Notes under the pieces: generated by a model
What the model saw: the letters and a program-made list of their open reading frames with translations, nothing else
Databases searched by the model: none
Told to the model about the DNA's origin: nothing
In this document: in pieces, positions 1 to 64,000 of the stretch
Layout: every line of letters starts with the position of its first letter
Position numbering within the stretch: position 1 is the first letter of the stretch
Program-made: the position numbers and the translations under genes
Assembly: GCA_038046625.1 (NCBI GenBank)
Contig: JBBSVV010000003.1
Span: 1 to 64,000, forward strand
Direction: 5' to 3'
Source: an archaeon
GTDB lineage: Archaea > Iainarchaeota > Iainarchaeia > Iainarchaeales > Iainarchaeaceae
DNA: 64,000 nt

Positions 1-836
1 TTTTTCACTTCCGGCAACAGTTTCGGCTGTTGGGTGCGAGTACTATCTTCGCCTTTTGGGCTCGATAGTGAGTTCGGCTGTTGGGTGCGAGAACCCATAC
101 TTGTTTCACTCGTATGGCTTTGGCTCGCCCCTGTCGGGCTCGCGTCCTTCTGCCTTTCTTGGCCTGTTTCACTTGGTTTCTGTTCCTGCTGTTTTTCTGC
201 GCCCGCTTTCTGCGGCCCGGCTTTTTTAGCTTCATCTTTTGCAATCGTTTCTCCCCCGGTGCGCGCAACCGGCGGGGTTGGCTGTGCAGCTTTTTGTGGT
301 GCCTGGGCCGTGTTCCCGGTTTTCACTTGTTTCTCCTGCGCCTGCTTTTCCTGCCTCTGTTTTTTTGCCGTGTTTCTTTTCGCCATTTCTTCGTTTGATT
401 TTTCTTCCTTTAAGCGCAATTGTTCCTTGAAAACTTTTTCAACCGCCCTGGCTTTCTCCATCAAAAATTTTTCGCCCTTTCCGCTGACTTTTCTCCCGAC
501 TTTTTCCTTTTTCAAAAGGCCCTCTTTTTCGAGCATTTGGAGGCACAGCCTGATTATTTTTCCGGAGGCCTTGACCTTGTGCTCAGGCCTGACTTTCATG
601 TTTTTTCTTCCGCCGTAGTAACTGCGGAGCCCGCCTGTTCCCACGTTGCCCTGCTTGTATGTCTGGTAGAGTATGCTTGCCGCCCTCATGTAGAACCAGT
701 CTCTCCTTTGCGGAGCCCGTTCGCGGTGTGCACCGGTCTTTACGTATGCCACGAATTCGGGTTCCCTGATTTTTGTCTTGAGGTCCTTTGCGGCCTCTTC
801 AACCAGCATTCCTGCCGGCACGTCAAAAATGCCCAT
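1..836 (-). CDS. rps19e: 30S ribosomal protein S19e with long low-complexity C-terminal tail (runs off window edge)
   Basis: Manual translation from ATG at 836: MGIFDVPAGMLVEEAAKDL..VKTGAHRERAPQRRDWFYMRAASIL..LRSYYGGRK..ASGKIIRLCLQMLEKEGLL; no stop seen to position 3, which explains its absence from the ORF track. Confidence 0.92.
   Translation of the reverse strand, partial: MGIFDVPAGMLVEEAAKDLKTKIREPEFVAYVKTGAHRERAPQRRDWFYMRAASILYQTYKQGNVGTGGLRSYYGGRKNMKVRPEHKVKASGKIIRLCLQMLEKEGLLKKEKVGRKVSGKGEKFLMEKARAVEKVFKEQLRLKEEKSNEEMAKRNTAKKQRQEKQAQEKQVKTGNTAQAPQKAAQPTPPVARTGGETIAKDEAKKAGPQKAGAEKQQEQKPSETGQERQKDASPTGASQSHTSETSMGSRTQQPNSLSSPKGEDSTRTQQPKLLPEVK
15..90 (+). repeat. Dispersed hairpin repeat family A, copy inside rps19e tail
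   Basis: caacag-tttcgg-ctgttg-ggtgcga, then actatc-ttcgccttttgggctc-gatagt, then a second ttcggctgttgggtgcga. Confidence 0.85.
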
Positions 837-1070
837 TTTTCAAAACCTTCTTTTGCTCCTTTCGGAGTTCTGCCTTGCTCAAATCCCTTTTCAGGGATGA
901 GCCCTAAAAGCAGTTACACTTAATTCGAGTGTGAAACCTTTAAAAACGTTGTTTTTAGTGGTCATCCATTTATGTCTCGTTTAGTATTGCGTCTGAATGA
1001 GGCAATGGATGTGTTCGTTTCTTCCTCTCCGACATTGGTTACCCCGGCCACAGTGTTGCTCATATGCGTA

Positions 1071-2495
1071 TTATGCGCAGTCAGGTGTGGCGAACGATGC
1101 GTGCTTTTCCTGCGCGCATACTTGCCTTATTTCCGCGACGGAGAGTGCCCTGCTGTAAATGCGGATGTTGTCCATCAGCCCGTTGTACCTGTATAGAGTT
1201 GAAACTGTCGGTGGTGGACTGAGAACGTATCCGGCACCTATCAGTAAAGGCCAGGCGTTCGAAATGTTGGTCGCCTTTGTTGCGTTAACATCCCTCCATG
1301 CAACCCTCTCGGTTCCGTCAACATAAAAGTATCCCCACGGTGCCGGGCTGCGCGTAATGGTGATTGCTATGTTATGCCAAACTCCATTCCTCCATGCTTC
1401 CACATCTGCCGGATTTCCATCATCCGGTCCAGGGGATGCGACACGCAGGAAGTCTGGGGTAGCTGGGGCAACGCTGCCGTCGGCGCTTGTAAGGTAAAAC
1501 GTGCCCCTATAAAGGCCGTATCCCGGCGAACTGTTGTGGTACGCTTTTGCAATGGTTGACTGCTGCAGCGTGCTTGTTTTTACCCACATGGTTATTGTAA
1601 AGTCGCTTGTCCCGAAGTCAAGGTCCGGGCTGTCCGGGACGCTTATGTATTGGGTTCCATTCAGGCTCAAAACTTGGCCTCTTTGTGGGTCGTTTGGGAA
1701 TGTCGGGGAGCCGACAAGCGTGCCGGTGTGCCCGTTTCCAGAAGCGTCATTGGCGGTTCCGTTGAATGGCCAGTAAGCTACCAGGCCCACAGTTAGCGGG
1801 TCGGGGTTTACAGTTATTGTTCTGATGTTTGGCGAGCACGTGGCGTTTTGCGTTCCATTTGTGAACGGCGGCAGTGTCGCTGTGTAAGTTCCCGCTGCCG
1901 TGTAAGTGCATGTCCCCATGCATGTCGTCGCGTTGCACGAAACGCCGGTAGCCGTTGTTGCTGGCGTAGTTCCGCAGTTGATTGTCGGCGGGTTAGGATT
2001 CGGCGAAAAGTTTTGGTGCGTTATGGTTAGTGTGGAGGTTGCCGAGCCGCCGGATATTGTTATCGGGCTTGTTGCCGAGCTGAATGAACATGAAGCCGTT
2101 GGCTGTGGTGCTCCGCAATCTGCCGGGCACGTTGCCTGGGTTTCAGTGCCGTTGCATATTCCGTCGCCGCATGTTGGAGGCGCAGGCGCTCCACCGCCCG
2201 TGTATCCACAGTCTGGTATTGTTCCTTGGCATGTGTATGTGGTGCCGCTTATTGTGACTTGGATTGGCGGGCTTCCTGCCGGTGTCGGGCTGGCGCAGTT
2301 TCCTGATATTCCCGCGAGTCTTGCTTGCTGCCCTTTTTGTTTGCAGAACGCGGCTACCGCGCTGTTGCTTGTTTGTTGGTTTCCGCTCTGCCCAATTCCG
2401 AGTATAAGTGTTATTACTATTACCGCTACCAGCACCGCGCCGCCTATGAGCAGTAAGTATTCGAGCGAACCCTGCGCTTTTTTATTTTGCATCAT
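1071..2495 (-). CDS. Class III signal peptide (pilin) protein with Cys-rich motif and C-terminal LamG-like jellyroll domain
   Basis: KKAQ-GSLEYLLLIGG signal; CGDGICNGTETQATCPADC; GLVAYWPFNGTANDASGNGH..DFTITMWVK..WHNIAIT..YVDG..GLMDNIRIYSRALS. Confidence 0.88.
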   Translation of the reverse strand: MMQNKKAQGSLEYLLLIGGAVLVAVIVITLILGIGQSGNQQTSNSAVAAFCKQKGQQARLAGISGNCASPTPAGSPPIQVTISGTTYTCQGTIPDCGYTGGGAPAPPTCGDGICNGTETQATCPADCGAPQPTASCSFSSATSPITISGGSATSTLTITHQNFSPNPNPPTINCGTTPATTATGVSCNATTCMGTCTYTAAGTYTATLPPFTNGTQNATCSPNIRTITVNPDPLTVGLVAYWPFNGTANDASGNGHTGTLVGSPTFPNDPQRGQVLSLNGTQYISVPDSPDLDFGTSDFTITMWVKTSTLQQSTIAKAYHNSSPGYGLYRGTFYLTSADGSVAPATPDFLRVASPGPDDGNPADVEAWRNGVWHNIAITITRSPAPWGYFYVDGTERVAWRDVNATKATNISNAWPLLIGAGYVLSPPPTVSTLYRYNGLMDNIRIYSRALSVAEIRQVCAQEKHASFATPDCA

Positions 2496-2518
2496 AAATT
2501 AGATTGTTTTTCGCATAT

Positions 2519-2821
2519 TTATTGCTTGGGTTTGTCGCCTGTTTTGCGCTCGAAGCCGCATTCAATGCATTTCACAATTGTGAGTGTTCCGATTGTTTTT
2601 GTTTCCGAGTTTGTTCCTTTTTTTAGGTATGCGCCGCATTTTTTGCAGAATTTTTTCTTCATTTCCCTGCCCATGCGCACGCGGTGTTTTTTAGCTAGTT
2701 CACGGGCGATGTGCACATATCTTTTGCTGCGCTCCGGATTTTTTTCCAGTTCCTGCTCCGCGAGTTCGAAGAGCCTGTGGATCCTTTCTTCCGCGATCTG
2801 GGTTGCTTTGGTGTGCTTCAT
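2519..2821 (-). CDS. rnp4: Ribonuclease P protein component 4 (Rpp21)
   Basis: IAEERIHRLF..RYVHIAREL..FCKKC..CIECG; second Met chosen as start. Confidence 0.92.
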   Translation of the reverse strand: MKHTKATQIAEERIHRLFELAEQELEKNPERSKRYVHIARELAKKHRVRMGREMKKKFCKKCGAYLKKGTNSETKTIGTLTIVKCIECGFERKTGDKPKQ

Positions 2822-2848
2822 GCAAGTAGTTTTGCCGTGCAACTTTAT

Positions 2849-3571
2849 TTAATGGTATTTTGGTTTGTTCGCTGTTTTTTCGCGGCTCCCGCCTTTTGCC
2901 GCATTTATTATTTCCTTGAGAACCGTGTATGTCCGTTCCGCGTCCTTCTCGTCAACCAGAAAGTGAAGGTCCGGAGGAGTGGTGACTATTTCTATGCTGA
3001 TTCCTTTTTTCGCGATTATTTGCGATAGTTCCGCAATGACTCCGTATGCGGCGTAAGACTCAAGGGGCATCCTGAATGTTATGAGTGCGCGGTCTGTCAG
3101 CGCCAAAAGCTTTTCGTCCTCGAGTTCATCCAAAAGTTTTTGCACGCGGTTTTTCTTTGCTATCAGCATCACCTGCTCCGCGCCCTGTATGGCGATTCTC
3201 ATTTCTCCTATTCTCCAGTCGCTTTCCCTAAGAAGTTCCTCGATTTTTGAGGCCACTTTCGGGGTTTTTCTGAAATGCACGTAAGCCATGTTGTCCTGCA
3301 GTGTCAGTTCCGAATTTGCGAAGGAATCAAGGTATGTTGCGTTAATTTCCGAGGTGTCGAGTTCATCCGCGTAGCGCTTGATTGAAACGATTACCGATTC
3401 CTCGTTTAGCTTTTTGCCAAGCTTGGTGCCAAGAGTTGGAATGAGTTTTCTCGCGAGTGCCGAGTAGTTGATTATGCCGTCCCCTAATGAGGTTTTGACG
3501 TGCGGCATTGCGTTTATTTCCTGCCTCACTATTTCCGCCAAAGAGCTTGTTGATTCCTTATCTCTGCCCAT
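2849..3571 (-). CDS. Conserved archaeal protein, N-terminal HTH-like region and ACT-like C-terminus
   Basis: GIINYSALARKL..VSIKRY; YGVIAELSQIIAKKGISIEIV. Confidence 0.7.
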   Translation of the reverse strand: MGRDKESTSSLAEIVRQEINAMPHVKTSLGDGIINYSALARKLIPTLGTKLGKKLNEESVIVSIKRYADELDTSEINATYLDSFANSELTLQDNMAYVHFRKTPKVASKIEELLRESDWRIGEMRIAIQGAEQVMLIAKKNRVQKLLDELEDEKLLALTDRALITFRMPLESYAAYGVIAELSQIIAKKGISIEIVTTPPDLHFLVDEKDAERTYTVLKEIINAAKGGSREKTANKPKYH

Positions 3572-4110
3572 ATAACTAATTTTTTAACATAAAATATTAA
3601 AATATATCATTTTGTGTTAATTTTGCCTAAAATTTAACAGTTCAGCACCTATTTTGAAATAATTCGGCTTTTTGCCGTATTTTTAGGCTTTTAATTTTTG
3701 CTGGTTTCGCTTTTCCCGTTTAAACGCTTAGATTGTTAGAAAAGCCCTGTTTTGCCGGTTTTCTGGTCGCCAGCCTTTTTAATTTCCGGGGCGAAGTTGC
3801 TTGTAGTGGTTTGTTTATGAAAGCAAAACGATTCCCAAGGGGAATTCGGCCGAAGGGGTTTGCCCCCGGCGAGATTGTAATTAACGTAGGCGGTACGCCT
3901 TATAGGGTTGATCCTCGGCAACTGAGAAGGAGGTGAATTTGCGTGGATGGCAGCGAGCAGGTCAATGTAGTGGTTGACGGCGCCATGGCAACGATGCTGG
4001 GGTGATTTTTTCCATTGCCGGGGCTCTCGAACCTTTGGTTGAAATCAGCCCGCCTCTTGAAATTTGCGGGGGATGCAACCGCGAATGGTTATTCTGCGAA
4101 CCAAGCAGAA

Positions 4111-4183
4111 TGCAGCTGCCGGGATTCGAACCCGGGCCAACAGCTTGGAAGGCTGTGATGCAAAACCGCTACACTACAGCTGC
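4111..4183 (-). tRNA. tRNA-Gly(TCC)
   Basis: GCAGCTG/CAGCTGC acceptor, ACAGC-CTTCCAA-GCTGT anticodon arm, CCGGG-TTCGAAT-CCCGG T arm. Confidence 0.93.
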
Positions 4184-5065
4184 TTTAAGGAAATCAGCAT
4201 GGGTCGGAACTATTCCCGTTTCCTTAAAAATCCTGTATTTTATTGAATGCTTAATATTGCTGGGTTTAATTAGTTTAAAAAAAGTATCCACGTGAGCCTG
4301 ATCGTAGATATAAACGCTTTTTCCGGATAAGCTTGCCTTAAATCCCAGTGAAACCAATGCGCACTTTACCTCATAGAGGAAATTTGGCGAACAGCTGATA
4401 AATTCGACTACCGCACTATTTTTTCTTCTTCTATGAAAACTTCCGTCAGTGTCGAATAAGCCCCTCAAATATGCTGCAAGAAGATTTCTGTCGTTGAGGA
4501 TTTTCCTTTGGATAAACATCCTGTTTTTTCTGTTTCCTTTCGGAAACCCAAACTCTTCAGAAAGATATGAAACAAGCCGCTTTGAATAAACCTGGCAGCG
4601 TATTGCCCCGTTTTTAACGATAAAAGTCGGCTCCAGTCCGAATAGTTTTTCAAACTTTTTTCCAATGCTGTTTTTCACATACGCATTATCTACAATTGCT
4701 CCGCATGTAATTGATACCCTGTAATTTTTTTCGTAAATATTTCCGTCGCCTGACATGGCGCCAAGGAATTCCGCAAGCTCTTTGCCTAGTTTCGGTTTTC
4801 GGATTTCTTTTTCCCCAAACTGGTCAAGTTCTATTAATTGCAATTTTTCAATTTCTTTTAAATCGAATCCTGTTTCTTTGCAGAGTGTTTTCAAATTGCT
4901 TAAAGATATCCTGCAATTTTCTTTTAAGTAGTGGAAAATCATTCTTTTTGTAACGCCGATTATATCTGCAATTTTTTGCCAGCCAAGCCCGGAGTGCTCT
5001 TTTATCTTTCTGAGAACTGCCGCCTGATGCCAAAGGCCAGTCTGCACAAATAGTTCTTTTGCCAT
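4169..5065 (-). CDS. Free-standing double-motif LAGLIDADG endonuclease with N-terminal HTH; stop codon inside tRNA-Gly
   Basis: LAEFLGAMSGDGNI and YLRGLFDTDGSF; HTH-like GWQKIADIIGVTKRMIFHY; visibly AT-richer than flanks. Confidence 0.88.
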   Translation of the reverse strand: MAKELFVQTGLWHQAAVLRKIKEHSGLGWQKIADIIGVTKRMIFHYLKENCRISLSNLKTLCKETGFDLKEIEKLQLIELDQFGEKEIRKPKLGKELAEFLGAMSGDGNIYEKNYRVSITCGAIVDNAYVKNSIGKKFEKLFGLEPTFIVKNGAIRCQVYSKRLVSYLSEEFGFPKGNRKNRMFIQRKILNDRNLLAAYLRGLFDTDGSFHRRRKNSAVVEFISCSPNFLYEVKCALVSLGFKASLSGKSVYIYDQAHVDTFFKLIKPSNIKHSIKYRIFKETGIVPTHADFLKAAVV

Positions 5066-5162
5066 TAAAATTTTGCGATTTTTGAATTTTTAAAGCATTC
5101 GGGGCCTTAGTGCCGGTGCCAAACAGTTATCGATTAAAACGAACACCATACTTTATTTATTC

Positions 5163-5813
5163 ATGGGGAAAGGCATGTTCGTTGTTTTTGACGGCGTTGA
5201 CGGCGCGGGAAAGGGAACCGCAGTGAAAGGCGCTAAGAAGTTCCTTCTCTCTAAGGGGATTCCTGAATCTTGGATCGTCCATACTGCGGAGCCCACGAAC
5301 GGATTTTACGGGAAAAAGGTTCGCGAGTTGCTTGTTTCTTCCCCGAAGCCTGAATTGAATGCGAAGCAGTTCCTGGATTTGTACGTTGCGGACAGGAAGG
5401 AGCATCTTGAAAAAATTATTGAGCCGGCTTTGCGTGAGGGAAAAATCGTTTTGTGCGACCGCTTCAAGCACAGCACTTTCGTTTACCAGCATTTGCAGGG
5501 GATTCCGCTTGAAAAAATCCGCGAACTGCATGAGGGAATGGCCACTCCTGATCTGGTTTTCATTCTGGACCTTCCGGTTGAGGTTGCGATGAAGAGGATA
5601 CTGCGCAGAAAAAAGCTGGACACTTTCGAGCGGGCTGCTTTCATGGAAAAAGTGCGTGCAGGCTTCCTCAAGATGAAAGAAATTTTTCCGCGTGAGGACA
5701 TAGTGTTCATTGACGCGTCGAAAAGCATTGGTGAAGTGAGGGCAAAAATAGGTTCGGTTCTTTGGAATAAAGTCAGGGAAAATGCGACCACCGGGAATCG
5801 AACCCGGCCCTGA
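5163..5813 (+). CDS. tmk: Thymidylate kinase
   Basis: FDGVDGAGKGT P-loop, ADR..H, VLCDRF, PDLVFILD. Confidence 0.95.
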   Translation: MGKGMFVVFDGVDGAGKGTAVKGAKKFLLSKGIPESWIVHTAEPTNGFYGKKVRELLVSSPKPELNAKQFLDLYVADRKEHLEKIIEPALREGKIVLCDRFKHSTFVYQHLQGIPLEKIRELHEGMATPDLVFILDLPVEVAMKRILRRKKLDTFERAAFMEKVRAGFLKMKEIFPREDIVFIDASKSIGEVRAKIGSVLWNKVRENATTGNRTRP

Positions 5814-5853
5814 GCCTTGGCAAGGCCCAATCATACCAATAGACTATGGTCGC
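5783..5853 (-). tRNA. tRNA-Gly(GCC)
   Basis: GCGACCA/TGGTCGC acceptor, GGGCC-TTGCCAA-GGCTC, CCGGG-TTCGATT-CCCGG. Confidence 0.93.
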
Positions 5854-5857
5854 ACAA

Positions 5858-5908
5858 CCTTTTTTCTTTTCCCGGAGAAAAGAAAAAAGCTTGGCCAAAA
5901 AAGAAAAG
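5858..5908 (+). repeat. Dispersed T-tract/A-tract repeat family B
   Basis: cc + T-rich tract, gaaaagaaaaaa, ttggcc, aaaaaagaaaag; same layout at 7743, 7975, 27011, 36553. Confidence 0.75.
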
Positions 5909-5977
5909 CCATTCTTTGCCAAAAGAAAAGAACCCTAAGCCTAACAGATTTTTCCGTGGCGAAATCTTTTAAATTGC

Positions 5978-7699
5978 TCATTTCAACTGGCTAAGTATAA
6001 CTGCTATTAAAGCCCCAAAAACCAGTATTCCAAGGCCTAAAACCCCTAGCAGGATATTTTGGCCGGTGAAAAGCTCCTGGATTTGCCCCTGCAAAGCCGG
6101 CTGTTGCGATTCGGGCTGCACCTCTTTTGCCTCGAGGGGCTGTTCCTGCACGGGCTTTTCCGGCACGATTATTTCGAATTCCCTTTCGACGCCGGCATTC
6201 ACATTTACAGTCACTTTTCCGGGCTGAATGTTCTCTATTTTTTGCGTGAAGAGCTTTTGTGCTGATGCCTCAATGTTCACATTGCTCTTTGTTTCCTTTC
6301 CCAAGTAAATTACAGTTATTGTGGCTTCCCCTTCTGCATTGCCGTTGTTTTTAAGCAGAACCCTGAGTTCCAAATTGCTTCCATCAATGAACGGGCTCAC
6401 GTCCTTGACGCTTATGTCGGCCGCTTTCTGTTCCGCGCCTTTCTTCTTCACGAGCTTTATTGTGCCGCTCATGTTTCCGTCCGGAAGAAGCAGGTACATT
6501 CCGTATGTGTAGTAGCCGTTCTTTGCCTCCTTGTCAGGCGCCTTCACTTTCCACGAAACCTCCTTTGTTTCCCGTGCTTTGAGGAAAATTATTTTGTTTT
6601 TTTGGTCCGCGCGGAAATCCTCGTGCAGCGCAAGCTCCACCGGAAGTATCGCGTCCTCTCCCGAAACATTGGTTAATTGTGCCTTGATTTCAAAGCTTTC
6701 AAGCGGTTCAACTTCGGAGGGCTTTTCGAGCTTCGCGTCAAGCAGGCGCGTGAAGAACTCAACCGAATTTATTTTTATTTTCGGCTCCCCGAGCTGTGTC
6801 TGCACCTGAATCGCTTTCGCGCTTTTCGTGCTCAGGATTAAGTCCGCGGCTTTGTTCGCGTCGATTGTTTTTGCTATGGTGAAGTGCGCCGCGTCAAGGT
6901 ATCCGGCCTCGCCATAAGTGCTGTCAACCCCTATCCAGCCGGTTCCCGGCAAATACGCCTCGAGCCAGCCATGAAGCCCAAAGCGCGTGCCGTCAAAGCT
7001 TATCCCCTTCACGTATCTTGCGGGAATTCCTTTTGCGCGCAAAAATGCGGCGGTAAGGTTCGCGAACTCATCGCAGACGCCCGCGCGCGAATTGTATGTT
7101 TGTTTCGCGCTGTATGTGGCGCTGTAGTAGTTCTCGAAATCGTACGCAATGTTCTGGTTCACCCACTCGGTTATTCCGCGTATGGTTTCTATTTCAGAGT
7201 CGCTCGTGAATTCGAGCCGCGCCTTGCTCATTATTTCAGGGTCGCTTGATTCAATGTAATCGCTCGGCTTCTTATACTCCGGGAATTCCTTTATCGGGTT
7301 GGTTAGGTTGTAGTCTTCCCCAAGGCCGATTGCAGCGCTCCTCCTGACCCGCGCCTCCCTAATGATTTTGAATTGAGGTGCTTCCGCATACTCATGCAAA
7401 TCATTTATTTTGTACACCGCGTACTGCACCCCGTTTTTTTCTCCCCGTATCGGGAGAATTTTGTTCCCGCCTATTTCCATGTGCTCGTTCAGTTCAAGGA
7501 GCTCCTGGCCCTGTTCCTGCTGCATTGTGATGAACATTATTTCCATTTCGTCGCCTCTCGTTATTGTTCCGGAAAACGAGCCAGTTGCCTCTGAGGTTAT
7601 GGTTACGTCCATGCTTTTCACGGTCGAGGGCCTGAATTCCTGCGCCGAAGCTGTTGAAAGCGCAAGAATAAACAGCAGCGCAAAAGCAATTTTTTTCAT
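5978..7699 (-). CDS. Secreted, C-terminally anchored transglutaminase-like protein
   Basis: Signal peptide; GVCDEFA..GIPARYVKG..HGWLEAY..WIGVDST triad; C-terminal TM helix. Confidence 0.9.
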   Translation of the reverse strand: MKKIAFALLFILALSTASAQEFRPSTVKSMDVTITSEATGSFSGTITRGDEMEIMFITMQQEQGQELLELNEHMEIGGNKILPIRGEKNGVQYAVYKINDLHEYAEAPQFKIIREARVRRSAAIGLGEDYNLTNPIKEFPEYKKPSDYIESSDPEIMSKARLEFTSDSEIETIRGITEWVNQNIAYDFENYYSATYSAKQTYNSRAGVCDEFANLTAAFLRAKGIPARYVKGISFDGTRFGLHGWLEAYLPGTGWIGVDSTYGEAGYLDAAHFTIAKTIDANKAADLILSTKSAKAIQVQTQLGEPKIKINSVEFFTRLLDAKLEKPSEVEPLESFEIKAQLTNVSGEDAILPVELALHEDFRADQKNKIIFLKARETKEVSWKVKAPDKEAKNGYYTYGMYLLLPDGNMSGTIKLVKKKGAEQKAADISVKDVSPFIDGSNLELRVLLKNNGNAEGEATITVIYLGKETKSNVNIEASAQKLFTQKIENIQPGKVTVNVNAGVEREFEIIVPEKPVQEQPLEAKEVQPESQQPALQGQIQELFTGQNILLGVLGLGILVFGALIAVILSQLK

Positions 7700-7742
7700 G
7701 CACAGAAATAGTGTTTCTTTATTTTAATTGCTTGTGCTGCAG

Positions 7743-7796
7743 CCTTTTTTTTCTCTTTGGAAGAGAAAAGAAAACTTTGGCGAAAGAAAAGAGAAA
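7743..7796 (+). repeat. Repeat family B copy
   Basis: cc + T-rich tract, gagaaaagaaaa, ttggcg, aaagaaaagag. Confidence 0.7.
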
Positions 7797-7899
7797 CCGG
7801 TTTTGACACTTTTCTTTGGTACAGCTTTTCAATGGCCTTTTCCTGCACTTTTCTTTTTAGCACGGATTTTTCTTTTCGTGCAACGAAAAGAAAAAAGTG

Positions 7900-7972
7900 T
7901 GGGCCCGGCAGGAATCGAACCTGCGATTTCTTCGATGTAAACGAAGCGTCCTAACCGCTAGACCACGAGCCC
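7900..7972 (-). tRNA. tRNA-Val(TAC)
   Basis: GGGCTCG/CGGGCCC acceptor, CTTCG-TTTACAT-CGAAG, GCAGG-TTCGATT-CCTGC. Confidence 0.93.
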
Positions 7973-7974
7973 AA

Positions 7975-8025
7975 CCTTTTTTCTTTTCTTGCGAAAAGAA
8001 AAAACGTTGACGAAAAAAGAAAAGG
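7975..8025 (+). repeat. Repeat family B copy, directly upstream of tRNA-Val
   Basis: cc + T-rich tract-ttgc-gaaaagaaaaaa-cgttgacg-aaaaaagaaaagg. Confidence 0.75.
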
Positions 8026-8121
8026 CAAGTCCTGTTGCTGGAACAGCGTAGAATGAAGTGCCCTGATAGGGTTAAAAAAGTTGGCTAAAAAGGGAAAAAA
8101 GGCTTCTGAAGCAGAAGCCGT

Positions 8122-8412
8122 TTACTTTGTTTCTATTATTATTCCGCCGACCATTCCCGCGAATACATTGTACAGGAATGCGCTTAGTGCGCCGCCTATG
8201 AATCCTAATACTCCGTAAATTATCGGAAGTATTATTATTGACAGTACTCCGCCAAAGAGGCCTCCCGTAATTCCTGCCCCGTTTCCGCCTGCTATTGCCC
8301 CGAGCACAAGCGATAATACCGTTAAGAGTGCCCCGAATATCAGGCCGATTACTGCGTATGTCACTCCCATGATTTTTGCCATGGACATGACGCCTATTTT
8401 CCTGATTTCCAA
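8122..8412 (-). CDS. Small membrane protein (DUF3566-like)
   Basis: IRKIGVMSMAKI..two TM segments..AFLYNVFAGMVGGIII; TTG start after gaggtgat. Confidence 0.75.
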   Translation of the reverse strand: MEIRKIGVMSMAKIMGVTYAVIGLIFGALLTVLSLVLGAIAGGNGAGITGGLFGGVLSIIILPIIYGVLGFIGGALSAFLYNVFAGMVGGIIIETK

Positions 8413-8521
8413 AAGAAATCACCTCGCACACACATTGCGTTGCTCCGTATAAATTACTTTCATTTTTTGGCGCTTTACGGAAGCCTTATATATGATTTAA
8501 TTGTATTAATTGTTGATTTCC

Positions 8522-8962
8522 ATGCGCAAAATAATGTATTTCAGGGTTGCTGGGCGCGACGTGCACCTGCCAAAGCTCATAGGCGCATTCATTCTTTTTG
8601 CTTCATTGCTCATGTTTGTGCAGTCTTCCGCGCAAATGTTTGATTCCTGGGACAACCTCAAGCATTATGATTCATGCATACTGAAAATCAATTCGAACGC
8701 TTCGCTTGATGGCCAGCGCGCCGAATTCAATTCGTGCTCCGACACGCTTTACAGGGCAACCGGCATTGTTGTGCGTGAGGATGTGCCAAAGCTTACTGCG
8801 CGCCAGTTCTGGAGCGGCTTATTGGGTTCCATAGCTAGCCTCTTGTTCTGGCTTGCGATACTGTTTGTGGGCTACGTGCTTTACAGGAGCGGCGACCTCG
8901 TCATTCCGATTGAGGAAAGAATAGTCACCGAACCTGAGCACCAAAGAAAAAGAAGGAAATAA
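8522..8962 (+). CDS. Hypothetical membrane protein
   Basis: ORF with two hydrophobic helices filling the gap. Confidence 0.7.
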   Translation: MRKIMYFRVAGRDVHLPKLIGAFILFASLLMFVQSSAQMFDSWDNLKHYDSCILKINSNASLDGQRAEFNSCSDTLYRATGIVVREDVPKLTARQFWSGLLGSIASLLFWLAILFVGYVLYRSGDLVIPIEERIVTEPEHQRKRRK

Positions 8963-8968
8963 GGACAG

Positions 8969-10345
8969 TTACAATGTAACTGCCTTGACTTTTCCGTTTT
9001 CCTCTATTTTTCCCTTTCTTACTCCTACAACGTATTTTGCGCCGGCTTTTTCGGCCGCGTCGAAGAGCCTCTTGGTTATTACTCCGTCAAAGATTATTGA
9101 GTGGGCGTTCTTTATTTTCGCCATTTCCTCGACAAGGTTTTTTACCTCGACTTCCTTGACTTGTTTGTTCTTGTCGTCGAGAATTCTTGCCTTCATTGTT
9201 CCCTTGAGCTCGTCAAGTATGGGCCTGTAAACCGACTCTTCGTTCTGTGAGAGCGCTGGCCTTGCGGGGAATTCCTGTATAGGTTCCCTGGGCGCAATTG
9301 TTTCGCGCGGCACGAATTCCCTTCTTTCGCGCCTGTCAGGCCTCATGCCGTTGTCGCGGTTGCCCCACCTGCTTGTTGGCCGTGGGTCCCTGTCTCCGTG
9401 ATCGCGCATCCCTCCCCCGAAGCTTCTTTGGCCGAAGCTTCTTTCCCTGAAGCCGCGTTCGCGGAACGGCCTTTCCTGGAATGTCCTTTCGCGGAATTCC
9501 CCTCCTCCGGGAAATTTCCTTTCCGAGAGCTCTTCCTCCGCGGGAACCCTTTTTTTGAGGCTCTGGAGAATTTCTTTTCTCGTGAGTTCCTCGACTTCTT
9601 TTCCATCGGGCGCTTTTGCAATGTATGCTATGCGCGCGAGCTGTGCGAGTTTCCTCGCGTTCAGGATCCCTCCTCGGTCGCCGTCAACGAATGCGGTTAT
9701 GCTTTTCTTTTTTCCGAGTTCGCTTATTGTGCTTGAGATGTTGGAGCCGTTCATTCCTATTACGTTCTTTATCTGGTTCCTCAGCATGTTCAAAACATCT
9801 GCGCGGCCTTCAACAACAATTATTTCTTCGCTTATTTCTATGTCGGGGCCCGCGGGCAGTTTGTCCGGGCCGTACTCGGTTATTTCGGCTGCGCGGACGT
9901 TTTCGCGTATCTCGTCCCTCAGGGTTTGTGTTTCGGGGCTTGATTTGTCCATCATTTTTTTGAGCAGTTCTTTTGCGCGGTCCTTTATTTCCTGCCTTTT
10001 CGAGGTTCTCGTATCATCAATGTCATCTATCTCGAACTTTGCCTGGCAGGGCCCAACCTTGTCCACGCTTTCAATGCTTGCCGCGAGCAGGCTCGTTTCC
10101 GCCATGTCCATTGAGCTCGGCACCAAAACCTCGCCCTTTGTTCTTCCCATTGCGGTTGTGTGGTTTATTTCTATGCGCCCGATTTTTCCGTTCTTCTGGA
10201 GCTCCTTCAAATCCATTTCGTCTCCCAAGAGGCCTTCGCTTTGCCCGAAAATCGCGCCAATAATATCCGGCTTGTCAACTATGCCGTCTATTTCGAATTT
10301 CATTTTTATCATGTATTTGACCGTGTTTATGTAGGTCTTCGCCAT
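8969..10345 (-). CDS. dnaG: Archaeal DnaG (TOPRIM; exosome-associated primase-like protein)
   Basis: GIVDKPDIIGAIFGQSEGLLG, IIVVEGRADV, FVDGDRGG, APDGKEVEEL; start MAKTY. Confidence 0.95.
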   Translation of the reverse strand: MAKTYINTVKYMIKMKFEIDGIVDKPDIIGAIFGQSEGLLGDEMDLKELQKNGKIGRIEINHTTAMGRTKGEVLVPSSMDMAETSLLAASIESVDKVGPCQAKFEIDDIDDTRTSKRQEIKDRAKELLKKMMDKSSPETQTLRDEIRENVRAAEITEYGPDKLPAGPDIEISEEIIVVEGRADVLNMLRNQIKNVIGMNGSNISSTISELGKKKSITAFVDGDRGGILNARKLAQLARIAYIAKAPDGKEVEELTRKEILQSLKKRVPAEEELSERKFPGGGEFRERTFQERPFRERGFRERSFGQRSFGGGMRDHGDRDPRPTSRWGNRDNGMRPDRRERREFVPRETIAPREPIQEFPARPALSQNEESVYRPILDELKGTMKARILDDKNKQVKEVEVKNLVEEMAKIKNAHSIIFDGVITKRLFDAAEKAGAKYVVGVRKGKIEENGKVKAVTL

Positions 10346-10394
10346 TTTCCAATCAACTCCTTTTCCATGGCTATTTTGTTTTTTTTCGCGAGAA

Positions 10395-10709
10395 TTAGTT
10401 TTTCGGAAGCTTTTCTCTTTTGAGGAACTTGAGAACAAGGTTTTTTTCCGCTCCTTTGAGGAGCAGTTTTTTCCTTCGGCTTTTTTCGCCGCTTTTAATT
10501 TCAACTCCGCATCCAAGCCTTTTTTTGAGCTCTTTCACGAGCCCTTTGTTGGCTTGGCCTTTGAGTGCCTTTTCCTTAACCTTGATTCTCAATGCGTTCG
10601 TCCAGGGGTTAAAGCCCAGAATTGCGAACTGTTTTGAATTCGGAATCACTTCCAATTCAATTTCAACATCATTGTTTTCTGCAACTGATTTAAGGTTCGT
10701 CAAAACCAA
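10395..10709 (-). CDS. DUF167/UPF0235 family protein
   Basis: VIPNSK..LRIKVKEKALKGQANKGLV..IKSGEKSRRK. Confidence 0.85.
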   Translation of the reverse strand: MVLTNLKSVAENNDVEIELEVIPNSKQFAILGFNPWTNALRIKVKEKALKGQANKGLVKELKKRLGCGVEIKSGEKSRRKKLLLKGAEKNLVLKFLKREKLPKN

Positions 10710-10887
10710 TTAAACCTCAAATTCCCCAAAAGGACTCGGGCTTCCAAAGCCGCCAATCCTCATAGCAAAACAATAAACTATATACATAAAGCTCGGTTAT
10801 GGGTATATTAATGTTAGGGTTCCGTTTGCCCCTTGGTGCTTTGGCACGGATTATATATTCCTCCCAGCCCCTTTTTATTGTACACAC

Positions 10888-11292
10888 ATGGCTCACTACA
10901 ACAAGGGCGCTTCGGCGGAGCGCGAGCTCATAAAGCTTCTCTGGAATCTTGGTTTCGTGGCTGCGCGGGTCGCGGGTTCCGGAAAGAACGCCTTGCCCAT
11001 GCCTGATTTAATCGCCTTGGGGAAAGGAAAGAGCTTCATTTTTGAGTGCAAGGCATGGCGCGGGAACTATTTGAACATTTCCGCGGAGCAGATGGCCGAG
11101 CTCCAAAAATGGGGCGAGGTTTCCGGTGCACAGGCTTTCATCGGCTGGAAGTACCCGAACAAGGGCTGGTTTTTCGTGAAGCCGGAGCACTTCAGGAAGA
11201 GCAAGCATTACAACATTTCGATTGCGACAACAATGAAGGTCGGCATTCCATTGGAAGTTGTTGTGGGCGAGCAGCGGCAATTAAAGGTTTAA
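10888..11292 (+). CDS. hjc: Holliday junction resolvase Hjc
   Basis: KGASAEREL..GFVAARVAGSG..PDLIA..FECK. Confidence 0.95.
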   Translation: MAHYNKGASAERELIKLLWNLGFVAARVAGSGKNALPMPDLIALGKGKSFIFECKAWRGNYLNISAEQMAELQKWGEVSGAQAFIGWKYPNKGWFFVKPEHFRKSKHYNISIATTMKVGIPLEVVVGEQRQLKV

Positions 11293-11317
11293 AAAGCCGT
11301 CATTGCTTATTTCTTTT

Positions 11318-11443
11318 ATGATTGAGCTTGCCCTGGTTTTGCAGGAGCTTGAGAAGCTTTATGCGAAGGAGAAGAGCCTGCGCAAAAAGAATTTCCTTGA
11401 AAGCGCGATAACGAACATTAAGGAGTATGAGAAACTTCTCTGA
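11318..11443 (+). CDS. Small hypothetical helical protein (41 aa)
   Basis: MIELALVLQELEKLYAKEKSLRKKEFLESAITNIKEYEKLL*, fills intergenic gap. Confidence 0.5.
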   Translation: MIELALVLQELEKLYAKEKSLRKKNFLESAITNIKEYEKLL

Positions 11444-11462
11444 TTTTTAGGAATTTCCGCGC

Positions 11463-12116
11463 TTAAATCACGGTTGCCACGAACAACATCGTCACTGAAA
11501 TCAGCCCCATGATGACCATGAGTATGAGGTTGTCTATTGTGAGTGCCTTGTCGAAGTTCTGGTAAAAGAAGTATAGTACTCCCAGGCCGAACACCAGTCC
11601 AAGTATCCACATTGCGTTGCTGATGAGCCCGTTTCTTCCGCCGACTCCTTTCATGTGTGCCTCGTCCATGTCCACCTGCACCTGCCTTACTGCCTCGCCG
11701 AGCTCGTTCAGTTTCACCTTCACCCGTTCGTTGAGGTCATTCACTTTCGCTATGTTGTCGCCGATTTGTTCCTGAAAGGTTTTGCTTTGCCCCGTAATGT
11801 CCCGCTCGTATTGCTTCAAATCGCTTATCACTGCCTTTGTGAGTTCTGTTCTGGATTCATGTGCGCTTGTTACGGCTTCCTCCTCAATGAATTTTTTGAG
11901 CGTGGGTTTTTGCGTTTCCAATTCGGCCTGCACGATTTTTTTTATTTCGCCGCGCAGCAATGCAAAAGTGTCCGCCTGTCCGAGAAGCAAAAGCCTTTTT
12001 GCCTTGTCCTGTGAAACCCCGAGGTCTTTCAGGGTTTGCACTATTTTTTCTTCGCTTTCGCCTTCGCGAACCATTTTCTCTATTATCTCTATTATGCTTG
12101 TGTCCGTTTTCGCCAT
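11463..12116 (-). CDS. Hypothetical coiled-coil protein with two C-terminal TM helices
   Basis: Start MAKTDT after gaggtg SD; helical body and hydrophobic end. Confidence 0.75.
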   Translation of the reverse strand: MAKTDTSIIEIIEKMVREGESEEKIVQTLKDLGVSQDKAKRLLLLGQADTFALLRGEIKKIVQAELETQKPTLKKFIEEEAVTSAHESRTELTKAVISDLKQYERDITGQSKTFQEQIGDNIAKVNDLNERVKVKLNELGEAVRQVQVDMDEAHMKGVGGRNGLISNAMWILGLVFGLGVLYFFYQNFDKALTIDNLILMVIMGLISVTMLFVATVI

Positions 12117-12136
12117 TTTTACTGCACCTCGCCGTT

Positions 12137-12200
12137 TTCGACCGGCGGTACCGATTGCCCCGCCTTCGGCGGGACTTGGCTCGCTTTGCTCGCAATATAG
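12137..12200 (+). repeat. Degenerate repeat family A copy (intergenic)
   Basis: accggcggta and tcgctttgctcg match the 23719 copy. Confidence 0.45.
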
Positions 12201-12207
12201 TTGCTCA

Positions 12208-12870
12208 TCATTGCACCGTAACCGTTTGCTGGAACTGGTCCACATTATTTTCCGTGTTTAGGTTAAAATAGATTGTGGTGCCGCCTTTTTGTATCGGTAT
12301 GAGCGAGTAGTCTATCTGCTTGCATTCAACAGCCTTGAGCGTTATCGTGTCTGTTTTGTTCGGCTCGGAAAAGAATCCTTTTTCGTGGTTTTCCGCTATT
12401 TTCACCTGCTTTTCCGTTGCGGTGTTGTTGCATGCTTCCACGCTGAACGCAAAGCTCTTGCCGAAGAGTATGTCGCTTGGAAAGCTCATTGTCAGGGTTA
12501 TTTCCTGCTTTGCCCTTAGTACAACGAGCTTTTCGATTGTCGAGTGGAAAGGGCTCTGCACAATTATTGTTGCCTGGTTCGCGCTTATAGAGCCGGTGTA
12601 AATGCGTTGCTCCTCGTTGGGCGCAAGTGAAGCAAACATGTTCAGGTCTTTCGGTTCGCCTTCTTCCTCGCGGTATTTCACGGTTACGTTGTTGATTTGC
12701 CTGTCGGTGGTGTTTTTCAGGTAAATTTCCTTTTGGCCGTTTTCCTCGTTGAATTTTTCCTCGATTGCGAGGCCAGTGTTGAACAAAAAAAGGTATATGA
12801 GCATTATTCCGAATAATGCGTAAACCGCCAGGAAGAAGAATTTCGCTTTTTTCGCTTTTTCCGGCATCAT
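12208..12870 (-). CDS. Hypothetical membrane-anchored beta-rich protein
   Basis: N-terminal TM then beta-strand pattern; start uncertain. Confidence 0.7.
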   Translation of the reverse strand: MMPEKAKKAKFFFLAVYALFGIMLIYLFLFNTGLAIEEKFNEENGQKEIYLKNTTDRQINNVTVKYREEEGEPKDLNMFASLAPNEEQRIYTGSISANQATIIVQSPFHSTIEKLVVLRAKQEITLTMSFPSDILFGKSFAFSVEACNNTATEKQVKIAENHEKGFFSEPNKTDTITLKAVECKQIDYSLIPIQKGGTTIYFNLNTENNVDQFQQTVTVQ

Positions 12871-12925
12871 TGTTTTGCATCCCTCATTTTTGCGTTTCCG
12901 TTCCATAACTTGTTTTTTGTTTATT

Positions 12926-13678
12926 TTAAGTGTTTTGTTTTCTTCTCAAGATTCCGCGCTGGAAATCCGTTATGAGTATCATTGCTGCCGCGTTCGTGTC
13001 GGGTGCGCCGTGCTTGCGGAGCTTTTTGCGTGCGAACGCGATTTTTTCGAGCAGCTCTTCCCCGTCTTTTGCGGTTACCCCGTAGGTGTCGAGTATTTCC
13101 TCTTTTTTTGTTTCAAGCAGCACATCCGCGACATCTATGCCTGTTTCCTCGAGGTTCTTGAGCTGCTGCGCGTTTTTTGCGCAGAGCAGCGCAATGAGCG
13201 TTTCATCGTGCTCGTTGAACGGTATTACTCCCGGAGAGTCAATGAGCATTGTTTGTTTGTTGATTCTCACAAATTGTACGCCTCTTGTGAATCCGGCTGT
13301 GGGCGAGGTTCTCGCGCTTTTCCTTCCTGAGAGTGCGTTGATGATGCTGCTTTTTCCCGTGTTGGGATAACCAACTACGGCTATCTTGGTTTCGCCGGAA
13401 CCGCTGAGTTTTCCAAGGGCTTCCTTGAGCCTCATTATGCCTTTCCTGTTTTTTGCGGAAACAAAAATGCTTCCCGGGAGCATGCTTTTTTCCTTTTTCA
13501 TTGTGTTCAGGCTTGTGAGATCAGATTTGTTTATTACGCGGAGCAGCTTTTTTCCCTTTTCTTCAACGAGCCTTTCAAGGTGGATGTTGATGCTTTTCTG
13601 GGGGAAGCGCGCATCCAGGACCTCAATTATAATGTCCGCTTCCTTGACAAGATTTTTCACGATTTCAGAGTAGTTCAT
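12926..13678 (-). CDS. Circularly permuted GTPase, YlqF/RbgA family
   Basis: EVLDARFP, NKSDL, GYPNTGKSSIIN, GFTRG, DSPG order. Confidence 0.92.
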   Translation of the reverse strand: MNYSEIVKNLVKEADIIIEVLDARFPQKSINIHLERLVEEKGKKLLRVINKSDLTSLNTMKKEKSMLPGSIFVSAKNRKGIMRLKEALGKLSGSGETKIAVVGYPNTGKSSIINALSGRKSARTSPTAGFTRGVQFVRINKQTMLIDSPGVIPFNEHDETLIALLCAKNAQQLKNLEETGIDVADVLLETKKEEILDTYGVTAKDGEELLEKIAFARKKLRKHGAPDTNAAAMILITDFQRGILRRKQNT

Positions 13679-13760
13679 CCGCAGGTCACTACAACAAGAA
13701 ATTTTGTCCGGTACTGGGCAAGGTCGAATGCATTGTGCTCGCTCCGCCCGCATTTTGAGT

Positions 13761-13991
13761 TCATTTAATTGCCCCCTTGATTATGTGTGCCGCGGCATTG
13801 AATAAGTATATGCCGCCGAGGATTATTATTGCGAACACAGCAACCACGCCTATTGGGTTTGCTTCGGAAAACAACCCGTTTTTGAGGAATGAGTTCTGCA
13901 TCACGCCGTACAGCGCGAGGAGAATCATGCTTCCGAGAAGTGCGAGCAGCGCTATTGAAACCAAACTTATCTTTTTTGCCTGTTCAAGCAT
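13761..13991 (-). CDS. Small membrane protein
   Basis: Two TM helices, operon-like spacing. Confidence 0.65.
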   Translation of the reverse strand: MLEQAKKISLVSIALLALLGSMILLALYGVMQNSFLKNGLFSEANPIGVVAVFAIIILGGIYLFNAAAHIIKGAIK

Positions 13992-13996
13992 GTTCT

Positions 13997-14347
13997 CTAA
14001 AGCAATTTCAGGTCTTTCGTGAATTTATTGATTTCTGCTTCGGGAACAGGCCCTATTGCTATCGCGGTCGGCTCGCCAGCCTCGATTTGTGTCCTTCCAG
14101 CGTCCTTAATCAGTGCCGTGGGGAAGAGCTTTTTGAGTTTCTCGAACATTTCCAATAATTCCTTTTTGGAGTTGACTTTGAGCACAATTTTTGCCTGCCC
14201 GCTTTCCTTCCATTCCTCGACCCACTTTGGTTTTTCGCGCATGGTTTTTTCGTATGCCCCGAGCGAAGCATGTGAGCTCTGTGCGGCAATCTTCCCTGCG
14301 GACATGTTCAGGTCCTTTCGCACGATTATTACCTGCTTATAGTCCAT
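13997..14347 (-). CDS. pth2: Peptidyl-tRNA hydrolase 2
   Basis: KQVIIVRKDLNMSAGKIAAQSSHA..GQAKIVLKV..DAGRTQI..IGP. Confidence 0.96.
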   Translation of the reverse strand: MDYKQVIIVRKDLNMSAGKIAAQSSHASLGAYEKTMREKPKWVEEWKESGQAKIVLKVNSKKELLEMFEKLKKLFPTALIKDAGRTQIEAGEPTAIAIGPVPEAEINKFTKDLKLL

Positions 14348-14425
14348 TCAGAATTCAACGCAAACAAAGAATATATACGTTAGCGTTGAAGGTATTGGAA
14401 AATAGGGTTGTGCTAGTTTTTTTGC

Positions 14426-14782
14426 CTATTGTGCAGAAATTATTTGGTTTATTGTGGTTATGAGTGATTCTAGTTTTGCTTTTTTTATTTTGCCTATTTT
14501 CTTTACGACAAGGGTCTTTTCTATTTTCAGGATGTTTTCGGCTTTTATGCAGCATTTGGAGTATAACTTCCCTTCTTCCAAGTCGGCGTTTAAAAGGCTT
14601 AGCGTATATTTTCCCCTGGAAATGTTTGATGTGATGCCTGCAACAAGGATGTCCTCTGAATGCCCGTTAAAATCCTCGTTGCTTATAACCGTGACCGGCC
14701 TCACCTTGTTTCCGGACTGGTTCGAGAACGGAAACGGCACAAGCAGTAAGTCCCTCTGCATTATCAAAGGTACCGGCTCCAT
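14426..14782 (-). CDS. PemK/MazF family toxin
   Basis: LLLVPFPFS..KVRPVTVISN..VAGITS. Confidence 0.9.
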   Translation of the reverse strand: MEPVPLIMQRDLLLVPFPFSNQSGNKVRPVTVISNEDFNGHSEDILVAGITSNISRGKYTLSLLNADLEEGKLYSKCCIKAENILKIEKTLVVKKIGKIKKAKLESLITTINQIISAQ

Positions 14783-14991
14783 TCTTTATTGTCCTTTTTG
14801 TTATTCCAGATTTTTTCCATGGATTTCTCCGCCATTACCATCCATCCGATTTTTTCCATGCGGTTTCTCTCGAGCTTCTCCATTATCAGGTTCCTGATGA
14901 ATTCTGACTTGGACAGGTAATTCTTTTTTTTGATGAAATCCTCGAGTTCTGAGGCTTCATCTTCATGAAGTTTCACAGTTATAGTTTTCAT
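14764..14991 (-). CDS. Ribbon-helix-helix antitoxin
   Basis: MKTITVKL..YLSKSEFIRNLI; overlaps toxin. Confidence 0.85.
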   Translation of the reverse strand: MKTITVKLHEDEASELEDFIKKKNYLSKSEFIRNLIMEKLERNRMEKIGWMVMAEKSMEKIWNNKKDNKEWSRYL

Positions 14992-15033
14992 AGTAATCTT
15001 TGGGGATTACTTATTTAAATAGCTTTCTAAACT

Positions 15034-15111
15034 CTATTGCTGGTGCGGCGCGATTTTTCCCTTGCCCATTCCGAGGTCGGTGCGCACAATGATTACTTGC
15101 TTGTAGTCCAT
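15034..15111 (-). pseudogene. pth2: Orphan 5' fragment of pth2
   Basis: MDYKQVIIVRTDLGMGKGKIAPHQQ*; 17 of first 21 aa identical to intact Pth2. Confidence 0.9.
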
Positions 15112-15165
15112 GCAAAAGAATTGCCTGAATGTGAATTTAAGGTTTTGCAGAGCGTAAGCTTCGGA

Positions 15166-15876
15166 TTATTCCAGTTTCCAGTAAATCCTTCTGTTCTCCG
15201 CGCCTTTGTTCTTGAATCCCGTGATTTTGAGTTTCCCGATTTCTTTTGTGTTGTGCACGTGCGTTCCGCCGTCCGCCTGCACGTCAAGAGTTCCTATTGA
15301 AACTATTCTCAGGGTTGGAATGTTTTTCGGCAGAACGTCCTTGAGCCTGAATAATTCAGGGCGCTGCAGCGCCTTTTCGCGTTCCTCATACGCAAGGGTA
15401 ATTTCAAGGCTTTTCTGTATCGCTTCATTCGCTTTGTGCTCGAACGTTTTCAATAATTCGCGGTCGAATTCAGGCACGTTGAAATCCATTCTTGATTCTT
15501 CTTCGCCGAGCTGGTTTCCCGTGATGAGTGCGCCGATTTCCCTGTTGATTACAGCCGCCAAAATGTGCGCGGAAGTGTGCATGCGCATGTACCTATATCT
15601 TTTCTCCCAATCAAGGATGCATTTCACTTTGTCGCCTTCTTTCAATCCGTGCTCCGAAACCTCATGGGAAATTTCTTCGGGGAACTGCTTCGCAAAAACC
15701 ATTTCGTATTCCTTTGCGTTGCTGAAGGTTATTTTTCCGGTATCCGAGGGCTGTCCCCCGCCCTGCGGATAGAAAATTGTTTTGTCTAGAACAACGAATT
15801 TTCCGTCGGTTACTTTGAGCACGGTTGCATCGCATTCTTTCGAGTAGGAATCGTCGAGGTAAATTTTTTGCGTCAT
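15166..15876 (-). CDS. alaXM: AlaX-M alanyl-tRNA editing protein
   Basis: TIFYPQGGGQPSDTG, MRMHTSAH, DGGTHV. Confidence 0.93.
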   Translation of the reverse strand: MTQKIYLDDSYSKECDATVLKVTDGKFVVLDKTIFYPQGGGQPSDTGKITFSNAKEYEMVFAKQFPEEISHEVSEHGLKEGDKVKCILDWEKRYRYMRMHTSAHILAAVINREIGALITGNQLGEEESRMDFNVPEFDRELLKTFEHKANEAIQKSLEITLAYEEREKALQRPELFRLKDVLPKNIPTLRIVSIGTLDVQADGGTHVHNTKEIGKLKITGFKNKGAENRRIYWKLE

Positions 15877-16319
15877 TTTTTTCTCCTGCGTGTTATTAGT
15901 TTAGGTGCTGGCGGTGTGGGCCCAGGCTTTGTTGGAGGCTTTGGGATTTCCTTTTTCAAATGATTTGTTGTTCTGAGGTACATTTGCCTGAGTGCGGGAT
16001 TATATCCCCATTTGTTGATTATTAGCAAAAACTTGTTTGCTATTAGTGGTTTGAGAACTTCCCGGGTTTGGTGAGTCAAGTGCCCGTTTTCATGCAATTC
16101 CATGATTTTGCCCAGGTAGGCAAATTCGAGGCTTCGTTCCTGGCGTTCGCGGTCTGCTTCTTCTGATTCTTTGATTTTGTCGCGGAGTTCAGAGTATTTG
16201 CCGATAAGTCCCGTGAAATTCGGCACCATGCCATAATCTGTGCCATTGACTATTTGTGGTTTAACTACAGGCGTTCTTCTAAGCTCCCTGATTTTCCTGA
16301 GGAACTCTGCCCTGTCCAT
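15873..16319 (-). CDS. Hypothetical basic protein
   Basis: 148-aa ORF coupled to alaX start; no motif recognised. Confidence 0.6.
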   Translation of the reverse strand: MDRAEFLRKIRELRRTPVVKPQIVNGTDYGMVPNFTGLIGKYSELRDKIKESEEADRERQERSLEFAYLGKIMELHENGHLTHQTREVLKPLIANKFLLIINKWGYNPALRQMYLRTTNHLKKEIPKPPTKPGPTPPAPKLITRRRKK

Positions 16320-16361
16320 AAGAATCAGTCGTGGCGGAAAATCAGTTTAAATGAAATGCCT

Positions 16362-16892
16362 TCACTCTTCGCTTCCGTTTGTTTGTATTTCTATTTCCCG
16401 GGCTTCCTCTTTTGCTTCGCGGGGCTCCGGCGCGGCTATCCCTTTATAGGTGATTATTTTGGTTACTCCCCTTTCACCCCAGAGGTAGGCTATGCTTTGC
16501 TCTTCGCCCCTGGAAAGGGACAGTGTTTTTCCTTTTGCCTGGTCGTTCCCCTCTTTAAGTGTGAATAGCCTGCTGTACTCGAGCTTTGCGTTGTCCCCGG
16601 CAATGCTCAGGACCTTGAAAACGTGCTCGTGGTTCCCGTTTCCCATTACCTGGTCGAATTCCTCTTCGTTGTCCGCGGTGTAGGAAATTGTCTCTATTTT
16701 CTTTTTGAACGGGGGCCGCCAGTCCGATTCAATGGTTTTTACCTGAAAAACAGCTTTCATGCTATTTACTAAGTTCTTCATCGTATAAAAAACTTTTGCT
16801 GTTTTCGCACCGGCACGCCGGAAACCGCCGGCGGTACGGTGTACTATCTTCGCCTTTGGGCTCGATAGTCCATGCTCCGCACCGGCAACCAC
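16362..16892 (-). CDS. Hypothetical protein; start uncertain, 5' region contains repeat A
   Basis: Open frame; alternative start MKNLV downstream of the repeat. Confidence 0.65.
   Translation of the reverse strand: MVAGAEHGLSSPKAKIVHRTAGGFRRAGAKTAKVFYTMKNLVNSMKAVFQVKTIESDWRPPFKKKIETISYTADNEEEFDQVMGNGNHEHVFKVLSIAGDNAKLEYSRLFTLKEGNDQAKGKTLSLSRGEEQSIAYLWGERGVTKIITYKGIAAPEPREAKEEAREIEIQTNGSEE
16816..16869 (+). repeat. Repeat family A copy
   Basis: cgccggaaaccgccggcggta-cggtgt-actatcttcgcctttgggctcgatagt. Confidence 0.88.
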
Positions 16893-16933
16893 CCCCTATA
16901 TGGTTTTAAAAGCCTCGAAGATTTGCTTCTTTT

Positions 16934-18025
16934 ATGGGCATAACTTCCGTGATTGACGGCGCGGTTCAGGCAATCCATGATACTGAGAAGCGCAAGGCCC
17001 TTGTTTCTGAAAAGCTCCTGCCCCTCAAAAAAGATTCGGTTTCTTTCGAGTCGCATGAAATACCAGAGAAGCGCCTCTCGTTTCCCGTTTCCAGGTGGGT
17101 TCCGAATGGTTTGGTCGGGGGCGTTGACTCTGGCTTTGTTGCGAAGAGGCTTGCTTCGGTTGACCTGGTTTTGATCCGCGCAATGGGCGTGGTTTTCAGT
17201 TACGAGAACGGAATTGTGAAAAAAACCGATTATTTTCCAGGTTATTTCAGGTTTCCAGAGCCTCACTTGAGCAATAATGCTTTGGAGGAGGATGAGGCCG
17301 AACAGTCAAAGTCACTGATGCGGCTTTATGAGGAAGTGAATGCCACAAAAACAATTATCAAGGAGCACAAGCCGAAGTACTGCTTCATCGACGGCTCGAT
17401 TGTGCCGCAGTACCAGGACAAGCCGCGCAAGGAATCAAAGTTAACAAAAAATTATGTTGACATAATCAAGGAGTTCGAGTCACTGTATGGGCTCGCGGAG
17501 GAAAATAACTGCACTTTGATTGCGACCGTCGAGGATTCGCGTGGCTCGAGGTTTCGCGGAATTATCCAGGATGTTGTTCTCGCGAAAGAGCCTCTTGTTG
17601 AAAAGCGCCAATTGGACGGATTGTTTGATTCCTCTTTGCTGGATTATTTTTTGTCAGTCGGCGAACGCACTTGTGCTTTCACTTACACGCAGAACATAAA
17701 GCAGCATCCCGTGCTTCACGATTTTTCCGAGTCCTGGAGCCACAGGATTTATTGCCTTTACATCAAGCCCACCCCGTTCGACAAGCCTTTGCGCGTTGAA
17801 TTCATTTCGAAGGGCGATTTGAAGAAGGAGGCCGATGAGGTTGCTTCGGTTGCGTTTGCCCTGAGTTCTTTGCATCGCGAGTATGCGTATCCTTCTGTCC
17901 TGATTGAGGCGGACTTCCACGCGAAACTGAAGCAGGATGAGATTGAGATTGTTTACAACAAGATAATGGACAAGCTCGGTGCTTCCGTGAAATTGAAGAT
18001 GAGGCGCGACAACAGGCCGTTCTGA
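16934..18025 (+). CDS. nurA: DNA double-strand break repair nuclease NurA
   Basis: GGVDSG, FIDGSI, YAYPSVLIEADFHAK; upstream of herA. Confidence 0.9.
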   Translation: MGITSVIDGAVQAIHDTEKRKALVSEKLLPLKKDSVSFESHEIPEKRLSFPVSRWVPNGLVGGVDSGFVAKRLASVDLVLIRAMGVVFSYENGIVKKTDYFPGYFRFPEPHLSNNALEEDEAEQSKSLMRLYEEVNATKTIIKEHKPKYCFIDGSIVPQYQDKPRKESKLTKNYVDIIKEFESLYGLAEENNCTLIATVEDSRGSRFRGIIQDVVLAKEPLVEKRQLDGLFDSSLLDYFLSVGERTCAFTYTQNIKQHPVLHDFSESWSHRIYCLYIKPTPFDKPLRVEFISKGDLKKEADEVASVAFALSSLHREYAYPSVLIEADFHAKLKQDEIEIVYNKIMDKLGASVKLKMRRDNRPF

Positions 18026-18073
18026 GGTAAGAAATATATAGTAAAAAGTAAGAAATGTGTATGGTGATGTAAG

Positions 18074-18328
18074 ATGGCAAAGACAGTGCTTTCATCGAAG
18101 GGGCAGCTTATTCTTCCTGCGGAATTCAGGGAAAGACGCAAAGTGCTGCCTGGAACTGAGTTTTCGGTTCAGGAACTGCCGGGCGGCGGGTACATGTTTA
18201 TTCCCATTCCAAAGGACCCTATAAAGGCCCTCAGGGGAATTGCAAAACACTTGGATATTTCTTCAAGCGATATAAAAAAGATGAGGCGGGAAGATGATAG
18301 GCGAAGAGAGAAAAAGCTTGGTTTTTGA
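18074..18328 (+). CDS. AbrB/SpoVT-family antitoxin
   Basis: LSSKGQLILPAEFRER..PGT. Confidence 0.9.
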   Translation: MAKTVLSSKGQLILPAEFRERRKVLPGTEFSVQELPGGGYMFIPIPKDPIKALRGIAKHLDISSSDIKKMRREDDRRREKKLGF

Positions 18329-18692
18329 CACATCGGCCATGATAAAGTATGCCAAGGATGAAGAGGGTAGCGCCAAGGTAGGCGAGTTATTCAAAAAGCA
18401 TGAGTGCATTGCCAGTTCCATAAGCGCGTTTGAGATAGTCCATAAGATGGGGAGGGAAGACATAAGGGCTGCACTCTTATCAATCGCCTTTTTCGAGGAA
18501 TTCTTCATTTTCATCTCTCCTGATTATGGGTTGGCAAAGAGGGCGGCTATTCTAAAATTGAAATATCCTCAGGCAAACCTTTCAATGGCGGACGCGATAA
18601 TAATTCAAACCGCAGCAGAAAGAAATGCCCGCATTGTCACGTGCGACAAAGAATGGAGAGTTGTAAAAGAGGCAGAAATAGAAATAATCTGA
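18294..18692 (+). CDS. PIN-domain (VapC-like) toxin
   Basis: VFDTSA..FEI..LSMADAIIIQTA..IVTCD. Confidence 0.9.
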   Translation: MIGEERKSLVFDTSAMIKYAKDEEGSAKVGELFKKHECIASSISAFEIVHKMGREDIRAALLSIAFFEEFFIFISPDYGLAKRAAILKLKYPQANLSMADAIIIQTAAERNARIVTCDKEWRVVKEAEIEII

Positions 18693-18715
18693 CTTGGTTT
18701 TTTTGGTGTGTTGAA

Positions 18716-18829
18716 ATGATTTGCCCGAAGTGCGGTTCAAGCGAGATGGAGAAGATGCTCACAAAGGGAATCCAGTTCCGCTGCAGGGTCTGCGGTTACA
18801 GGGGCCCGATGAGTGGTGATTTTTCGTGA
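18716..18829 (+). CDS. Small Zn-ribbon protein (37 aa)
   Basis: MICPKCGS..FRCRVCGYRGP. Confidence 0.7.
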   Translation: MICPKCGSSEMEKMLTKGIQFRCRVCGYRGPMSGDFS

Positions 18830-19020
18830 AGCGGGATTCAAAGAAGATTGTGAAGTTCTGTTCCCGCTGCGGCTCAACGGATTTGAAGCCGCTTTATTTC
18901 ATGGAAGCAATCGACAATAGAATGCAGTGCATGGGCTGCAATGTGATTGAATTCCCTGTTGAGGGCACTGAAAAGTTTCGGAAAGAATTTTTGGAGGGAA
19001 GTAAAAATGCCGGCAAATAA
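18826..19020 (+). CDS. Small Zn-ribbon protein
   Basis: FCSRCGS..CMGC; GTG start after ggtgat, overlaps both neighbours. Confidence 0.75.
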   Translation: MKRDSKKIVKFCSRCGSTDLKPLYFMEAIDNRMQCMGCNVIEFPVEGTEKFRKEFLEGSKNAGK

Positions 19021-22000
19021 CGAGGAAATCGGCACGGTAATAAGCAGCATGGATGGCCCTTCGCCGAGCGCATTGGATGTTGTTATTTATTCCGGAAAAT
19101 TGCACCGCGGCCAGTTCGTTGAATTGGATTACAGTGAAGGAACCCTGGTTGCGCTTGTAACCGATGTAGTGAAAACAAACAGGTATTTTGAGCGCGTTGA
19201 ATCCGTGAAGGAGTTCGAGCGTTCCGGCACGAAATTGTTCGAGCAGTTTCCTACTGCGGAGTGGGAATACCTTGTTGCAAAAACAAGGCCGCTTGGAGTT
19301 TATGATAAGGGCTTGATTAAGCGCTCGACTTTTCCGCCTTCACCGGGCACAAAGGTTCGGGTTGCGGAGAAGGAAACGCTTGAAAAGTTTTTGGGCCTTG
19401 ACCTTGAAAAGGGTTTGATGCTTGGGGAAATCGAGCACCACGGGGTTTTTGTGAAATTAAATCTCTCCCGCCTTTTCCAGAAGCATCTTGCGATTCTCGC
19501 AATGAGCGGCGCCGGGAAAAGCTATTTGGTTTCTGTTTTGCTCGAGGAATTGTTGGAGAGGAAGAAGGAGGATGGGCGCCTCGCTGTGATTGTGATGGAC
19601 GCGCACGGCGAATACCGTTCTTTTGCCGAGCCTGTTCCCGACAAGAAGCACAGCGATTTTTCCTCAAAATCCAGGTTTGTGCGCGCCTCGGAAATCCAGA
19701 TTGGTGTCCCAAAGCTTTCAATCGGTTTGCTTGCCGCGCTGATTCCTGGCCTTTCGGCGCCGCAGAAGCGTGACCTCGCAAGGGTTATTGAAAGATTGCG
19801 CAAGGAAATGAAAGATGGCCTCGGGCCCTTTGACTTCAATGCGGTAAAGGCGGAGATTATGAAGGATTCTGAAATGAAGGAAGTAACAAAGATGTCTCTA
19901 ATTGGGTGGATAATGTCCCTCGAGCAGCTTCACTTGTTTGGCAAGACTGATGCGCCCGGAATCAGCGATTTGGTGAAGCCGGGGCAGCTTACAATAATTG
20001 ATTTGAGCGACGTGATTGACCTTAAGAAGAAGCAGATTATTGTCGCGTATTATGCGCGCAAACTTTTTGATGAGAGGCGCGCAAAGCGTGTTCCTCCTTT
20101 CAGTATTGTTGTCGAGGAAGCGCATCAGTTCGCACCAGAAAGGGTTTCAAAAGAAGGTTCCATCAGCAAGCACGTGATTGAAACCATTGCCAGAGAAGGA
20201 AGGAAGTTCGGTGCGAGCATCTGTCTGATTTCGCAGAGGCCGGTTAACCTTTCAACTACGGCTTTGAGCCAGTGTGTTTCACCAGAAACTCAAGTGATTC
20301 TTTCAGACGGGCAGGAGTGTGCCATATCAGATTTCGAAAATAATTATTCCAAGACAAAATTAACAAGCTGCGATATTGAGAAAGGCAAATTGGAAGGGGC
20401 ATATATTTCGCATTATCAAAAAAATAATCCAAAGCAACAGGGGAAAAAATGCTTTGAAATAACTACTGTCGCAGGAAGACAATTAAAATGTACAGGCGAC
20501 CACCCAATTTGGACAAAGGGAAAAGGATGGGTTAATGCGGCGGATTTAACTTTCAGCGATAAGGTGGCTATATTGCCGACAATTAAATCATATCCAGGGA
20601 CTCCTGTTCTTGAAATATCTTCTGACTGCCTATCAGGTCTACTGCCTTCAACAATTAACAAGCAAAGATTGTTTGAAGAATTACAAGAAAAAGGTTTAAT
20701 AGATAAAGAAATAGAACCTCAAAAGATATTGGCTTTGGCGAGGCTCATCGGCCATATTTTTGGCGACGGTTCCCTGCATCCGCCTTACAAAAACAAACAG
20801 GGGCAGCATTCGCTGCGAATTACATTTTCAGGTTCGGAAGAAGATTTGCAGGAAATAAAAAACGATTTGGCATTTCTAGGCTTTAAGTCTGATCAAAAAA
20901 TAAGCAGGCAAGTCAAAACTTCATATTCAAACTTTGTAAATTTTGGAAAAAGAAAAATTCACGGAACCTCAATATGTTTCAAAACTGGCATTGTAGGGCT
21001 TTGGGCTATTTTAAGATTTTTGGGAGCTCCATTAGGGGATAAATCAAACACTAAAGTTTGTATGCCTAAGTGGATTTTAGATTCTCATATTTCCGTCAAA
21101 AGGGAATTCCTCTCATCTTTGTGCGGAAGCGAATGTTCTGCGATAAGGTGGGACGGAAAATATCCTGATAGGCCTATTCTCCCATTTTCCAAGGTTGAAT
21201 CGTTAAGCGGGAGCGGGCATTTGTATGCAAATAGTCTTATTTCTATGTTTCAAGATTTTGGAGTCAAGTCAAACTTATATGTAAGAGATTATGTGTGGAG
21301 AAAAGATGGCGCAAAAAGTCTGCAATTTATTATTTCGATAAATAGGTCGCGAAATAATTTGATTAATTTCTTGTCAAATGTTAACTATCGTTATGCTGTT
21401 AAAAAAAGAAGTGCGGGTTTGCATGTCTTAGAATATTTAAAATGGCTCAACATAAAACTTAATCAGAAAACAGGGCTGTTCAGCGAAGTAAATAAATCTG
21501 TCGGCGAAGTTGGTTCCAAGCAAACTTCATTGATTTATAAAATGCATAAGAAAGTTGTTGAAAACTGGGCAAGTATGGGTGTTGAAAAGTTACGACTCGC
21601 CCCGGCAGATAAAATACCCGCTTATTCGTATTGGATAAAAGAAAAAACAGAGTCTCTTTCGGCTGGTTTAATTTGGGACGATGTAGAATATATTGAGCCC
21701 ATTGTGCTTTCTGACGTAAGAGATATAACTGTTCCAAATCATCATTGTTTTTTTGCTAACGGATTTTTGACCCATAACTGCAACACCCACATTATTCTCC
21801 GTGTTACTAATCCTTATGATTTGGACCACATCAAGCAGACCAGCGAGGGCATTGACCAAAGGACTGTTGACATGATTACTTCTCTCAGAACAGGCGAAGC
21901 CATAATTGTGGGCGAAGCCGTGAATTATCCCGTGTTTTTCAAGGTGCGCAAAAAAACCGTGCAGGATTCGCGGCACGAAAAGTCCCTCGAGGCTTCCGCT

Positions 22001-22057
22001 CTGGAGTTTGAGGAGAACCGCGAGGAAAGGACAAAAGAACTTGATGATTTGCTGTGA
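19007..22057 (+). CDS. herA: HerA-family ATPase/translocase containing an intein
   Basis: HLAILAMSGAGKSY, DAHGEY, VEEAHQFAP, REGRKFG, SQRP, SQ|CNT. Confidence 0.92.
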   Translation: MPANNEEIGTVISSMDGPSPSALDVVIYSGKLHRGQFVELDYSEGTLVALVTDVVKTNRYFERVESVKEFERSGTKLFEQFPTAEWEYLVAKTRPLGVYDKGLIKRSTFPPSPGTKVRVAEKETLEKFLGLDLEKGLMLGEIEHHGVFVKLNLSRLFQKHLAILAMSGAGKSYLVSVLLEELLERKKEDGRLAVIVMDAHGEYRSFAEPVPDKKHSDFSSKSRFVRASEIQIGVPKLSIGLLAALIPGLSAPQKRDLARVIERLRKEMKDGLGPFDFNAVKAEIMKDSEMKEVTKMSLIGWIMSLEQLHLFGKTDAPGISDLVKPGQLTIIDLSDVIDLKKKQIIVAYYARKLFDERRAKRVPPFSIVVEEAHQFAPERVSKEGSISKHVIETIAREGRKFGASICLISQRPVNLSTTALSQCVSPETQVILSDGQECAISDFENNYSKTKLTSCDIEKGKLEGAYISHYQKNNPKQQGKKCFEITTVAGRQLKCTGDHPIWTKGKGWVNAADLTFSDKVAILPTIKSYPGTPVLEISSDCLSGLLPSTINKQRLFEELQEKGLIDKEIEPQKILALARLIGHIFGDGSLHPPYKNKQGQHSLRITFSGSEEDLQEIKNDLAFLGFKSDQKISRQVKTSYSNFVNFGKRKIHGTSICFKTGIVGLWAILRFLGAPLGDKSNTKVCMPKWILDSHISVKREFLSSLCGSECSAIRWDGKYPDRPILPFSKVESLSGSGHLYANSLISMFQDFGVKSNLYVRDYVWRKDGAKSLQFIISINRSRNNLINFLSNVNYRYAVKKRSAGLHVLEYLKWLNIKLNQKTGLFSEVNKSVGEVGSKQTSLIYKMHKKVVENWASMGVEKLRLAPADKIPAYSYWIKEKTESLSAGLIWDDVEYIEPIVLSDVRDITVPNHHCFFANGFLTHNCNTHIILRVTNPYDLDHIKQTSEGIDQRTVDMITSLRTGEAIIVGEAVNYPVFFKVRKKTVQDSRHEKSLEASALEFEENREERTKELDDLL
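20273..21778 (+). mobile_element. Intein with LAGLIDADG endonuclease domain (502 aa) in HerA
   Basis: SQ|CVSPET..CTGDHPI..LIGHIFGDG..FANGFLTHN|C; removal restores LSQCNT; AT-rich. Confidence 0.93.
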
Positions 22058-22207
22058 TCATCGTTCTGAAGTTTTCTGCCCGGACTTTTTTGCTGCATAA
22101 AATTTATTCATGAATTGAGTTTGTGTGCAACCTGTTGTCCTTCAGCTCCGCACCGGCAATGTGCCCCCCTTCAAAATCGCTTTTAAAGCCGGAATCCAAA
22201 CTCCTGT

Positions 22208-23707
22208 ATGCTCCCAATTGGAAAGACTTTCCTGTCCCGCATCACTTACCTTTCGGAAAAGAGGCAGGTTGTTGCGGAGTTCTCGAATTCCTCGGAAAAA
22301 ATTTCCAAGCGTTACTCTTTCTTTCCCCGTATGCATTTCCCGATGGAGGGGATTTCACAGGGTTCGCTGAAGGAGGTTTTGTCGCTTTATGATTCCAGGC
22401 GCTTCAAGGTTGATTTTGAGGAAAACCGTGCCGTGATTTTTGCCGCCACGTTTTCCGACCTGAAAAAAATAAATAATTTGCTTTCGGATTCCCTGGGCTT
22501 TTCCTCGAACCTCATTGAGCCTGAGAGGCAGTTTCTCATTGACAGGGGCTGGAGCTACTTTGATTCTTTCACTTTTTCTGCGGATGAGCCGCAGAGGGTT
22601 TCATCGCTTGATTTTCCTGATGTGGCGCTCGGCTTTCTCTCCGATTCCCTGCCCATGACGATGCGTGACCTCATTTCATCCAACAGGCAGCTGGCCAGGG
22701 AAATCGCGGGCCGCGTTTCCATGTCGAGGGTACTGCGTATCCCCCTATTGTCTTCGGAAATGCACAGGGCCGCTCCGGAGGTTTTTCTGGAGAATGTTTT
22801 TTTCGCTTCAAAAATGCCTGTCCCCATTTCTCCGGAAAAAAAGCAAAGCATTCCGTTGAGGGTTCCGCATAAGACGGAAATAGATTTTTCCGCGGTTACG
22901 CCGCTGCTCTTGTGCAGGCCGTTCTCGAATGCAGGCCCGGAGACAGTGAACTGTGCCTGCTGCAGGCCGGCTTCGCTGAATGATTTCAATGTCCTTGCGG
23001 ATACAATTGTGAAGGCGCGTTTTTTGCGCGAGGGCGCGTATTTCAATTCCGCGTCTTCTTTTTGGGCGGAGCAGTTCCACGTTTCAGGCCGGGACAAGGA
23101 TGCCAGGTCAAGGAGGCGCGCCGAGTATAATTACCAGTTTTTTCCCGTGGGGCCTTTTTCGCGGAATGAAACGGCGGAAATTCTTTTGGCGGATGCCGTT
23201 GAGCTGCAGGGGCAGGGCATTGCCGAAATTCTCGGCGTAACGGGGTGGAGCTGGTTTTGTTCACAGAAGGAAAGCGCATTTTCAAGGGAAACGAATGCCC
23301 TGCGCGAAACCATTTCTTCCCTTGAATCTTCCCTGGATAAGGAGCATACTTCCGTTGTTGCATCAAATGGCCTGTTTTTTTCGCAGGCGCTCGAGGCGCG
23401 GCTGGATTATTTTTATAGGAAGATTTTCCTCGAAACCGCTTCCTCGATTTTGTGTTCGGTTTCCGGCGTGCTTTCCGACAGGTCTTCGGGCTTTTTCTCC
23501 CCAAAAATAGCTGTTCTGCTGGAAGTTGCTTCTTTCCGCATCCTCAAAGGTTTTGAGGAAATATGCTCCTCGAACGGCATTGCAAGGGTTTCCACGGGAC
23601 CTTCAAAAGCCTTTGTGGACTCTTCCTCGGTTACGCGCATTTTGAAGGATTTTTCCGAGGCATACAAGTTGAATAGGCCGTTTGTAAGGCTCAAAACCCG
23701 TTTTTAA
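22208..23707 (+). CDS. Degenerate family-B DNA polymerase-like protein, probably inactive
   Basis: EIDFSAVTP..NAGPETVNCACC resembles motif A region; WFC; no YGDTDS. Confidence 0.65.
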   Translation: MLPIGKTFLSRITYLSEKRQVVAEFSNSSEKISKRYSFFPRMHFPMEGISQGSLKEVLSLYDSRRFKVDFEENRAVIFAATFSDLKKINNLLSDSLGFSSNLIEPERQFLIDRGWSYFDSFTFSADEPQRVSSLDFPDVALGFLSDSLPMTMRDLISSNRQLAREIAGRVSMSRVLRIPLLSSEMHRAAPEVFLENVFFASKMPVPISPEKKQSIPLRVPHKTEIDFSAVTPLLLCRPFSNAGPETVNCACCRPASLNDFNVLADTIVKARFLREGAYFNSASSFWAEQFHVSGRDKDARSRRRAEYNYQFFPVGPFSRNETAEILLADAVELQGQGIAEILGVTGWSWFCSQKESAFSRETNALRETISSLESSLDKEHTSVVASNGLFFSQALEARLDYFYRKIFLETASSILCSVSGVLSDRSSGFFSPKIAVLLEVASFRILKGFEEICSSNGIARVSTGPSKAFVDSSSVTRILKDFSEAYKLNRPFVRLKTRF

Positions 23708-23718
23708 CAACCCTTTCG

Positions 23719-23768
23719 CGCCGGAAACCGCCGGCGGTAGGGCGACTATCTTCGCTTTGCTCGATAGT
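23719..23768 (+). repeat. Repeat family A copy (intergenic)
   Basis: cgccggaaaccgccggcggta-gggcg-actatcttcgctttgctcgatagt. Confidence 0.88.
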
Positions 23769-23852
23769 AAGGTATTACGCTCGGAACTACCTTTTTTAAT
23801 TCTTTGCGTAGGAGTATTGGTAGATTAATAACTCGTTTTTTGAGTGTTTTTG

Positions 23853-24059
23853 ATGGCTAAATTAACCCGTTTTGAAGTGACGCGCCTGATTAGTGCGAGG
23901 GCTTTGCAGCTTTCCTTGGGGGCGCCGGCACTCTCTAAATCAGAAAAAGAAGGGACCCCGATTGATATGGCGCGCGATGAGTTCGCGAAGAAGGTAATTC
24001 CTCTCGCGGTTTTGAGGGAGTTTCCCGACGGGCACGTTGAAAGGGTTGAGGTGAACTGA
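23853..24059 (+). CDS. rpo6: RNA polymerase subunit Rpo6 (K)
   Basis: LTRFEVTRLISARALQLSLGAP..IPLAVLR. Confidence 0.95.
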   Translation: MAKLTRFEVTRLISARALQLSLGAPALSKSEKEGTPIDMARDEFAKKVIPLAVLREFPDGHVERVEVN

Positions 24060-24254
24060 ATGGGCAAGGCCGTTCCGAAGAACATCAAGAGCAAGGCCAA
24101 CACCTTGATGAGCACTTACCCTGACAAGGTTTCAAAGGATTTTGAGGCCAACAAGGTTTTCATTGATTCTTTCAAGATGCCTTTGAGCAAGGAGGAGCGC
24201 AATTTGGTTGCGGGCTTCATTGCGAGGACGAAAGCCAAGGCGTCAAGCGCCTGA
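24060..24254 (+). CDS. rps17e: 30S ribosomal protein S17e
   Basis: MGK..IK..YPD..DFEANK..SKEERNLVAGFI. Confidence 0.92.
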   Translation: MGKAVPKNIKSKANTLMSTYPDKVSKDFEANKVFIDSFKMPLSKEERNLVAGFIARTKAKASSA

Positions 24255-26288
24255 GATTTTTGTTGTCCCGTCATTTTCTTTTTCCCTTTCAAGCACGTAA
24301 AGCTTTCCTGATGCCGCATTCTCCATTTCCTTGTCATGCGTGATAATGAATATCTGCTCAATGAGTTCGGGCAGATGGTTGCGCATCATTTCGCTTAACT
24401 CGTGCACGGCATTCGAATCCAAATTATGAGTGGGCTCATCCAGCATTATCCATCCAAGGTTCTGCGTGAGGACCAGAGAAACCGCTATCCGGATTGTTAT
24501 GGCCGCGGCAGTCCTTTCACCTCCGGAAAGTATTCCCTCGACGCGTATCCACTCGCCGTTCCTTTGCCTCGCCATTATTTCGTAGCTGCCTTCATCCACA
24601 ATTATTTTTGCGCTTGTTAAGTCCTTGTAAGGATAAACTTTTTCCCAGATTTCGTCCATTGCGTCGTTTATCGTTTCTATCATTGCGTTCCTCAGTTCGG
24701 CCTGTGTCGCTTTTAGCGCCTGCGTGAAGAGCGCGAGTTTTTCAACCGCGGTTTCGTTTGCCTTTATTGTTTTTTCGAGTTCTTTTGCCTGTTCAATGCC
24801 GCGCTTCATCATTTCCGCATTGTCGCGCATCTGCTTCAGAAGTTCTGAAGCAGCGCTTATTTCCGAGCTTGCTTTTGCCTTTTTTTCCCTGAGCAAAGCC
24901 ATTTCTTCCCTTTGCCTGGCCATTTCCTTTTCGTCAAACCCTGTTTTGCGGATCATTTCCAGTGTTTGTTTGAGTTCCTTTTCGAGCGCGCTTTTCTGCT
25001 TTTCCTTTGCCTCCGCCTCTTTCGCGGCCTCGAAGATTTTTTTTGTTTCCTCGAGCTCCTGCTCGGTTTTCTTTTTGGCTTTTTTGTGCGCGTCTTTTTC
25101 CTTTTCGCGTTCCTCGAGCTCCTTTTCGTTCCTTTCGGTCTCTTCCTGAATTTCCCTTATTTTTGCGGTTATTTCGCGCTTTTGCCCCTCTAGCTCCTTT
25201 TCCAGCTTTTTCTTGTCATGCTCTTCCAGCGGCCTTTTGCACACGGGGCACTCGCTTCCCAGTTTTCCAGTTTCCTTTGCTGCCCTTGCGTTGGATTCGA
25301 GCAGGTTTTTTTGGACCGCGAGCCTCTGCCTTGCCTTGGAAATTTTTTCCATTGTTTCTTTCGCGTTTTTTTCCGCCTTCAGGATTTTTTCCTCAATTTC
25401 CGAGTTTTCCTTCTGCTTTTCGCGCAACTCCTTCTCGGTTGCCTTTTTTTCCCCGATTTGTTTTCCAATCCTTTGGATGTCCTCTTTCAGTGCTTCCGTT
25501 CTGGATTTCGTTTTTATTTCGAGTTCTTTAAGGAGGCGGTGTTCTCTTTCCTTTTTTTCCTGCTCCCCGAATTTTTCATCCTTTTGCTTCAGCTGCTTTT
25601 CGGTTTCCCCGAGCGCAACTTTTTTTTCCATGGCTTCTTTTTCCTTTTCCCGGATTTTTGTCTCGCGTTCCGCGAGCTCCTTTTCCGTGTCGCGCTTTTT
25701 GTGTTCCATGAGGAGGCTTTTCCTGTCTTCCGCCATTTTTTTTATCCGGTTTGCCAAAGTAACCGCGTTGGTGCGAACTTTTTCATAGCGGTCCAGGCCG
25801 AGCAGTTCATCGAATTTTTCCTTTCTTTGCGCGGGGCTCAGCTTCAGGAAGAAGTCTATTTGGTTTTGTTCGGAGTATATTGCGCGGCTGAACAAATCGT
25901 AGTTCACTTCGAGTATTTCCTCTATTTTTTTGGTCACTTCGCTTGTTTTTGGCCCGGCAATTGTTTTGCCGTTTTCCTTTAGGCTTGCCTCGTTGATGCC
26001 GTTCCTTTTCAGCGTCCTTTCCACAAAGTATTCTTTTTTGTTGTAGTCGAACTCCATTTTCACTACGCTTTTTTCCGCCCTGAACGGCTTTGCCATTATT
26101 GTTTCGTCGAGGCTGACCTTGCGCGCGTTAAGGCTCGGGAAGGTGCCGTAAAGTGCGAAGCATATGGCGTCTGTTACCGAGCTTTTTCCCGCGCCCATTT
26201 TTCCCACTATGACGTTCGTTCCCTTCACGAATTCCAAGTGGTTTTGGTGGTGGGTTTTCCAGTTCTCGAGGTAAATGCTTTTTATCAT
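24243..26288 (-). CDS. rad50: Rad50-like SMC-family ATPase (compact)
   Basis: GKMGAGKSS, CPVC zinc hook, LSGGER, MLDEPTHNLD, ITHD. Confidence 0.88.
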   Translation of the reverse strand: MIKSIYLENWKTHHQNHLEFVKGTNVIVGKMGAGKSSVTDAICFALYGTFPSLNARKVSLDETIMAKPFRAEKSVVKMEFDYNKKEYFVERTLKRNGINEASLKENGKTIAGPKTSEVTKKIEEILEVNYDLFSRAIYSEQNQIDFFLKLSPAQRKEKFDELLGLDRYEKVRTNAVTLANRIKKMAEDRKSLLMEHKKRDTEKELAERETKIREKEKEAMEKKVALGETEKQLKQKDEKFGEQEKKEREHRLLKELEIKTKSRTEALKEDIQRIGKQIGEKKATEKELREKQKENSEIEEKILKAEKNAKETMEKISKARQRLAVQKNLLESNARAAKETGKLGSECPVCKRPLEEHDKKKLEKELEGQKREITAKIREIQEETERNEKELEEREKEKDAHKKAKKKTEQELEETKKIFEAAKEAEAKEKQKSALEKELKQTLEMIRKTGFDEKEMARQREEMALLREKKAKASSEISAASELLKQMRDNAEMMKRGIEQAKELEKTIKANETAVEKLALFTQALKATQAELRNAMIETINDAMDEIWEKVYPYKDLTSAKIIVDEGSYEIMARQRNGEWIRVEGILSGGERTAAAITIRIAVSLVLTQNLGWIMLDEPTHNLDSNAVHELSEMMRNHLPELIEQIFIITHDKEMENAASGKLYVLEREKENDGTTKISGA

Positions 26289-26397
26289 GCGAAAGAATTA
26301 GGTCTGGAAAAAGTTAAAATGGGAGTCTTGTGCCTTTTTGGGATTTATAGCAGGCCAATAAAATATTTTGGCGATATTTTTGGTCTGCTATCTAGCA

Positions 26398-26445
26398 CCT
26401 GGCAGAGCAAAGCTCTGCCGGGCCTCGTACCCTACGGGTAGAAGG
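26398..26445 (+). repeat. Two-hairpin repeat family C
   Basis: cct-[ggcagagc aaa gctctgcc]-gggcctc-[gtaccc tac gggta]-gaagg; 20 nt identical in reverse complement to 38292-38311. Confidence 0.75.
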
Positions 26446-26487
26446 AACCACATTAAAATGCCGAAAACTTTCGTGGTTTGCTATAAA

Positions 26488-26751
26488 TCAGAGCAGCGTC
26501 ATACCCTCTATTTCCGCGTCCTCTACTTCTTTTAGTTTTTTCACTTCTTCAAGAACGCGGTCAATTGCCTTCTCGTCTTTCGAGTTAACCAGTATGCCGG
26601 CTTTTATTACTTCGACGCCGAAGCCTATTGGTTCGCGTTTCACGTCCTTTACTTCGCCGCTTTTTATGCCCTTTACTGCCTTTACCGTTGCGTCAAGTTT
26701 TTCCAGGTCTTTGGCGTTTATTTTGAGAATTAGAAGCGTTTTGTCCGGCAT
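26488..26751 (-). CDS. ef1b: Elongation factor 1-beta
   Basis: REPIGFGVEVI; preceded by the usual Zn-ribbon gene. Confidence 0.9.
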   Translation of the reverse strand: MPDKTLLILKINAKDLEKLDATVKAVKGIKSGEVKDVKREPIGFGVEVIKAGILVNSKDEKAIDRVLEEVKKLKEVEDAEIEGMTLL

Positions 26752-26778
26752 CTTATCACGGGCTCAAATTAGGGCTGC

Positions 26779-26934
26779 TTACGGGCCTTCGAATCCGCAT
26801 TCTTTGCACTTGTATACGAGGCTTCTTTTGCGCGCATCCAAGCTGCGGTCTATTTTTGTGCCGCATCCAGGGCACTTGAACTCAATGAAATCGTCCGTGA
26901 GAATTTTGTTGGTTGTAATGCATGTTTTTATCAT
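26779..26934 (-). CDS. DUF1610-type Zn-ribbon protein (51 aa)
   Basis: MIKTC..FKCPGCG..YKCKECGFEGP*. Confidence 0.88.
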   Translation of the reverse strand: MIKTCITTNKILTDDFIEFKCPGCGTKIDRSLDARKRSLVYKCKECGFEGP

Positions 26935-27010
26935 TGAAAAAACCTTATTTTTAGCGGCATTATTTGTCTAGTATTCTCTATTGAGTTACCTTTAAAAAGG
27001 TTGATTTCAG

Positions 27011-27058
27011 CCTTTTTCTTTCTTGCGAGAAAGAAAAACGCTGGCGAAAAAGAAAGAG
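27011..27058 (+). repeat. Repeat family B copy
   Basis: cctttttctttct-tgcg-agaaagaaaaa-cgctggcg-aaaaagaaagag. Confidence 0.75.
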
Positions 27059-27119
27059 ACGGGGCATATTTTTGGCCATAGAACCTTTAATTAAGTGTTT
27101 TTCACCCATTTTTTTGCAC

Positions 27120-27156
27120 GGGCCCGTAGCTCAGCCAGGATAGCGCCCACCTCCGC
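27120..27156 (+). pseudogene. Orphan 5' half of a tRNA-Arg-like gene
   Basis: GGGCCCGTAGCTCAGCCAGGATAGCGCCCACCTCCG; TATA-like tttaattaa at 27086-27094; no T arm or 3' acceptor strand follows. Confidence 0.75.
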
Positions 27157-27302
27157 AATCGAATTTTTTCCTAAGACTCGGATTTTCTCGGCTTAAACCT
27201 TTGCACACTTCAACCCCTGCTTTTGGTGCAAAGGGTTTAATGCCTCCAAAACCCGCAAGACGTCTTTCGGAAAAAATTTCATCATTTAGCGGAGGTGGTC
27301 AA

Positions 27303-27416
27303 ATGGTCGAAATTCCGATTCCAAACAAAGAAGAAATAGATTTAGCAGTAGAGGCTGAAGAGTTGACGGACAGGGAACTGTGGATTCTTAGCAAGTTTGG
27401 AGGTGATTTTGAATGA
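27303..27416 (+). CDS. Small acidic ORF (37 aa) coupled to the endonuclease
   Basis: SD ggaggtgg; MVEIPIPNKEEIDLAVEAEELTDRELWILSKFGGDFE*; ATGA overlap with next gene. Confidence 0.65.
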   Translation: MVEIPIPNKEEIDLAVEAEELTDRELWILSKFGGDFE

Positions 27417-28252
27417 ATCTCGCATCGGCAATCAGCCCTCTAAAATTGTATAATAATGCTTCAGAAGTACCTGCCATTATGGGCTTTGATTTTTCGTCAG
27501 ATTTGGCCGAGGTTTGCGGCATCCATGCGGGCGACGGATACCTTCGTAATGACGGAAAAAGAAGGGAGCTAGACATCAGCGGCGGCATTGATGAAAAGGA
27601 ATATTATGATTCGCATGTCGTGCCTCTTTTTGAACGAGTTTTTGGAATAAATATTACTCCAAAATTTTTTCCAAAACGTCATACTTACGGTTTTGTAATT
27701 CGCGACAGAAACATTGTTGAGTTTATGCACTCGCTTGGGTTTCCTTATGGGGCAAAAACTTTCACAGTTTCAGTTCCTGAATTTGTTTCCAATTCCAAAA
27801 ATTTGGATATACTATATAGTTTCATTAGGGGCGCTTTTGACACAGATGGTTGCCTAGCTTTTCAAAAGAAAGTGGGAAGCGGCTATAAAAGTGAAGTAAA
27901 GAGGAAGCACTCCTTTCCTGTAGTTCAGATAAGTATCTGCTCTAAACCATTTTGTGATGGGCTGTGTTCACTTTTCAGGAAAACCGGTTTTAACTGCAAA
28001 GTTGTCATGCAGAAACCTACTTATGACTATCAACACGTGAAATATGCCTTGTATTTGAGGGGTTATTCTAATCTTAAAAGTTGGATGCGCAACATTGGGT
28101 TCAAAAATACTTCAAAACTATCGCGCTATGAGGTTTGGGAGAAATTCGGTTTTTGTCCTACTAACATTTCTTTTGAGCAGAGAAAACAAATATTAAATAA
28201 TGAACTTGACCCCAATTCCTTCTATAAGCATGGGCTCGTCGCTAACGGATAA
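27413..28252 (+). CDS. Free-standing double-motif LAGLIDADG endonuclease; stop codon inside tRNA-Arg
   Basis: LAEVCGIHAGDGYL and FIRGAFDTDGCL; SD ggaggtgat; AT-rich. Confidence 0.9.
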   Translation: MNLASAISPLKLYNNASEVPAIMGFDFSSDLAEVCGIHAGDGYLRNDGKRRELDISGGIDEKEYYDSHVVPLFERVFGINITPKFFPKRHTYGFVIRDRNIVEFMHSLGFPYGAKTFTVSVPEFVSNSKNLDILYSFIRGAFDTDGCLAFQKKVGSGYKSEVKRKHSFPVVQISICSKPFCDGLCSLFRKTGFNCKVVMQKPTYDYQHVKYALYLRGYSNLKSWMRNIGFKNTSKLSRYEVWEKFGFCPTNISFEQRKQILNNELDPNSFYKHGLVANG

Positions 28253-28302
28253 GCACCCCGCCTTCGAAGCGGGCGATGAGGGTTCGAATCCCTCCGAGCC
28301 CG
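28232..28302 (+). tRNA. tRNA-Arg(TCG), atypical D-arm
   Basis: GGGCTCG/CGAGCCC acceptor, CCCGC-CTTCGAA-GCGGG, GAGGG-TTCGAAT-CCCTC. Confidence 0.85.
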
Positions 28303-28480
28303 CTGCACTTTCACGCAGAATCCTTGATTCTGCTGAAACCTGCACTAAAAAGAAAGAGTGCCGGAAAAAGAAAAGACCCCTGTTTCTGGCTCGGCAAGCC
28401 GTGCTTGGCCGGTTTCAATGTGGCCAGGGCTCGCTTTCTTTTAGGCAAGGAATTAATACTCGCAAGTAGTTGTATTTTTG

Positions 28481-28963
28481 ATGAAGCCAAAAATATTGCC
28501 GCGTGCAAGAAAGTTTTTGAAAAGGCATAAAGGGAAACTAATTATCCCAGTTGGCCTTGGTATTGCGGTTGCGTCCGCTTCTTTTGGCCCGAAGTTAATT
28601 GAGCGCGGTGCAGATTACTTGAACGCGCGCAAGGCGGATGCGATGAGGCAACACAGGCTTGACCTTACCGTTGAGCGGGGGAGGTTTGTTAATGAATTTT
28701 TTTCAAAGACCGGCGCTGTTCCTGAATCGAGAGAAGATTGCAATGCCCTCTGGGCATATTATTACAATAAAAGCCCCGCCCTGAAAGGCCTTTGGGAGCC
28801 AATTCTCAAAAAAACAAGGGAGGAAAAGCTCCGTGACCGCGTTTTTGTGCAGGAGTTCGGGGATGCAGGCCTGGAGTTTGAATTGGCGGTTGTGAGGGAA
28901 GCGCAACCGGAATTTTTTAAAAAGGCGCTTGCTTTGGACAAAGGCGCAGCGAAAAAGAAATGA
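28481..28963 (+). CDS. Hypothetical protein, basic N-terminus plus TM/signal
   Basis: MKPKILPRARKFLKRH..LIIPVGLGIAVASA. Confidence 0.65.
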   Translation: MKPKILPRARKFLKRHKGKLIIPVGLGIAVASASFGPKLIERGADYLNARKADAMRQHRLDLTVERGRFVNEFFSKTGAVPESREDCNALWAYYYNKSPALKGLWEPILKKTREEKLRDRVFVQEFGDAGLEFELAVVREAQPEFFKKALALDKGAAKKK

Positions 28964-29019
28964 ACAACCCAAAACAATCCACTGCCTTTAGGCGTGGGTA
29001 ATTCACTTTTATTGCATGT

Positions 29020-30408
29020 TCAGTAATCCAAAAATTCTTCTTTTCCTTTCAAGTACGCAGTAAGGAACTGCTGGAAACCCTTGTTCTTTTTGTAAAGCGC
29101 GGCGATTTCCTTTTCGCTCATTATTTTCGCGTTTTTTCCGAGTGCTTTTCCCATCGCTTCTTTCTCGGCCCCCCTGAGTTTTTTCAGGAGCTGCGAAAGG
29201 AATGCCTTGAGTTCCGTGTGTTTGCGCTGCACTTCGATTATCCAGCGCCCTTTCTCTATGCGCGGCCCCGCGAGCATTTGTTTGTGTGCGGAGAGGAACG
29301 CTTCGGAATTTTTTTCGTCGAACGCTTCAGGCCCGATTTTTACTTCTGCTTTCTGGAGCTCCGTTGATTCCACCTCGAATAGAATAACCATTTGCTTTTC
29401 CTTTTCCAGCCACTCGGAACTTCGCTTCACTTGGAACCCCCCGAGTTCGGAGAATGTCCTGATTTTGTGCGAGAATCTCCTCAATTGCCCCCACATGATG
29501 TCCTCAATAACCCCTTTCGGATAGGATAGCGAGATTGCAATTAGCTCGGTTTTTTTCAGGAATTGCTTTAGTTTTGCCTGGCTCCATGCAGAGTGTTTTT
29601 TCGGGAAGAAAAAATTGATTGAGGGCTTTTTCATGAATGCTCTTGATGCCGCTATGAAGCGTGCGTACTGGTTTAATGAAAGTGCCGCGGCAACATTCCT
29701 GTTCCTGTCCACTGGATCAACCACTGTAAAATGCCAGCCGAATTTTTTTTGGGCATCCCCTTTCGCATAATAGTTTTCGATGTCAATTGCTTCGCCATTT
29801 TTCCAGTGCGCCGCCGCTTCAAGTGCTTTTGCGAATGACCCGTATTTCAGCACAAGCAGTTCAGCAACGTAACCCGGGAAGCTGTTCGAGCTCAAATCGG
29901 CTCCGTAGCACTTTATTCCTTTCATGAATTGCTTCAGCAGGCGCGCCTCTCCTCTATGGCGCTCCTCCATTTTTTTTACCAGGTAATTGTTGTGCAATAC
30001 GCTTCTGTCTACTGCGCTCTGCATCAGCGATGAATCGGCAATGTTGTATGATGGCACAATTTCCACCCTGAAGCCGTTTATTTCTCCGCGTATGTAGGGG
30101 TGTTCTGAATATGCCTTTTCCCACGTGTGCCCCCTGAAAACGGCTTTTCCTATGCGCAGGCCTTCTTCCTCGAATTCTTTGCGCGGAAGCTCTTTCGGGT
30201 AGAGGACAAATATGTCAAGGTCCCGGTCATTCCTCAAATGCGTATTGCGTGCAATGCTGCCGACAATTTCGACTTTTTCGTGGCTGCCCTTCATTGCCAT
30301 TATTTGTGCCGCGATTTTTTGGGCCAGTTTTTTTTCTTTTGCCAGTTCCTGCTTTGCAGGGGTGATTTTTTTGAGGGTTTTGGCAAGAATCTGCTGCAAC
30401 GGAATCAC
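29020..30408 (-). CDS. cca: Archaeal class I CCA-adding enzyme
   Basis: VGSIARNTHL..DLDIF, YSEHPY, SAVDRS, VVDPVD..RNVAAALS. Confidence 0.96.
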   Translation of the reverse strand: MIPLQQILAKTLKKITPAKQELAKEKKLAQKIAAQIMAMKGSHEKVEIVGSIARNTHLRNDRDLDIFVLYPKELPRKEFEEEGLRIGKAVFRGHTWEKAYSEHPYIRGEINGFRVEIVPSYNIADSSLMQSAVDRSVLHNNYLVKKMEERHRGEARLLKQFMKGIKCYGADLSSNSFPGYVAELLVLKYGSFAKALEAAAHWKNGEAIDIENYYAKGDAQKKFGWHFTVVDPVDRNRNVAAALSLNQYARFIAASRAFMKKPSINFFFPKKHSAWSQAKLKQFLKKTELIAISLSYPKGVIEDIMWGQLRRFSHKIRTFSELGGFQVKRSSEWLEKEKQMVILFEVESTELQKAEVKIGPEAFDEKNSEAFLSAHKQMLAGPRIEKGRWIIEVQRKHTELKAFLSQLLKKLRGAEKEAMGKALGKNAKIMSEKEIAALYKKNKGFQQFLTAYLKGKEEFLDY

Positions 30409-30463
30409 CAGTTTTATATACTAATAATTCTTACTATAAATACATTGTTTTTCTGGTGGTTGG

Positions 30464-32032
30464 TTGGCTTCCGAGTTCAAGGAGTTCAGGGGCCCAAAGA
30501 TAGATTCCTATGGGGTTGTCGAGATTTATGAGGGCTTCCCGTTTTTCTATTATGACATAAAGGACCCGAGCCTGAATGAGGAGGAAAAAATCATCCGTGA
30601 ATCCCTGGTGCATTTGATTCTCGGCAACTGGAGTTTTGAGGAGGTCACTTCGCAGTTGGGAAAGCTTTTCAGCAAGCGTTTCGTGGACATGTTCAGGGAG
30701 AAGATTATCCAGCCGATTACTTACAATGACGCGCTTGAAACACTTTTGCGGGAAACGGAATTCGAGGCAATGAAGCTGGCGATGATTGCGCTTTTCACAG
30801 AGTTTTTGCCGCCCGTGAAGAGCCATGCCGTCCTTGCGGAAACAATTTTGGGGGACGCGATTGGCTACGCCAAGCTCTCCCCATTGGTTCTTGATGATAA
30901 CCTTGAGGAGATAATGGTCAACGGTTACGAGACCTACGTGTTTGTTTTCCATAAGCGTTATGGCGTGTGCAAAACAAGTGTCGAGTATAAGCACAAGAAG
31001 TCCCTCGATGCTTTGCTGCAGAAGATTGCGAAAACTGTCGGGAAAAAGTTCGATGCCGAGCATCCTTTGCTGGATGCGCGCCTGCCTGACGGAAACCGCG
31101 CTAATGCGACGTTCCCGTTTGTTACTCCGTTCGGGCCGTCACTTACAATACGAAAGTTTTCCGCCGTTCCTTTGAGCGTCATCGACCTTATTGCCAATAA
31201 CACGATGTCGAGCGAGCTCGCGGCTTTTTTGTGGGTGATGGTTGAGGGCATGAACATCGAGCCGATGAACATGATTATTACCGGCGGCTCGGGCTCCGGA
31301 AAAACAACCACGCTTAATGCCTTGTCCACTTTCATAAAGTTCCACGAGCGCGTGATTTCAATAGAGGATACTCTCGAGCTTCATCTTGGCAGCAGGCAGA
31401 ACTGGGTGCAGATGGAGTCCCGCCCTAAAATGAAGGGCCAGGAAGGGGTTTCGATGGATGATTTGCTGAAAAATGCCATGCGGATGCGCCCCGACAGGCT
31501 AATTGTGGGTGAGGTGCGCGGCAAGGAAGCGGAAACAATGTTTGTTGCAATGGATACCGGGCACAAGGGTGCATTGGGTACGCTGCACAGCAATTCCGCA
31601 AAGGAAATGCTTTTGCGCCTCAAGGCGGACCCAATGGGGGTTCCCGAGTCATTGATTCCCCTGCTTGACCTGATTCTTGTGCAGTACAGGATTTATGTGA
31701 AGGGCAAGGGCGTTGAGAGGCGCATAATGCAGGTTACTGAAGTGAGTTCCATGGATAAGCAGGCTTTGCTGAGCAACATTTATGAGTGGGACAGGAAAAC
31801 CGATTCAATCAAGCGCACTAATGTTCCAATGCACCTGATTGAGGTGCTGGCTTCGAAAACCCTTTCAACCAAGAAGGAGGTTGAGCGTGAGATTCAAATC
31901 AGGAAAAACATCCTTGAGTGGATGCTTCGGAATAACATCCGCGCAAACCCCGAGGTCGAGGTAATAATACAGCGCTACTATTACGACCCCGAAACTTTGC
32001 TGGAGCAGGTTCTTTCGGACAAGGCAAAGTAG
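30464..32032 (+). CDS. VirB11/TadA-family pilus-type ATPase (stand-alone paralogue)
   Basis: LDARLPDG, GGSGSGKTT, IEDTLEL, MRPDRLIVGEVRG, TGH..TLHSNS. Confidence 0.93.
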   Translation: MASEFKEFRGPKIDSYGVVEIYEGFPFFYYDIKDPSLNEEEKIIRESLVHLILGNWSFEEVTSQLGKLFSKRFVDMFREKIIQPITYNDALETLLRETEFEAMKLAMIALFTEFLPPVKSHAVLAETILGDAIGYAKLSPLVLDDNLEEIMVNGYETYVFVFHKRYGVCKTSVEYKHKKSLDALLQKIAKTVGKKFDAEHPLLDARLPDGNRANATFPFVTPFGPSLTIRKFSAVPLSVIDLIANNTMSSELAAFLWVMVEGMNIEPMNMIITGGSGSGKTTTLNALSTFIKFHERVISIEDTLELHLGSRQNWVQMESRPKMKGQEGVSMDDLLKNAMRMRPDRLIVGEVRGKEAETMFVAMDTGHKGALGTLHSNSAKEMLLRLKADPMGVPESLIPLLDLILVQYRIYVKGKGVERRIMQVTEVSSMDKQALLSNIYEWDRKTDSIKRTNVPMHLIEVLASKTLSTKKEVEREIQIRKNILEWMLRNNIRANPEVEVIIQRYYYDPETLLEQVLSDKAK

Positions 32033-32520
32033 CGCGACCCATTTTGCGTGAGAACAGAGCGCATCAGGAAAACGGACTTCACTTCAAATTCCATTTCGGG
32101 GCTTTCTCCTGAAATGGCATCCATCGCTTCCAGGAATTCTTTTTGTCCCGCGCTTCTGTTCCTCGCGAGCGTAATGTGCGCCGCGAACCTGTCTGATTTT
32201 TCCTCCAGTGCGGCGCAGATTTTTTCTGCGAGCATTGATGCCTCTTCCCCGCCTTTGGAGAACCCGAGCCAGATAACCCTTTTCCCGAACGCGCCTGTTT
32301 TTCCCGTGCGCATCCCGAATGCATCGAACCTTATTGCGTCGAATTTTTTCCTTATGTGAGTTGCCTCTTCATCGCTTTTTTCGCCGAGGAAGAGCATGGT
32401 AACGTGCAGGTTTTCTTTTTTTGTTTTGGAGAATTTTTCCCCGGGGATTTTTTGCAGAATCCTTGCGCTTATTTCGCTTTTGATTTCTTCGGGAATTTGT
32501 ATTGCCGCAAACAGCCTCAT
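31981..32520 (-). CDS. thpR: RNA 2',3'-cyclic phosphodiesterase (2H family)
   Basis: MRLFAAI, HVTMLFLGE, HITLAR. Confidence 0.92.
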   Translation of the reverse strand: MRLFAAIQIPEEIKSEISARILQKIPGEKFSKTKKENLHVTMLFLGEKSDEEATHIRKKFDAIRFDAFGMRTGKTGAFGKRVIWLGFSKGGEEASMLAEKICAALEEKSDRFAAHITLARNRSAGQKEFLEAMDAISGESPEMEFEVKSVFLMRSVLTQNGSRYFALSERTCSSKVSGS

Positions 32521-32580
32521 TGCTTTTTCACCGACCCAATCCATGCTGGGATCTAAGACCGTAGTTTAAGCGCGGGTGAT

Positions 32581-33177
32581 TCATTTTAGTGTTTTCCTGA
32601 ATTCATTTTCGAGTGCGCGGAGCCTCGCGTAATTTTTTTCGAGCAATGGATTCGCCTTTTCGAGCAGCTTTTCAATGAACACCTTTTCTGCCAGTTGTTT
32701 CCCGTTTTCCTTTATTGGCAGGGCCATTGTTTCGGTTCCCTGGAGCTCTATGAGGAACTTGTCCTTCTGTGCCACCATTATGCCGCCCCTTTTTACCCCT
32801 GCTTTTTTCATTGCCTCAAGGACTGAGTTTGCGCCGCGGATGCTTTTGCACCCGATGTGCAGTATGAATGGGTCGAGCTTTAGCCAGAGCACTCCGCCTT
32901 TGTTTTCCTCCACTCCTTCGATGAGTTCCTTTGCGCTTACTGTTCTGTGCCATTTCCTGTGGAACGCATTCTTGTTTTTTGCTTCCCCGTTTTTTTCGAG
33001 GAGTATTATGCGGCCGCTGCAGCAGCTTGATGTGTAGAACCCCGGTGTTTCCGCAACAAAGGAGCACAGGCCGATCATTTGTTCGTCCATTTTTCCCTGT
33101 TTCAGGGCGTTTCCGAAGGTTTTTCCGTGCCTCTCCTTTATCATCGCAAACCGCGTTTTTCGGCTTTTTTTCCGCAT
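32581..33177 (-). CDS. taw3: tRNA wyosine methyltransferase Taw3/TYW3
   Basis: YTSSCCSGRI..KWH..PFILHI. Confidence 0.9.
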   Translation of the reverse strand: MRKKSRKTRFAMIKERHGKTFGNALKQGKMDEQMIGLCSFVAETPGFYTSSCCSGRIILLEKNGEAKNKNAFHRKWHRTVSAKELIEGVEENKGGVLWLKLDPFILHIGCKSIRGANSVLEAMKKAGVKRGGIMVAQKDKFLIELQGTETMALPIKENGKQLAEKVFIEKLLEKANPLLEKNYARLRALENEFRKTLK

Positions 33178-33251
33178 TTTGTGGCCCTATAGGGTTTTGT
33201 CCGACCAATCGTTTTTTTATTCTTCTGTTGCTCATTTTTTCAGGTATTCGA

Positions 33252-34058
33252 ATGAAGGGTGCGTTTGTTCTGGCTTTTGTTGTTTTTGCTTCAGCTTCGG
33301 CTTTTGCTTCCATTTCAATGGTTTATCCTTCCCCAACTTTGATTGAGGATGCCTCCGTTGTGCAGCTGGGTTCGGTTGAGCCGGGGCAGGTTTTCGAGGC
33401 CGTTTTTTCCGACAACACCGGTTTCCAGAATACGGAGTGGGATGCCCTTGTAGTTGACCCGCAAACCCTTTCTTTGGGATGGAAAGTTGATTCCATTGGC
33501 AAGACTGACACTTCGCTTGTTGTGCGGGTCAGGGTGCCGCTCAATGCGCAGAGCAATGTGTACAATCTCGGGCTCGATTTTTACAGTTCGCATGAGCCTG
33601 TGCTTCAGCAGTCATTCGTGATGAGGGTTGTTGTGAAGCAGCCGCTTATTTCAGCGGCTTTCTCCAAGAAATCGGTTGAAAGCATCATAGTAGTTGACTC
33701 GCCCGTTGTTTACGCTGTTTCGCTTTCCAATTCTTCTATTGCAAAGCAGGAAGTTGTTGTTTCCTCGAATTTGCCGCAGAACTGGTTTGCCACACAGAGA
33801 ATTGTGCTTGAGCCGAATTCCTCGAAGGACCTCGTGTTGGTTGTCACTCCAAAGGTTTACGGCCAGAGGACATTTTCCTTCAAGGCGGTTATTCCTGAAA
33901 AGAGCCTTGTTGTGAAGAGCTTCACTTCGGAGCTGAATGTTAAGCCCACTTTGAAGGGAAAATTTGGTTCCGCATTTTCAGGCTTCCCGTTCTTCAACTT
34001 TGCGCTGCTGCCTTTCCAATTGTTCGATTCTTTCCTTGCGTTCGCGATGCCGAACTAG
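33252..34058 (+). CDS. Secreted beta-rich hypothetical protein
   Basis: Signal peptide MKGAFVLAFVVFASASA; hydrophobic C-terminus. Confidence 0.75.
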   Translation: MKGAFVLAFVVFASASAFASISMVYPSPTLIEDASVVQLGSVEPGQVFEAVFSDNTGFQNTEWDALVVDPQTLSLGWKVDSIGKTDTSLVVRVRVPLNAQSNVYNLGLDFYSSHEPVLQQSFVMRVVVKQPLISAAFSKKSVESIIVVDSPVVYAVSLSNSSIAKQEVVVSSNLPQNWFATQRIVLEPNSSKDLVLVVTPKVYGQRTFSFKAVIPEKSLVVKSFTSELNVKPTLKGKFGSAFSGFPFFNFALLPFQLFDSFLAFAMPN

Positions 34059-35767
34059 ATTTTTTTGGCCATGTAGCGGCCTTCCCTTGTGTATCCGAGT
34101 TTTTTTGAGTAGTATTCCCTCGCGCCCACGCCGCTGATTACCAGCATTTTTTTTGCGCCGAATTTTTCTGACGCGATTTTTTCCGCCTCTTCCACAAGCT
34201 TTTTTCCGAGGCCTGTGTGCTGCCCACTTTTTTCCGCGCTTTTTTCCCCGAGCGCGAGTGAATTGCCGAACACGTGCAGTTCCCGTATGCACGCGGTATT
34301 TGAATCGAATTCTTTCCTGAATGGCTCGAAAGGGTTCCTGAGGCGGCAGAACCCGAGCAGCAAATCGTTTTTTTCGTCCTCGAAGGAAATGAAAACTTCC
34401 GTGCCTTTGCTTGCTTCGTATTCCTTTGCGGCGAGCTTCGCTTCCCCTTCAATTTCCCTTCCTTTTACCGCGTTTATTCCGGCTTCCCGGGCGCGTATTT
34501 CCCTTGCGTTGATCCCTTTTTGCAGGATTTTTTTGTCCACTATCTGGCGCAGGTTATTTTTGTCAACTCCGGCCAGCGCGAGCTTTGTCGGTATGTCGCG
34601 CTGTATCCTGTGTATTCTCGCGTACTCGGGAACGTATCTTTCCGATTCCGCAATTATTTCCGCCGCCTCATCCGTATTCAGGGGCGTGAATTTCCCGTTT
34701 TTGTAGAGCTGTGCAAGTGCAGTTCCCGGCATCACCATGCACGGGTAAATTTTCAGGCCGTCGGGCCTGAAATCAGGGTTCTGGAAAAGCTCCCTGAACA
34801 TTTCAATGTCCTTTTCCTTCGAGCTCTTGGGCTGTCCCGGCATGATGTGATAAGTGACCTTCAATCCCGAGTCCTTGAGGAGCCTCGTTGCCTCAATCGA
34901 GTCCTCAACCGTGTGCCCGCGGTTCGTGTACTGAAGCACTTCGTTGTAAATGCTCTGCACTCCCAATTCAACCCTTGTGGTGCCCAGTTCAAGCATTTGG
35001 TTTATGTGCATTTGTTTGCTCCAGTCAGGTTTTGTTTCAATGCACATGGCCACTATCCTGACCGCGGCATTTTCGTTCCGGATGTGTTCCCTCTCAATGT
35101 TTGCAGGTTTTTTCATTGCGAGCATTTTTTCGCGCCGGGCTCCGGAAAATTTTTTGTGCGTTCCTTTTGAGAAGAATTCGTTGAATTTTTTTGCCGAGAA
35201 TTTTCCCTGGAAAATGAAGAGTTCTGAGAAGTCGTTTGCGGCCTGGAACGCATTGGAAATGAATTCGTTTTGATATTCCTGCGGGAAGCTCGGGAAGGTT
35301 CCGCCCATGATTATGAGTTCGAGCTTTTGGGGATTGTGTGCGGTTGCGTAGTATTGCGAGAGCCTGTTAATTGTCTGGAGGTAAGCGTCGTAGGAATTGT
35401 TGACTGCCCTCATGGTTGCGGGCTCGTTTCCCGTGTATGATTGCGGCACCGAGCCGAAGAAACTATTCGGGCCGCCCGGGCAGTAAATGCACGTGCCGTG
35501 GGGGCAGCTTATTGGCTTGGTCATTATGGCTACCGGAGCCACACCTGAAAGTGTCCTTAGCGGCTTTATTGATAGCATTTCGCCGAGCTTTTGCGAGGGC
35601 TCTTCCGCGTACGCGAGTATGTCCGGGTTGGACAGTATTTTTTCCATGCCAAGCCTTTTCCCTTCCGCGAGCTTGAGCCTGTTGAGCTGCTCTTTTTTCG
35701 TTATTTTGCCGGACTCTATGGCGCTTATTATTTTTTCCGCAAATTCCTGCCTTTGCCCCGGAGCCAT
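34055..35767 (-). CDS. elp3: Elp3 radical SAM/acetyltransferase
   Basis: RTLSGVAPVA, CPHGTCIYCPGG, LKIYP, RIQRDIP, IRELHVFG, QHTGLG. Confidence 0.96.
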   Translation of the reverse strand: MAPGQRQEFAEKIISAIESGKITKKEQLNRLKLAEGKRLGMEKILSNPDILAYAEEPSQKLGEMLSIKPLRTLSGVAPVAIMTKPISCPHGTCIYCPGGPNSFFGSVPQSYTGNEPATMRAVNNSYDAYLQTINRLSQYYATAHNPQKLELIIMGGTFPSFPQEYQNEFISNAFQAANDFSELFIFQGKFSAKKFNEFFSKGTHKKFSGARREKMLAMKKPANIEREHIRNENAAVRIVAMCIETKPDWSKQMHINQMLELGTTRVELGVQSIYNEVLQYTNRGHTVEDSIEATRLLKDSGLKVTYHIMPGQPKSSKEKDIEMFRELFQNPDFRPDGLKIYPCMVMPGTALAQLYKNGKFTPLNTDEAAEIIAESERYVPEYARIHRIQRDIPTKLALAGVDKNNLRQIVDKKILQKGINAREIRAREAGINAVKGREIEGEAKLAAKEYEASKGTEVFISFEDEKNDLLLGFCRLRNPFEPFRKEFDSNTACIRELHVFGNSLALGEKSAEKSGQHTGLGKKLVEEAEKIASEKFGAKKMLVISGVGAREYYSKKLGYTREGRYMAKKI

Positions 35768-35826
35768 ATCCAGAACCCTGCTGCGAAAGGGTTTTATTTC
35801 TGCACAGCCTCCTTTGTGCGGTTGCC

Positions 35827-36135
35827 ATGGATGAGTATGAGGAGTTTGTGCAGTTCCTTGAGAATAATCCGGCGTATTACAAAATAATAAATTCCGCGGT
35901 TTTCATGAGCCTCCTCACCATACTGAATTCGGCGCCGCGTTCTTTTTCCGAGCTCCTGAGGAGCAACCAAAATATTGAGGAGGAGGATCTTGAGACGATG
36001 CTCGCGGTTCTCGAGGCCCTTGAAATGGTGAAGCAGGCCAAATCGGCCGAAAACAGGGTTTTTTATGCGACCGAAAAAACCAGGGGAATGCTCTCGAAAT
36101 TCGAGAAGGTCAAGGGCCGGTTCAGGGTTGCCTAA
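35827..36135 (+). CDS. Winged-helix-like small protein
   Basis: PRSFSELL..LAVLEALEMV..FYATEK. Confidence 0.65.
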   Translation: MDEYEEFVQFLENNPAYYKIINSAVFMSLLTILNSAPRSFSELLRSNQNIEEEDLETMLAVLEALEMVKQAKSAENRVFYATEKTRGMLSKFEKVKGRFRVA

Positions 36136-36199
36136 TTTCTTGGATTTTCTGCTTGTTTTATAAATATTATAAATATATTATATATTAAGGTTTTTTTTA

Positions 36200-36550
36200 A
36201 TGGGCAAAACGCTTTTGGCTGTTTTGGGCATCGGGAAGGGCACATGGGGGCATGTTGCCCGGCTTATTTCCGAGGAAAAGTTCGACAAGGTACTGCTTAT
36301 TTCCAACGAGTGGGGCAAGGAAAACTTTAAGCCGTTGAAGGAGTGCGACTGGATAATGATTAACAACCGCGCGGGCTTCGAGGTAATAAAGGAAGAAATC
36401 AAATCCAAGTTGCCTGAAAAGGATGATTTGGTGCTCTCGCTGATAAGCGGCTCCGGAAGGGAGCACATGGCTGTCCTTGCTGCCATAAAGGACAAGAAGC
36501 TCGAATTCAGGATTGTTATCCTTACGGGCGAAGGAACCAAGTACTACTAA
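36200..36550 (+). CDS. Conserved hypothetical protein
   Basis: LGIGKGTWGHV..SGSGREHMA. Confidence 0.75.
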   Translation: MGKTLLAVLGIGKGTWGHVARLISEEKFDKVLLISNEWGKENFKPLKECDWIMINNRAGFEVIKEEIKSKLPEKDDLVLSLISGSGREHMAVLAAIKDKKLEFRIVILTGEGTKYY

Positions 36551-36552
36551 CA

Positions 36553-36685
36553 CCTTTTTCTTTTCGTTGACGCGAAAAGAAACCGGGCAGAACAAAAGTT
36601 CTGCACGGCCACGCAAAATCAAAAGATTTTGCATGGAAGCTGTACCAAAAAGAAAAGTGTAAGGCTGTGCCAAAAAGAAAGAGAA
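36553..36685 (+). repeat. Repeat family B copy with an internal family C-like hairpin
   Basis: cctttttcttttcg..cgaaaagaaa; gcagaac-aaaa-gttctgc; two later ccaaaaagaaa tracts. Confidence 0.6.
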
Positions 36686-36743
36686 CGGCTTTTGCTGTTT
36701 GGCAACAGTAACTATTTTTTATCTGTTCAGTTCCTTTAGTTTC

Positions 36744-37112
36744 ATGGCGGATTTTTTTCTCCTGTTCTTCATTGCGGCATCACTGCTGCTTGCGGTGCTC
36801 GTGTTTTTTCTCATGAAAAGGCTCTCTTCCCTTGAGGGGGTGCTTTCAGAATTGAAGTTTTCAAAGTCCTCGCAGTCAGTGAAGTACGGCAAAATGACCG
36901 AACAGTTTGTTCCCTTTACAAAGGACTTTCCTTTCAATCCGGAAAATTTCCGTTTTCTCGGCAACCCGATTGACGGCATTGTTTTTGAGGAGAATAAAAT
37001 AATTTTTGCGGAGTTCAAGGCCGGCTCCTCCCAGCTCTCTGAAAAGCAGAGGCGCGTGAAGGAACTCGTTGAAAAGAAGAAAGTAGAATGGTTCGAGCAC
37101 CGCATCGAATAG
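36744..37112 (+). CDS. Membrane-anchored Holliday-junction-resolvase-like nuclease
   Basis: TM then GKMTEQFVPF..RFLGNPIDGIVF..EFKAG..LSEKQ. Confidence 0.85.
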   Translation: MADFFLLFFIAASLLLAVLVFFLMKRLSSLEGVLSELKFSKSSQSVKYGKMTEQFVPFTKDFPFNPENFRFLGNPIDGIVFEENKIIFAEFKAGSSQLSEKQRRVKELVEKKKVEWFEHRIE

Positions 37113-37117
37113 GCGGT

Positions 37118-38158
37118 TCACCACTTCATTTTGTATCTCAAAAGCGCCGCTATTCCGCCGATTCCAGCAATTTTTTTCCCCGCCTCGTTTTTTTCGTTCA
37201 CGAAGTGTATTTTCCCGTTTAACCGTTCCACAAGTTCCAGAATTGTTTCCGTTTTTCCGCGGTTTGCGGTCATAAAGTTTTCCTCGACAATTATTTCCTG
37301 TATTGCTCCCGCTTCCGCGGCTTTCTTCACTTCCTCGGGGCCTATTGCCGCGGCGCCGTTTTTTCCGAGTTCTGAAAAAAGTTTTTCAACGACTATTTCC
37401 TCCTGCGCCGATTGGAAGTTCCGGACAAGCGCATCTATTTTGCCGCTTTTGATGAGCTCGTTGAGGCCGGTTATCCCCACAGAATTTGTTGATTCAAAGC
37501 TGGCCGGCAGTTTTACTGATTTGTCCTTGAGGAATTTTTCAAAATTCTGCCTTTCAAATCCCGGGCCCGCAATTACCACTGCATTTGCGCCGAGTTCCGT
37601 GATTTTTTTGAGGAGTTCCTCAAAGTACGGTTTTCCTTTTTCGTTTTGCTGGAACCTCTTGCCTTCCTTGTTTGCGATGATCCTTGCCCTGGTTTCAAAG
37701 CCCGAATCCTTCAGGGAAGCCAGATCAGCGGCTTCGTCATCCATAACAACAATGAGAAGTTTTTTCCTTCCCGCGGTCTCTTTCGCTTTCTCGAGCCTTT
37801 CAATGTGGTAGTTCTTGATGCTTTTTTTCTTTATTTTGAGTGCGGTTCCGGGTTCTGCCTCAATTGTGTGGTGTGATTTCAGTTCCACGAGCTCTTCAGG
37901 CTTTGCCGAAACAACTATGCCCTGTATCCTGAGCTGGTTCGAGGGTTCGTGGAACTCAGCTTTTTCAACTTCTAATTCCACAAACACTTTTTGCTTGAAC
38001 GCCTTTTCCCCTTCAGTTTTCGGCTTGATTTTCCTTTCGGAGCTGCCGCTGACCAGGTCGCCCTTCTCTATGAGCCTCTCCAAATGCCAGAGGTCGTCAA
38101 AAGAGTCAGGCACGACCTCGAAATAATTGTTTTTCCTGTCCACTTTTATTATTTTCAT
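37118..38158 (-). CDS. pelA: Pelota mRNA surveillance factor
   Basis: DDLWHL..GD, HHTI, IAGPGF, GGIAALLRY. Confidence 0.95.
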   Translation of the reverse strand: MKIIKVDRKNNYFEVVPDSFDDLWHLERLIEKGDLVSGSSERKIKPKTEGEKAFKQKVFVELEVEKAEFHEPSNQLRIQGIVVSAKPEELVELKSHHTIEAEPGTALKIKKKSIKNYHIERLEKAKETAGRKKLLIVVMDDEAADLASLKDSGFETRARIIANKEGKRFQQNEKGKPYFEELLKKITELGANAVVIAGPGFERQNFEKFLKDKSVKLPASFESTNSVGITGLNELIKSGKIDALVRNFQSAQEEIVVEKLFSELGKNGAAAIGPEEVKKAAEAGAIQEIIVEENFMTANRGKTETILELVERLNGKIHFVNEKNEAGKKIAGIGGIAALLRYKMKW

Positions 38159-38212
38159 ATTAACAGCAATTGCCTATAAAGTGTTAAAAACACTTGGAAA
38201 TCACTTCATTAC

Positions 38213-38425
38213 ATGACAAGAGTCGCTGTTCTCGAGAAGGACCGTTGCATCACAACAGTTTCGTCTGTTGGGTGCGAGTACTATCTCCTTGTACCCGTAG
38301 GGTACGAGGCCTCGCAGAATCTTCTGATTCTGCAAGGTCGCTTGGGCTCGATAGTAAGTTTGGTTATGGGTGTGAGGCACGATACTTCGCAGTTGACCTG
38401 CTTTGCGTTTGGTGATGTGAAATGA
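38213..38425 (+). pseudogene. Orphan 5' stub of rli (13 codons) fused in frame to repeat-derived sequence
   Basis: MTRVAVLEKDRCI identical in aa to rli start, 5 synonymous differences in 39 nt. Confidence 0.85.
38252..38355 (+). repeat. Repeat family A copy with nested family C unit (38287-38337)
   Basis: acaacagtttcgtctgttgggtgcgagt-actatc..[cctt..aagg]..ttgggctc-gatagt. Confidence 0.88.
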
Positions 38426-40200
38426 CTCGAGTAGCTGTTCTGGAAAAGGACCGTTGCATCAATGGCACGGGCTGTGATTACATATGCGGCCACGTGTGTC
38501 CAGTGAACCGCGCGGGAAAGGACTGCATTGTTCTAGATGAGGTTACAAACAAGCCCGTCATCAGCGAGGAGTTATGCATCGGCTGCAACATATGCGTAAT
38601 TAAATGCCCCGTGGATTGCATTTACATCGAGAACCTTGTCCAGGAACTGAACGAGAATCCTGTGCATCGCTTCGGCGAGAACGCGTTCAGGTTCTACAGG
38701 CTCCCCACAATAAGGAACGGAGAAGTAGTTGGGTTGATTGGCAGGAACGGAATAGGAAAAAGCACTATCCTGAAAATAATTTCTGGCCAGCTGGTTCCAA
38801 ATTTGGGGGATTACAATTCAAAAGGCTCTTACGATTCGGTGATAAATTTTTTCAAGGGGAAGGAATTGCAGCGGCTTTTTTCCTCGCTGAAAGACAAGCG
38901 GATAAAGGTTTCTTACAAGCCGCAGAACATAACTGATTTGCCCAAGGCGGCGAAAGGCACTGTGCGCGAACTCCTGAAAAAAACCGATGAGCGCAAAAAA
39001 CTTTCCGAGGTTTCGGAGTTGCTGGGCCTCGGAAAAATTTTGGACAGGGAACTCTCGCACTTGAGCGGAGGAGAATTGCAAAGGGTTGCGATTGCCGCGG
39101 CCTCATTGAAGGATGCTGATTTGTATGCTTTTGATGAGCCAACTTCTTATTTGGATGTGAGGGAGCGCCTCAATGCCTCCAAGGTTTTGCGCGGTCTTGC
39201 GGAATCCGGAAAGGCGGTTGTTTTGATTGAGCATGACCTCGCGGTTCTTGATTACTTGAGCGATTATGTGCACCTTCTTTACGGAAAAAAATCGGTTTAC
39301 GGAATAGTTTCAAAGCCGAAGAGCGTTCGCAATGGCATTAACGAGTTTTTGGAGGGCTTTGTGAAGGATGAGAATGTTCGGTTCAGGAGCACAGAGCTGA
39401 AATTTGAGGTCAAGCCTTCCACGGATTTCAGGAAAAAGAAAGTTATTGCTAGCTACCCGGAACTCAAAAAGTCCTTCAAGGGATTTTCCCTCGAGGCTGA
39501 GGCGGGGGATTTGCGCGAGGCCGAGGTTCTGGGAATAATGGGCCCCAATGCAATAGGCAAAACGACTTTCGTGAAGATGCTTGCCTCCGTTGAGAAGCCA
39601 GATTCAGGGAAGATTGATTTTTCCATGCATGTTTCCTACAAGCCACAGTACCTTGTGCCTGAAAAGGGCGTTACTGTTGGTGATTTTATTGATTCTCAGG
39701 ACCTTGATCTCTCGGTTTTCAAGAATGAGGTTGACCGAAGGTTGGCAATTACAGAGCTGGAAAATCACTTGCTTGAGGAATTGAGTGGCGGCGAGCTCCA
39801 GAAGATTGCTGTCGGAGTGGCGCTTTCGCGCACGAATTGCGAGCTCGTTCTTTTGGATGAACCAACCGCTTTTGTTGATGTTGAAGATAGGCTGAACATG
39901 GCTGATGCAATCCGTTCCGTAACAGATGCGAAAAAGAAGATTTGCATGGTTGTTGACCACGACATTTTGTTCCAGGATTATGTTTCTGACAGGTTGATGG
40001 TTTTTTCTGGCGAGCCCTCCGTGAAGGGCTTTGCGGGCGCCGCAATGTCAATGCATGACGGGATGAATTCTTTCCTCAAATCGGTTGGAATTTCTTTCAG
40101 GCGCGACCCGGAAAGTGGAAGGCCGCGTGCAAACAAGTTGCATTCGCAGCTCGACCAGGCGCAGAAGAAGAAAGGTGAGTATTACTATCTCGTGGATTGA
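38422..40200 (+). CDS. rli: ABCE1/RLI ribosome recycling ATPase
   Basis: Fe-S cysteines (CIGCNICVIKCP), two NBDs with LSGGELQ, RRDPESGRPRANK. Confidence 0.97.
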   Translation: MTRVAVLEKDRCINGTGCDYICGHVCPVNRAGKDCIVLDEVTNKPVISEELCIGCNICVIKCPVDCIYIENLVQELNENPVHRFGENAFRFYRLPTIRNGEVVGLIGRNGIGKSTILKIISGQLVPNLGDYNSKGSYDSVINFFKGKELQRLFSSLKDKRIKVSYKPQNITDLPKAAKGTVRELLKKTDERKKLSEVSELLGLGKILDRELSHLSGGELQRVAIAAASLKDADLYAFDEPTSYLDVRERLNASKVLRGLAESGKAVVLIEHDLAVLDYLSDYVHLLYGKKSVYGIVSKPKSVRNGINEFLEGFVKDENVRFRSTELKFEVKPSTDFRKKKVIASYPELKKSFKGFSLEAEAGDLREAEVLGIMGPNAIGKTTFVKMLASVEKPDSGKIDFSMHVSYKPQYLVPEKGVTVGDFIDSQDLDLSVFKNEVDRRLAITELENHLLEELSGGELQKIAVGVALSRTNCELVLLDEPTAFVDVEDRLNMADAIRSVTDAKKKICMVVDHDILFQDYVSDRLMVFSGEPSVKGFAGAAMSMHDGMNSFLKSVGISFRRDPESGRPRANKLHSQLDQAQKKKGEYYYLVD

Positions 40201-40252
40201 ATTTTTTCTGTTTTGCTTCAGCATTTAAACCTTTCAATGGACAATCACTTTT

Positions 40253-41671
40253 ATGTGCTCAATTGCAGGAGTTTATTCTAGGAAGGGCAAAAGCGTTTCC
40301 AAAGAGGCTTTAACTCTTCTTTCGGCTTTGAGGCACCGGGGCCCGGAAGCCTTTGGCGTTGCTTCTTCCAAGGGGGCTTTTACCTCGAAAAATTTTTCTT
40401 CGCTCACAATTCCTGAAAGCCCCTTCATTCTTGGGCATTGCCTCCTTTCCACAACAGGCTATTTGGAGCAGCCCGTCACTGTGGGAAATGTTTCAGTTGC
40501 CCACAATGGTCAGGTTTACAATTACCGGGAATTGTTTCCTGAAAACAAATTTGCATCAGATGCGGAGGCTATCGCGCTTTTCCTGGTGAGGGCTCTTCGC
40601 AAAAAAAGCGTTTTGTTTGCGGTAAAGGAGTTCATGCGCAAAGCTATCGGCGAGTATGCCATTGCATTCCTTTACAGGGGAAAATTGTATGCGTTCCGCG
40701 ATTTTATCGGGGTTAAGCCGCTCTGGTTTGGCTCGAATGAGTCCGTTCATGCTTTTGCTTCCGAGCCTTCCGCATTGATGAAGATTGACATCCAGTTTCC
40801 ACAGCCTTTGCTTCCGGGTCATTTGCTTGTTGTTTCGCAGAAGGGCACAAGAACCTCGAAGGTTTTTGATTTGAGCGATTTCAGGAAAAGCGTGCCCCAC
40901 AATTTTTCGCAGGAGCGCCTTGCTTCCGAATTTGACAGAACAATAAAGCTCCAGACTGCCGGAATAAGCAGGGCTGCTGTTCTGTTCAGCGGCGGCGTTG
41001 ATTCTTCTCTCATTGCAAAGGCTGTTTCGAATGAACTCGAAAGAACCGAATTGTTTGTTGCTGGCACTCCTGAGAGCAATGATATTTCTTTTGCGGAGAG
41101 GGTTGCTCCAGAGCTCGGACTTCAGCTGCATAAAATTTACCTTGACGAGAAAAAAATCGAGTCGCTTGCTTTCCGCGCAATGAAAGCGCTTTCCTTTTTC
41201 GACGAGATGCAGCTTGGAATTGGTATTCCTGAGCTGGCTTGTTCAGAGGCCATAATGAAAAAGGGTTTTAAGGCCGTGTTTTCCGGGCAGGGCAGTGACG
41301 AGATTTTTGCGGGCTACATGAATTATGCGCGTATCCTCGCCGAGAAGGATTTCAAAGCGGTTGATGATGAAATCTGGTTTTTGCTTTCCAGGATGTGGAG
41401 CAGGAATTTTTTCAGGGATGATGCCATGGTTTCCGCAAATTCGCTTGAATTGCGCGTTCCTTTCGTTTCAACTAATTTTTTGTGCGAGGCAATGGCTTTT
41501 CCCGCGAAGGAAAAAATCTTGGCTCCTGATGATAAATTGAGGAAGCATCCTGTAAGGGCTTTGGCTGTGAAATATGGGCTGCCTGAATTCGTTACGCTGA
41601 GGCCGAAGAAGGCGATGCAGTACGGTTCCGGCGTGCAAAAAATAGTTTCAAGGCTCTTCCAAAAAACTTAG
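40253..41671 (+). CDS. asnB: Asparagine synthetase (glutamine-hydrolysing) family
   Basis: MCSIAG Ntn Cys, HRGP, HNG, RDFIGVKPL, SGGVDSS, SGQGSDEIFAGY. Confidence 0.88.
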   Translation: MCSIAGVYSRKGKSVSKEALTLLSALRHRGPEAFGVASSKGAFTSKNFSSLTIPESPFILGHCLLSTTGYLEQPVTVGNVSVAHNGQVYNYRELFPENKFASDAEAIALFLVRALRKKSVLFAVKEFMRKAIGEYAIAFLYRGKLYAFRDFIGVKPLWFGSNESVHAFASEPSALMKIDIQFPQPLLPGHLLVVSQKGTRTSKVFDLSDFRKSVPHNFSQERLASEFDRTIKLQTAGISRAAVLFSGGVDSSLIAKAVSNELERTELFVAGTPESNDISFAERVAPELGLQLHKIYLDEKKIESLAFRAMKALSFFDEMQLGIGIPELACSEAIMKKGFKAVFSGQGSDEIFAGYMNYARILAEKDFKAVDDEIWFLLSRMWSRNFFRDDAMVSANSLELRVPFVSTNFLCEAMAFPAKEKILAPDDKLRKHPVRALAVKYGLPEFVTLRPKKAMQYGSGVQKIVSRLFQKT

Positions 41672-42183
41672 GTGCAGGAGTAGCTTGGCTGCTCCGTGCA
41701 TCCGGAGATTCCGTCTCTTACGCTGCAACTCGGTGGAGAGCCTGAACTTAGTGCTTCCTTTTGGAAGCTGAACTGCCTTGTTTCCTTAACCATTACTCCG
41801 TTTATTCCTGTGGTGCATTGGACATATCCTTGTGCGGTTAGTTGTCCCTGGTTAAAACTTGGGTTGCTTGTGTTTCCTGAGGCATCAACGAACGTGCAGC
41901 CCATATTTCCTGCAATTGAATTGAAATATTCTTGCACCTTCGCTGTGCTGTTTGGGTTGCATGCTGGGTTCAGCACGTCATAATATCCGTCGCTTGTCGC
42001 CTTGTCAAGCAGCCTTATCACGTTGTCCGTTTTTATCGCGTTTTCGCGCGCCGCCTGCATTGTGAGGAATGAATTTCCTGAGCTCTCGGATATTATGGCG
42101 TTGCTTAGCGCGAAAATAACCAGTGCTATCGCTGCGGTAGCTATTATTGCGGTTGCTGTCCCCTTTACCCCAATTTTTCGCAT
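41668..42183 (-). CDS. Putative minor pilin
   Basis: MRKIGVKG then hydrophobic helix; last gene of pilin run. Confidence 0.65.
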   Translation of the reverse strand: MRKIGVKGTATAIIATAAIALVIFALSNAIISESSGNSFLTMQAARENAIKTDNVIRLLDKATSDGYYDVLNPACNPNSTAKVQEYFNSIAGNMGCTFVDASGNTSNPSFNQGQLTAQGYVQCTTGINGVMVKETRQFSFQKEALSSGSPPSCSVRDGISGCTEQPSYSCT

Positions 42184-42461
42184 TTCTTCACCCCGTCAGC
42201 CAGTGCCCCGTTGTTGCCGTATTTTTTTATTTCACTGCAGTTTGCCTTCAAGGCTTCCGGAGGCGTAGTGTCGGCACCTGTGTCATTCTGGTAGAACGCC
42301 ACCAGTGCCTTGTCTGATGCTTTCGTGTAAAGTATGGCCTGCTGCGTTCCTTCTTTTGAGCCCCCGAGGGACGTGAGTGTGATTGCGGAGAACAGCACTA
42401 TCGTGATTGAGAGCGCGAGCGCCGCATCGGTGCTGAATATTATTCCCTTTTTCATTTCCAT
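42165..42461 (-). CDS. Putative minor pilin
   Basis: MKKG-IIFSTDAALAL. Confidence 0.75.
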   Translation of the reverse strand: MEMKKGIIFSTDAALALSITIVLFSAITLTSLGGSKEGTQQAILYTKASDKALVAFYQNDTGADTTPPEALKANCSEIKKYGNNGALADGVKKCEKLG

Positions 42462-42976
42462 ATTGCCACCTGTAAAACTTTTTTTGCTGGGCAGATTGCA
42501 GGGTTCCCGTTCACGCATTTTTCGTATGTTGTTTTGTCTATTGTTCCGCCTGCGGGGCTGACGAAGTTCCTTTGAATGCTCGTGACATCCTGTTCCCCGG
42601 CTGCCTGGCTGCATTGCCCCATTTGCAGGCTGTTCGAGCCGTCCGGATCGGAAGACCTCACATTGCAGTTTATTCCTTCAGGAATCATCAGGTCTTGTTT
42701 TGTGGCGCCTTGAATGGCGGTGTTGGCATTTGAGCAGCCTTCAAGGCTGTAGCCTTGTGTTTCAAAACCTGTGGGTGTGCACGGCGAATTTTCAAGTGCC
42801 AGGTTGCTTGCCGTGAGTGCTATTGCGTTGAGTTCCGCCTGCACGGAATTTTCTTTTGCCTCGTTGCTTGAGTAATCATAGAAATTCAGGAGCATCCCCA
42901 TTGCCAGCACTATCAGCGCCGCGGCTATAACAAAGTCAATGGAAAATATTTGCCCTTTTTCTTTTCCAGATTTCAT
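42452..42976 (-). CDS. Putative minor pilin
   Basis: KGQ-IFSIDFVIA. Confidence 0.8.
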   Translation of the reverse strand: MKSGKEKGQIFSIDFVIAAALIVLAMGMLLNFYDYSSNEAKENSVQAELNAIALTASNLALENSPCTPTGFETQGYSLEGCSNANTAIQGATKQDLMIPEGINCNVRSSDPDGSNSLQMGQCSQAAGEQDVTSIQRNFVSPAGGTIDKTTYEKCVNGNPAICPAKKVLQVAIWK

Positions 42977-43398
42977 GGCGTTATTACCTTTTGTATTGTC
43001 ACTGTGCTGCCGCAACTGAATGAAGCGGGCAGGTTCATTTCGTTTATTTGCATGTCACTGAGACCCAAACCGGAGTACATCTCCTGAATCGTGCTGCCGT
43101 CCGGCCGTACCGAGCTTGCAGTTATTGAAGTTTGTGTCACTGTTATGGTGCAGTTCTGCGGGTTCTTGTTTCCCGCGTTTTTGATTGTGGGCGAGGCGTA
43201 GGTTATTTCCTGTCCAAATGCTTTTGCCGCGCCGATTGTGGCGTATGCATCAATGAGTATTGCCTTGAGGCTGTTTCTTGTCGTTGCTTCGCCTGTTTTT
43301 TCCTGGAAACCGCCAGTAAACACAAGGAGGCCCGCAAAAAGCATGAGTATCGCAATGAACGCAAACATCAAATCCAGACTAACCTGCCCTTTCCGCAT
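42973..43398 (-). CDS. Putative minor pilin
   Basis: MRKGQ-VSLDLMFA. Confidence 0.8.
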   Translation of the reverse strand: MRKGQVSLDLMFAFIAILMLFAGLLVFTGGFQEKTGEATTRNSLKAILIDAYATIGAAKAFGQEITYASPTIKNAGNKNPQNCTITVTQTSITASSVRPDGSTIQEMYSGLGLSDMQINEMNLPASFSCGSTVTIQKVITP

Positions 43399-43436
43399 CC
43401 ATTCATTAAGCATTTTACATGTTATTAAAATTAGCG

Positions 43437-44951
43437 TTAAAATAACGGCTTGCCCGTCATTTCCCTGGGTTTTGCGATGCCCATTATTTTGAGTATTGTT
43501 GGCGCGACATCAATGAGCTGGCCTTTCCTGAGTTTGGCTTTTGAAAGGCTCTTCTCATTTGAAACAAGGATAAGCGGAACAGGGTTTGTAGTGTGGCTGG
43601 CTTTCGGCTTTCCGTCCGGGTATTTTGTTTCCTCCGCATTCCCGTGGTCCGATGTGATTATTAGCGTATAATTGTTTTTTTTCGCTGCCTTAGCAACCCT
43701 TCCGAGGCATTCATCCACTTTTTCAACGGCCCTGACTATTGCCTTGTGGTTTGAGGAATGCCCGACCAAATCCGCATTGGCGAAATTTATTAGCATGAAT
43801 CCGTATTTGTTTTTCGCGATTTGTTTCACCGCGTTCTGCGTGATTCCTTCGGCCGACATTTCTGGCGTCTTGTCGTACGAATCGACTTTTTCCGAAGGCA
43901 CCATGATTCTGTCCTCGCCCTTGAATGGCTTTTCCACCTGTGAATTGAAGAAGTAAGTAACGTGCGGGTACTTGTCGGTTTCCGCTATGCGCAGCTGCTT
44001 CATGCCTTTTTTGGAAATGTTTTCCCCGAGGTTGTTGCCCGGCACCACGTCACGGAACAGTATTGGGCAATCAACCTTCTTGTCGTATTTTGTCATTGTT
44101 GCCAAGAACGCTTTAGGCTGTTTTTTCCTTTTGAATCCCGAAAATTTTTTGAGGTGCAGTGCCCTCACTATCTGCCTCATCCTGTCGGTCCTGAAGTTGA
44201 AGTCAATGACAACATCGTTGTCCTCTATAAAGCATTTTTCGCCTATGCTCATTGCCGGCAGGTAATAATCGCTTCTCGCGCCCTTTGAGTAAGCATAATG
44301 TATCGCCTTTTGCGTTGTCGGGAAATTTTTTCCTTCTCCTTCCGTTATCAAATAATAGAATTTTTGCGTGCGGTTCCAGTTGTTGTCCCTGTCCATTGCG
44401 TAGAACCTTCCGCAGATGCCCGCAACCCTTCCGCCGTATTTTTTGCACCACCCATTGATTTGTTCCGCGTATTTTTCCGCGGTTTTTATTCCCACGTCGC
44501 GGCCGTCTGCTACAAAATGCAAAACCATTTTTCCGCCGAGTTTTTTGGAGTGCATGAATTCCATTATTGCCCTGAGGTGGTTCACGTGGCTGTGTATTCC
44601 GCCGTCGCTGCACAGGCCGATAAGGTGTATGTGTTTCGCTTTTTTTGCCTTTTCTGCGGCTTTTGCGAGCGTTTTGTTCCTGAAAAAGCTTTTGTCAGCT
44701 ATGGAGTTGTTTATCCTGTCAAGCGGCTGCCGCACTATTCTTCCCGCGCCCATGTGGAGGTGCCCGACTTCGGAGTTTCCCTGGCTTCCTTTCGGCAGGC
44801 CGACGCATTCTCCGCTGGCACAGAGGCTTGTGTGCGGGCAGTTTTTCCACAACGAATCATAATTCGGTTTTTTTGCTTCGGCAATTGCGTTGTATTTTTT
44901 TTCCCTGCGCAGCCCGAAGCCATCAATCACAATCAGAATAAGTTTCTTCAT
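43437..44951 (-). CDS. gpmI: 2,3-BPG-independent phosphoglycerate mutase
   Basis: VIDGFG, GNSEVGH, GRFYAMDRD, NFRTDR, DLVGH, SDHGNAE. Confidence 0.96.
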   Translation of the reverse strand: MKKLILIVIDGFGLRREKKYNAIAEAKKPNYDSLWKNCPHTSLCASGECVGLPKGSQGNSEVGHLHMGAGRIVRQPLDRINNSIADKSFFRNKTLAKAAEKAKKAKHIHLIGLCSDGGIHSHVNHLRAIMEFMHSKKLGGKMVLHFVADGRDVGIKTAEKYAEQINGWCKKYGGRVAGICGRFYAMDRDNNWNRTQKFYYLITEGEGKNFPTTQKAIHYAYSKGARSDYYLPAMSIGEKCFIEDNDVVIDFNFRTDRMRQIVRALHLKKFSGFKRKKQPKAFLATMTKYDKKVDCPILFRDVVPGNNLGENISKKGMKQLRIAETDKYPHVTYFFNSQVEKPFKGEDRIMVPSEKVDSYDKTPEMSAEGITQNAVKQIAKNKYGFMLINFANADLVGHSSNHKAIVRAVEKVDECLGRVAKAAKKNNYTLIITSDHGNAEETKYPDGKPKASHTTNPVPLILVSNEKSLSKAKLRKGQLIDVAPTILKIMGIAKPREMTGKPLF

Positions 44952-45310
44952 TCTATCACTTTGAGCCGGACTGTTTTTCCATTATTATCAAAAGCCCTGA
45001 TTGTATTTAAATCGTAGGGATAGCTGATGATGATGTGCACTTTTCCGAACTTCCTGAACGACTCCAGGTCGGCTTCGGAAGGGTGGTTGTATATTGAGGG
45101 GTGCGAGTGCATTGTCCCTATTATTTCGCGGTCGAAAGGTATCAGGTCTGCGCTGTAGCTTGCAAATCCATCCCCGAAAATTGCGGGCACAACCACGAAC
45201 TCCTCTATTGTGCCACCTTTTTCCCCGAGCAGGCAGAAAAATTCATTAGGGTAAACATTTTTTGATGCCCGGAGAAGCGACTCTATAAGCCCTTTTTTGA
45301 TTGAGCGCAT
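44948..45310 (-). CDS. JAB/MPN+ (JAMM) metalloprotease
   Basis: YPNEF..HSHP..PSEADL. Confidence 0.92.
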   Translation of the reverse strand: MRSIKKGLIESLLRASKNVYPNEFFCLLGEKGGTIEEFVVVPAIFGDGFASYSADLIPFDREIIGTMHSHPSIYNHPSEADLESFRKFGKVHIIISYPYDLNTIRAFDNNGKTVRLKVIE

Positions 45311-45335
45311 CCATGAATTGGTTGCTTCTTTGTCC

Positions 45336-46532
45336 TTAAAAACCGAACCCGCCGTAAATCAGGAGCGTCGGCACAATGAGGAAAGCCATGAAGTTGCTCC
45401 TCCTTATTCCCGCCTTTATTCCCGCGATTGCGATGCATGAGGCGCTCAGCATTGCGACAACACCCCATATTCCTGAAAACCAGAGTGAGAGCAGAAAAAG
45501 AAAAGCAAGTATTGCGGTGCTTGCTTTCGGGTAATTTATTTTCTGCACCGCGTCTATAGACACTTCCGAGATTTTTTGCGCGGCAATTGCCGCGATTCCG
45601 AGCGAGGCAACGGAGGCCGCAACAAGAACCAGGAACGTGTGCAAATCTGTATGCACTATCTGCTTCAGCGCAACCGCCATTCCTGTCCGCGTTTTTTCGA
45701 TTGTGAAGAACGCCACTATGCTAGCAATGAGGTTCCCCGTGTTCACGCCGCCTATTATTGTGAGGTATTCCCTTGAGCTTAATTTCCCCTTCAGTTTTTT
45801 TGCGATGAATGCCGCCTGGCTTGGGCCTATTGCAGGCACAAGTGAAACGAACGCAGAAATCAGTGCTCCGAGTGCCGCTGCGCCCGTTCTTGCCCGCGCC
45901 TTAAGTTTTTTCGCCTGTTCAGGAATGCCATTCTTGTGTGCCATGGCCTCGAGCAGTGAGGGCACTGCAAAGAATCCTGTTACGAGCGGGAGTATGGGGT
46001 TTTGCATTGCCGATGAAAGCACAACAATTCCCAGGATTCCGGAGAGGGCCATTGTTGCGATTGTTTCTTTCCTGTTTTTTTCGCTGAATATCATGCCGAT
46101 TGCAACGAACAGTATTATCGCGGGTATTGCGGTTGAAAAGTACTGCGAGTAATTTGTTATGAGCGAGTACATGAATGGCATGAGGATTATTACGAGCGTT
46201 CCGGTTGCGATGCCGCCGAATATTGTGTGGCCTATTGCTTCCATTGCCTTTCCCTTGAGGAGCATTTTGTGCCCCGGGAGTATTGATTCCGCCATGTCGC
46301 TTGATGGTGCGCCGAAGAGGATGCTTGGGATTGCGTCAAGGAATGAATGCGTTATCGCCATTGAAACAACGAATATTGCGAATCCTGTTGTGCGGTTTTC
46401 CGGAAACGAGAGTGCAACGAGGGCTATTGTGTTTGCGTGTATGCCCGGCGCCAGCCCCGTGAATATCCCAGCAATTGTTCCGGCGAAAAGAAGGGCGAGT
46501 TCCTCAATCAATTTCCTCAACCCTTTTGACAA
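45336..46532 (-). CDS. TctA-like/DUF112 membrane protein
   Basis: GIFTGLAPGIHAN, IPSILFGAP..LPGH. Confidence 0.85.
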   Translation of the reverse strand: MSKGLRKLIEELALLFAGTIAGIFTGLAPGIHANTIALVALSFPENRTTGFAIFVVSMAITHSFLDAIPSILFGAPSSDMAESILPGHKMLLKGKAMEAIGHTIFGGIATGTLVIILMPFMYSLITNYSQYFSTAIPAIILFVAIGMIFSEKNRKETIATMALSGILGIVVLSSAMQNPILPLVTGFFAVPSLLEAMAHKNGIPEQAKKLKARARTGAAALGALISAFVSLVPAIGPSQAAFIAKKLKGKLSSREYLTIIGGVNTGNLIASIVAFFTIEKTRTGMAVALKQIVHTDLHTFLVLVAASVASLGIAAIAAQKISEVSIDAVQKINYPKASTAILAFLFLLSLWFSGIWGVVAMLSASCIAIAGIKAGIRRSNFMAFLIVPTLLIYGGFGF

Positions 46533-46860
46533 TTATTTCAAGTTTCTCGTTGTACCTCGTTATTTGTCCCGTTGCCTTCACCGCGCTCCCGTTTTTGAGA
46601 ATTGAGGCTTGCTCGAGAGTTGGAGAAAAATAGGCCGCGCTTATTATGCCGTTGTTTTCGAGATCGAAGAACGCGTTTCCCGAGCTGATTTTGAGGTTCG
46701 CAATGCTTCCTGACAATGAAACTTTTTCGCCGATTGAGGATTCGTTTATTGCTGCTATTTCAACCTGCCTTTCCTCGGGCAGGAGCAGAATCAGTGCCGT
46801 GATGCCGATTATTGCGAGTATGTACGCGATTTTTTTGGTGTCCGCGAGGTCCAGGTGCAT
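46504..46860 (-). CDS. Membrane-anchored OB-fold protein
   Basis: TM then GEKVSLSG..VKATGQITRYNEKLEI. Confidence 0.75.
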   Translation of the reverse strand: MHLDLADTKKIAYILAIIGITALILLLPEERQVEIAAINESSIGEKVSLSGSIANLKISSGNAFFDLENNGIISAAYFSPTLEQASILKNGSAVKATGQITRYNEKLEIIVKRVEEID

Positions 46861-46906
46861 TATTTAAGGTAAAACAAAAAACAATAAAAATACGTCGATT
46901 GACGAA

Positions 46907-47239
46907 CTATGGGCATTGGGTTCCATTTATAATTAGCTTCTGTATGTTATGCCCGATTTTCGTGGCGCAAATAGTATCCAGGTCGCTTCCGCTTGGATTT
47001 GGCTCTATTTTGAGCTGTATTTTTGTTCCCCCGTCTTCACTGTAATTCAGGTCTTTCACGTAGTATTTGCTGTCCATATCCCCTATTGCATGTATTAGGT
47101 CCTGCCTGTAATTCGCTACGCTGTTGACAGAGCCGCTGACGTCAAAATACTTGAAGACAACCAGCATGGAAATCGCTATCACGAGTGCCGCGATTATCGT
47201 TATTTCGATGCTTGCCTGCGCCCTCGAGTGCGGGTTCAT
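46907..47239 (-). CDS. Class III signal peptide pilin-like protein
   Basis: RAQ-ASIEITII. Confidence 0.8.
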   Translation of the reverse strand: MNPHSRAQASIEITIIAALVIAISMLVVFKYFDVSGSVNSVANYRQDLIHAIGDMDSKYYVKDLNYSEDGGTKIQLKIEPNPSGSDLDTICATKIGHNIQKLIINGTQCP

Positions 47240-47240
47240 T

Positions 47241-47975
47241 TCACCCACTCTGGCCGAATGTGACTTTTGTTTCGGATCCGATTTTGTCCACTTTTGCAAT
47301 GAATATGGCGCCCTGCACTCCGGTGTTTACCTCACTCGGCGAGCATGAGAATGAGGCTCCTGCATCGAGCTCTTTCGTGCATTTTTTGTCTGCATCAGGA
47401 TCCAAATCCAAGGCCAAGTCATCATCCGCATTGTTTTTGCATTCTTCGGGGACGCGGGCTGAAATCTGTTCAAGCCCCGCATCAAGCGGAACAACAAGGT
47501 ATGAGAAACCTATCCCTGCAAAGTTCGTGGACGGTGGGGCCGCAGGAACGCAGTAAATTTTTGATTGCGGCGGAATAACAATTTCTATGGTCTGCCTTGT
47601 TCCGGCGCCGGATATTGAAACGTATTGTGCCGCGTTCACGAGCTTGTCGGCAGAGGCGCGGAGCTTCGCGAGGTTTGCGGTGTCGTTCATTGCATTGCTC
47701 GCAATGTCCGCGTTCGGCTGTATTATTGCGACTATGTAAAGCAGTGAAACCACGAGTATGAGCAGAAATTCTATGCTCGCCTGCCCCCGCCGGAAACCGC
47801 CGGCGGTATGGTGCCCTATCTTCGGTTTTGGCCTCGATAGGTCTTGCTTCGCAATTTTCCCGTTCAAAATATCAAGTTCCACAACAGTTTCGGCTGTTGG
47901 GTGCGATAGCCCATGCTGTCGCATGGACTTGGCGTTGCTTCGCAACGCAGGCTTATTCAAATAATCAAGTTCCAT
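47241..47975 (-). CDS. Class III signal peptide pilin-like protein with repeat-derived N-terminus; start uncertain
   Basis: RRGQ-ASIEFLLIL; upstream in-frame Met codons only within or beyond the repeats. Confidence 0.75.
   Translation of the reverse strand: MELDYLNKPALRSNAKSMRQHGLSHPTAETVVELDILNGKIAKQDLSRPKPKIGHHTAGGFRRGQASIEFLLILVVSLLYIVAIIQPNADIASNAMNDTANLAKLRASADKLVNAAQYVSISGAGTRQTIEIVIPPQSKIYCVPAAPPSTNFAGIGFSYLVVPLDAGLEQISARVPEECKNNADDDLALDLDPDADKKCTKELDAGASFSCSPSEVNTGVQGAIFIAKVDKIGSETKVTFGQSG
47788..47948 (+). repeat. Two repeat family A modules (47788-47841 and 47881-47948)
   Basis: cgccggaaaccgccggcggta..cctatc..gatagg; acaacagtttcggctgttgggtgcgatag. Confidence 0.88.
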
Positions 47976-49081
47976 ATCAAGTCTCCCGTAAACTGAAGCG
48001 CAATGTACGCAATGAGGATTGCGGGAACAAATGCCGCGGTTTTTCTCACGACCAGTTGCTTCGGCGCATTTCCCTGCAAAGCTTTTTTCCTGAGTTCTTT
48101 CGCCGCCTCTTCCGTAAGCCCTCCCGCCTCGCGCGGGCTCGAAAACACGTTCCCAGGGACTTTGTATGCCTTGAGGGCGTTTTCAATTTTATTATCCATT
48201 AACTGCTTAATAACACTTTTTATGCTCGGCGCCTCGACAGGAATTATTTTCCCTCCTTTTTCCACAAGGTAATAATCCGGAATCATTCCTTCCGTGATTT
48301 TTGCGGTTTCAATTTTTTCCCTGAACGCAAATTCGCGGCTCTCTGCATAAAGTTTCCACAGGAAATAAACGCACACCAGCGGAACCGCTATCGCTATCGA
48401 GTTGAACAAAAGGTTTTGCGCCGAAACCAGCAGGCCGGCAACGGCTGAAATTATTATTGCCGCGTTCCTCGCCTTTTTTGGGATGAAAGCTGCGGCAACC
48501 ATTATGGGGAGCACCCAGAACAATTCAATCCCGGATTTTGAAAGAATGGTTTCAACGCCAGCGGCAAAAATTCCGGCGCCGAGAATGCCAGTTGCTTTTG
48601 ATGCTACGGCTTTCATCGTCCTCGCGAAAACTTCTTTGTGCTTCAATGAGGCCGTAAGCGCCATCAGGATTCCGAGCGGCAGCATGGAAAATATTGATGC
48701 CACTATGAGCGTTACCGCAAAAATCGGCAGCGGGGTTGTTGAAAGCAATTGGCCTTGCAGCCCGAGCGCGTCCCTGAGGATTCCGTAATTTACGGGGTTG
48801 ATTATTGCGAGCGCTGTAACAAGCTTGACATCGCCTCCCGCCCACGCGCCCATCCTGTAGAGCGCGTATGAAACCACAAAGGCAATTGTGGCAGCGGCGA
48901 ATGCAAATAATATTGGTTCGATTGCCTGTGCATTCAGCGATTCAAAAATTTTTAGTATTATGCCGGTTCCGGCTATTGTGTAAGTGAGCCTGTTCGGAAC
49001 AATCCGTTTCCTGAGGTCGGTATAGGTTGCAATGAGCAGTGTTATGAGTGTTAAAAAAAAGTATAGGGAGGAAAACACCAT
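47957..49081 (-). CDS. A24-family prepilin peptidase
   Basis: YTDLRKRIVPN, WAGGDVKL, AFVPAI. Confidence 0.92.
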   Translation of the reverse strand: MVFSSLYFFLTLITLLIATYTDLRKRIVPNRLTYTIAGTGIILKIFESLNAQAIEPILFAFAAATIAFVVSYALYRMGAWAGGDVKLVTALAIINPVNYGILRDALGLQGQLLSTTPLPIFAVTLIVASIFSMLPLGILMALTASLKHKEVFARTMKAVASKATGILGAGIFAAGVETILSKSGIELFWVLPIMVAAAFIPKKARNAAIIISAVAGLLVSAQNLLFNSIAIAVPLVCVYFLWKLYAESREFAFREKIETAKITEGMIPDYYLVEKGGKIIPVEAPSIKSVIKQLMDNKIENALKAYKVPGNVFSSPREAGGLTEEAAKELRKKALQGNAPKQLVVRKTAAFVPAILIAYIALQFTGDLIWNLII

Positions 49082-49082
49082 A

Positions 49083-49253
49083 TCAGCTCATTAGAGTTGA
49101 TACGGCCGAGTCCCTGTTTTCAAGCACTTGTGCCTGTGCCTTGTCCGCTATTTGGGAAATGTTGAAGGCGATGATTGTTACCGCAATGACCAGCATCACC
49201 GCAAAAAGGACGGTGAGCAGGTATTCGATTGAAACCTGCGCCTTCTCATCCAT
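49083..49253 (-). CDS. Short pilin (56 aa)
   Basis: MDEKAQ-VSIEYLLTVLFAVML..STLMS*. Confidence 0.85.
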   Translation of the reverse strand: MDEKAQVSIEYLLTVLFAVMLVIAVTIIAFNISQIADKAQAQVLENRDSAVSTLMS

Positions 49254-49274
49254 CAAATCACATTTATTGTTGGG

Positions 49275-49568
49275 TTATGTTGCCGTTGCAGTGCAGCTCG
49301 GGTATGTTCCGCCGCAGTTGTATGGCCTGCCACCGTTTGCTCCTTGTATGGTGACTTGCCTTGCGCCTCCAGTACTTTTAGTGGCGCAAACCTGGCCCGA
49401 ATCAATTGCTGTTGATTGTGTACAAAGAGATGCTGCTGTCGTGTTGCCGGTTTGCCCTGTACCAGTATTAGTTATTCCCAGCAACAGTGTAATCACTATC
49501 ACCGCCACGAGAACCGCGCCTCCAATCAGGAGCAGGTATTCCAGTGCACCTTGTCCTTTCTTTTCCAT
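49275..49568 (-). CDS. Pilin (candidate major pilin)
   Basis: MEKKGQ-GALEYLLLIGGAVLVAVIV; four Cys. Confidence 0.88.
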   Translation of the reverse strand: MEKKGQGALEYLLLIGGAVLVAVIVITLLLGITNTGTGQTGNTTAASLCTQSTAIDSGQVCATKSTGGARQVTIQGANGGRPYNCGGTYPSCTATAT

Positions 49569-49607
49569 TGCTTTTCCCTCCCTTTTTTTAGTATCATAAG
49601 CTTTTTT

Positions 49608-49748
49608 TCAGCCGATTTTATTGGCTTCGCCGCCAATGCTGCCGACCAGGCTTTTCAGGAAGAAGCCTATCGCGGCCGCAACCACGACCGCAGCCCCGAG
49701 AAGCAAAAGCACTTCTATGGAACTTTGGGCTTTTTCTCCTTCAAGCAT
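49608..49748 (-). CDS. Short pilin (46 aa)
   Basis: MLEGEKAQ-SSIEVLLLLGAAVVVAAAIG..NKIG*. Confidence 0.82.
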   Translation of the reverse strand: MLEGEKAQSSIEVLLLLGAAVVVAAAIGFFLKSLVGSIGGEANKIG

Positions 49749-50701
49749 TATCCGGCACCTCCAACCAACAGGCCTGAGAGTATCTCCGCAGCTATGTAGG
49801 CTGAATATGCGATAAACAAGAGGATTGGGAAGTATATAATACTTTTCCCGGCCTTTCCGTCGCGCATGATGCTTATCATCACGCTTGTGATCGCCGTTTC
49901 AATGAAGATGTACGCTTCTATCGAGATGCTTATTATGCCGAGCGCCTTTATGGCTGAAGCCTGTTCCGCGGCCGAGGCCACTCCTGCTGACGCGGTGAGG
50001 AGTACGTGCGTTATTGTTGAGACAAATCCGAAAATCATGGGTGCGATTGCGCCTCCCGCTGCAAACATGAATATTACCTGCATTGCGGTTCTCGCCTTTC
50101 TGTCCTTGTTTATCCTGAATGCCTCGCGCACATCCTCCGAAATTTCTTCGAGCACTCCAGCAAGGCCCGCCCCTGCCCTCACAGAGTCGATTATTATCGT
50201 TATTGTCCTCTTCACGAGCCTCGAATCCACGTTTTCGGACAGTGTTTTGAGCGAGTTGTCGAAGTTTTCGCCTTCCTCGAGCTTCCTGAGCACTTCGTTC
50301 ATTTCCTTTTTCAATGGCCCGTATTCTGATGTCGCGATTTCCCTCAATGCATACTCGTATGTTCCCCCTGCCTTTAGGGTGTCCGCCATCTGCCTCAATG
50401 CGTCGGGCAGCGCTTCCTCTATTTCCTCAATTCTTTTTACCGCCATCAGGTATGGGTAACCAATCATGAGGTCGATAACCACGACGAACGCGAGCACGCC
50501 GACCTGTATGTTCCTCGTTATTCCCGCCTGCCCCAAAAAGTACCAAGTGCTCAACCCGATAATTACGGAAGCGAGCACCGAGAGCATTATCCAGAGCACT
50601 GGGTCCACCCTGAATTCCGCGCTTCTCAGGTAGTCCGCATATTTCTGCACGAACTGGATTTTGTTTATCAGCGGTATCTTGCTTGCAAGCCTTAGGGCCA
50701 T
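49748..50701 (-). CDS. Pilus platform protein (T2SSF/TadC-like)
   Basis: IEEALPDALRQMADTLKAG..YGPL. Confidence 0.9.
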   Translation of the reverse strand: MALRLASKIPLINKIQFVQKYADYLRSAEFRVDPVLWIMLSVLASVIIGLSTWYFLGQAGITRNIQVGVLAFVVVIDLMIGYPYLMAVKRIEEIEEALPDALRQMADTLKAGGTYEYALREIATSEYGPLKKEMNEVLRKLEEGENFDNSLKTLSENVDSRLVKRTITIIIDSVRAGAGLAGVLEEISEDVREAFRINKDRKARTAMQVIFMFAAGGAIAPMIFGFVSTITHVLLTASAGVASAAEQASAIKALGIISISIEAYIFIETAITSVMISIMRDGKAGKSIIYFPILLFIAYSAYIAAEILSGLLVGGAG

Positions 50702-50762
50702 TTCATCCCCTCCTCCCGCACAATAGTTTCGTCCGAGAATGCGCCTCGGAAGGGTGCCAAGA

Positions 50763-50804
50763 TTGTTGGGTACGACTGCTATCTTCGCCGTGGGGCTCGA
50801 TAGT
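50763..50804 (+). repeat. Repeat family A copy (intergenic)
   Basis: ttgttgggtacgact-gctatcttcgccgtggggctcgatagt. Confidence 0.8.
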
Positions 50805-50829
50805 AAAAACATTTGCGTGTGTCATTTTT

Positions 50830-51975
50830 TCATCCCACCTTCGGTTGGGTTATTTTTAAGTAGAACACGAGGAACCCAAGCACAAGCGGCATTGCAACCA
50901 AATAAATTGCCGCTATTGCTATCGGGGACAATGCAACGCTTCCCACGGAAATCGGTGCATTGGTTATGGAGCCTATTATTCCGATGAAAACCGGCACCAC
51001 TATTGCGGCGAAAATGTATATTACTCCGAAGAAGTTCATTTTTTCCGAGAACTCGCGGACCGCAATGCGCATGTCGAAGCTCACGTCCTCGGCAATTGTG
51101 TTCATTATGTCCGAGAGGTTTCCCCCGGTTTTCATTGCGCGTATTATGTGCAGGAGCGCGTTGCGCAGCGCCTTTGACTGTGTCCTTAAAGCGAAGTGCC
51201 TTAGCGCGTCTTTCGTGTCCGTTCCTTCCTCGACCTCGTTTATTGTGCGCGCGAATTCTTCGCTCAGCACGCCGTAATCTGAGGTCGCTATTGTCTGCAG
51301 TGTTTTGTAGAGGCCTATTCCGGACTTTAATTCGGTCGCCATGTGCCTCAATGCGAAGGGCAGCTCCACGCTCATGGCGTCGCCCCTTCTTTGTGCGTTG
51401 CTTTTCGGTACGAGCATCAGCGCTACAAGCGCGAACATTCCCACTGCGCCGGAAATGAGGATTGAGTAAAGCAGGTTCACCTTGTACACGAAGCTCAGTG
51501 CGGCAATGATTGCAAATGAAAATATTCCCGCAAGCGTTGCGGCCGCAAGGGAAAGCGCGAGCCATTGCTGGAGCGAGTACTTCATGTTTGCGGAGTAAAG
51601 GTAATACCGCACATCATTCGCGAGCGGCAATTTTTTTATGAGGCGTGAAACCGGGTCAAGCGGCAGCCTGAGCATCAGGTAAAGTTTTCCAAGGCTCTTT
51701 ATCGCAGGGCTCTGGAATTCCTGCAAATCTTCAACGGTCTGGACGTTTATTTTTGCCTGTTCGCCCTCGGCAATTATTCCCCTCAGCTCCCCAAGCTTTC
51801 CCCCGACTTCCTCGAATTCAATGCCCTGTTCACGGTACTTTTTTTTCATGCGGTCGACTATTTTTTCTACCTTGTCCATGTCCACGGTTTCCTGCGCGTC
51901 CTTTCCCGCAGTCGTCTGCTTTTTTTCTTCCTTTTTTTCCTCGATTTTTTTTCTCAGGTCGCTCAAAGTGCTCAT
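50830..51975 (-). CDS. Pilus platform protein (T2SSF/TadB-like)
   Basis: ELPFALRHMATELKSG..YGVLSEEF..TGGNL. Confidence 0.9.
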   Translation of the reverse strand: MSTLSDLRKKIEEKKEEKKQTTAGKDAQETVDMDKVEKIVDRMKKKYREQGIEFEEVGGKLGELRGIIAEGEQAKINVQTVEDLQEFQSPAIKSLGKLYLMLRLPLDPVSRLIKKLPLANDVRYYLYSANMKYSLQQWLALSLAAATLAGIFSFAIIAALSFVYKVNLLYSILISGAVGMFALVALMLVPKSNAQRRGDAMSVELPFALRHMATELKSGIGLYKTLQTIATSDYGVLSEEFARTINEVEEGTDTKDALRHFALRTQSKALRNALLHIIRAMKTGGNLSDIMNTIAEDVSFDMRIAVREFSEKMNFFGVIYIFAAIVVPVFIGIIGSITNAPISVGSVALSPIAIAAIYLVAMPLVLGFLVFYLKITQPKVG

Positions 51976-51980
51976 GGTGT

Positions 51981-54900
51981 TCACTTTTTTTTCATTGAGT
52001 ACTGCTTTACCGCTTCGGAGATTTCTTTCATGCTTCTCCTGTTTTCCTTCACGAGCTTTTCGAGGTATGCCGCCCTGTCCTTGACCTCGTCATCAAAGTC
52101 CTTTTTGGACATTCCCGCGAGTTCCTGGAGTTTTTGGGCGTAATTTATCTGGGCTTTTGTCCTTTTTAGGGAGTCTGTTACCGGGTCGCGCAGGTATACG
52201 GCTTCGGTTTTCGGCTTGCCTTCAAGGGCGCCGGTCACTTGGGCAATTTCGGTTATTCTCCTTATTGTCCCCATTTTCCTGTCGTGCAGCCTGTGCTGTA
52301 CAACTATTATGTCGAGCCCGGAAAGCATTACTTGCGGCACGTTCATCGGCGGGTTTGTCACCCTCACGATTGTTTCCTGTGCCGAGTTTGCGTGCACTGT
52401 TCCGAGTGAATTTCCCACGATTATTCCCTGTGCCACGAAATTATGGGGGTTCCTGCCGGTTTGCCTTTCTTCGCTTACCGTCAGGTCATATACAAATCCG
52501 TTGTATGGGTATGAGTGTATGGCAATTACCTTATCCCAGAAAATGTCGGATTCCGCGAGCAGCTTAAGCTTTGAGGATTCAATTCCCGCAGATTCAAATG
52601 CCTTGGCGAGTGCCCCGACTGCACGCCTGCTCGGCGTCCTTTCCCTTCTTTTGTAAAAACTTATTGCTCCTTGTGTTAATCCTGCCATTCTCGCAATTTC
52701 AGAATTGCTGTACCCCTTTTCTTTTTTTGCCGTTTTGAGCAGTTTTATTATGGTGCCGTTGCATTCTATGGTGTCGGTATTCGTGTTGCTTTCTTTTCCC
52801 CTGCCGAGCAGTTCCTCTATTTTCCTTATTTTTTCGGGGAATTTTACCGGGTAGGTTTTGTAGAATTTTTCCACTTGGTCTATTCCATAAATATAGAGCC
52901 TGTACCATCTGCTGTTGTGTGCGCGTGACTCGTATTTTCTGGAGGTTATCCCTTCCGTCAATAATGCATAGCGGAAAAAATCTATGTAGTGCTCGTTTGC
53001 GCATGAAATGACGATTGCATTGTTGTTTGCATCAACATGCCCTTCTGCGTCAAAAAAGCCCGCGACAAACCCGCGCAGGGAGTTCGTGTAGTGTGAATTG
53101 GACATTTTTGCTTTCTGCCTGCTTCCCGCGGGGATGTCAAGCATTTCCATAATCTTTGCGGTTTTCTTGAACCCGCTTATGTGCGCTTCATAGCATTGCT
53201 TTTGCGGGCGCGGGTTCACTATTTTCACGTGTGTCCCATCGAGGTTTTCTTTCATGTAATTTATGAATTTCGGGATTATGGTTTCCTCTTCTGTGTAGAG
53301 GTTTATTGAGCCTTCATTGCACAGGTATTGCTTGCCGTTTTTTTTCCTTTGCCTTTTGTAATAGGTTATGTTTCCGTCACCGTGCAGCAGGCCACTCCAG
53401 TATTCGCTCTCGGTTTCTTTTGCGTTTTCTTCCCTGAGCAGCTTTCTCGGGGTTGCAATGTTTTGCCCTTCCTTGAGAGTGTCCGCCCTTGCCTGTTGAA
53501 TGTTGTCCGCAAGAGTATAGAATGGGTGGTTTCCCGTGCAGGTTAGTTCGCTGCCGGAAGCAAGCTTTATGTGGTAAACGTTGCCTGTGAAAGGCCTGCG
53601 CCTTGCCTGCACGATTTTTTGCCTGTTCACTTTCCCTTTGCCGTCCACAGAGTTGATGTGCTCATCGCCCACAGTGCACACTTCCCACTCTCCTTCTTTC
53701 CGGCTGCCGTTTTTCTGCAGTTGCTCTTCCGTGAATTGGCCGATTTCGCGTATTCCCGAAGTCAGCGCTATTTTTGCTTCGCCCGTAAGGCAACCGTCAT
53801 GCCCCGTGTTGAATGCCGTGAACAATGAGAACGCCTCATCATGCCTGATTTCGCCGACAATTATCCTGTCAGGGCGCATTCTCAGGGAATTTTTCGTGAG
53901 TATGTCAAGCGTTACCTCTCCGGTTCCTTCAAGCCCAGGCGGCCTTGCTTCCATCCTTATCCAGTGCTTCAAGGGAAGGTTCAGTTCGGCCGTGTCCTCA
54001 ATGGAAATTATCCTTTCTGTTTCCGGTATGAATGTTGCGAGCACGTTCAGCGTTGTGGTTTTTCCGGAGCCGGTTCCGCCTGAAATCAGTATGTTTGCGG
54101 GTTTCGTGCCCAAGCCATCGGTGCATGCCCACAGGAATGCGGCGGTTTCCGCTTCAATGGTTTTGTTTTTTATGAGGTCTATTATTGTGTAAGGGTCTTC
54201 GCGGAACTTTCTTATTGTCAATGTGGAGCCCTGCACCGAAGCGGGGGGAATTGTTGCGTTGACCCTGCTTCCATCAGGGAGTCTCGCATCAAGGAGCGGG
54301 CTGCTGATGTCCACCCTTCTTCCTATTTGCCTTGCAATCCTGTTCACGAGATCCTGTATTTCATTGTCGTTGTAGAACTCGATGTTCGTTATCATCATTC
54401 CGTATTTCCTGTGGAAAATGTAAACCGGCCTGTTCGGCGCGATGACCATTATTTCCTCGAGCTTGTCATCGTGAATCAGGTCGTCTATTATTCCGTACCC
54501 TATCATTTCCCGTATTACCGTGTTCGCATAAAAATCAAACCGCGTTTTTGGTATGTTGAGTTCCGGGGAGTCGCGGAGAATCTCAAGCACTTTCTGGTAG
54601 TAAACGTTCTTTCTCTGCTCCGGGTCGCGGATCTTGTAAGGCGTAATGCTGATTACCCTTGTCGCGGCCTCCTTGATGGTGTTGATTATTGTTTTTTCCG
54701 CCCCCACAGGCCTTGGCACGGGTATCCAGTAGTAAAGCAGGGGCTGTCCCGGGAGCTCGTAAATTTTGGCGTTTCCATAGGAATCAATGAGCTTTTTTTC
54801 GGATGTTTCCAGTTCCCTTTCCGCGGTGGATTTTTGTTCCTCGGGAACGCTTTCCGGGTTTTGCGGCGCGTTGATATTTTCCTGTGGCGGGAGCGTGCTC

Positions 54901-55220
54901 TTTATTTCCGCTATTTTCTGCTTGGCCAGCATCACTTCTTTGGCGGCTTTCTTCTCTTCATCTTCCTTGTCCTCGCTTTGCGCCTTTTCAGGTTCTTCGC
55001 TGCGCATCTGCTCAAGTATAAGGTTTTTTTTGCCCGGCAATGGCTTCGGTTCCGTGTGCCATGGCTTTTTCCCCTGGGCTTGTTGAATCTGTGCGGGATT
55101 TTTTTTTGCGGGCTCGGGCTTCACGGCTTTTTTTTGCGCGGCGTCTTCCGGCTTTCCGGGTTGTTTTGCGTCTTTTTTTGCCTTTGCCTTTTCAAATAGC
55201 GCGTCGAGATAATCTGGCAT
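51981..55220 (-). CDS. Pilus assembly ATPase (VirB11/TadA family) containing an intein
   Basis: LDARLPDGSRVN, GGTGSGKTT, MRPDRIIVGEIR, TGHDG|SLGTVHAN. Confidence 0.93.
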   Translation of the reverse strand: MPDYLDALFEKAKAKKDAKQPGKPEDAAQKKAVKPEPAKKNPAQIQQAQGKKPWHTEPKPLPGKKNLILEQMRSEEPEKAQSEDKEDEEKKAAKEVMLAKQKIAEIKSTLPPQENINAPQNPESVPEEQKSTAERELETSEKKLIDSYGNAKIYELPGQPLLYYWIPVPRPVGAEKTIINTIKEAATRVISITPYKIRDPEQRKNVYYQKVLEILRDSPELNIPKTRFDFYANTVIREMIGYGIIDDLIHDDKLEEIMVIAPNRPVYIFHRKYGMMITNIEFYNDNEIQDLVNRIARQIGRRVDISSPLLDARLPDGSRVNATIPPASVQGSTLTIRKFREDPYTIIDLIKNKTIEAETAAFLWACTDGLGTKPANILISGGTGSGKTTTLNVLATFIPETERIISIEDTAELNLPLKHWIRMEARPPGLEGTGEVTLDILTKNSLRMRPDRIIVGEIRHDEAFSLFTAFNTGHDGCLTGEAKIALTSGIREIGQFTEEQLQKNGSRKEGEWEVCTVGDEHINSVDGKGKVNRQKIVQARRRPFTGNVYHIKLASGSELTCTGNHPFYTLADNIQQARADTLKEGQNIATPRKLLREENAKETESEYWSGLLHGDGNITYYKRQRKKNGKQYLCNEGSINLYTEEETIIPKFINYMKENLDGTHVKIVNPRPQKQCYEAHISGFKKTAKIMEMLDIPAGSRQKAKMSNSHYTNSLRGFVAGFFDAEGHVDANNNAIVISCANEHYIDFFRYALLTEGITSRKYESRAHNSRWYRLYIYGIDQVEKFYKTYPVKFPEKIRKIEELLGRGKESNTNTDTIECNGTIIKLLKTAKKEKGYSNSEIARMAGLTQGAISFYKRRERTPSRRAVGALAKAFESAGIESSKLKLLAESDIFWDKVIAIHSYPYNGFVYDLTVSEERQTGRNPHNFVAQGIIVGNSLGTVHANSAQETIVRVTNPPMNVPQVMLSGLDIIVVQHRLHDRKMGTIRRITEIAQVTGALEGKPKTEAVYLRDPVTDSLKRTKAQINYAQKLQELAGMSKKDFDDEVKDRAAYLEKLVKENRRSMKEISEAVKQYSMKKK
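52410..53792 (-). mobile_element. Intein with LAGLIDADG and HTH domains (461 aa)
   Basis: HDG|CLTGEA..CTGNHPF..GLLHGDG..FVAGFFDAEG..VYDLTV..HNFVAQGIIVGN|S. Confidence 0.93.
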
Positions 55221-55273
55221 TCGGAATCCTACTAAAGGACAGTTTTCTTTTATATAAATATTACTTTATCGGG

Positions 55274-57190
55274 TCATTTCCTTTGCGCGGTTTCCTGCAT
55301 TACCCTTTCCGCGAACTTCTTTAAGGGTATGCCGAACTCGACTTTGCCTGTTCTGTCCCTTACTGCCACGGTTTTGGCTGTTTCTTCCTTTTCGCCCATA
55401 TTCACTATGTATGGCACCTTCTGCATCTGCGCCTCGCGCACTTTGAATGAAACGGTTTCTCCGCGCGCATCCAGTTCGCTCCTGATGCCCTGCGCAACAA
55501 GCTCATTATGAACCTTTTCCGCGTAAGAATTGTACTTTTCGCTCACTGAAATGACTCTTGCCTGCACGGGCGCCAACCAAACAGGAAATGCGCCCGCGTA
55601 ATGCTCTATCAATATTCCTATGAAGCGTTCCATTGAACCGAATATTGCGCGGTGAATCATTACTGGTTGCGCTTCCTTGTCCCTGCTGTCGATATACTTT
55701 ATTCCGAATTTTTCCGGCATCTGGAAATCCAATTGAACGGTTCCGAGCTGCCAGCTTCTTCCGAGAGAATCCTTGATGTGGAAATCTATTTTCGGGCCGT
55801 AGAATGCGCCATCCCCCTCATTGAGTTTGAATTCTTTTCCGCTCGCCTTCAAGGCATTTTTGAGCGCGGCTTCCGCCTTGTCCCACGTTTCCTTTGCACC
55901 CATTGCCTTTTCAGGCATCGTGCTCAGTTCAATGCGATACTCGAACCCAAATGTTTTGTAGTAATGTTCCGCCAGTTCAAGGGTGCCTTTCACTTCGCTT
56001 TCAATCTGTTCGGGCGTGCAGAAGATGTGCGCGTCGTCCTGCGTGAATTTTCTCACCCTGAAAAGCCCGTTCAGCACTCCTGATAATTCGTGCCTGTGCA
56101 CCAAGCCGAATTCCGCCATCCTTATGGGCAAATCCCTGTATGAGTGCCTTGCGTTCGCGTAAATAAGGATGTGGCCGGGGCAGTTCATGGGCTTTACAGC
56201 ATACTCTTCATCGTCTATTTTGGTGAAGTACATGTTGTCCTTGTAGTGGTCCCAGTGCCCGCTCTTGAGCCAGAGCTCTTTTTTGAGTATTATCGGCGCA
56301 ATCACTTCCTGATAGTTCCTTTTCTTCTGCTCCGTGCGCGCGAATTCCTGCAAGGTGTTCCACAATTGCGTTCCCTTTGCGTGGAAGAAAATCGTTCCCG
56401 GAGCCTCATCCTGCATCGAGAACAGATCGAGCTCCTTGCCGAGCTTCAAATGGTTTCTTTTTTCCGCTTCTTCCTTCTGCTTCAGGTATTCCTGCAGCAT
56501 TGATTCTTTTGGGAACGCTATCCCGTAAATTCTTTGGAGCGATTCCCTTTTCGAGTCCCCGCGCCAGTATGAAGCCGAGGTTTTCAGCAATTTTACCGCC
56601 TTGATTTTTTCCGTGTTGGAAACATGGCCGCCTTTGCACAAATCATAGAATTTTTCCTGCCTGTAAATGCTGAGCTTTTTTCCCGCTTCCGCGAATTCTT
56701 CTATGAGTTCCTGCTTGAACTTGTTCTGCGCGAATTTTTCCAATGCTTTTTTCTTGTCCACTTCCTCGCGCTCGATTTTCCTTTTCTCGGAAATAATCTG
56801 CATCATTTTCTTCTCGATTTTCGCAAGGTCTTCCGGAGTAAAATTTTTCTTCACGAAAAAATCGTAGTAGAATCCCTCTTCAATCGGCGGCCCTATTGTG
56901 GGCTTTGCATCCGGAAATAATGAAGTAACCGCTTCCGCGAGAACATGCGAGGCGGTGTGCCACAGGCTTTTTTTGCCTTCAATGTCTTCCCAAGTTAGGA
57001 TTGAGAATTTCCCGTTTTCTTTAATTGGCAAATCGAGTTCGATTATTTTTTCGCCGAGCTTTGCCGAGAGCGCTGCCTGTGCGAGCCTCGGGCCTATTTT
57101 TTCCGCGATTTTTTCCGCTGTGGTTCCGGCTGCAAATTTTTGCTTCGAGCCGTCCGGAAATTCGAGTGTAATTTCGGCCATTTCAACCAA
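55274..57190 (-). CDS. thrS: Threonine--tRNA ligase (bacterial-type architecture)
   Basis: TGS domain, HTASH, DLCKGGH, KPMNCPGH, FTQDDAH, AFYGPKID, IHRA. Confidence 0.97.
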   Translation of the reverse strand: MVEMAEITLEFPDGSKQKFAAGTTAEKIAEKIGPRLAQAALSAKLGEKIIELDLPIKENGKFSILTWEDIEGKKSLWHTASHVLAEAVTSLFPDAKPTIGPPIEEGFYYDFFVKKNFTPEDLAKIEKKMMQIISEKRKIEREEVDKKKALEKFAQNKFKQELIEEFAEAGKKLSIYRQEKFYDLCKGGHVSNTEKIKAVKLLKTSASYWRGDSKRESLQRIYGIAFPKESMLQEYLKQKEEAEKRNHLKLGKELDLFSMQDEAPGTIFFHAKGTQLWNTLQEFARTEQKKRNYQEVIAPIILKKELWLKSGHWDHYKDNMYFTKIDDEEYAVKPMNCPGHILIYANARHSYRDLPIRMAEFGLVHRHELSGVLNGLFRVRKFTQDDAHIFCTPEQIESEVKGTLELAEHYYKTFGFEYRIELSTMPEKAMGAKETWDKAEAALKNALKASGKEFKLNEGDGAFYGPKIDFHIKDSLGRSWQLGTVQLDFQMPEKFGIKYIDSRDKEAQPVMIHRAIFGSMERFIGILIEHYAGAFPVWLAPVQARVISVSEKYNSYAEKVHNELVAQGIRSELDARGETVSFKVREAQMQKVPYIVNMGEKEETAKTVAVRDRTGKVEFGIPLKKFAERVMQETAQRK

Positions 57191-57282
57191 ACTGATTTGT
57201 TGTGGGTAAAGAATAAGAAGGTTTTCTGCCGGAAAAACGGCGTTTTTTAAGTTATTTAAGACGTTTTGCGCTATTTTTCATT

Positions 57283-58542
57283 ATGAAAATCCAGATGGGT
57301 TCAGTGACTCCAAGCCCCGAGGTTTGCGTGCGCTGCAAGGGAAGGCTTTGGTGCGGGCCGAAATGCTTTATTTTGGAGAGATATGAAAAGAGGCAGTGGG
57401 CTGTTCATTCAGTTCAAAAGCGCGAGCTTCAGAGTGAATCTCCTCCCGGTGTTTTTGTGGGGTGGTATGGTTATCCCAAGATTACTTTGTCGCCGATGGC
57501 TCCTGCGCTTTCCCCTAAAGATTCTTGGATGACTGATGACACTGACAAATGGTTCGGGCTTTCAAGCGAAAAAATAATTGAGTTTAGGGAAAATTTGGTT
57601 CGCGGTTCAATGCCTGTTGAAGTGCATAAAGCAAGCGACCCTTCGTATCAAGTAAGCGAGATTCAGGAAACGCTTATGGCGAAGAAGTCTGTTGATATTG
57701 AAATGAAATTAAAATCAATTCCCACCGCGCGAGGCCTCTCGTTTTCCGATTTTCACGCTCCAATGGGGCCAAGTGCGGACCTTTCGGAATTCAGGATGAC
57801 TGAGAACCCGAGCATTAATCCTAAAATAGATTACTTGGTGTCCGACACCGATGTGAAGGCGAAGGATGCAATGGTCGAGTTGTTTGACGCAGAAGTGGGC
57901 GTAAACCAGTTGCACAAAATCCTGAGTGCGGGGATGCTCGGAGTGAAGAAGAACAGGAAGTTTGTTCCGACGCGTTTCGCAATAACTGCAATCGATTCAA
58001 ACTTATCTGAATATTTTATTGATGAAAAAATCAAATATTATCCGCATATTCAGGAATTCGAATTATATTCCTCTAATTATTTGGAAAACTATTTTTACAT
58101 TTTGTTGGTTCCGAAAGAATGGAGTTACGAACTTATGGAGGTTTGGAAACCAGGTGCATCCTGGAATATTGAATCCAAAGAACCGACTTTTATGACTGAT
58201 TACGAATTTTATGCTGGGAGAAAAGATTATGCTGAGAATACAGCCGGTGGTTACTACGCGGTCAGAATTGCTATTGCCGAGCAGTTGGAAAAAAGAAAGA
58301 AGCAAGCGACCGCATTAGTATTCAGAGAAATTGGTGATGCAGGGACGCCTGCGCTAGGCGTTTGGAAATGTCGTAATACAGTCAGAGCTGCCTTGGACAA
58401 GAAGCCGCTGACTTTTTCAACTGTCAATTTGGCCCTTGATTATATTGCCACAAAACTTACTGTTCCAATAAAATACTACAAAAAGAATAGTAAAATTCTG
58501 GATGTGCTTGCCCATCAAAGGACTTTGCTTGATTTTTCTTAA
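57283..58542 (+). CDS. nreA: Nre-family DNA repair protein
   Basis: CVRCKGRLWCG, SPPGVFVG..YP, VPTRFAITAID, GGYYA, terminal PIP box QRTLLDF. Confidence 0.9.
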   Translation: MKIQMGSVTPSPEVCVRCKGRLWCGPKCFILERYEKRQWAVHSVQKRELQSESPPGVFVGWYGYPKITLSPMAPALSPKDSWMTDDTDKWFGLSSEKIIEFRENLVRGSMPVEVHKASDPSYQVSEIQETLMAKKSVDIEMKLKSIPTARGLSFSDFHAPMGPSADLSEFRMTENPSINPKIDYLVSDTDVKAKDAMVELFDAEVGVNQLHKILSAGMLGVKKNRKFVPTRFAITAIDSNLSEYFIDEKIKYYPHIQEFELYSSNYLENYFYILLVPKEWSYELMEVWKPGASWNIESKEPTFMTDYEFYAGRKDYAENTAGGYYAVRIAIAEQLEKRKKQATALVFREIGDAGTPALGVWKCRNTVRAALDKKPLTFSTVNLALDYIATKLTVPIKYYKKNSKILDVLAHQRTLLDFS

Positions 58543-58595
58543 CTGTGAATTTTTCGGTCCGCAATCATTAAAAACTTCATAATAACTCTTACTTT

Positions 58596-59090
58596 ATGGC
58601 ACTGCCACAAAAACCCAGAAAAGGATTTGGCGACCGCGGCCTCATTATCTCAGGCAAAAGGCGCAAGGAAATAATGGAGTTGCGAAAAGAGGCTTTTGTG
58701 GAAATGTATAACAAGCCTCCGGGCAGTGTCACAATCAGGCATTTAGGCAGGGAAGACATATTCATCGGAAGGACAAACTCCGGGACTGTTGTGCTTAATC
58801 ATGGTCAAGTCGAAGAATTCAAGGCGCATTTTGGCCAGCTCAAGAAGCGCCCAAGTCTGCCAGATAGGGTGAAAGCCAATGAAATAGCGCTCAAAGCCCC
58901 TATAGGAAAAATAATTTTTTTTAGCGGCGGGGTATTGGTCAGGGCCAAAAATGGCGGAGTATCCGCCTTCTCCGAAGCCCTTTCTAATGAATTGGCGCGG
59001 TTTATGGCTGCTTCAGGAGAGATAACGTTTTCGTATTCCGGCTGGGTGTTTGAAAAGCGTCTCGACGGAATTTACTTCCTGGAAGATTGA
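58596..59090 (+). CDS. Hypothetical protein
   Basis: 164-aa ORF, no motif recognised. Confidence 0.6.
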   Translation: MALPQKPRKGFGDRGLIISGKRRKEIMELRKEAFVEMYNKPPGSVTIRHLGREDIFIGRTNSGTVVLNHGQVEEFKAHFGQLKKRPSLPDRVKANEIALKAPIGKIIFFSGGVLVRAKNGGVSAFSEALSNELARFMAASGEITFSYSGWVFEKRLDGIYFLED

Positions 59091-59106
59091 GTTCTTGATT
59101 CGTTCT

Positions 59107-60075
59107 TTACTTCTTGTATTTGGTGAACTGCGCGAGCAGCGCCTCAAGTTGCACGCGCTCGTTTGCGCCCTCGACCATTCTGAAGTTGTATTCTCCGATT
59201 GTGTCAATCAGCTCTATTTTTGTTTTTCCGGGGACTTCCTTCTCGTCCATCGCAATCAGTTCGCGGTGCAGCTGTGTAATCACGTCCTCGCCGCTCATGC
59301 CGTATTCGTAAAGCAGTTTATCGAGCAATGCCCGCGCTTCGAGGAATTTTCCGCTCAAGGCAACTTTGATGAGTTCCTTGACTTCATCCGGCCTCGCTTT
59401 TGCGCTGACCTCGTAGATTGTTTTGTCCGTGATTTTGTGGGCTGTTGTTGCCGAGGCCTGGAGCACGTTGATTGCTTTTCTCAAATCCCCTTGGCTCACG
59501 TAAATTATTGCCTCAATCGCTTCATTGCTCAAATCTATTTTTTCGTTTTCGGCAACCCCTTTCACGCGCTCGCCGATGTCCTTTGAGGAGAGCTGGTTGA
59601 ACCTGAAAATGACGCACCTCGATTGTATCGGTTCAATGAGCTTGCTCGAAAAGTTGCAACTGAGTATGAACCTGCACGTGCGTGAGTACATTTCCATTGT
59701 CCTTCTCAGTGCTTGCTGTGCGTCAAAGGTTAGCGCGTCGCTTTCGTCCAGAAAGATTATTTTGAACCCGAAGTTGAATGCGAGTGTTCGCGCAAAGTTT
59801 TTGATGGTGTCCCTGACCACGTCAATGCCCCTTTCATCGCTGGCGTTCAGTTCCAAAAAATTCTGGGAAAAATTTTCCTTGAAGAATTCCTTGGCCATGG
59901 AAACAGCCGCGGAGGTTTTGCCTACTCCCGCGGGTCCTGAAAACATGAGGTTCGGCATCGTGTTGTTCTGCACGTAGGTTTGCAGCCTTTGCGTGATGTT
60001 TTTCTGCCCCACCACCTCGCTCAGTTTTTTTGGCCTGTATTTTTCAATCCAGGGGAGCTCTATGCCTACGTCCAT
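59107..60075 (-). CDS. rfcS: Replication factor C small subunit
   Basis: WIEKYRP, GPAGVGKT, LNASDERGID, LDESD, IQSRC. Confidence 0.96.
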   Translation of the reverse strand: MDVGIELPWIEKYRPKKLSEVVGQKNITQRLQTYVQNNTMPNLMFSGPAGVGKTSAAVSMAKEFFKENFSQNFLELNASDERGIDVVRDTIKNFARTLAFNFGFKIIFLDESDALTFDAQQALRRTMEMYSRTCRFILSCNFSSKLIEPIQSRCVIFRFNQLSSKDIGERVKGVAENEKIDLSNEAIEAIIYVSQGDLRKAINVLQASATTAHKITDKTIYEVSAKARPDEVKELIKVALSGKFLEARALLDKLLYEYGMSGEDVITQLHRELIAMDEKEVPGKTKIELIDTIGEYNFRMVEGANERVQLEALLAQFTKYKK

Positions 60076-60135
60076 TATTGGATGTGAAATCATAATAGTT
60101 TTAAACCGATTCGCACCCCTTTTAGTAGGTTTTTC

Positions 60136-60657
60136 ATGGATTCGAAGCACCTAAAGGTTTTGTTTGTTTTCGCGCTTGTGTATGCCGCGCTTTATGCGCT
60201 TGGAATGATAATCGGGCCCCTGCAGGACTGGAATTTTTCCCTTGATTTTTCGAGGCTTGATTACACGCTTTACTTCCTGCCGATTGCTGGGTTCTTTTTT
60301 GTGTATTTGCTGGTCCCATGGATGCGCGAGGAGCTCGGCTTTGGAAACACCTTCCTGTACATTTTTCCGGCGCTTTTAGCGGTCTTTTCCTACATTGCTT
60401 TTGTGGTTGCGGTTTACTATTATTTCGGGAACCAGGCCTCGCTTTCCGGGGTCGACATTTCGGTTTTCCGCCTGGATTATTTTTCGCTTTTCCTCCAGTC
60501 CTCTTACATTTACTTTGTGCTTGCCGGAATAGGCGGCTGGGCCGCGCGCATGCTGATTGAGAATTTCGATGAAATGCCCAAGGAAAAAGGTTCGGGGAAA
60601 AAATCCCGCGGCGAAGGCGGGCACGAAATCAGCTCGAAACTTATTACAGGTGATTAA
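60136..60657 (+). CDS. Hypothetical membrane protein
   Basis: Four hydrophobic segments. Confidence 0.75.
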   Translation: MDSKHLKVLFVFALVYAALYALGMIIGPLQDWNFSLDFSRLDYTLYFLPIAGFFFVYLLVPWMREELGFGNTFLYIFPALLAVFSYIAFVVAVYYYFGNQASLSGVDISVFRLDYFSLFLQSSYIYFVLAGIGGWAARMLIENFDEMPKEKGSGKKSRGEGGHEISSKLITGD

Positions 60658-60660
60658 CCC

Positions 60661-61950
60661 ATGAGAATTCACGTGGAGGGCTATGGCTGTTCCATGAATC
60701 TCGCGGAAACCGAGATGATTCGCGGCCACGCGAAGGAAAACGGCGCCTCTATTGGCTCTGTTTCGGATTCTGATTTTCTTGTTGTGAACACTTGCGCTGT
60801 GAAGGAGCAGACCGAATTCAAGATGTTGGGCAGGATACGCAAACTCAATCAGGCCGCGGAAAAAAATGGTTCGCAGCTCATTGTTTTCGGGTGCCTGCCG
60901 AAAGTCAGCCCGCATCTGATAGAGGGGATCTCGCCCAACATAATCCAAATGGGCCCGGACCTTGAAAAGCTTTCCCAGGTTCTCGGAATAAAGGAGGCGC
61001 CTTTCTCGCCTTCAATCAATGCTTTGCGTGACAATCCTAACGTAACCATAATGCCGATAAACAGGGGCTGCACAAATTTCTGCACTTTCTGCGGCACCAA
61101 GTTCGCGAGGGGCAACGTGAATAGCTTTCCCATTGAGCATTTGAAGCGGCGTTTTGTTTCTTCGCTTCCTGATTCAAGGGAATTCTGGCTCACGAGCCAG
61201 GACACGGGCGCCTATGGCCTTGACATTGGAACCTCGCTCCCTGAATTGCTGCGCGGGCTTCTCTTGGTTCAGGGCGAGTACAGGATAAGGATAGGGATGA
61301 TGAATCCGCATCACCTGAGGCGCATTTATGATTCGCTTGTGCCGCTTTTTTCCGATGGCCGCGTTTACAGGTTCCTGCACGTTCCGTTGCAGGCGGGCTC
61401 CAACAGGATACTTGCCTTGATGCGGCGCGGCTACACTGTTGAACAGTACTATGAACTAATTGGGGATCTTCGCAGGGATGTTCCGGACATTACCATTGCT
61501 ACGGATGTGATTGCGGGCTTTCCAACGGAAACGGAGGCGGAATTTTCTGAAACCCTGAAGGCAATAAAGGAAACCTCGCCGGATATCGTGAACATTTCCA
61601 GGTTCGGCGCGAGGCCCGGAACAATTGCTGCTTCGATGGATGGGCAGCTGCACGGCCGCATAAAGAAGGAGCGGAGCAGGAGGCTTGCCTCGCTGTGCAG
61701 GGCAATTTCTTTCAGGCAGAACGGGCGCATGCTCGGCAAAACTGAAAGGGTTTTTGTGAGCGAGGAAGGGGTAAAGGGCAGGTTTATGGGCAGGTCCTCA
61801 AACTACAAGCCCGTAATCATAAGCGAGGATTTAAGGGGCAAATTTGCTGATGTGGAGATAACCTCGGTTTTTCCCACTTACCTCGAGGCGAAGGTAATTT
61901 CAGCCGAAAGGGAAAAGCCTGTTCTCAGGGGCTTGTTGGCTGCCAAATGA
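60661..61950 (+). CDS. tRNA methylthiotransferase (MtaB/MiaB-like radical SAM)
   Basis: GCSMN, NTCAVK, GCTNFCTFC, IRIGMMNP, TRAM-like end. Confidence 0.9.
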   Translation: MRIHVEGYGCSMNLAETEMIRGHAKENGASIGSVSDSDFLVVNTCAVKEQTEFKMLGRIRKLNQAAEKNGSQLIVFGCLPKVSPHLIEGISPNIIQMGPDLEKLSQVLGIKEAPFSPSINALRDNPNVTIMPINRGCTNFCTFCGTKFARGNVNSFPIEHLKRRFVSSLPDSREFWLTSQDTGAYGLDIGTSLPELLRGLLLVQGEYRIRIGMMNPHHLRRIYDSLVPLFSDGRVYRFLHVPLQAGSNRILALMRRGYTVEQYYELIGDLRRDVPDITIATDVIAGFPTETEAEFSETLKAIKETSPDIVNISRFGARPGTIAASMDGQLHGRIKKERSRRLASLCRAISFRQNGRMLGKTERVFVSEEGVKGRFMGRSSNYKPVIISEDLRGKFADVEITSVFPTYLEAKVISAEREKPVLRGLLAAK

Positions 61951-62085
61951 GCAAATATGCTATAATTTTAGCCTTAAGGATTTATGAGGCATCAATGATG
62001 CCTCGGCAACCGCTCCTTCAACGAATTGAACAATGGGAGAAAAGGCCGCAAATATTCATTTGTTCAATTCGTTGCCGGCGAGCAC

Positions 62086-62135
62086 CCTTCCAGAACGGAG
62101 TTCTGGGGGCCTCGCAAAGCAATTGCTTTGCAAGG
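62086..62135 (+). repeat. Repeat family C copy
   Basis: cctt-[ccagaac gga gttctgg]-gggcctc-[gcaaagc aatt gctttgc]-aagg. Confidence 0.7.
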
Positions 62136-62193
62136 TGGCCGGGGTGAATGTTTTTAATATCTTCCAAATACACGTATTTCAGGGTTTATTGGC

Positions 62194-62943
62194 ATGGATT
62201 TGCGCGGAGCATTGAACAGGTATCTGAAGAATTTTTCCACTGCATTTTCTTTCGTTTTGCTTTTGGTGTTCGTTCTTCCATTCATTCTTGGCAAGGAGGG
62301 CGAGTTTCTTGCGAGTTCCTTTGTTTCCTCGGCAACCGTTTTCATTGACTATGGGTTCATCAACGAGCCGCTTCTTAACTCGGCCCTTCTTCTCGCGCTG
62401 GCGTTTGTTTTCCTTTTCTGCTACTCCGTGCTTGTCTGCCTAATGGTTCTTGCGGTGAGAGGCGATTTGAGCAACGTGAAGATGAATAATTACCTCGCGG
62501 AAAAAATCGGGAAGTTCGCTTTCAGGTACTTCAGGTTCCTCGCGCTCTTCACGATTATTGCGTCCATTGCGGGGGCAATTCTCATTGCTTACGGTCTGCC
62601 TATCTGGGTGCTGAATTTGCTGCTGATGTTTTTGTCGGCTTCGTTCCTTTTCTTGCCCCAGACAATCGTGGTTGATGAGGAAAGCCTGGGCAGCTCCATT
62701 TTCAGGAACTGGGACTTCATTTCGAAGAACATGTTTTCTTTTGTGCAGGTCCTGGCCCTCGGAGTCGTGAGCCTGTTCCTGCTCCAGCTCATAGAATTTG
62801 CCCTTGATTACTTCTTTTTTGTCGGGAGCTTCGTTTCCCTGCTCATCGGGGTTGTTTTCCTCGTGCCTTTCATCGAGGTGGTGAAGACACAGATTTACAT
62901 GCACCGGTTCGGCCTGATCAAGAGCTATCATCCTTCAGGCTGA
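62194..62943 (+). CDS. Hypothetical multi-pass membrane protein
   Basis: About six hydrophobic segments. Confidence 0.75.
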   Translation: MDLRGALNRYLKNFSTAFSFVLLLVFVLPFILGKEGEFLASSFVSSATVFIDYGFINEPLLNSALLLALAFVFLFCYSVLVCLMVLAVRGDLSNVKMNNYLAEKIGKFAFRYFRFLALFTIIASIAGAILIAYGLPIWVLNLLLMFLSASFLFLPQTIVVDEESLGSSIFRNWDFISKNMFSFVQVLALGVVSLFLLQLIEFALDYFFFVGSFVSLLIGVVFLVPFIEVVKTQIYMHRFGLIKSYHPSG

Positions 62944-64000
62944 GCTTTACGGCCGGGCAGTCGTTCAGCAATTCAAGCGCCTCCTTCATTGTTTCGGCCA
63001 CGTAAACAAACCCGTATTTTCTCTTTTGCCTTGTGCCCCTCATGCTGAACAGCATTTCCTGCACCAGTTTTCTGTCCTCGTGCAGGCCGAACCTGCGTTC
63101 GGCTTCAGGTTCCGGCATTTCCATTGCGGCCAGGTTGTGCCTGTGAATCAGCGCAATTATGTCGTCCGCGAGCTTCGGCGCGTCCGCAACGCCCATTGTT
63201 TCGGCGCAGCGCTTTATTCCGGCAAGGCTTACAGCGCCAAGGCTTTTCAGGAGCATCCATTCCTCGAAGTAAGGCCTTGCCTTCAGCCCCTCCTTTTTCT
63301 TTTCGCATAATCCTGAAATTTTTTCCGCAATAATCTCCAGCCTTTCAATGAAGCGCTCCTCGTTTCCTGATTCCAAAGCTATTTTTTCCAGGTTTATTGC
63401 GGTGAGCTGAAGTACGCCGTCCGCGTTCCCGGTCAATACTCCAAACTGGTACGCGGTGGTTTTTTCGCTTGAGTTGTTCAGCACCAGTGCGTTGTTGAGG
63501 CCGCTTTTTTCGAGCAGCTTGAGCTGGTACTTGGAGTCGATTGATACGCTAAGTTCGAACTCTTCCGGGTTCGAGGAAAGCAGCATTGCCGCAATGGCAG
63601 TCGCGTTCTCCTTTCTCTTTGAAAGGCCTTCCCATTCGTAGCCGCTGAAGAGCGCAAGTTCGGCGCAGCGCTTCCCCGTAATAGAGAATATTTTTTCTGT
63701 CTCCAAGATTTCTTCGCGGAGTTTCCTCGGGTTCACGGGCTTTTCCGGCGCGATGGAAAAATTGAATGCCTTCAGCGTAACCGGGTTCGTGCAGAACCTG
63801 TCGAGTTTTGCGGCCTCGACAGGCGTCGCATAAGTTTTTTCCCCTGCAAAGAATTTCGAGTGCGCAAAAGTTTTCGTGGAAAAATCTTCGGCACCGTAAA
63901 TGTGTATCGTGCCGTTGAAATGCAGTTCCCTCGCGTCCTTTGTTATGGCTGAGAGCCAGTTGTACTCCCTGAGTATTTCCCTGTCCTCGAACAATCCTGC
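62918..64000 (-). CDS. Partial ORF; degenerate NrdD-like (class III ribonucleotide reductase fold) protein
   Basis: ARELHFNGTIHI, AINLEKIALES..F..RL, PEAERRF resemble NrdD segments; 5' end probably outside window. Confidence 0.45.
   Translation of the reverse strand, partial: AGLFEDREILREYNWLSAITKDARELHFNGTIHIYGAEDFSTKTFAHSKFFAGEKTYATPVEAAKLDRFCTNPVTLKAFNFSIAPEKPVNPRKLREEILETEKIFSITGKRCAELALFSGYEWEGLSKRKENATAIAAMLLSSNPEEFELSVSIDSKYQLKLLEKSGLNNALVLNNSSEKTTAYQFGVLTGNADGVLQLTAINLEKIALESGNEERFIERLEIIAEKISGLCEKKKEGLKARPYFEEWMLLKSLGAVSLAGIKRCAETMGVADAPKLADDIIALIHRHNLAAMEMPEPEAERRFGLHEDRKLVQEMLFSMRGTRQKRKYGFVYVAETMKEALELLNDCPAVKLSLKDDSS

Follow-up and report, generated by a model that had tools for sequence, protein, structure and literature searches.

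Why should a gene for a LAGLIDADG endonuclease end inside a tRNA gene? The question is raised by two loci in the window, a stretch of 64,000 nucleotides from a small groundwater archaeon with a genome of 986 kb and 25 tRNA genes. Gene 1 (4169–5065, minus strand; 298 aa; Pfam LAGLIDADG_3, E 1.5e-10) is free-standing and runs into a complete, intronless tRNA-Gly(TCC) detected by ARAGORN (4111–4183, minus strand). It stops 15 nt inside the tRNA, nucleotides 1–15 of which encode its final four codons and the stop codon (nt 13–15). Gene 2 (27413–28252, plus strand; 279 aa; family profile, E 1.5e-78), likewise free-standing, stops 21 nt inside a complete, intronless tRNA-Arg(TCG) (28232–28303, plus strand; ARAGORN; Rfam, 52.7 bits), whose nucleotides 1–21 encode its final six codons and the stop codon (nt 19–21). 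The architecture that the original prediction had described as common to both loci was thereby confirmed. Because an independent 281-nt contig from a separate study bridges the gene 1–tRNA junction (4107–4387, four differences), this junction is no assembly artefact.

A TATA-like box, TTTAAAAA (5087–5094, minus strand), lies 22–29 nt upstream of the gene 1 ATG, a spacing that, as read from the sequence, would give a leaderless mRNA. It is preceded by the motif CACCGGCA (5111–5118, minus strand), which has 64 matches in the genome against 24 expected and occurs at about 20 promoters, including those of six of the seven endonuclease genes. An interpretation of this motif as a tRNA remnant was rejected since it is promoter-associated in this host. 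A candidate TATA-like box for tRNA-Gly is embedded in the final codons of gene 1 (4224–4231, minus strand; tRNA positions -48 to -41). Within the final codons of gene 2, the TATA-like sequence ATATTAAATAAT (28190–28201, plus strand) covers positions -42 to -31 of tRNA-Arg. In the same part of the window as gene 1, a dTMP kinase ORF (5163–5813) overlaps the 3′ end of a tRNA-Gly(GCC).

BLASTP aligns the two proteins over 234 columns at 26% identity (E 5e-14), which makes them paralogs; the C-terminal stretch whose similarity had been noted before falls within the aligned region. In each protein the first of two LAGLIDADG motifs ends in GDG and the second in DTDG; the motifs lie at residues 97–108 (4742–4777, minus strand) and 196–208 (4442–4480, minus strand) of protein 1 and at residues 31–42 (27503–27538, plus strand) and 134–146 (27812–27850, plus strand) of protein 2. 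The positions D107/G108 and D205-x-D/E207-G208 were invariant in the seven paralogs of the genome and in 32 homologs, and both catalytic acids are retained in all seven paralogs. Protein 1 matched Pfam LAGLIDADG_3 with 41.6 bits (cut-off 22.5), as did five other genome paralogs with 31.8–57.7 bits; protein 2 had no Pfam match at E≤0.1, LAGLIDADG_3 included. An AlphaFold2 model of protein 1 (pLDDT 93.4, pTM 0.83) adopts the alpha-beta-beta-alpha-beta-beta-alpha pseudo-dimeric fold, and Foldseek returned intein and intron LAGLIDADG enzymes as best matches (7qsu, 1.5e-10; 2dch, 8.7e-07; I-DmoI, about 1e-06), the nearest structures being the TliVMA intein endonuclease domain, PI-PfuI, I-Tsp061I and I-DmoI. 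Two motifs, a curated model and the fold thus agree in placing the protein in the LAGLIDADG family. Protein 1 additionally carries an HTH-like four-helix domain at its N-terminus (residues 13–65; 4871–5029, minus strand), with weak Pfam HTH_19/HTH_3 matches and modelled helices at 13–25, 29–36, 40–47 and 55–65; Pfam gave no HTH in protein 2. In line with the original prediction, which saw no intein splice termini, neither protein contains an intein or Hint domain (Pfam, E≤0.1). An intein-borne endonuclease was rejected on this ground and because each ORF has an ATG start of its own, preceded by a stop codon; the genuine inteins of the genome sit in other genes.

The arrangement is recurrent in the source genome. 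Among the seven free-standing LAGLIDADG genes first found, six abut a same-strand tRNA (Gly-TCC, Arg-TCG, Gly-CCC, Glu-CTC, Leu-TAG and Ala). A census of same-strand ORFs that are at least 60 aa long and stop in the interval from -30 to +75 relative to tRNA nucleotide 1 revealed such an ORF at 8 of the 25 tRNA genes. All six long ones (279–382 aa) were LAGLIDADG genes; the remaining two (88 and 104 aa) are mechanical, lying within a tRNA cluster. The ORF–tRNA arrangement exceeds chance.

Docking is frequent elsewhere, too. We retained the best 80 of 501 tblastn-confirmed homolog loci, a sample selected by one peptide pattern and similarity to protein 1 in which related genomes are not independent. 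At 49 of the 80, ARAGORN placed a same-strand tRNA start between -80 and +60 relative to the stop of the ORF, and an intron-tolerant alignment against 146 reference tRNAs (threshold 0.40; background ≤0.36) raised the same-strand docked loci to 64. Two further loci, L069 (ARAGORN) and L047 (read by eye, its tRNA being truncated by the contig end), brought this to 66. Ten loci adjoin the 3′ end of an opposite-strand tRNA and four have no tRNA there, so that about 76 of 80 adjoin a tRNA in either orientation. A sample of 215 genomes from the phylum contained orthologs of gene 2 in 24 (43–72% identity), 23 of them with a same-strand tRNA-Arg(TCG) and one cut by the contig end. In a tree of 87 proteins, from a quick search and with several long branches, the amino-acid identity of the docked tRNA changed 17 times compared to 35–43 times (mean 40.4) in 300 label shuffles; labels of intron-bearing tRNA genes derive from approximate alignment to a Gly-rich reference panel. 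A Gly clade (38 rows, SH-aLRT 96) includes at least four archaeal phyla and a Ser clade spans eight bacterial phyla. Endonuclease clades thus track tRNA identity across phyla, and the docking family is widespread in ultra-small archaea and bacteria. No description of it was found in the literature that we searched.

Comparison of relatives at tRNA-Arg(TCG) uncovered empty alleles. G079 and G152 are empty, with 27–61 nt between the tRNA and a shared left flank. This flank (26863–27017, plus strand), common to the endonuclease-less alleles of G079, G152 and G096, was delimited by blastn and sequence comparison, and homology stops at about its end. Only a 3′ remnant is left in G096 (45 codons, 78% amino acid identity), where ATATTAAATAAT is kept, and in G043 (111 codons). 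G088 and G117 carry full genes, and stop-interrupted copies occur as well. Presence/absence polymorphism and decayed copies, as expected of homing endonuclease genes, hence occur among close relatives. The window tRNA-Arg is identical to the empty alleles at nucleotides 6–43 and has a compensatory T5:A68 pair versus C5:G68 in the three endonuclease-less alleles. The G088 cassette (76% identity to the window cassette over 1087 nt) begins at the position of nucleotide 1 of the empty-allele tRNA, right behind the resident tRNA promoter. The tRNA joined to it differs in sequence from the same-genus empty allele, as co-conversion would predict. At tRNA-Gly(TCC), none of the 24 loci compared from the order's other genomes was occupied. 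These include the same-genus G104, whose tRNA is 88% identical to that of the window and whose 'empty' allele is no clean excision, 458 nt of unrelated DNA replacing 989 nt.

The left part of the Arg cassette is more elaborate. It starts with a conserved long hairpin of about 155 nt (27147–27305, plus strand), of which the genome contains exactly four copies, all upstream of LAGLIDADG genes. RNAalifold of five sequences gave 50 pairs with compensatory changes in nine, and the outer helix spans the Shine-Dalgarno sequence of a small ORF (27304–27416, plus strand; 37 aa, C-terminus DRELWILSKFGGDFE). The stop codon of this ORF overlaps the gene 2 ATG (ATGA); like the hairpin, it occurs in the genome as four paralogous copies, all of them preceding LAGLIDADG genes. 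Directly abutting the left end of the cassette is an orphaned tRNA 5′ head comprising acceptor strand and D-arm, approximately nucleotides 1–27 (27120–27146, plus strand). Neither Rfam nor ARAGORN called a tRNA here, no matching 3′ half was found in the genome, the D-arm differs from that of the resident tRNA, and the head is missing from the corresponding point in G088. Just upstream lies the second copy (27083–27115, plus strand) of a promoter-region repeat (family D1; 73%; first copy 26988–27020).

Orphan heads are a more general feature. Upstream regions of 20 of 87 genes scored above all 87 ORF-body controls; five of these are complete tRNAs, leaving at least 15 orphan heads. They stop at about tRNA nucleotides 18–28, with a conserved TATA box downstream. 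Close copies of the functional head made up only two to four of 53 orphans, most being diverged. No orphan head was seen at the Gly(TCC) locus, and the scores revealed no orphan derived from the resident tRNA at any of the six tRNA-linked loci of the source genome.

The architecture and its recurrence, the tRNA specificity of the clades, the orphan heads, and alleles that are empty, full or reduced to remnants are probably the marks of an intron-less family of homing endonucleases that targets tRNA genes and whose cassette brings along, or lies against, a replacement 5′ head for the tRNA. Each lineage of free-standing, single-chain genes is tied to one tRNA gene. The compact cassette of about 1–1.2 kb combines the endonuclease ORF with a TATA box of its own, to which one subtype adds the hairpin leader and small ORF. 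The 3′ end of the cassette reaches or enters the first 10–21 nt of a complete tRNA gene, which is probably transcribed from the TATA-like box embedded in the final 15 or so codons of the enzyme. We infer nuclease activity, cut position and repair route: the enzyme would cut the endonuclease-less allele of its tRNA locus, and repair of the break would copy the cassette together with adjoining tRNA sequence. Many cassettes appear to sit inside a former tRNA, whose old nucleotides 1 to about 25 would be left orphaned upstream. The cassette would provide the replacement 5′ head, so that the tRNA gene would be functional without intron or intein. As this duplication leaves the tRNA intact, it does not by itself explain self-immunity. 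Among the tRNA-Gly genes examined, 11 of 14 docked tRNAs carry an insert after about nucleotides 19–29, the zone in which orphan heads end; by analogy, this insert could protect the occupied allele.

The original prediction offered a different role for the overlap, namely that endonuclease and tRNA are co-transcribed and that RNase P, cutting at tRNA nucleotide 1, removes the stop codon and couples the nuclease to tRNA maturation. Genes 1 and 2 indeed have no stop of their own ahead of the tRNA, there is no terminator-like site from ORF to tRNA, and the location of the G088 cassette behind the resident promoter makes read-through transcription plausible. The genome also contains an RNase P RNA (93.9 bits), so coupling would be possible for the two window copies. 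As a family trait it is unsupported, because the in-tRNA stop is missing in many relatives: among 54 homolog loci with a same-strand tRNA, 19 have the stop ahead of the tRNA, as do about 18 of the 23 Arg-linked orthologs. The ten loci convergent with their tRNA and the TATA-like boxes that 18 of 39 archaeal loci have 31–40 nt upstream of the tRNA argue in the same direction. Moreover, any incoming frame meets a stop within a tRNA (of 146 reference tRNAs, 80, 92 and 38 present one by nucleotide 25 in the first, second and third frame listed), and the commonest stop ends (nucleotides 15, 10 and 11) equal the observed overlaps. Judged by these sequences, the in-tRNA stop codon is a by-product of the conserved tRNA bases U8-A9-G10 and N13-A14-R15. 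We consider the coupling rather unlikely; what stands of the earlier interpretation is the recurrent, tRNA-docked, mobile-like family.

Constant position beside tRNAs might instead point to domesticated DNA-binding proteins that have lost mobility and regulate or supply the adjacent tRNA promoter. WhiA, which like protein 1 combines two LAGLIDADG domains with an HTH, was among the Foldseek matches (8dy9_I, 8.7e-07), and the G096 remnant has retained the promoter-bearing 3′ end. However, WhiA has a C-terminal HTH, and it reportedly lacks the catalytic acids and is universal in its hosts, whereas the docking-family genes keep the acids (seven paralogs and 32 homologs), have the HTH, where present as in protein 1, at the N-terminus, and occur sporadically (the Arg clade in 24 of 215 genomes; no other tRNA-Gly(TCC) locus occupied) alongside decayed remnants and stop-interrupted copies. 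A WhiA-type regulator was rejected because the acids are kept and the HTH is N-terminal in protein 1 and absent from protein 2, and domestication is decidedly improbable. Archaeal rRNA introns are known carriers of LAGLIDADG genes such as I-DmoI and I-Tsp061I, and the orphan heads upstream of at least 15 cassettes, including 27120–27146, could be true 5′ exons if the genes lay in giant bulge-helix-bulge introns or between split-tRNA halves, the 'complete' tRNA being partly intron. Yet a complete, well-scoring tRNA follows each cassette, on which ground the intron-encoded candidate was rejected. The window orphan mispairs with the 3′ acceptor strand, with which the proximal head forms the compensatory T5:A68 pair, and neither the Gly locus nor G088 has an orphan. 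Given also the divergence of most orphans, this reading is very improbable. Mere tight packing in a very compact genome has practically no chance of being right: overlaps such as the 32 nt shared by the dTMP kinase ORF and tRNA-Gly(GCC) do occur, but the genome count (all six ORFs of at least 200 aa reaching tRNA 5′ ends are LAGLIDADG genes, with 25 tRNAs in about 1 Mb) and the 80-locus count refute it.

As a probable tRNA-targeted homing endonuclease family, the docked genes can be compared with several known systems. T-even phages carry a number of free-standing ('intron-less') homing endonucleases. One of them, SegB of phage T4, is likewise encoded in a tRNA gene region and is reported to propagate by cleaving alleles that lack the endonuclease, nearby tRNA markers being co-converted (PMC13096335), the route that we infer here. 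SegB is a GIY-YIG enzyme of a phage tRNA cluster, in contrast to the cellular LAGLIDADG genes of the window with lineages tied to one isoacceptor, and it is not known to be placed end-on against one tRNA or to be accompanied by a duplicated tRNA head. With I-DmoI, I-Tsp061I, PI-PfuI and the TliVMA endonuclease domain the family shares fold, sequence family, a single chain with two motifs and both acids. Whereas those intron and intein enzymes are rendered harmless by RNA or protein splicing, the window genes stand free beside a complete tRNA, and docking-family genes often have an extra N-terminal HTH.

In collaborative homing, a free-standing endonuclease such as cyanophage F-CphI reportedly lies beside an intron that interrupts its target, psbA. 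The insert in docked tRNA-Gly genes may be a parallel; however, the window tRNAs are intronless, and the tRNA introns of the family are not group I and would need the archaeal tRNA-splicing endonuclease. In the 'fractured genes', the halves of a split intein flank a free-standing endonuclease gene (PMC2677866), which thus also lies at the break point of a gene kept functional by other means; here the host gene is a tRNA that would be restored by head duplication, not by trans-splicing. Contig C49 of the source genome may hold a fractured-gene layout with the same type of cassette. SSV1/pNOB8-type insertions of integrase-borne elements in archaeal tRNA genes leave a reconstituted tRNA with a tRNA-fragment direct repeat at the other border; their mobility gene, on the strand of this tRNA, adjoins or overlaps it (PMC3293823). 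The docking cassettes share the restored tRNA, the same-strand mobility gene and, at many loci, the repeat; unlike those elements they have no integrase and an insert of only about 1 kb. With the LAGLIDADG nuclease as the only mobility-type gene, insertion is likely to proceed by double-strand-break repair and not by site-specific recombination.

Of the four tRNA genes found in the window by ARAGORN, tRNA-Gly(TCC) (4111-4183, minus strand) overlaps the LAGLIDADG ORF at 4169-5065 (minus strand; gene 1) by 15 nt, and tRNA-Arg(TCG) (28232-28303, plus strand) overlaps the ORF at 27413-28252 (plus strand; gene 2) by 21 nt. Re-reading of the ORFs and tRNAs reproduced exactly the stop codons noted earlier at tRNA nt 13-15 (Gly) and 19-21 (Arg). 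The two proteins, originally noted for their likeness, are paralogs (26% identity, E 5e-14). Protein 1 matched Pfam LAGLIDADG_3 at 1.5e-10 and displayed a weak N-terminal HTH. Protein 2 gave no Pfam match; nonetheless, it contains both LAGLIDADG motifs and matched the family profile. Pfam detected an intein domain in neither protein. A profile of 32 homologs matched solved LAGLIDADG enzymes, namely the TliVMA intein (1.6e-13), PI-PfuI, I-Tsp061I and I-DmoI. The structure model of protein 1 (pLDDT 93.4) consists of a four-helix N-terminal domain followed by two alpha-beta-beta-alpha-beta-beta-alpha halves, and a Foldseek search with this model returned the same four enzymes plus WhiA. Both catalytic acids are conserved in the alignments of the endonucleases. 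Elsewhere in the window, a thymidylate-kinase-like ORF (5163-5813, plus strand) overlaps the 3′ end of tRNA-Gly(GCC) (5782-5854, minus strand) by 32 nt on the opposite strand, which is ordinary tight packing.

The genome comprises 986 kb in 57 contigs, is 85% complete and carries introns in many of its tRNAs; its relatives are named as Iainarchaeum, Diapherotrites and other DPANN archaea. A tblastn search of the genome with both proteins revealed five more free-standing paralogs and four intein-borne ones. Four of the five adjoin a same-strand tRNA: tRNA-Glu-CTC (overlap about 46 nt), tRNA-Leu-TAG (overlap 11 nt), an intron-bearing tRNA-Ala (gap 9 nt) and tRNA-Gly-CCC (gap 8 nt), the last found by Rfam and missed by ARAGORN. 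Only the paralog on contig C5 had no tRNA. As a control, all 25 tRNAs of the genome were searched for same-strand ORFs of at least 60 aa whose end lies in the interval from -30 to +75 relative to nt 1. Such an ORF was present at eight tRNAs; six were long and all of these were LAGLIDADG genes, while the two others were short mechanical ORFs. The recurrent same-strand architecture proposed from two loci extends beyond them. There are two tRNA-Glu(CTC) genes in this genome (C7 12442-12517 and C10 6367-6487), one intronless and the other, endonuclease-linked, with a 46-nt intron; this pair fits a tRNA copy that came with the cassette, that is, the endonuclease gene with its own upstream part. With regard to inteins, an in-frame LAGLIDADG intein lies within a large ATPase-like ORF of the window (18947-22057, plus strand), and three other intein-bearing genes reside on contigs C8, C38 and C44.

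In the database, protein 1 has 83 relatives at E<=1e-5; they come from DPANN archaea and, in some cases, from bacteria. Scanning a single genome for each species yielded 598 pattern matches; of the 501 that were confirmed, the 80 best loci were retained. For 49 of these best 80 of 501, ARAGORN placed a same-strand tRNA start between -80 and +60 relative to the ORF stop, and for 54 no farther than about 130 nt from it. Overlaps of 11, 15 and 16 nt were the most frequent among homolog loci. Rfam at gathering threshold detected no downstream tRNA at 16 loci lacking an ARAGORN tRNA, and reading by eye revealed tRNA genes broken by several inserts there. Because both programs miss intron-rich tRNAs, each region was aligned, with tolerance for long gaps, to 146 intronless reference tRNAs (threshold at least 0.40, background at most 0.36). 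A same-strand tRNA was found in this way in 64 of the best 80 loci, to which L069 (by ARAGORN) and L047 (by eye, the tRNA being truncated by the contig end) were added. An opposite-strand tRNA scored at least 0.40 in ten of the 80. The 3′ end of the ORF ran over that of the tRNA by 19-111 nt in nine of these convergent loci; in the tenth, L031, it ended 35 nt short of the tRNA across a run of N. Four of the best 80 loci had no tRNA at the ORF end. Protein 2 orthologs (43-72% identity) were present in 24 of the 215 genomes of the phylum sample. At 23 of the 24 loci the ORF is followed by a same-strand tRNA-Arg(TCG), identified by ARAGORN label (14), by the anticodon loop read by eye (7), as a contig-cut tRNA (1) or with the ORF reading through (1); the remaining locus stops at the contig end. 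Ten homolog loci (L016, L017, L022, L024, L026, L037, L061, L067, L078 and L046) carry tRNA genes interrupted two or three times at non-canonical sites (D-arm zone, past the anticodon, T-arm); these genes were missed by ARAGORN in intron mode and by Rfam at gathering threshold.

The stop codon inside the tRNA is true of both window genes. As a hallmark of the family it did not hold, since in many relatives the ORF ends ahead of the tRNA or converges on it from the opposite strand. When the 146 reference tRNAs were read in the three incoming frames, a stop had appeared at or before nt 25 in 80, 92 and 38 cases, respectively. The stop ends met most often, nt 15, 10 and 11, are the same as in the observed overlaps, so conserved tRNA bases provide any incoming ORF with its stop. 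The informative point is that the ORF reaches right up to the tRNA rather than that it stops inside. TATA-like motifs were counted upstream of the tRNAs in place of an A+T profile, which was uninformative in AT-rich genes. Of 39 archaeal loci, 18 had a motif starting at -40 to -31; the counts in the remaining 10-nt bins were 0-13, except for a second peak of 17 at -100 to -91. The TATA-like box of the Arg copy in the window (28190-28201) is conserved in the remnant gene of a relative, G096.

A tree of 80 homolog proteins and seven from this genome was calculated by an IQ-TREE quick search, in which several long branches were flagged. Its clades include one for Gly with 38 rows (SH-aLRT 96), one for Val-TAC with seven (98), others for Gln-TTG and a bacterial one for Ser with 11. 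The Gly clade spans Iainarchaeota, Woesearchaeota, Nanobdellota and Parvarchaeota, and eight bacterial phyla occur in the Ser clade. The amino-acid label of the docked tRNA required 17 changes on the tree compared with 35-43 in 300 shuffles, a type of contrast that relatedness inflates. Judged from these sequences, endonuclease clades track tRNA identity.

Empty alleles had been sought in relatives, and the tRNA-Arg(TCG) locus, found at 89% identity or more in three of 22 other genomes of the family, provided them. In the genomes G079 and G152, 27-61 nt separate the shared left flank from tRNA-Arg(TCG), and the window stretch 27018-28231 of about 1.2 kb is missing. Remnants were found in G096, where only the 45 codons at the 3′ end of the gene (78% amino acid identity, E 3e-20) are preserved, still lying against the tRNA, and in G043, where 111 codons are left. 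Full genes are present in G088 and G117, which belong to the genus of G079. The G088 cassette shares 76% identity with the window cassette over 1087 nt. The tRNA-Arg(TCG) joined to it differs in D-arm and anticodon stem from the empty allele of the same genus, indicating that the tRNA was swapped in along with the cassette. None of the 24 tRNA-Gly(TCC) loci from other members of the order carries gene 1. G104, of the same genus, has 458 nt of unrelated DNA in place of the 989 nt of the window and is therefore not a clean empty site; tblastn (E<=100) detected no endonuclease remnant in these 458 nt. Just downstream of this tRNA in G104 lies an ORF similar to the RNase P protein Rpp21 (locus L088, 1040-1369, minus strand), while the window has an unrelated gene there; synteny is thus broken on both sides of the tRNA. 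The contigs of four DNA sequencing runs comprised only low-depth pieces of the same strain, with no joint and no empty allele.

Extra copies of the tRNA 5′ part (acceptor strand and D-arm) occur upstream of cassettes and are referred to as orphan heads. Among 53 loci examined, close copies of the own tRNA were clear in L055 (nt 3-22) and L066 (nt 1-26) and weaker in L030 (nt 9-28) and L038 (nt 1-18). Reading of the Gly clade upstream regions revealed diverged heads in many more loci, each consisting of the acceptor strand and the whole D-arm; next come a conserved TATA box and, some 25 nt further, the ATG. When scored, 20 of the 87 upstream regions exceeded all 87 ORF-body controls; five of these were complete tRNAs, leaving at least 15 orphan heads. 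The six tRNA-linked loci of this genome showed no upstream orphan of their own tRNA scoring above controls, and the Gly(TCC) locus of the window has no orphan head. A 27-nt head (27120-27146) directly abuts the left end of the gene 2 cassette. By eye, its D-arm is nearer to the tRNA of G088 and G117 than to the resident tRNA. It has no matching 3′ half in the genome, Rfam identified no tRNA there, and G088 has no orphan head at the matching point. Of the 14 docked tRNA-Gly genes examined, 11 are interrupted by an insert that follows about nt 19-29 (positions approximate), the zone where orphan heads end. The sequence GCACCGGCA upstream of gene 1 and in L007, L019, L009, L023 and L012 was first read as a decayed tRNA-Gly head. 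This was ruled out: the genome contains 64 copies where 24 would be expected, some 20 promoters have it, and it also precedes endonuclease genes on other tRNAs. A motif composed of cGCACCGGCA, a 4-6-nt spacer, CCCC, a second spacer of about 10 nt and finally a TTTAAA box is located at 5111-5118 in the window and at about 20 other promoters of the genome, including upstream of six of seven endonuclease genes (octamer: 64 matches, 24 expected); a transcription factor of the host probably binds there.

Some cassettes share a conserved long hairpin of about 155 nt (window 27147-27305; C7 ~31934-32092; C10 ~7735-7888; C49 1493-1647; homolog locus L122 2430-2587). Exactly four copies exist in this genome, each just upstream of a LAGLIDADG gene. 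RNAalifold calculated 50 pairs with compensatory changes in nine, and Rfam gave no match. In the outer 10-bp helix, the anti-Shine-Dalgarno-like sequence CCACCTCCGC pairs with GGAGGTGG preceding a small ORF. This acidic ORF of 37-47 aa, ending in DRELWILxxFGGDFE, stands beside four endonuclease genes (window 27304-27416; C7 31985-32218; C10 7621-7842; C49 1352-1702). The stop of the window copy and the start of gene 2 overlap as ATGA. The Glu and Leu loci have a further, hydrophobic ORF of about 48 aa between this small ORF and the endonuclease gene. The gene on C49 (216-1361, minus strand; locus L151) is an eighth, divergent LAGLIDADG-like gene missed by tblastn. It is followed at the contig end by an ORF (2-196, minus strand) with an intein C-terminal-like block (..VHNS), a layout that may represent a split-intein 'fractured gene' using the same cassette type.

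Taken together, the sequence comparisons fit a family of tRNA-targeted homing endonucleases, in which nuclease activity, cut site and repair route are inferred. Since the occupied allele retains an intact tRNA, self-immunity needs explaining; candidates are D-arm-zone inserts or base-pair variants like T5:A68. In a tentative and rather doubtful model, the element would be harmless in a third way, besides introns and inteins. The cassette would cut into the tRNA gene near nt 20-28 and bring a replacement tRNA 5′ head, together with a tRNA promoter in its own last codons. The orphan head left behind would act as a homology arm when the element homes again, and odd-position introns at the same spot in docked tRNAs would confer immunity on host or element. 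The family, whose alleles in sister genomes may be full, remnant or empty, offers natural, testable element-target pairs and predicted compact meganucleases whose targets are guessable from their neighbours. For annotation, ORFs reading into tRNAs and intron-rich tRNAs missed by ARAGORN and Rfam are easily mis-called.

Free-standing homing endonucleases are already known, and the reason for oddly placed introns and for splits in archaeal tRNA genes is a long-standing question. In the literature searched, which included few subscription-journal papers, we found no DPANN/CPR-type family with lineages docked end-on to one tRNA isoacceptor. The accessible text of a study on rRNA insertions that carry endonucleases in CPR bacteria says nothing about tRNA (PMC11270868), and a fungal case is unrelated (PMC7902536). 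The answer put forward, protection of tRNA genes against targeting elements, was cited in 2012 as a hypothesis for which direct evidence was lacking (PMC3293823), and another paper restates it (PMC4090602). The 2012 text also describes integrase elements, which leave a reconstituted tRNA and a repeat of a tRNA fragment (PMC3293823). If true, the replacement-head model would supply the link missing from the Randau-Soll protection hypothesis and a concrete driver of the unusual intron-rich, disrupted tRNA genes in DPANN archaea.

Follow-up and report, generated by a model that had tools for sequence, protein, structure and literature searches.

The window, 64,000 nt of DNA from a small groundwater archaeon with a genome of about 1 Mb, carries a tRNA-Gly(TCC) gene at 4111..4183 on the minus strand (ARAGORN; Rfam RF00005, 64.2 bits). 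ARAGORN detects no other tRNA-Gly(TCC) in the genome, which is 84.6% complete. On the same strand, a free-standing open reading frame (ORF) that resembles LAGLIDADG homing endonucleases occupies 4169..5065 and encodes 298 residues followed by a TAG stop. The reverse complement of 4169–4183 reads GCA GCT GTA GTG TAG; therefore, the last four codons (Ala-Ala-Val-Val) and the stop are nucleotides 1–15 of the tRNA, and the stop codon itself is T13-A14-G15. This 15-nt overlap (4169..4183, minus strand) was pointed out in the initial annotation and is borne out by the sequence, ARAGORN, and Rfam. Apart from the overlap, the whole ORF lies upstream of tRNA nucleotide 1. A TATA-like octamer, TTTTTAAG (4223..4230, minus strand), is located at −47 to −40 from the tRNA 5' end, within the codons for Ile-Phe-Lys-Glu, and is the putative tRNA promoter. 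Another TATA-like octamer, TTTAAAAA (5087..5094, minus strand), is located at −29 to −22 from the ATG of the ORF and is its putative promoter. The thymidylate kinase gene tmk (5163..5813, plus strand; Pfam Thymidylate_kin, 132 bits) is divergent from tRNA-Gly(TCC), and a tRNA-Gly(GCC) gene (5782..5854, minus strand; ARAGORN) overlaps the 3' end of tmk on the opposite strand. Close by, at 2519–2842, lies the gene for Rpr2, a protein subunit of RNase P. The 540-nt non-coding stretch at 3572–4110 gave no credible Rfam match at E values up to 10, and its folding z-score was −0.53.

The ORF product matches Pfam LAGLIDADG_3 (PF14528) over residues 196–266 with 41.6 bits (cut-off, 22.5); among the Pfam families tested, no GIY-YIG catalytic domain was found. 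The first LAGLIDADG motif, LAEFLGAMSGDG (4742..4777, minus strand), contains the catalytic Asp107, and the second, YLRGLFDTDG (4442..4471, minus strand), contains the catalytic Asp207. Both aspartates, which the initial annotation had singled out for confirmation by structure prediction, are invariant in 35 homologs of 29–65% identity, as are Glu99, Gly102, Gly106, and Gly108 of the first motif and Gly202, Asp205, Thr206, and Gly208 of the second. The C-termini of many members of this set read (A/S)(A/V)VV, and the sequence I-F-K-E-T-G is also conserved among homologs. An AlphaFold2 (AF2) model of the protein (pLDDT 93.2, pTM 0.80) contains two alpha-beta-beta-alpha-beta-beta-alpha domains that form a saddle. 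Domain 1 consists of helices 95–107, 127–142, and 162–172 and strands 108–111, 116–122, 147–151, and 154–160; domain 2 consists of helices 193–207, 227–239, and 256–265 and strands 208–212, 218–223, 244–247, and 250–253. Foldseek matched the model to the TliVMA intein endonuclease, PI-PfuI, I-Tsp061I, and I-DmoI, with a probability of 1.00 for the last three and a TM-score of 0.74 for I-Tsp061I. In a profile search of the PDB, the top matches were archaeal intein endonuclease domains (7qsu/7qss, E = 6e-14), followed by PI-PfuI, I-DmoI, and I-Tsp061I. The model thus shows a monomeric, double-motif LAGLIDADG endonuclease fold with intact active-site residues, for which DNA cleavage is a prediction.

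The best profile and structure matches are intron-encoded (I-DmoI and I-Tsp061I) or intein (TliVMA, PhoVMA, and PI-PfuI) enzymes, which share with the ORF product the single chain with two motifs and both acidic residues. Patchy distribution and decayed copies are a further likeness to archaeal homing endonucleases. Unlike the archaeal intron and intein enzymes, however, the gene stands alone next to the 5' end of a tRNA and has a start codon and a TATA-like box of its own; it borrows its stop, and its product, with a predicted activity, carries an additional N-terminal helix-turn-helix (HTH)-like domain. An intron- or intein-encoded endonuclease was considered and rejected, since no Rfam intron and no flanking extein are present and the ORF starts at an ATG of its own, preceded by the TATA-like box. 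Rfam matches at E values up to 0.1 within 1–12000 of the window were tRNAs only, with no group I or other intron family.

The HTH-like domain comprises four helices (residues 13–25, 29–36, 40–47, and 55–65; 4871..5029, minus strand) in the AF2 model. Its sequence matches are weak: Pfam HTH_19 scored 19.5 bits, below the cut-off of 30.2 (E = 0.001), and the PDB profile match to the XRE-type protein 3op9 had an E value of 0.005. Some homologs carry a precomputed PF01381 match. This architecture resembles that of WhiA, a transcription factor of bacteria that descends from a LAGLIDADG endonuclease, in which a two-domain LAGLIDADG scaffold is likewise combined with an HTH domain. We considered whether the ORF might encode a domesticated factor that has ceased to be a mobile nuclease, a WhiA-like, sequence-specific DNA-binding protein that binds the neighboring tRNA gene or its promoter and regulates or protects it, with one paralog for each tRNA. 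The WhiA structures 8dy9, 8dy7, and 3hyi are indeed among the fold matches; Pfam LAGLIDADG_WhiA scored 17.8 bits, below its cut-off of 23.2. However, the HTH of WhiA is C-terminal and the loss of its catalytic residues is a hallmark, whereas the HTH-like domain here is N-terminal and both aspartates are retained in all 35 homologs. WhiA is also vertically conserved, while the gene studied here is sporadic. The initial annotation had named vertical conservation together with lost catalytic residues, a domesticated regulator, as what would speak against an acquired element; the gene is patchy and both aspartates are invariant, so that this case does not apply. A domesticated factor is quite unlikely on this and the comparative evidence described below.

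The relatives examined share the divergent arrangement of tmk and tRNA-Gly(TCC), and three states of the site between the two genes can be compared. The full gene, with a tmk–tRNA spacer of 979 nt, is found in two syntenic genomes, the one under study (G000) and G020. Three genomes (G007, G008, and G004) have a spacer of 144–186 nt that holds a remnant, the equivalent of the last 36–55 codons with no start codon, and the end points of the deletions differ among them. Seven genomes are empty, with a spacer of 64–98 nt and a native TATA box. A genome of the same genus, whose tmk is 92% identical, has no trace of the gene. Overall, one of 40 relatives carries a close ortholog and three carry remnants, and the other syntenic loci are empty or otherwise occupied. 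The gene is thus dispensable, because most relatives, the same genus included, lack it at this locus or retain a start-less remnant; this also argues against a domesticated factor. Such sporadic occurrence, with some alleles of a homologous site empty and others decayed, is as expected of homing elements. Judged from the full, remnant, and empty alleles of one site, the ORF is an insertion between tRNA-Gly(TCC) and tmk, the host gene that flanks it on the opposite side. A search of listed RNA runs for 3600–5900 gave no match. Among DNA contigs from four runs, searched at 80% likeness, none bridged an empty site, and the matches were short low-depth pieces and tRNAs of other organisms.

In two distant hosts with the gene at the same site, it is much better conserved than tmk, the one flanking gene used for this comparison (56% versus 36% identity in one host and 51% versus 29% in the other). 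Together with the three allelic states, this supports the acquired element proposed in the initial annotation. The pair of G000 and G020 gives a different picture. Between G000 and G020, the endonuclease gene is 65% identical, tmk 64%, and the ACT-domain gene 58%. Since the gene has diverged as much as the two host genes, the pair fits long vertical descent under purifying selection, which would not be expected of a gene that is purely selfish and no longer transferred. That the gene has stayed intact while diverging as far as tmk is a point in favor of a domesticated factor.

An element in this position occupies the site of the tRNA promoter. A TATA-like octamer starting between −55 and −22 from the tRNA is present in 64 of 80 co-oriented archaeal pairs of a family ORF and a tRNA, with a sharp peak at −40 to −31, and in only 4 of 20 convergent pairs. 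The same peak is seen in the tRNAs of this genome without such a gene, 12 of 28 of which have an octamer in this range. The position of TTTTTAAG agrees with the peak region of the family and the genome and with the native TATA of the empty sites; it departs from the consensus used at one position and, at −47, lies slightly upstream of the modal −40 to −31. Family members with an earlier stop have a perfect box, TTTATAAA or TTTATATA, directly past that stop and ahead of the tRNA. The three start-less remnants, which lack the promoter of the gene, retain the TATA-bearing stretch before their sole tRNA-Gly(TCC). Because a TATA-like box lies at the usual tRNA distance in the last codons, tRNA-Gly(TCC) probably keeps its own promoter inside the ORF, and the suggestion to this effect in the initial annotation gains indirect support. 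With 144–186 nt, the remnants are longer than a promoter requires, an observation that counts against the explanation we favor.

Alternatively, the gene may be the same selfish element but the tRNA may have lost its promoter, so that the tRNA would be produced only by read-through from the promoter of the endonuclease gene and released by RNase P from the 3' end of the mRNA. The ORF and the tRNA run in the same direction and share 15 nt with no terminator between them, and the Rpr2 gene lies nearby. The box in the last codons would then be a by-product of the Phe-Lys codons, in keeping with its mismatch, its position upstream of the mode, and the conservation of I-F-K-E-T-G as a protein motif. 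However, the TATA peak is equally sharp in the 80 co-oriented pairs and in gene-free tRNAs and is missing in convergent pairs. The perfect boxes between an earlier stop and the tRNA, and the stretch kept by all three remnants, likewise speak for a promoter of the tRNA. Dependence of a sole, essential tRNA on a weakly expressed selfish gene would also be costly. We consider read-through unlikely as the source of this tRNA.

The association with tRNA genes extends far beyond this locus. In this genome, six of eight free-standing LAGLIDADG frames end within −9 to +47 nt of the 5' end of a same-strand tRNA, and the two others, on contigs C5 and C49, are not next to a tRNA. Among the other open frames of at least 200 residues, 6 of 837 have a tRNA on either strand at the 3' end (Fisher p = 5e-11). 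For the wider family, 145 free-standing copies at 149 loci from DPANN archaea and CPR bacteria were compared, in which the relatives in genome contigs are the best 80 of at least 507. At least 122 of the 145 have the 3' end against a tRNA gene, co-oriented or convergent. ARAGORN and Rfam together account for 90 co-oriented and 22 convergent tRNAs; ten further co-oriented ones were recovered, of which one is an Rfam hit that resembles a tRNA and the others are multi-intron tRNAs recognized by visual inspection and with a heuristic. ARAGORN alone undercounts, as it missed an intron-bearing tRNA beside the copy on contig C10 and all of the multi-intron tRNA-Gly genes; multi-intron tRNAs beside family ORFs escaped both programs. 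As a point against the explanation favored here, no tRNA was found at the 3' end of up to 23 of the 145 members. Four of these have less than 200 nt of sequence past the stop, and in another (L124_1983) a frameshift has divided the ORF, so that this entry is the N-terminal half and the other half abuts a tRNA.

The overlap itself also recurs. Orthologs of three other genomes (L008/L070, L071, and L075) overlap the tRNA by 15 nt and end in its T13-A14-G15, and in the ortholog L072 the overlap is 11 nt. These data bear on a chance juxtaposition, in which an ordinary gene lies beside a tRNA in a compact genome and its frame has run in by accident. The genome is compact and other gene–tRNA overlaps exist, such as that of the tmk 3' end with tRNA-Gly(GCC) on the opposite strand. 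Against the ratios of 6/8 and 6/837 in this genome, the family count from many phyla (at least 122 of 145), and an identical overlap in orthologs, however, such an accident is hardly credible.

Clades of the family track tRNA identity in the sequence tree, each subclade with one tRNA species. The tree requires 49 isotype changes, compared with 70–79 in 200 label shuffles; it is a FastTree phylogeny with many unsupported forks, and ARAGORN isotypes are often wrong for intron-bearing tRNAs. The ORF studied here belongs to a clade of 17 rows, of which 14 are assigned tRNA-Gly by ARAGORN, two carry other labels (PheAAA and AlaGGC), and one has no tRNA found. Both tRNA ends are used: for tRNA-Gly, TCC and CCC are co-oriented and GCC is convergent, and both ends also occur with tRNA-Arg(CCT). 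That clades follow tRNA identity across phyla, and that six paralogs are retained in a 1-Mb genome, would again suit a domesticated factor with one paralog per tRNA. However, the convergent copies (22 of 145) lie at the 3' end of the tRNA, where there is no promoter to regulate. No fixed spacing was found between the conserved C-terminal motif G-x-V-P and the tRNA edge; the distance ranges from about 6 to 17 codons.

Taken together, the ORF is likely a free-standing, single-gene selfish element that encodes a monomeric, double-motif LAGLIDADG homing endonuclease with an additional N-terminal HTH-like DNA-binding domain, and its last codons are likely also the tRNA promoter. The element is lodged in the short promoter region from which tmk and the sole tRNA-Gly(TCC) diverge. 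Because it occupies the promoter site of the tRNA, its last codons, roughly 16 in number, would double as the tRNA promoter, and the tRNA would be transcribed from the box inside the ORF. Lacking a stop of its own, the frame runs on until T13-A14-G15 of the tRNA supplies one. The enzyme would cut empty tRNA-flank sites and spread through repair-mediated copying. Its gene may be transcribed from TTTAAAAA, 22–29 nt before the ATG, to give a leaderless or nearly leaderless mRNA that must extend into the tRNA to reach a stop. Since the stop lies in the tRNA, RNase P cleavage at tRNA +1 would remove it and keep expression low. An enzyme that recognized tRNA sequence only would have the tRNA gene of its own host as a target, which counts against this explanation.

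A broader reading, which may apply but seems doubtful as a whole, treats the family as a large cross-domain LAGLIDADG radiation of DPANN and CPR that homes on tRNA ends by acceptor-stem recognition, settles at either end, and brings a replacement promoter. The recognition site of each lineage would be the end of a single tRNA gene, at the acceptor stem. An enzyme that enters the gene at its 5' end along the sense strand meets the 5' strand of this stem in the form in which it appears from the 3' end along the antisense strand; therefore, one enzyme lineage could settle at either tRNA end, always with its own 3' end toward the tRNA, as is observed for tRNA-Gly and tRNA-Arg(CCT). The element would survive because its last codons carry a replacement tRNA promoter. 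Such enzymes could also have left their mark in the many odd introns of DPANN tRNA genes, among them those of multi-intron tRNA-Gly(TCC) genes next to family ORFs, which might be scars of the enzymes or shields against them.

Phages are a well-known source of free-standing homing endonuclease genes, as are the rRNA introns and inteins of archaea for LAGLIDADG enzymes. In yeast and Dictyostelium, the retrotransposons Ty3 and TRE5-A insert just upstream of tRNA genes. They resemble the element by analogy only, as selfish elements that recurrently use the 5' flank of tRNA genes as an apparently tolerated niche; they differ in that an integrase or reverse transcriptase is guided by the Pol III machinery, and they belong to another domain of life. 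The nearest functional precedent, as far as its abstract describes it, is SegB of phage T4, a free-standing GIY-YIG homing endonuclease encoded in the T4 tRNA gene cluster, which is site-specific and without which the region of the tRNA genes is not preferentially inherited (PMC2330249). Both are free-standing endonuclease genes among tRNA genes; however, SegB is a GIY-YIG enzyme of a phage, whereas the gene studied here is of the LAGLIDADG type and lies on a cellular chromosome (PMC2330249). SegB is also one gene in one cluster, compared with a large family in which each tRNA species has its own subclade, and its abstract mentions no ORF–tRNA overlap or embedded tRNA promoter, while the ORF studied here has the former and, putatively, the latter (PMC2330249). 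In the parts consulted, a 2018 survey places all 39 archaeal group I introns in rRNA genes (PMC6125680), and homing endonucleases of CPR are mentioned only in rRNA introns (PMC10714607). A full-text search of the literature, supplements aside, found no description of LAGLIDADG genes that abut tRNA genes and no large clade with a chromosomal tRNA-gene flank as its niche.

If the enzymes are active, the family would constitute a natural library of long-site nucleases, each for a different conserved tRNA-gene end, and a prokaryotic parallel to the tRNA-targeted retrotransposons. The ORF studied here would then be a protein-coding stretch that also serves as an archaeal promoter, with Phe-Lys codons as the TATA box and a stop borrowed from the tRNA. 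There is also a consequence for annotation: because the ORFs overlap tRNAs and because multi-intron tRNAs are missed by ARAGORN and Rfam, both the family ORFs and the neighboring tRNAs are prone to mis-calling in metagenome-assembled genomes.

We also considered whether the element had split a tRNA, which would leave a duplicated tRNA 5' fragment; none was seen at 5066–5162, upstream of the ORF. At another locus (L100), the 3' end of a tRNA comes after the ORF, and its 5' part was not found within the locus.

The remaining features named in the initial annotation are real, but two of them carry no weight as clues to an element. The 10-bp inverted repeat with a 25-nt spacer (4184..4228) adjoins the tRNA 5' end inside the ORF, with arms tttaaggaaa at 4184–4193 and tttccttaaa at 4219–4228, which are the codons for Phe-Lys-Glu and Phe-Leu-Lys. 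It is one of only three inverted repeats in 3500–5900 (8-nt seed, arms at most 80 nt apart). The repeat is absent in five of seven related sequences (G020, G007, G004, L071, and L072) and is 8 bp long in G008; with a folding z-score of −1.27, which is not exceptional, a conserved hairpin or operator was rejected. The second tRNA-Gly, described as lying about 0.7 kb upstream, is tRNA-Gly(GCC), 717 nt from the ORF start. Its arrangement by tmk is also found in genomes without the gene and is host synteny outside the element. The ORF was also said to be richer in AT than its flanks, and its GC content is 0.35–0.40, compared with about 0.44–0.53 on either side.

The target gene lies at 4169..5065 on the minus strand and encodes 298 amino acids between an ATG start and a TAG stop. 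Its final 15 nt (GCA GCT GTA GTG TAG) are nucleotides 1-15 of tRNA-Gly(TCC) (4111..4183, minus strand; ARAGORN, Rfam tRNA score of 64.2 bits), and T13-A14-G15 of the tRNA form the stop codon. The local features described in the initial annotation were confirmed: coordinates and sequence agree on the 15 nt shared by the ORF and the tRNA; the ORF is AT-richer than its flanks (GC 0.35-0.40 versus about 0.44-0.53 in the surroundings); a second tRNA-Gly, with the anticodon GCC, lies 717 nt upstream of the ORF start (5782..5854); and the 10-bp inverted repeat (4184-4193 / 4219-4228) is one of three inverted repeats in 3500-5900. This repeat, whose arms are the codons for F-K-E and F-L-K, is missing from the relatives' genomes G020, G007, and G004 and from loci L071 and L072 of more distant genomes; therefore, no function was assigned to it.

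The 3' end of tmk (thymidylate kinase, 5163..5813, plus strand) overlaps tRNA-Gly(GCC), which is on the minus strand, by 32 nt (5782-5813). The tail of its product, NATTGNRTRP, is antisense tRNA, and the same overlap is found in the same-genus genome G001. On the other side, 540 nt between an ACT-domain gene and tRNA-Gly(TCC) (3572-4110) are without a convincing ORF. The GC content reaches 0.52-0.53 in 3750-4110. An Rfam search of the stretch at E up to 10 gave nothing credible, and its folding score was unexceptional (z = -0.53).

In Pfam, the target protein matches LAGLIDADG_3 above the cut-off and HTH_19 weakly, with a score under the cut-off. Its two LAGLIDADG motifs are translated as LAEFLGAMSGDG and YLRGLFDTDG. 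In an alignment with 35 homologs (29-65% identical), E99, G102, G106, D107, G108, G202, D205, T206, D207, and G208 are invariant; therefore, both catalytic Asp residues are retained. The top profile matches among PDB sequences were endonuclease domains from inteins of archaeal V-ATPases (7qsu and 7qss, E about 6e-14), followed by PI-PfuI, I-DmoI, and I-Tsp061I. A confident AlphaFold2 model (pLDDT 93.2, pTM 0.80) places a four-helix N-terminal domain (residues 13-65) before two alpha-beta-beta-alpha-beta-beta-alpha domains. Foldseek returned the same endonucleases, with TM scores of 0.74 to I-Tsp061I and 0.65-0.69 to I-DmoI, and WhiA lower in the list. Together, these results predict a LAGLIDADG endonuclease of the monomeric double-motif kind that has gained an N-terminal HTH-like domain. 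WhiA has a domain make-up in common with it, but domain order, active site, and conservation differ. Rfam detected no intron family around the ORF, and the ORF is not within a host protein either.

By the names on its nearest matches, the host is a DPANN archaeon of the Iainarchaeum/Diapherotrites kind. Many of 40 relatives retain the divergent tmk/tRNA-Gly(TCC) pair, frequently with a tRNA-Gly(GCC) on the far side of tmk, and the spacer between the tRNA 5' end and the tmk start could be compared among them. It measures 979 nt in the window's genome (G000; 986 kb in 57 contigs, 84.6% complete) and in G020, where the full genes are 65% identical and both overlap the tRNA by 15 nt. Spacers of 178, 186, and 144 nt (G007, G004, and G008) hold only the equivalent of the last 36-55 codons, with no start codon and with differing deletion end points. 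In G010, G012, G011, G038, G003, G018, and G021, spacers of 64-98 nt contain two TATA-like boxes and no similarity to the gene; none was detected either in G005 and G006 (132 and 151 nt). In G001, whose tmk is 92% identical, the 449-nt spacer carries an unrelated 118-aa ORF (L153:1671-2027, plus strand). The spacer of about 1.3 kb in G015 carries a different LAGLIDADG-like ORF (L158:208-1356, minus strand; 382 aa, motifs FFDGYC and FLDEGS, Pfam E 5e-4, below the cut-off), which is in the opposite orientation and points away from the tRNA. Within genus g2 alone, the site occurs in full, remnant, and empty form; genus g4 includes remnants and empty sites.

The gene also occupies this position beside tmk at L071 and L072; its identity to the window copy is 56% and 51% there, versus 36% and 29% for the adjacent tmk. 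Full, decayed, and empty alleles at one site, together with a gene that outconserves its host neighbor in distant hosts, are what one expects from a homing element. However, the G000/G020 pair counts against this pattern: the gene (65%) has diverged much like tmk (64%) and the ACT-domain gene (58%), a picture resembling vertical inheritance with purifying selection. The proposal that the gene is an acquired element is supported by the synteny of full, remnant, and empty spacers.

The association with tRNA genes is not confined to this site. ARAGORN, with introns allowed, found 34 tRNAs in the window's genome. At six of them, a LAGLIDADG ORF on the same strand terminates between -9 and +47 nt relative to the 5' end of the tRNA: Gly-TCC (+15), Gly-CCC (-7), Arg-TCG (+21; ORF at 27413-28252), intron-bearing Glu-CTC (+47), Leu-TAG (+11), and an intron-bearing Ala (-9). 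Five of these ORFs pass the Pfam cut-off, and the sixth fits the family profile (E 5e-33). Among 850 open frames of at least 200 aa, eight are free-standing family members; six of the eight abut a tRNA, versus 6 of 837 non-family frames (Fisher p = 5e-11). The other free-standing members (C5:70099-70857 and C49:216-1361, both minus strand) have no detected tRNA adjoining; a convergent gene follows the former and ORF-like sequence the latter. Ten further matches in this 1-Mb genome are LAGLIDADG_3 domains within ORFs of 650-1311 aa (window 51981-55265, minus strand; C3:69032-72967; and eight on other contigs) and are presumably intein-borne endonucleases.

The second free-standing ORF of the window (27413-28252, plus strand, 279 aa) is without the N-terminal HTH. 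It has the motifs GIHAGDGYL and IRGAFDTDGCL; Pfam gives no match at E up to 0.01, but the family profile recognizes it at E 5e-33. It overlaps tRNA-Arg(TCG) (28232-28303, plus strand) by 21 nt, and members of its clade from three other genomes likewise precede tRNA-Arg(TCG).

We collected 149 loci, 69 from the window's genome and the 40 relatives and 80 chosen as the best among 507 relatives from a set of contigs with one genome per species. Free-standing family ORFs, which have a stop and at most 470 aa, number 145 in these loci; four of them are duplicates reached by two routes. By ARAGORN and Rfam, 90 of the 145 have a co-oriented tRNA no more than 100 nt from their stop, overlapping it in most cases, 22 have a convergent tRNA, and 33 have none. 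Eight of these 33 are followed, 5-35 nt past the stop, by a multi-intron tRNA-Gly(TCC) that both programs missed, which was spotted by eye and confirmed with a simple acceptor/D-arm heuristic. Two more were recovered, L119 by the heuristic and L056 by a tRNA-like Rfam match; therefore, at least 122 of the 145 ORFs abut a tRNA. The remaining ORFs include four with less than 200 nt of sequence past the stop and one that is half of a frameshifted ORF. In every arrangement, the 3' end of the ORF faces the tRNA. The archaeal hosts named in the records are Iainarchaeum and Woese-, Pace-, Nano-, and Nanohaloarchaeota, and the CPR hosts, in which the partner is tRNA-Ser, are Paceibacterota, Saccharibacteria, and Uhr-, Yonath-, and Lloydbacteria; these names rest on bin assignments, which can err for such genomes.

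The tRNA-Gly(TCC) genes of Woese- and Nanoarchaeota at L078, L082, L083, L088, L092, L094, L102, and L107, which begin 5-35 nt past the LAGLIDADG stop and escape both the Rfam tRNA model and ARAGORN run with introns allowed, have two or three introns, located in the D-loop, after the anticodon, and in the T-loop. Related genes at L098 and L114, labelled Lys-TTT by ARAGORN, are tRNA-Gly(TCC) on inspection. Right past the LAGLIDADG stop at L100 (2856-2880) there is apparently only a tRNA 3' end, consisting of the T-loop and the 3' strands of the T-stem and acceptor stem, and a matching 5' acceptor word is absent throughout the 4.8-kb locus. This piece may be one half of a split tRNA or a remnant, or the ORF may lie within a very long intron.

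In a FastTree phylogeny of 141 distinct proteins, clades track tRNA identity, even though ARAGORN mislabels many intron-bearing tRNAs: the isotype label changes 49 times, versus 70-79 times (mean 75) in 200 shuffles. The window's protein belongs to a clade of 17 entries, 14 of which adjoin a tRNA-Gly by ARAGORN label (the others being PheAAA, AlaGGC, and one with no tRNA found). Within the tRNA-Gly entries, TCC is co-oriented, CCC mostly co-oriented, and GCC always convergent. Further clean groups are Arg-TCG, Val-GAC, Ala-GGC, His-GTG, Ser-CGA, and Leu-CAA, and clean convergent groups are Thr-GGT and Met-CAT. One idea is that the enzymes may read the acceptor-stem end of the tRNA gene, alike from either side; the occurrence of both orientations with the ORF 3' end always toward the tRNA would follow from this.

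The enzyme belongs to a known class, and the closest relatives with solved structures come from inteins and introns, whereas the target ORF is free-standing. The nearest precedent for its tRNA-side genomic habit is phage T4 SegB, which is a GIY-YIG rather than a LAGLIDADG enzyme. SegB is reported to be a free-standing endonuclease in the T4 tRNA cluster and to be needed for preferred inheritance of the T4 tRNA region (PMC2330249). Searches of open-access full text gave no account of a LAGLIDADG gene that adjoins a chromosomal tRNA gene in DPANN or CPR organisms. Taken alone, the ORF/tRNA overlap is of modest interest; the niche behind it, which is family-wide, tRNA-specific, and cross-domain, is the more interesting result.

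The overlap also bears on expression. At empty sites, a box such as GATTTTAAAAC precedes the tRNA by about 36-46 nt. In the window, a TATA-like octamer, TTTTTAAG, is located at -47..-40 (4223-4230), within the codons I-F-K-E. When octamers within one mismatch of TTTAWAWA and starting at -55..-22 were scored, a box was found in 64 of 80 co-oriented archaeal pairs, with a sharp peak at -40..-31, in 12 of 28 tRNAs of the window's genome without the gene, with a peak at the same position, and in 4 of 20 convergent pairs, with no peak. ORFs that stop earlier have a perfect TTTATAAA or TTTATATA box directly past the stop; where there is less room, the box is formed by codons such as N-F-I-N-K or E-F-K-N-F. 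All three start-less remnants retain a TATA-like stretch. These box counts and positions argue for a tRNA promoter within the ORF, as had been proposed, and tRNA-Gly(TCC) probably keeps an independent promoter inside the ORF's end. The combined reading of an acquired element with a promoter within the ORF is supported.

A separate TATA-like box for the ORF, TTTAAAAA (5087-5094), lies 22-29 nt before the ATG and suggests a leaderless mRNA. Because the stop codon is tRNA nucleotides 13-15, this mRNA must run at least 15 nt into the tRNA. RNase P cutting at tRNA +1 would leave a stop-less ORF message, since the stop lies inside the tRNA.

An element of about 60 nt was observed upstream of eight tRNAs of the window's genome (Gly-GCC, Val-TAC, Ala-GGC, Arg-CCG, Arg-GCG, Ser-TGA, Cys-GCA, and Glu-TTC), including window 5855-5893 and 7973-8035. 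The element carries a T-rich/A-rich hairpin with arms of about 13-17 nt, such as CTTTTTTCTTTTC and GAAAAGAAAAAAG, which ends 2-4 nt before the tRNA. The hairpin at tRNA-Gly(GCC) (5855-5893) is distinct from the 10-bp inverted repeat in the ORF.

Follow-up and report, generated by a model that had tools for sequence, protein, structure and literature searches.

A free-standing LAGLIDADG homing endonuclease gene and a foreign-type tRNA-Arg(UCG) between the remains of a resident tRNA-Arg(UCG) gene in a DPANN archaeon

In the small DPANN archaeon (Iainarchaeota) considered here, an insert of about 1.26 kb separates the 5' stub of a resident tRNA-Arg(UCG) gene from its 3' remnant. The insert holds, in this order, a structured leader, a 37-codon open reading frame, the gene for a LAGLIDADG homing endonuclease (HEG), a complete tRNA-Arg(UCG) of foreign type and a small hairpin repeat (Table 1; the window is the whole stretch of 64,000 nucleotides that was analysed). 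Mis-assembly of the region, which a preliminary description of the same DNA had named as a possible objection, finds no support: contigs without a single difference cover 27000-27251, 27222-28311, 28282-28366 and 28337-28500, the last two by two runs each. They come from three runs of two studies, and the four junction-bearing stretches are bridged by independent assemblies, with no single contig spanning the whole region. A low-depth contig of run X4 joins 27140 to 28279 with 30 other letters between them; it is an ordinary tRNA of something else and represents neither a spliced nor an empty allele.

Table 1. Features at the tRNA-Arg(UCG) locus, in positions of the window
Feature	Position	Strand	Basis or remark
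TATA-like box of resident tRNA-Arg gene	27084..27095	+	identical before the intact tRNA of G001; -36 to -25 from stub start
5' stub of resident type A tRNA-Arg(UCG): acceptor 5' strand and D-arm	27120..27146	+	orthology to G001
Structured leader RNA, model R1	27145..27299	+	folding, covariation, copies across genomes
37-codon ORF	27303..27416	+	behind sequestered SD; stop overlaps HEG start (ATGA)
LAGLIDADG HEG, 279 aa	27413..28252	+	own SD at 27399-27407; last 21 nt overlap the tRNA
TATA-like box in HEG C-terminal codons	28190..28201	+	-42 to -31 from the tRNA; candidate promoter of imported tRNA
Complete tRNA-Arg(UCG), type B allele, short D-arm	28232..28303	+	ARAGORN; Rfam 52.7 bits, E=4.5e-10
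Hairpin repeat copy	28300..28366	+	91% to G000:C11:11862-11926, 96% to G001:C39, many shorter matches
Degenerate 3' remnant of type A tRNA (T-arm region and 3' acceptor strand)	28406..28434	+	only 28428-28434 certain

The site is empty in G001, a genome of the same genus, where the same flanks enclose one intact type A tRNA-Arg(UCG); this supplies the alignment with an endonuclease-free relative that had been proposed as a check. The stub agrees with the first 24 nt of that intact tRNA at 23 of 24 positions (27120-27143), up to which the homology is certain, 27144-27146 being ambiguous; against the complete tRNA downstream it agrees at 13 of 24. Flank and stub together are identical at 161 of 174 positions, and identity to G001 is 91% over 624 nt. 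With the same box and the same flank in both genomes, the original reading of 27120 as the start of a tRNA-Arg 5' half behind a TATA-like box holds. The position of this box agrees with that of the A/T boxes preceding other tRNA genes of the genome; it now faces the cassette and would be active as a promoter. Scoring with a covariance model had also been suggested: the Rfam tRNA model gives the stub no score, whether in context or at a sequence end with truncated scoring, a piece of 24-27 nt being too short for this test, so that the identity of the stub rests on orthology; a profile of tRNA-Arg 5' halves detects it at E=4e-4 when the 1 kb upstream of the HEG is searched. The arm at 27147-27156, formerly read as carrying a CCG anticodon, is not tRNA sequence but the conserved anti-Shine-Dalgarno (anti-SD) sequence with which the cassette leader starts.

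The stub had been described as lacking a 3' half. No intact 3' half exists, but a degenerate remnant of one, missed earlier, sits about 100 nt downstream of the complete tRNA. Its last 7 nt are those of the 3' end of the G001 tRNA and are continuous with the shared downstream flank (86% identical over 525 nt); the 22 nt preceding them show weak similarity, and the whole remnant matches in 21 of 34 aligned columns. As read from the comparison with G001, the resident gene is reduced to a 5' stub of 24-27 nt with an intact promoter sequence and a short 3' remnant, and the cassette would have entered on the 3' side of the D-arm, at about tRNA position 22-27.

The complete tRNA-Arg lies, as first noticed, about 1.1 kb past the stub and has a short, irregular D-arm; both ARAGORN and the Rfam model (52.7 bits) recover it. 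Its D-arm consists of a 3-bp stem plus an A-A mismatch and a loop of 6 nt, with one additional base ahead of the anticodon stem, and doubles as the end of a coding sequence, the TAA stop of the HEG falling in the D-loop, which bears out another of the initial observations. G008, G003 and G015 share this short D-arm type, which is similar to the D-arm of this genome's own tRNA-Arg(GCG). When the genome was checked for further tRNA-Arg genes, an intron-bearing tRNA-Arg(CCG) was present and no second tRNA-Arg(UCG) was found, the copy at 28232-28303 being the sole one. This type B tRNA is 92-93% identical to those of G008 and G015, which belong to another genus, and 72% identical to that of G001 in its own genus, although, tRNAs being conserved, 92-93% across genera argues less strongly for transfer than the same figure would in a protein gene; the flanks of G008 and G015 show about 70% identity with the window. 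At acceptor pair 5:68 the window tRNA has U-A where G008 and G015 have C-G, which is a compensatory change. The functional tRNA is, on these allele comparisons, a foreign allele imported by the insert. Insertion of an element into a resident tRNA gene, as had been proposed, is borne out by the empty site of G001, but the accompanying idea that the 5' end only was replaced is not, the whole tRNA being the foreign allele.

An intact promoter-proximal tRNA 5' part, followed at a distance by a tRNA of the same specificity, could also be a true 5' exon, with the 1.1 kb between as an ORF-bearing intron that the archaeal splicing endonuclease or self-splicing would take out, or the gene could be split. 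The genome does have many tRNA introns, of up to 169 nt, and ARAGORN still calls a tRNA-Arg in 316 of 7385 in-silico joins of the stub to downstream sequence, a count that does not discriminate, both 5' parts being homologous. Nevertheless, no strict bulge-helix-bulge (BHB) motif with 3-bp flanking helices connects 27117-27175 with 28150-28445, and none of the seven candidates with one mismatch yields a sensible tRNA, whereas the tRNA-Arg(CCG) and tRNA-Glu(CUC) introns gave their canonical motifs with the same script. ARAGORN finds no such gene when introns of up to 3000 nt are allowed, and neither group I introns nor other Rfam families match at E<=10 in 26900-28500, where tRNA is the sole match. 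The downstream tRNA is complete, its own acceptor stem perfectly paired, whereas use of the stub would create a C5-A68 mismatch; G008 and G003 have this tRNA type on its own, with no HEG; and the gene to which the stub belongs has its separate 3' remnant downstream. We consider such an intron extremely improbable, in keeping with the preliminary description, which had disfavoured it for the mismatch and the missing BHB; with the controls recovered, no BHB links the stub to downstream sites.

The 279-aa protein can be placed by its predicted structure. Its AlphaFold (AF2) model (pLDDT 87.6) has the pseudo-dimeric alpha-beta-beta-alpha-beta-beta-alpha LAGLIDADG fold, and the top Foldseek matches are the TliVMA intein endonuclease (1.3e-10), I-Tsp061I (1.4e-9, with a TM-score normalised to the target of 0.79), PI-PfuI and I-DmoI, PI-SceI also being matched. 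A profile of the family finds 7qsu at 3e-7 and 2dch at 0.036 in the PDB. Two LAGLIDADG-type motifs end at D41 and D145, both invariant in an alignment of 22 sequences; homologues at E<=1e-3 number 363, many with a precomputed PF14528 match, and the protein itself scores E=0.18 and 12.5 bits against the Pfam LAGLIDADG model (cut-off 22.5). By fold and motifs the protein would thus be a LAGLIDADG homing endonuclease, for which DNA cleavage is predicted. At the same syntenic site G000 and G012 have the full gene (76% nucleotide identity), G015 and G004 keep 5'-truncated remnants, and G001, G008 and G003 have none. Presence, absence and decay at one site fit the life cycle of a homing-type selfish element, in which the enzyme would cut the empty allele and the element would be copied into it. 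In G012 the cassette begins exactly where the tRNA would begin and has no stub; the point of insertion may sometimes be +1, or a stub may be lost afterwards.

Between stub and HEG lies an RNA whose outer helix pairs the anti-SD at 27147-27156 with the SD region at 27289-27298, enclosing a U-run/A-run helix and a long hairpin (about 27190-27246). The leader folds at -63 kcal/mol (z = -3.0), and the outer SD:anti-SD helix is present in the minimum-free-energy fold. Among 42 distinct sequences 95.3% of cells are paired and 24 of 32 pairs change on both sides, a level reached by none of 500 shuffles, and in helix 1 (SD:anti-SD) all 7 of 7 pairs have changes on both sides with 92.8% of cells paired, these pair counts coming from an alignment fitted to the model. 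Four copies occur in the genome itself and matches in 61 of 151 sampled genomes; no Rfam family matches the leader. A tRNA stands at the ORF end in 14 of 30 leader-bearing loci, the other 16 having no Rfam match at the gathering score. We take the leader for a structured RNA family, new and well supported, that goes with endonuclease cassettes of differing specificity. Among 16 tRNA-adjacent leader copies tested no convincing stub was found besides that of the window, and among 14 copies no BHB motif is conserved within the leader. The small ORF that follows encodes a peptide conserved in 24 cassette copies, with P7, E11, R24, W27 and L29 each at >=90%; it matched no Pfam family and gave no usable Atlas match.

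G012 keeps the second TATA-like box, in the last codons of the HEG, and so do the HEG remnants, truncated at the 5' end, of G015 and G004. A TATA-like word starting at -50 to -28 occurs in 38 of 59 related loci as against 9 of 59 in a control window, coinciding with a conserved peptide motif, such that its conservation could be protein-driven.

The association of this HEG family with one tRNA extends well beyond the window: members lie directly 5' of tRNA-Arg(UCG) across DPANN phyla, and the linkage holds also in phyla without the R1 leader. ARAGORN places a tRNA-Arg(tcg) on the same strand at the ORF end in 39 of 79 related loci, and a further 13 have the UCG anticodon-loop motif, miscalled because of introns; 75 loci leave 150 nt or more for such a search, and in 71 of them a T-loop motif follows within 330 nt, compared with 10 in the upstream control. 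Several loci show the order 5' stub, HEG, full tRNA. Promoter-proximal 5' stubs that end after the D-loop come up, at profile E<=10, in about 10 of the 79 loci, about 69 of 79 showing none, and six of these stub loci, plus the window, reach E<0.02. In the window's own genome, 5 of 34 tRNA genes are accompanied by a LAGLIDADG ORF on their own strand whose end falls between -10 and +44 of the tRNA 5' end. A full-text search, with most subscription journals outside its reach, found no description of homing endonucleases at DPANN tRNA genes.

So constant a partnership, maintained over many DPANN phyla, might instead indicate that the LAGLIDADG protein has been domesticated, as a WhiA-like regulator or a tRNA-related factor, and that the stub is a side effect of some unrelated rearrangement. 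Domestication of LAGLIDADG folds has a precedent in WhiA, which is among the Foldseek matches, and the likely promoter of the tRNA lies inside the ORF. Against this stand the presence, absence and decay of the gene among close relatives, which fit a selfish life cycle, the invariance of both catalytic aspartates, the shuffling of tRNA alleles relative to genus, and the recurrence of stubs in unrelated lineages, and we hold domestication to be improbable. It is also unlikely that the HEG is a passenger in a cassette moved by some other process, such as the spreading of the hairpin repeat or recombination after uptake of foreign DNA. The insert does contain a copy of this repeat (28300-28366), of a kind common in the genome itself and its relatives, and its right junction looks illegitimate; however, the constant partner of tRNA-Arg(UCG) is the HEG family and not the hairpin, the two tRNA copies are different alleles rather than a duplication made by insertion, and neither an integrase nor a transposase is found by ORF list and Pfam in the insert, which holds the small ORF and the HEG only.

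The best explanation of the whole locus, to which we assign a probability of roughly 80% with its steps of repair, expression and immunity included, is that a free-standing LAGLIDADG HEG cassette specialised for tRNA-Arg(UCG) entered the resident gene. The resident tRNA gene would have been cleaved and the cassette copied in during repair of the double-strand break, with the left junction within the 5' part of the tRNA and an illegitimate right junction in the T-arm or acceptor region. Too great a difference between donor and recipient alleles may have made the right junction illegitimate, and this would explain why a whole foreign tRNA and extra DNA were copied in. The stranded promoter of the resident tRNA would now transcribe the cassette, in whose message the anti-SD at the 5' end of the leader, a copy of that of 16S rRNA, would lock the SD of the small ORF and keep endonuclease synthesis low, and translation of the HEG would be coupled to that of the small ORF. 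The imported tRNA would be transcribed from the TATA-like box in the last HEG codons, and the 3' end of the HEG could then not be lost without silencing the tRNA. The differing D-arm of the imported allele may confer immunity to the enzyme; the near-identity of stub and new 5' part at one family locus (L112) argues against immunity residing in the 5' part of the tRNA.

Several known systems share elements of this arrangement. In phage T4, SegB lies in a tRNA gene cluster, and I-TevI has a hairpin that sequesters its ribosome-binding site in read-through transcripts. The window likewise combines a free-standing HEG beside a tRNA gene with RNA structure over a ribosome-binding site, its translational control being predicted. 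The T4 elements, however, belong to a bacterial virus and lie between genes, whereas the cassette is inside a tRNA gene and carries the replacement; its leader is a conserved RNA of roughly 155 nt common to cassettes with different endonucleases. Integration of the integrase type, by archaeal and bacterial integrative elements, similarly targets tRNA genes and leaves a partial tRNA copy at one end, but the 1.26-kb insert has no integrase, and its duplicate is a 5' part of a different allele (13 of 24 positions) rather than an exact att repeat. I-DmoI, I-Tsp061I and PI-PfuI share the fold and the two-motif monomer architecture and also target conserved RNA or protein genes, yet they ride in a spliced intron or intein, so that splicing restores the product of the host gene, while the cassette is not in an intron and the carried copy makes the gene good at the DNA level. 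As to introns of another class, PMC6125680, on group I introns in archaea, places all 39 of its introns in rRNA genes.

Closer in its logic is the case of the fungal mitochondrial mORFs which carry a foreign gene end, described for Allomyces atp6 and for Glomus atp6, atp9, cox2 and nad3 and read as endonuclease-driven horizontal transfer (PMC3630166). As described there, the mORFs (LAGLIDADG or GIY-YIG) resemble the cassette in that a free-standing endonuclease ORF inside a host gene has brought a divergent replacement copy, the native remnant being closer to relatives than the functional copy is. They differ in host, a mitochondrial protein gene instead of a tRNA gene of an archaeal chromosome, and in polarity, the mORFs replacing the C-terminal part, often in frame with the ORF (PMC3630166), where the cassette replaces the 5' end and, at this locus, the whole gene. 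The cassette differs further in having a candidate promoter of the rebuilt gene in its own coding sequence, a conserved SD-sequestering leader and a small upstream ORF.

A much broader proposition, which we advance as speculation and think more probably wrong than right by a good distance, is that HEG cassettes of this kind are a main engine of tRNA-gene evolution in DPANN archaea. They would enter after the D-loop with a spare 5' part and a promoter, swap alleles between lineages and hold the tRNA promoter hostage within the HEG, their decay products possibly giving rise to the non-canonical D-arm introns, and perhaps to the split tRNA genes, known from these phyla. R2 elements in rRNA genes have a self-cleaving RNA at the 5' junction; by analogy with these, the leader might be a processing or ribozyme-like RNA which frees the cassette message from the transcript of the captured tRNA promoter.

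The locus points to a way in which a homing endonuclease could occupy an essential RNA gene without an intron, by rebuilding the gene at the DNA level and keeping a candidate promoter for it in its own coding sequence. Rebuilding and an embedded promoter would together explain the persistence of the element, the survival of 5'-truncated remnants only, and the shuffling of tRNA-Arg(UCG) alleles among close relatives. The enzymes are also candidates for new rare-cutting nucleases with tRNA-gene targets. Since the family is widespread in DPANN archaea, and since 5 of 34 tRNA genes in this one genome have such a neighbour, the arrangement matters for the annotation of tRNAs and for the study of how their genes are transferred horizontally, and it may be relevant to how non-canonical tRNA introns arose.

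The window includes a single tRNA within 27000-28500, a tRNA-Arg(TCG) found by both ARAGORN and Rfam, which is preceded on the same strand by an A/T box, an orphaned tRNA 5' end (the stub), a structured stretch, a small ORF and a LAGLIDADG homing endonuclease gene (HEG). The preliminary description had this layout right. Its origin is best seen against G001, an HEG-free genome of the same genus, in which one intact canonical tRNA-Arg(TCG) of the resident allele, type A, stands without insert among the same neighbours; the shared flanks are 91% identical upstream (624 nt compared) and 86% identical downstream (525 nt). When the locus is aligned with this endonuclease-free site, as had been proposed, homology extends through the promoter region into the tRNA, of which the first 24 bases align (23/24 identical), ends at 27143-27146 and restarts at 28428 with the last 7 tRNA bases and the common flank, the 22 bases 5' of 28428 having a weak likeness to a T-arm. 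The resident tRNA gene is therefore interrupted, its middle (about positions 27-44) being missing with ~1.26 kb in its place. The comparison shows an insertion into, and partial deletion of, a resident tRNA gene, by which the LAGLIDADG gene and a tRNA allele of foreign type were brought in.

Features of the locus and of related loci in the same genome
Feature	Location	Strand	Remarks
A/T box	27084-27095	same as tRNA-Arg(TCG)	
Stub	27120-27146	same as tRNA-Arg(TCG)	24-27 nt; resembles canonical archaeal tRNA start
Leader	27145-27299	same as tRNA-Arg(TCG)	structured, GC-poor, ~155 nt
Small ORF	27303-27416	same as tRNA-Arg(TCG)	37 codons; strong SD
HEG	27413-28252	same as tRNA-Arg(TCG)	279 codons; ATGA overlap with small ORF; TAA stop in tRNA D-loop
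HEG-start motif	27413-27450		
Embedded TATA-like word	28190-28201		
tRNA-Arg(TCG), complete	28232-28303		52.7 bits, E=4.5e-10
Small hairpin repeat	28300-28366		between imported tRNA and resident 3' remnant
Second LAGLIDADG ORF	4111-5065	minus	30% identical; both motifs; ends 12 nt inside tRNA-Gly(TCC)
Pre-tRNA hairpins, ~45 nt	5855-5925, 7973-8043	minus	
HEG cassette	C7:31933-33434		directly 5' of tRNA-Leu(TAG)
HEG cassette	C10:6367-7890		directly 5' of tRNA-Glu(CTC)
HEG cassette	C41:~28200-29282		directly 5' of tRNA-Gly(CCC)
Cassette L007	C49:250-1652		

The Rfam tRNA model, in truncated mode as well, gives the stub no score, a result named beforehand as one that would count against it, but a piece of 24-27 nt is too short for significance, and orthology with G001 settles its identity as the 5' end of the resident tRNA-Arg gene. 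An anticodon arm with CCG, also proposed, is instead the start of the cassette leader, since the same motif opens leader copies with no tRNA in front. Mis-assembly had been named as a finding that would refute the reading, and the contigs assembled from three further runs, which belong to two studies, argue against it: they agree without differences at 27000-27251 and 27222-28311 (three runs each) and at 28282-28366 and 28337-28500 (two runs each), and they break at repeats only, no single one spanning the whole region. A low-depth contig (2.5x) of one run, X4, connects 27140 to 28279 via 30 other letters; this joint reads as an unrelated ordinary tRNA whose T-arm and first 21 nt at the 5' end are shared.

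The less favoured reading of the preliminary description, in which stub and tRNA would be separated by a giant ORF-bearing tRNA intron, finds no support. A script requiring 3-bp flanking helices, a 4-bp core and two 3-nt bulges, which recovered the canonical bulge-helix-bulge motifs of the genome's tRNA-Arg(CCG) and tRNA-Glu(CUC) introns, found no strict motif between the stub region and 28150-28445, and its seven candidates with one mismatch yielded no sensible tRNA. Likewise, ARAGORN, with introns allowed to 3 kb, found no gene using the stub, and apart from the tRNA itself nothing in Rfam, group I introns included, matched at the locus. That 316 of 7385 in-silico joins of stub and downstream tRNA were called tRNA by ARAGORN is explained by the fact that their two 5' parts are homologous.

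The complete tRNA is an imported allele, type B. It is 72% identical to its counterpart in G001, where the upstream flank is 91% identical, 92-93% identical to those of G008 and G015, type B genomes of another genus with upstream flanks of about 70%, and 88-89% identical to that of G003 (upstream flank 64%). The acceptor stem is perfectly paired, with a compensatory change at pair 5:68 relative to G008 and G015, such that the type B tRNA evidently evolves as a working tRNA; on these grounds we regard it as a functional tRNA-Arg(UCG) of foreign origin. According to ARAGORN it is the sole tRNA-Arg(UCG) in this archaeal genome (~1 Mb, 57 contigs, 84.6% complete; relatives in related records are Candidatus Iainarchaeum / Diapherotrites, a DPANN lineage), the suggested search having returned no second TCG gene and a tRNA-Arg(CCG) with a 47-nt intron on contig C7, where tRNA-Arg(GCG) also lies. 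The D-arm, described as short and irregular, is indeed short, but normal for type B and akin to that of tRNA-Arg(GCG). Allele types do not track genus: in genus g1, G001 has type A without HEG and the window's genome type B, a type A stub and a full HEG, and in genus g4 type A occurs with a full HEG (G012), type B without HEG (G008) or with a remnant (G015), and a third type with a remnant (G004).

A search with the 279-aa ORF yields 363 homologues (E<=1e-3), of which many bear a PF14528 annotation, its own Pfam match being weak (E=0.18). Both motif aspartates are invariant in a 22-sequence alignment, its profile matches I-Tsp061I and intein endonuclease domains in the PDB, and the Foldseek matches of its AlphaFold model (pLDDT 87.6) include such LAGLIDADG endonucleases as the TliVMA intein (1.3e-10), I-Tsp061I (1.4e-9), PI-PfuI and I-DmoI. 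Among 79 loci with relatives of this gene, from Iainarchaeota, Woese-, Pace-, Nano-, Aenigm- and Micrarchaeota records, ARAGORN places a same-strand tRNA-Arg(tcg) at the ORF end in 39; a further 13, miscalled because of introns, show the anticodon-loop motif for UCG, 7 received a different call, 16 no call despite room, and 4 run off the contig. A plain count of motifs, confined to the 75 loci where 150 nt or more was available, places the T-loop word within 330 nt downstream in 71, against 10 in the equal upstream control, and finds it combined with a UCG loop in 61. HEG-adjacent tRNA-Arg(UCG) genes of other DPANN phyla (L075, L078, L081, L082, L085, L092, L093, L100, L104, L124) often contain several non-canonical introns, one of them right past the D-loop, about where stubs end.

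In about 10/79 loci a profile of tRNA 5' halves detects a stub that lies upstream of the HEG and close to a promoter (seven, including the window, at E<0.02, and three weaker), so that the succession of stub, HEG and full tRNA is recurrent, although the majority of loci show no stub. The stubs mostly end just past the D-loop; in a Woesearchaeota locus (L120, ~2001-2025) a promoter is followed by a 19-nt stub with the HEG ATG inside its D-loop, and the old tRNA start would thus serve as mRNA start. Across the genome, a same-strand LAGLIDADG ORF (profile E<=3e-17) stops at -10 to +44 of the tRNA 5' end in 5 of 34 tRNA genes, Arg-TCG, Gly-TCC, Gly-CCC, Leu-TAG and Glu-CTC, the ORF at Gly-TCC having neither the leader nor an obvious stub upstream. 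On contig C15, tRNA-Leu(GAG) seems to have 5' of it a shorter remnant that resembles an HEG C-terminus. A near-identical T-rich/A-rich hairpin lies immediately 5' of seven tRNA genes (Gly-GCC, Val-UAC, Ala-GGC, Arg-CCG, Arg-GCG, Ser-UGA, Cys-GCA), ending a few bases short of the tRNA, and the small hairpin repeat behind the imported tRNA, a common one in this genome and its relatives, has further copies on contigs C11, C18, C15, C32 and C36 and in relatives.

The leader is one of four copies in the genome, the other three preceding LAGLIDADG ORFs 24-30% identical, with many more in relatives; a covariance model (R1) built from 14 copies has hits at E<=1e-5 in 61 genomes out of a sample of 151 from the phylum, and no Rfam family matches it. 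Over 42 distinct sequences, 95.3% of cells pair and 24 of 32 pairs have changes on both sides, as counted on an alignment fitted to the model and so favouring structure; 0/500 shuffles reach the observed level, and slid controls are 36-61% paired. The outer helix, which the minimum-free-energy fold (-63 kcal/mol, z = -3.0) contains as well, joins the small-ORF SD to a 16S-like anti-SD at the extreme 5' end, and this pairing covaries. The small-ORF peptide is conserved across 24 copies, with no recognisable family in Pfam or the Atlas. Since a tRNA gene (either strand) stands at the large ORF end in 14 of 30 leader-bearing loci, the other 16 having no Rfam match, the leader module serves cassettes with various targets. 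The first ~12 HEG codons (an A-P-A-M-x-P-like motif) and their nucleotides are common to cassettes with very different endonucleases, on C7, C10 and C49 and in relatives; some cassettes have an extra hydrophobic ORF of 47-50 codons between small ORF and HEG, and in about six leader copies the small ORF is of a different family. Cassette L007, with leader, small ORF and a 379-aa LAGLIDADG ORF, has no adjacent tRNA, and the start of the next ORF resembles an intein C-terminus ending ...VHNS, so it could lie in or beside a split intein.

Cleavage of a type A gene near position 22-27, followed by one-sided or illegitimate break repair, would probably explain the import of a whole tRNA, and it is rather likely that the leader damps translation, with the small ORF coupled to the HEG. 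The chances are about even that the stranded tRNA promoter transcribes the cassette, and equally balanced for transcription of the imported tRNA from the box embedded in the HEG. Immunity conferred by the type B D-arm is a tentative, somewhat doubtful proposal, its simple version being weakened because stub and new 5' part are near-identical at one locus (L112).

The nearest described systems are the fungal mitochondrial mORFs, which insert into protein genes and bring a foreign C-terminal copy (PMC3630166). Relative to that account, the host here is archaeal rather than mitochondrial, a tRNA gene is the target, replacement has the opposite polarity in that it affects the 5' end, and the putative embedded promoter and the conserved leader are features of the archaeal element. 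The full-text literature searched, with subscription journals largely outside it, does not describe homing endonucleases lodged at DPANN tRNA genes.

The syntenic site follows the genes for EF-1-beta and a zinc-ribbon protein. In G012 it is occupied by the whole cassette (76% nt identity), which abuts the 5' end of an intact type A tRNA and begins at the distance from the upstream A/T box at which the tRNA would begin; in G015 and G004 the HEG is reduced to 5'-truncated remnants abutting tRNAs, and in G001, G003 and G008 it is absent. A TATA-like word starts 50-28 nt 5' of the tRNA, within the last HEG codons, in 38/59 loci (control window 9/59), and is kept in both truncated remnants. If, as we infer, the rebuilt tRNA has its promoter within the element, the HEG 3' end cannot be lost. 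The full, truncated and absent states at this site match a selfish life cycle.
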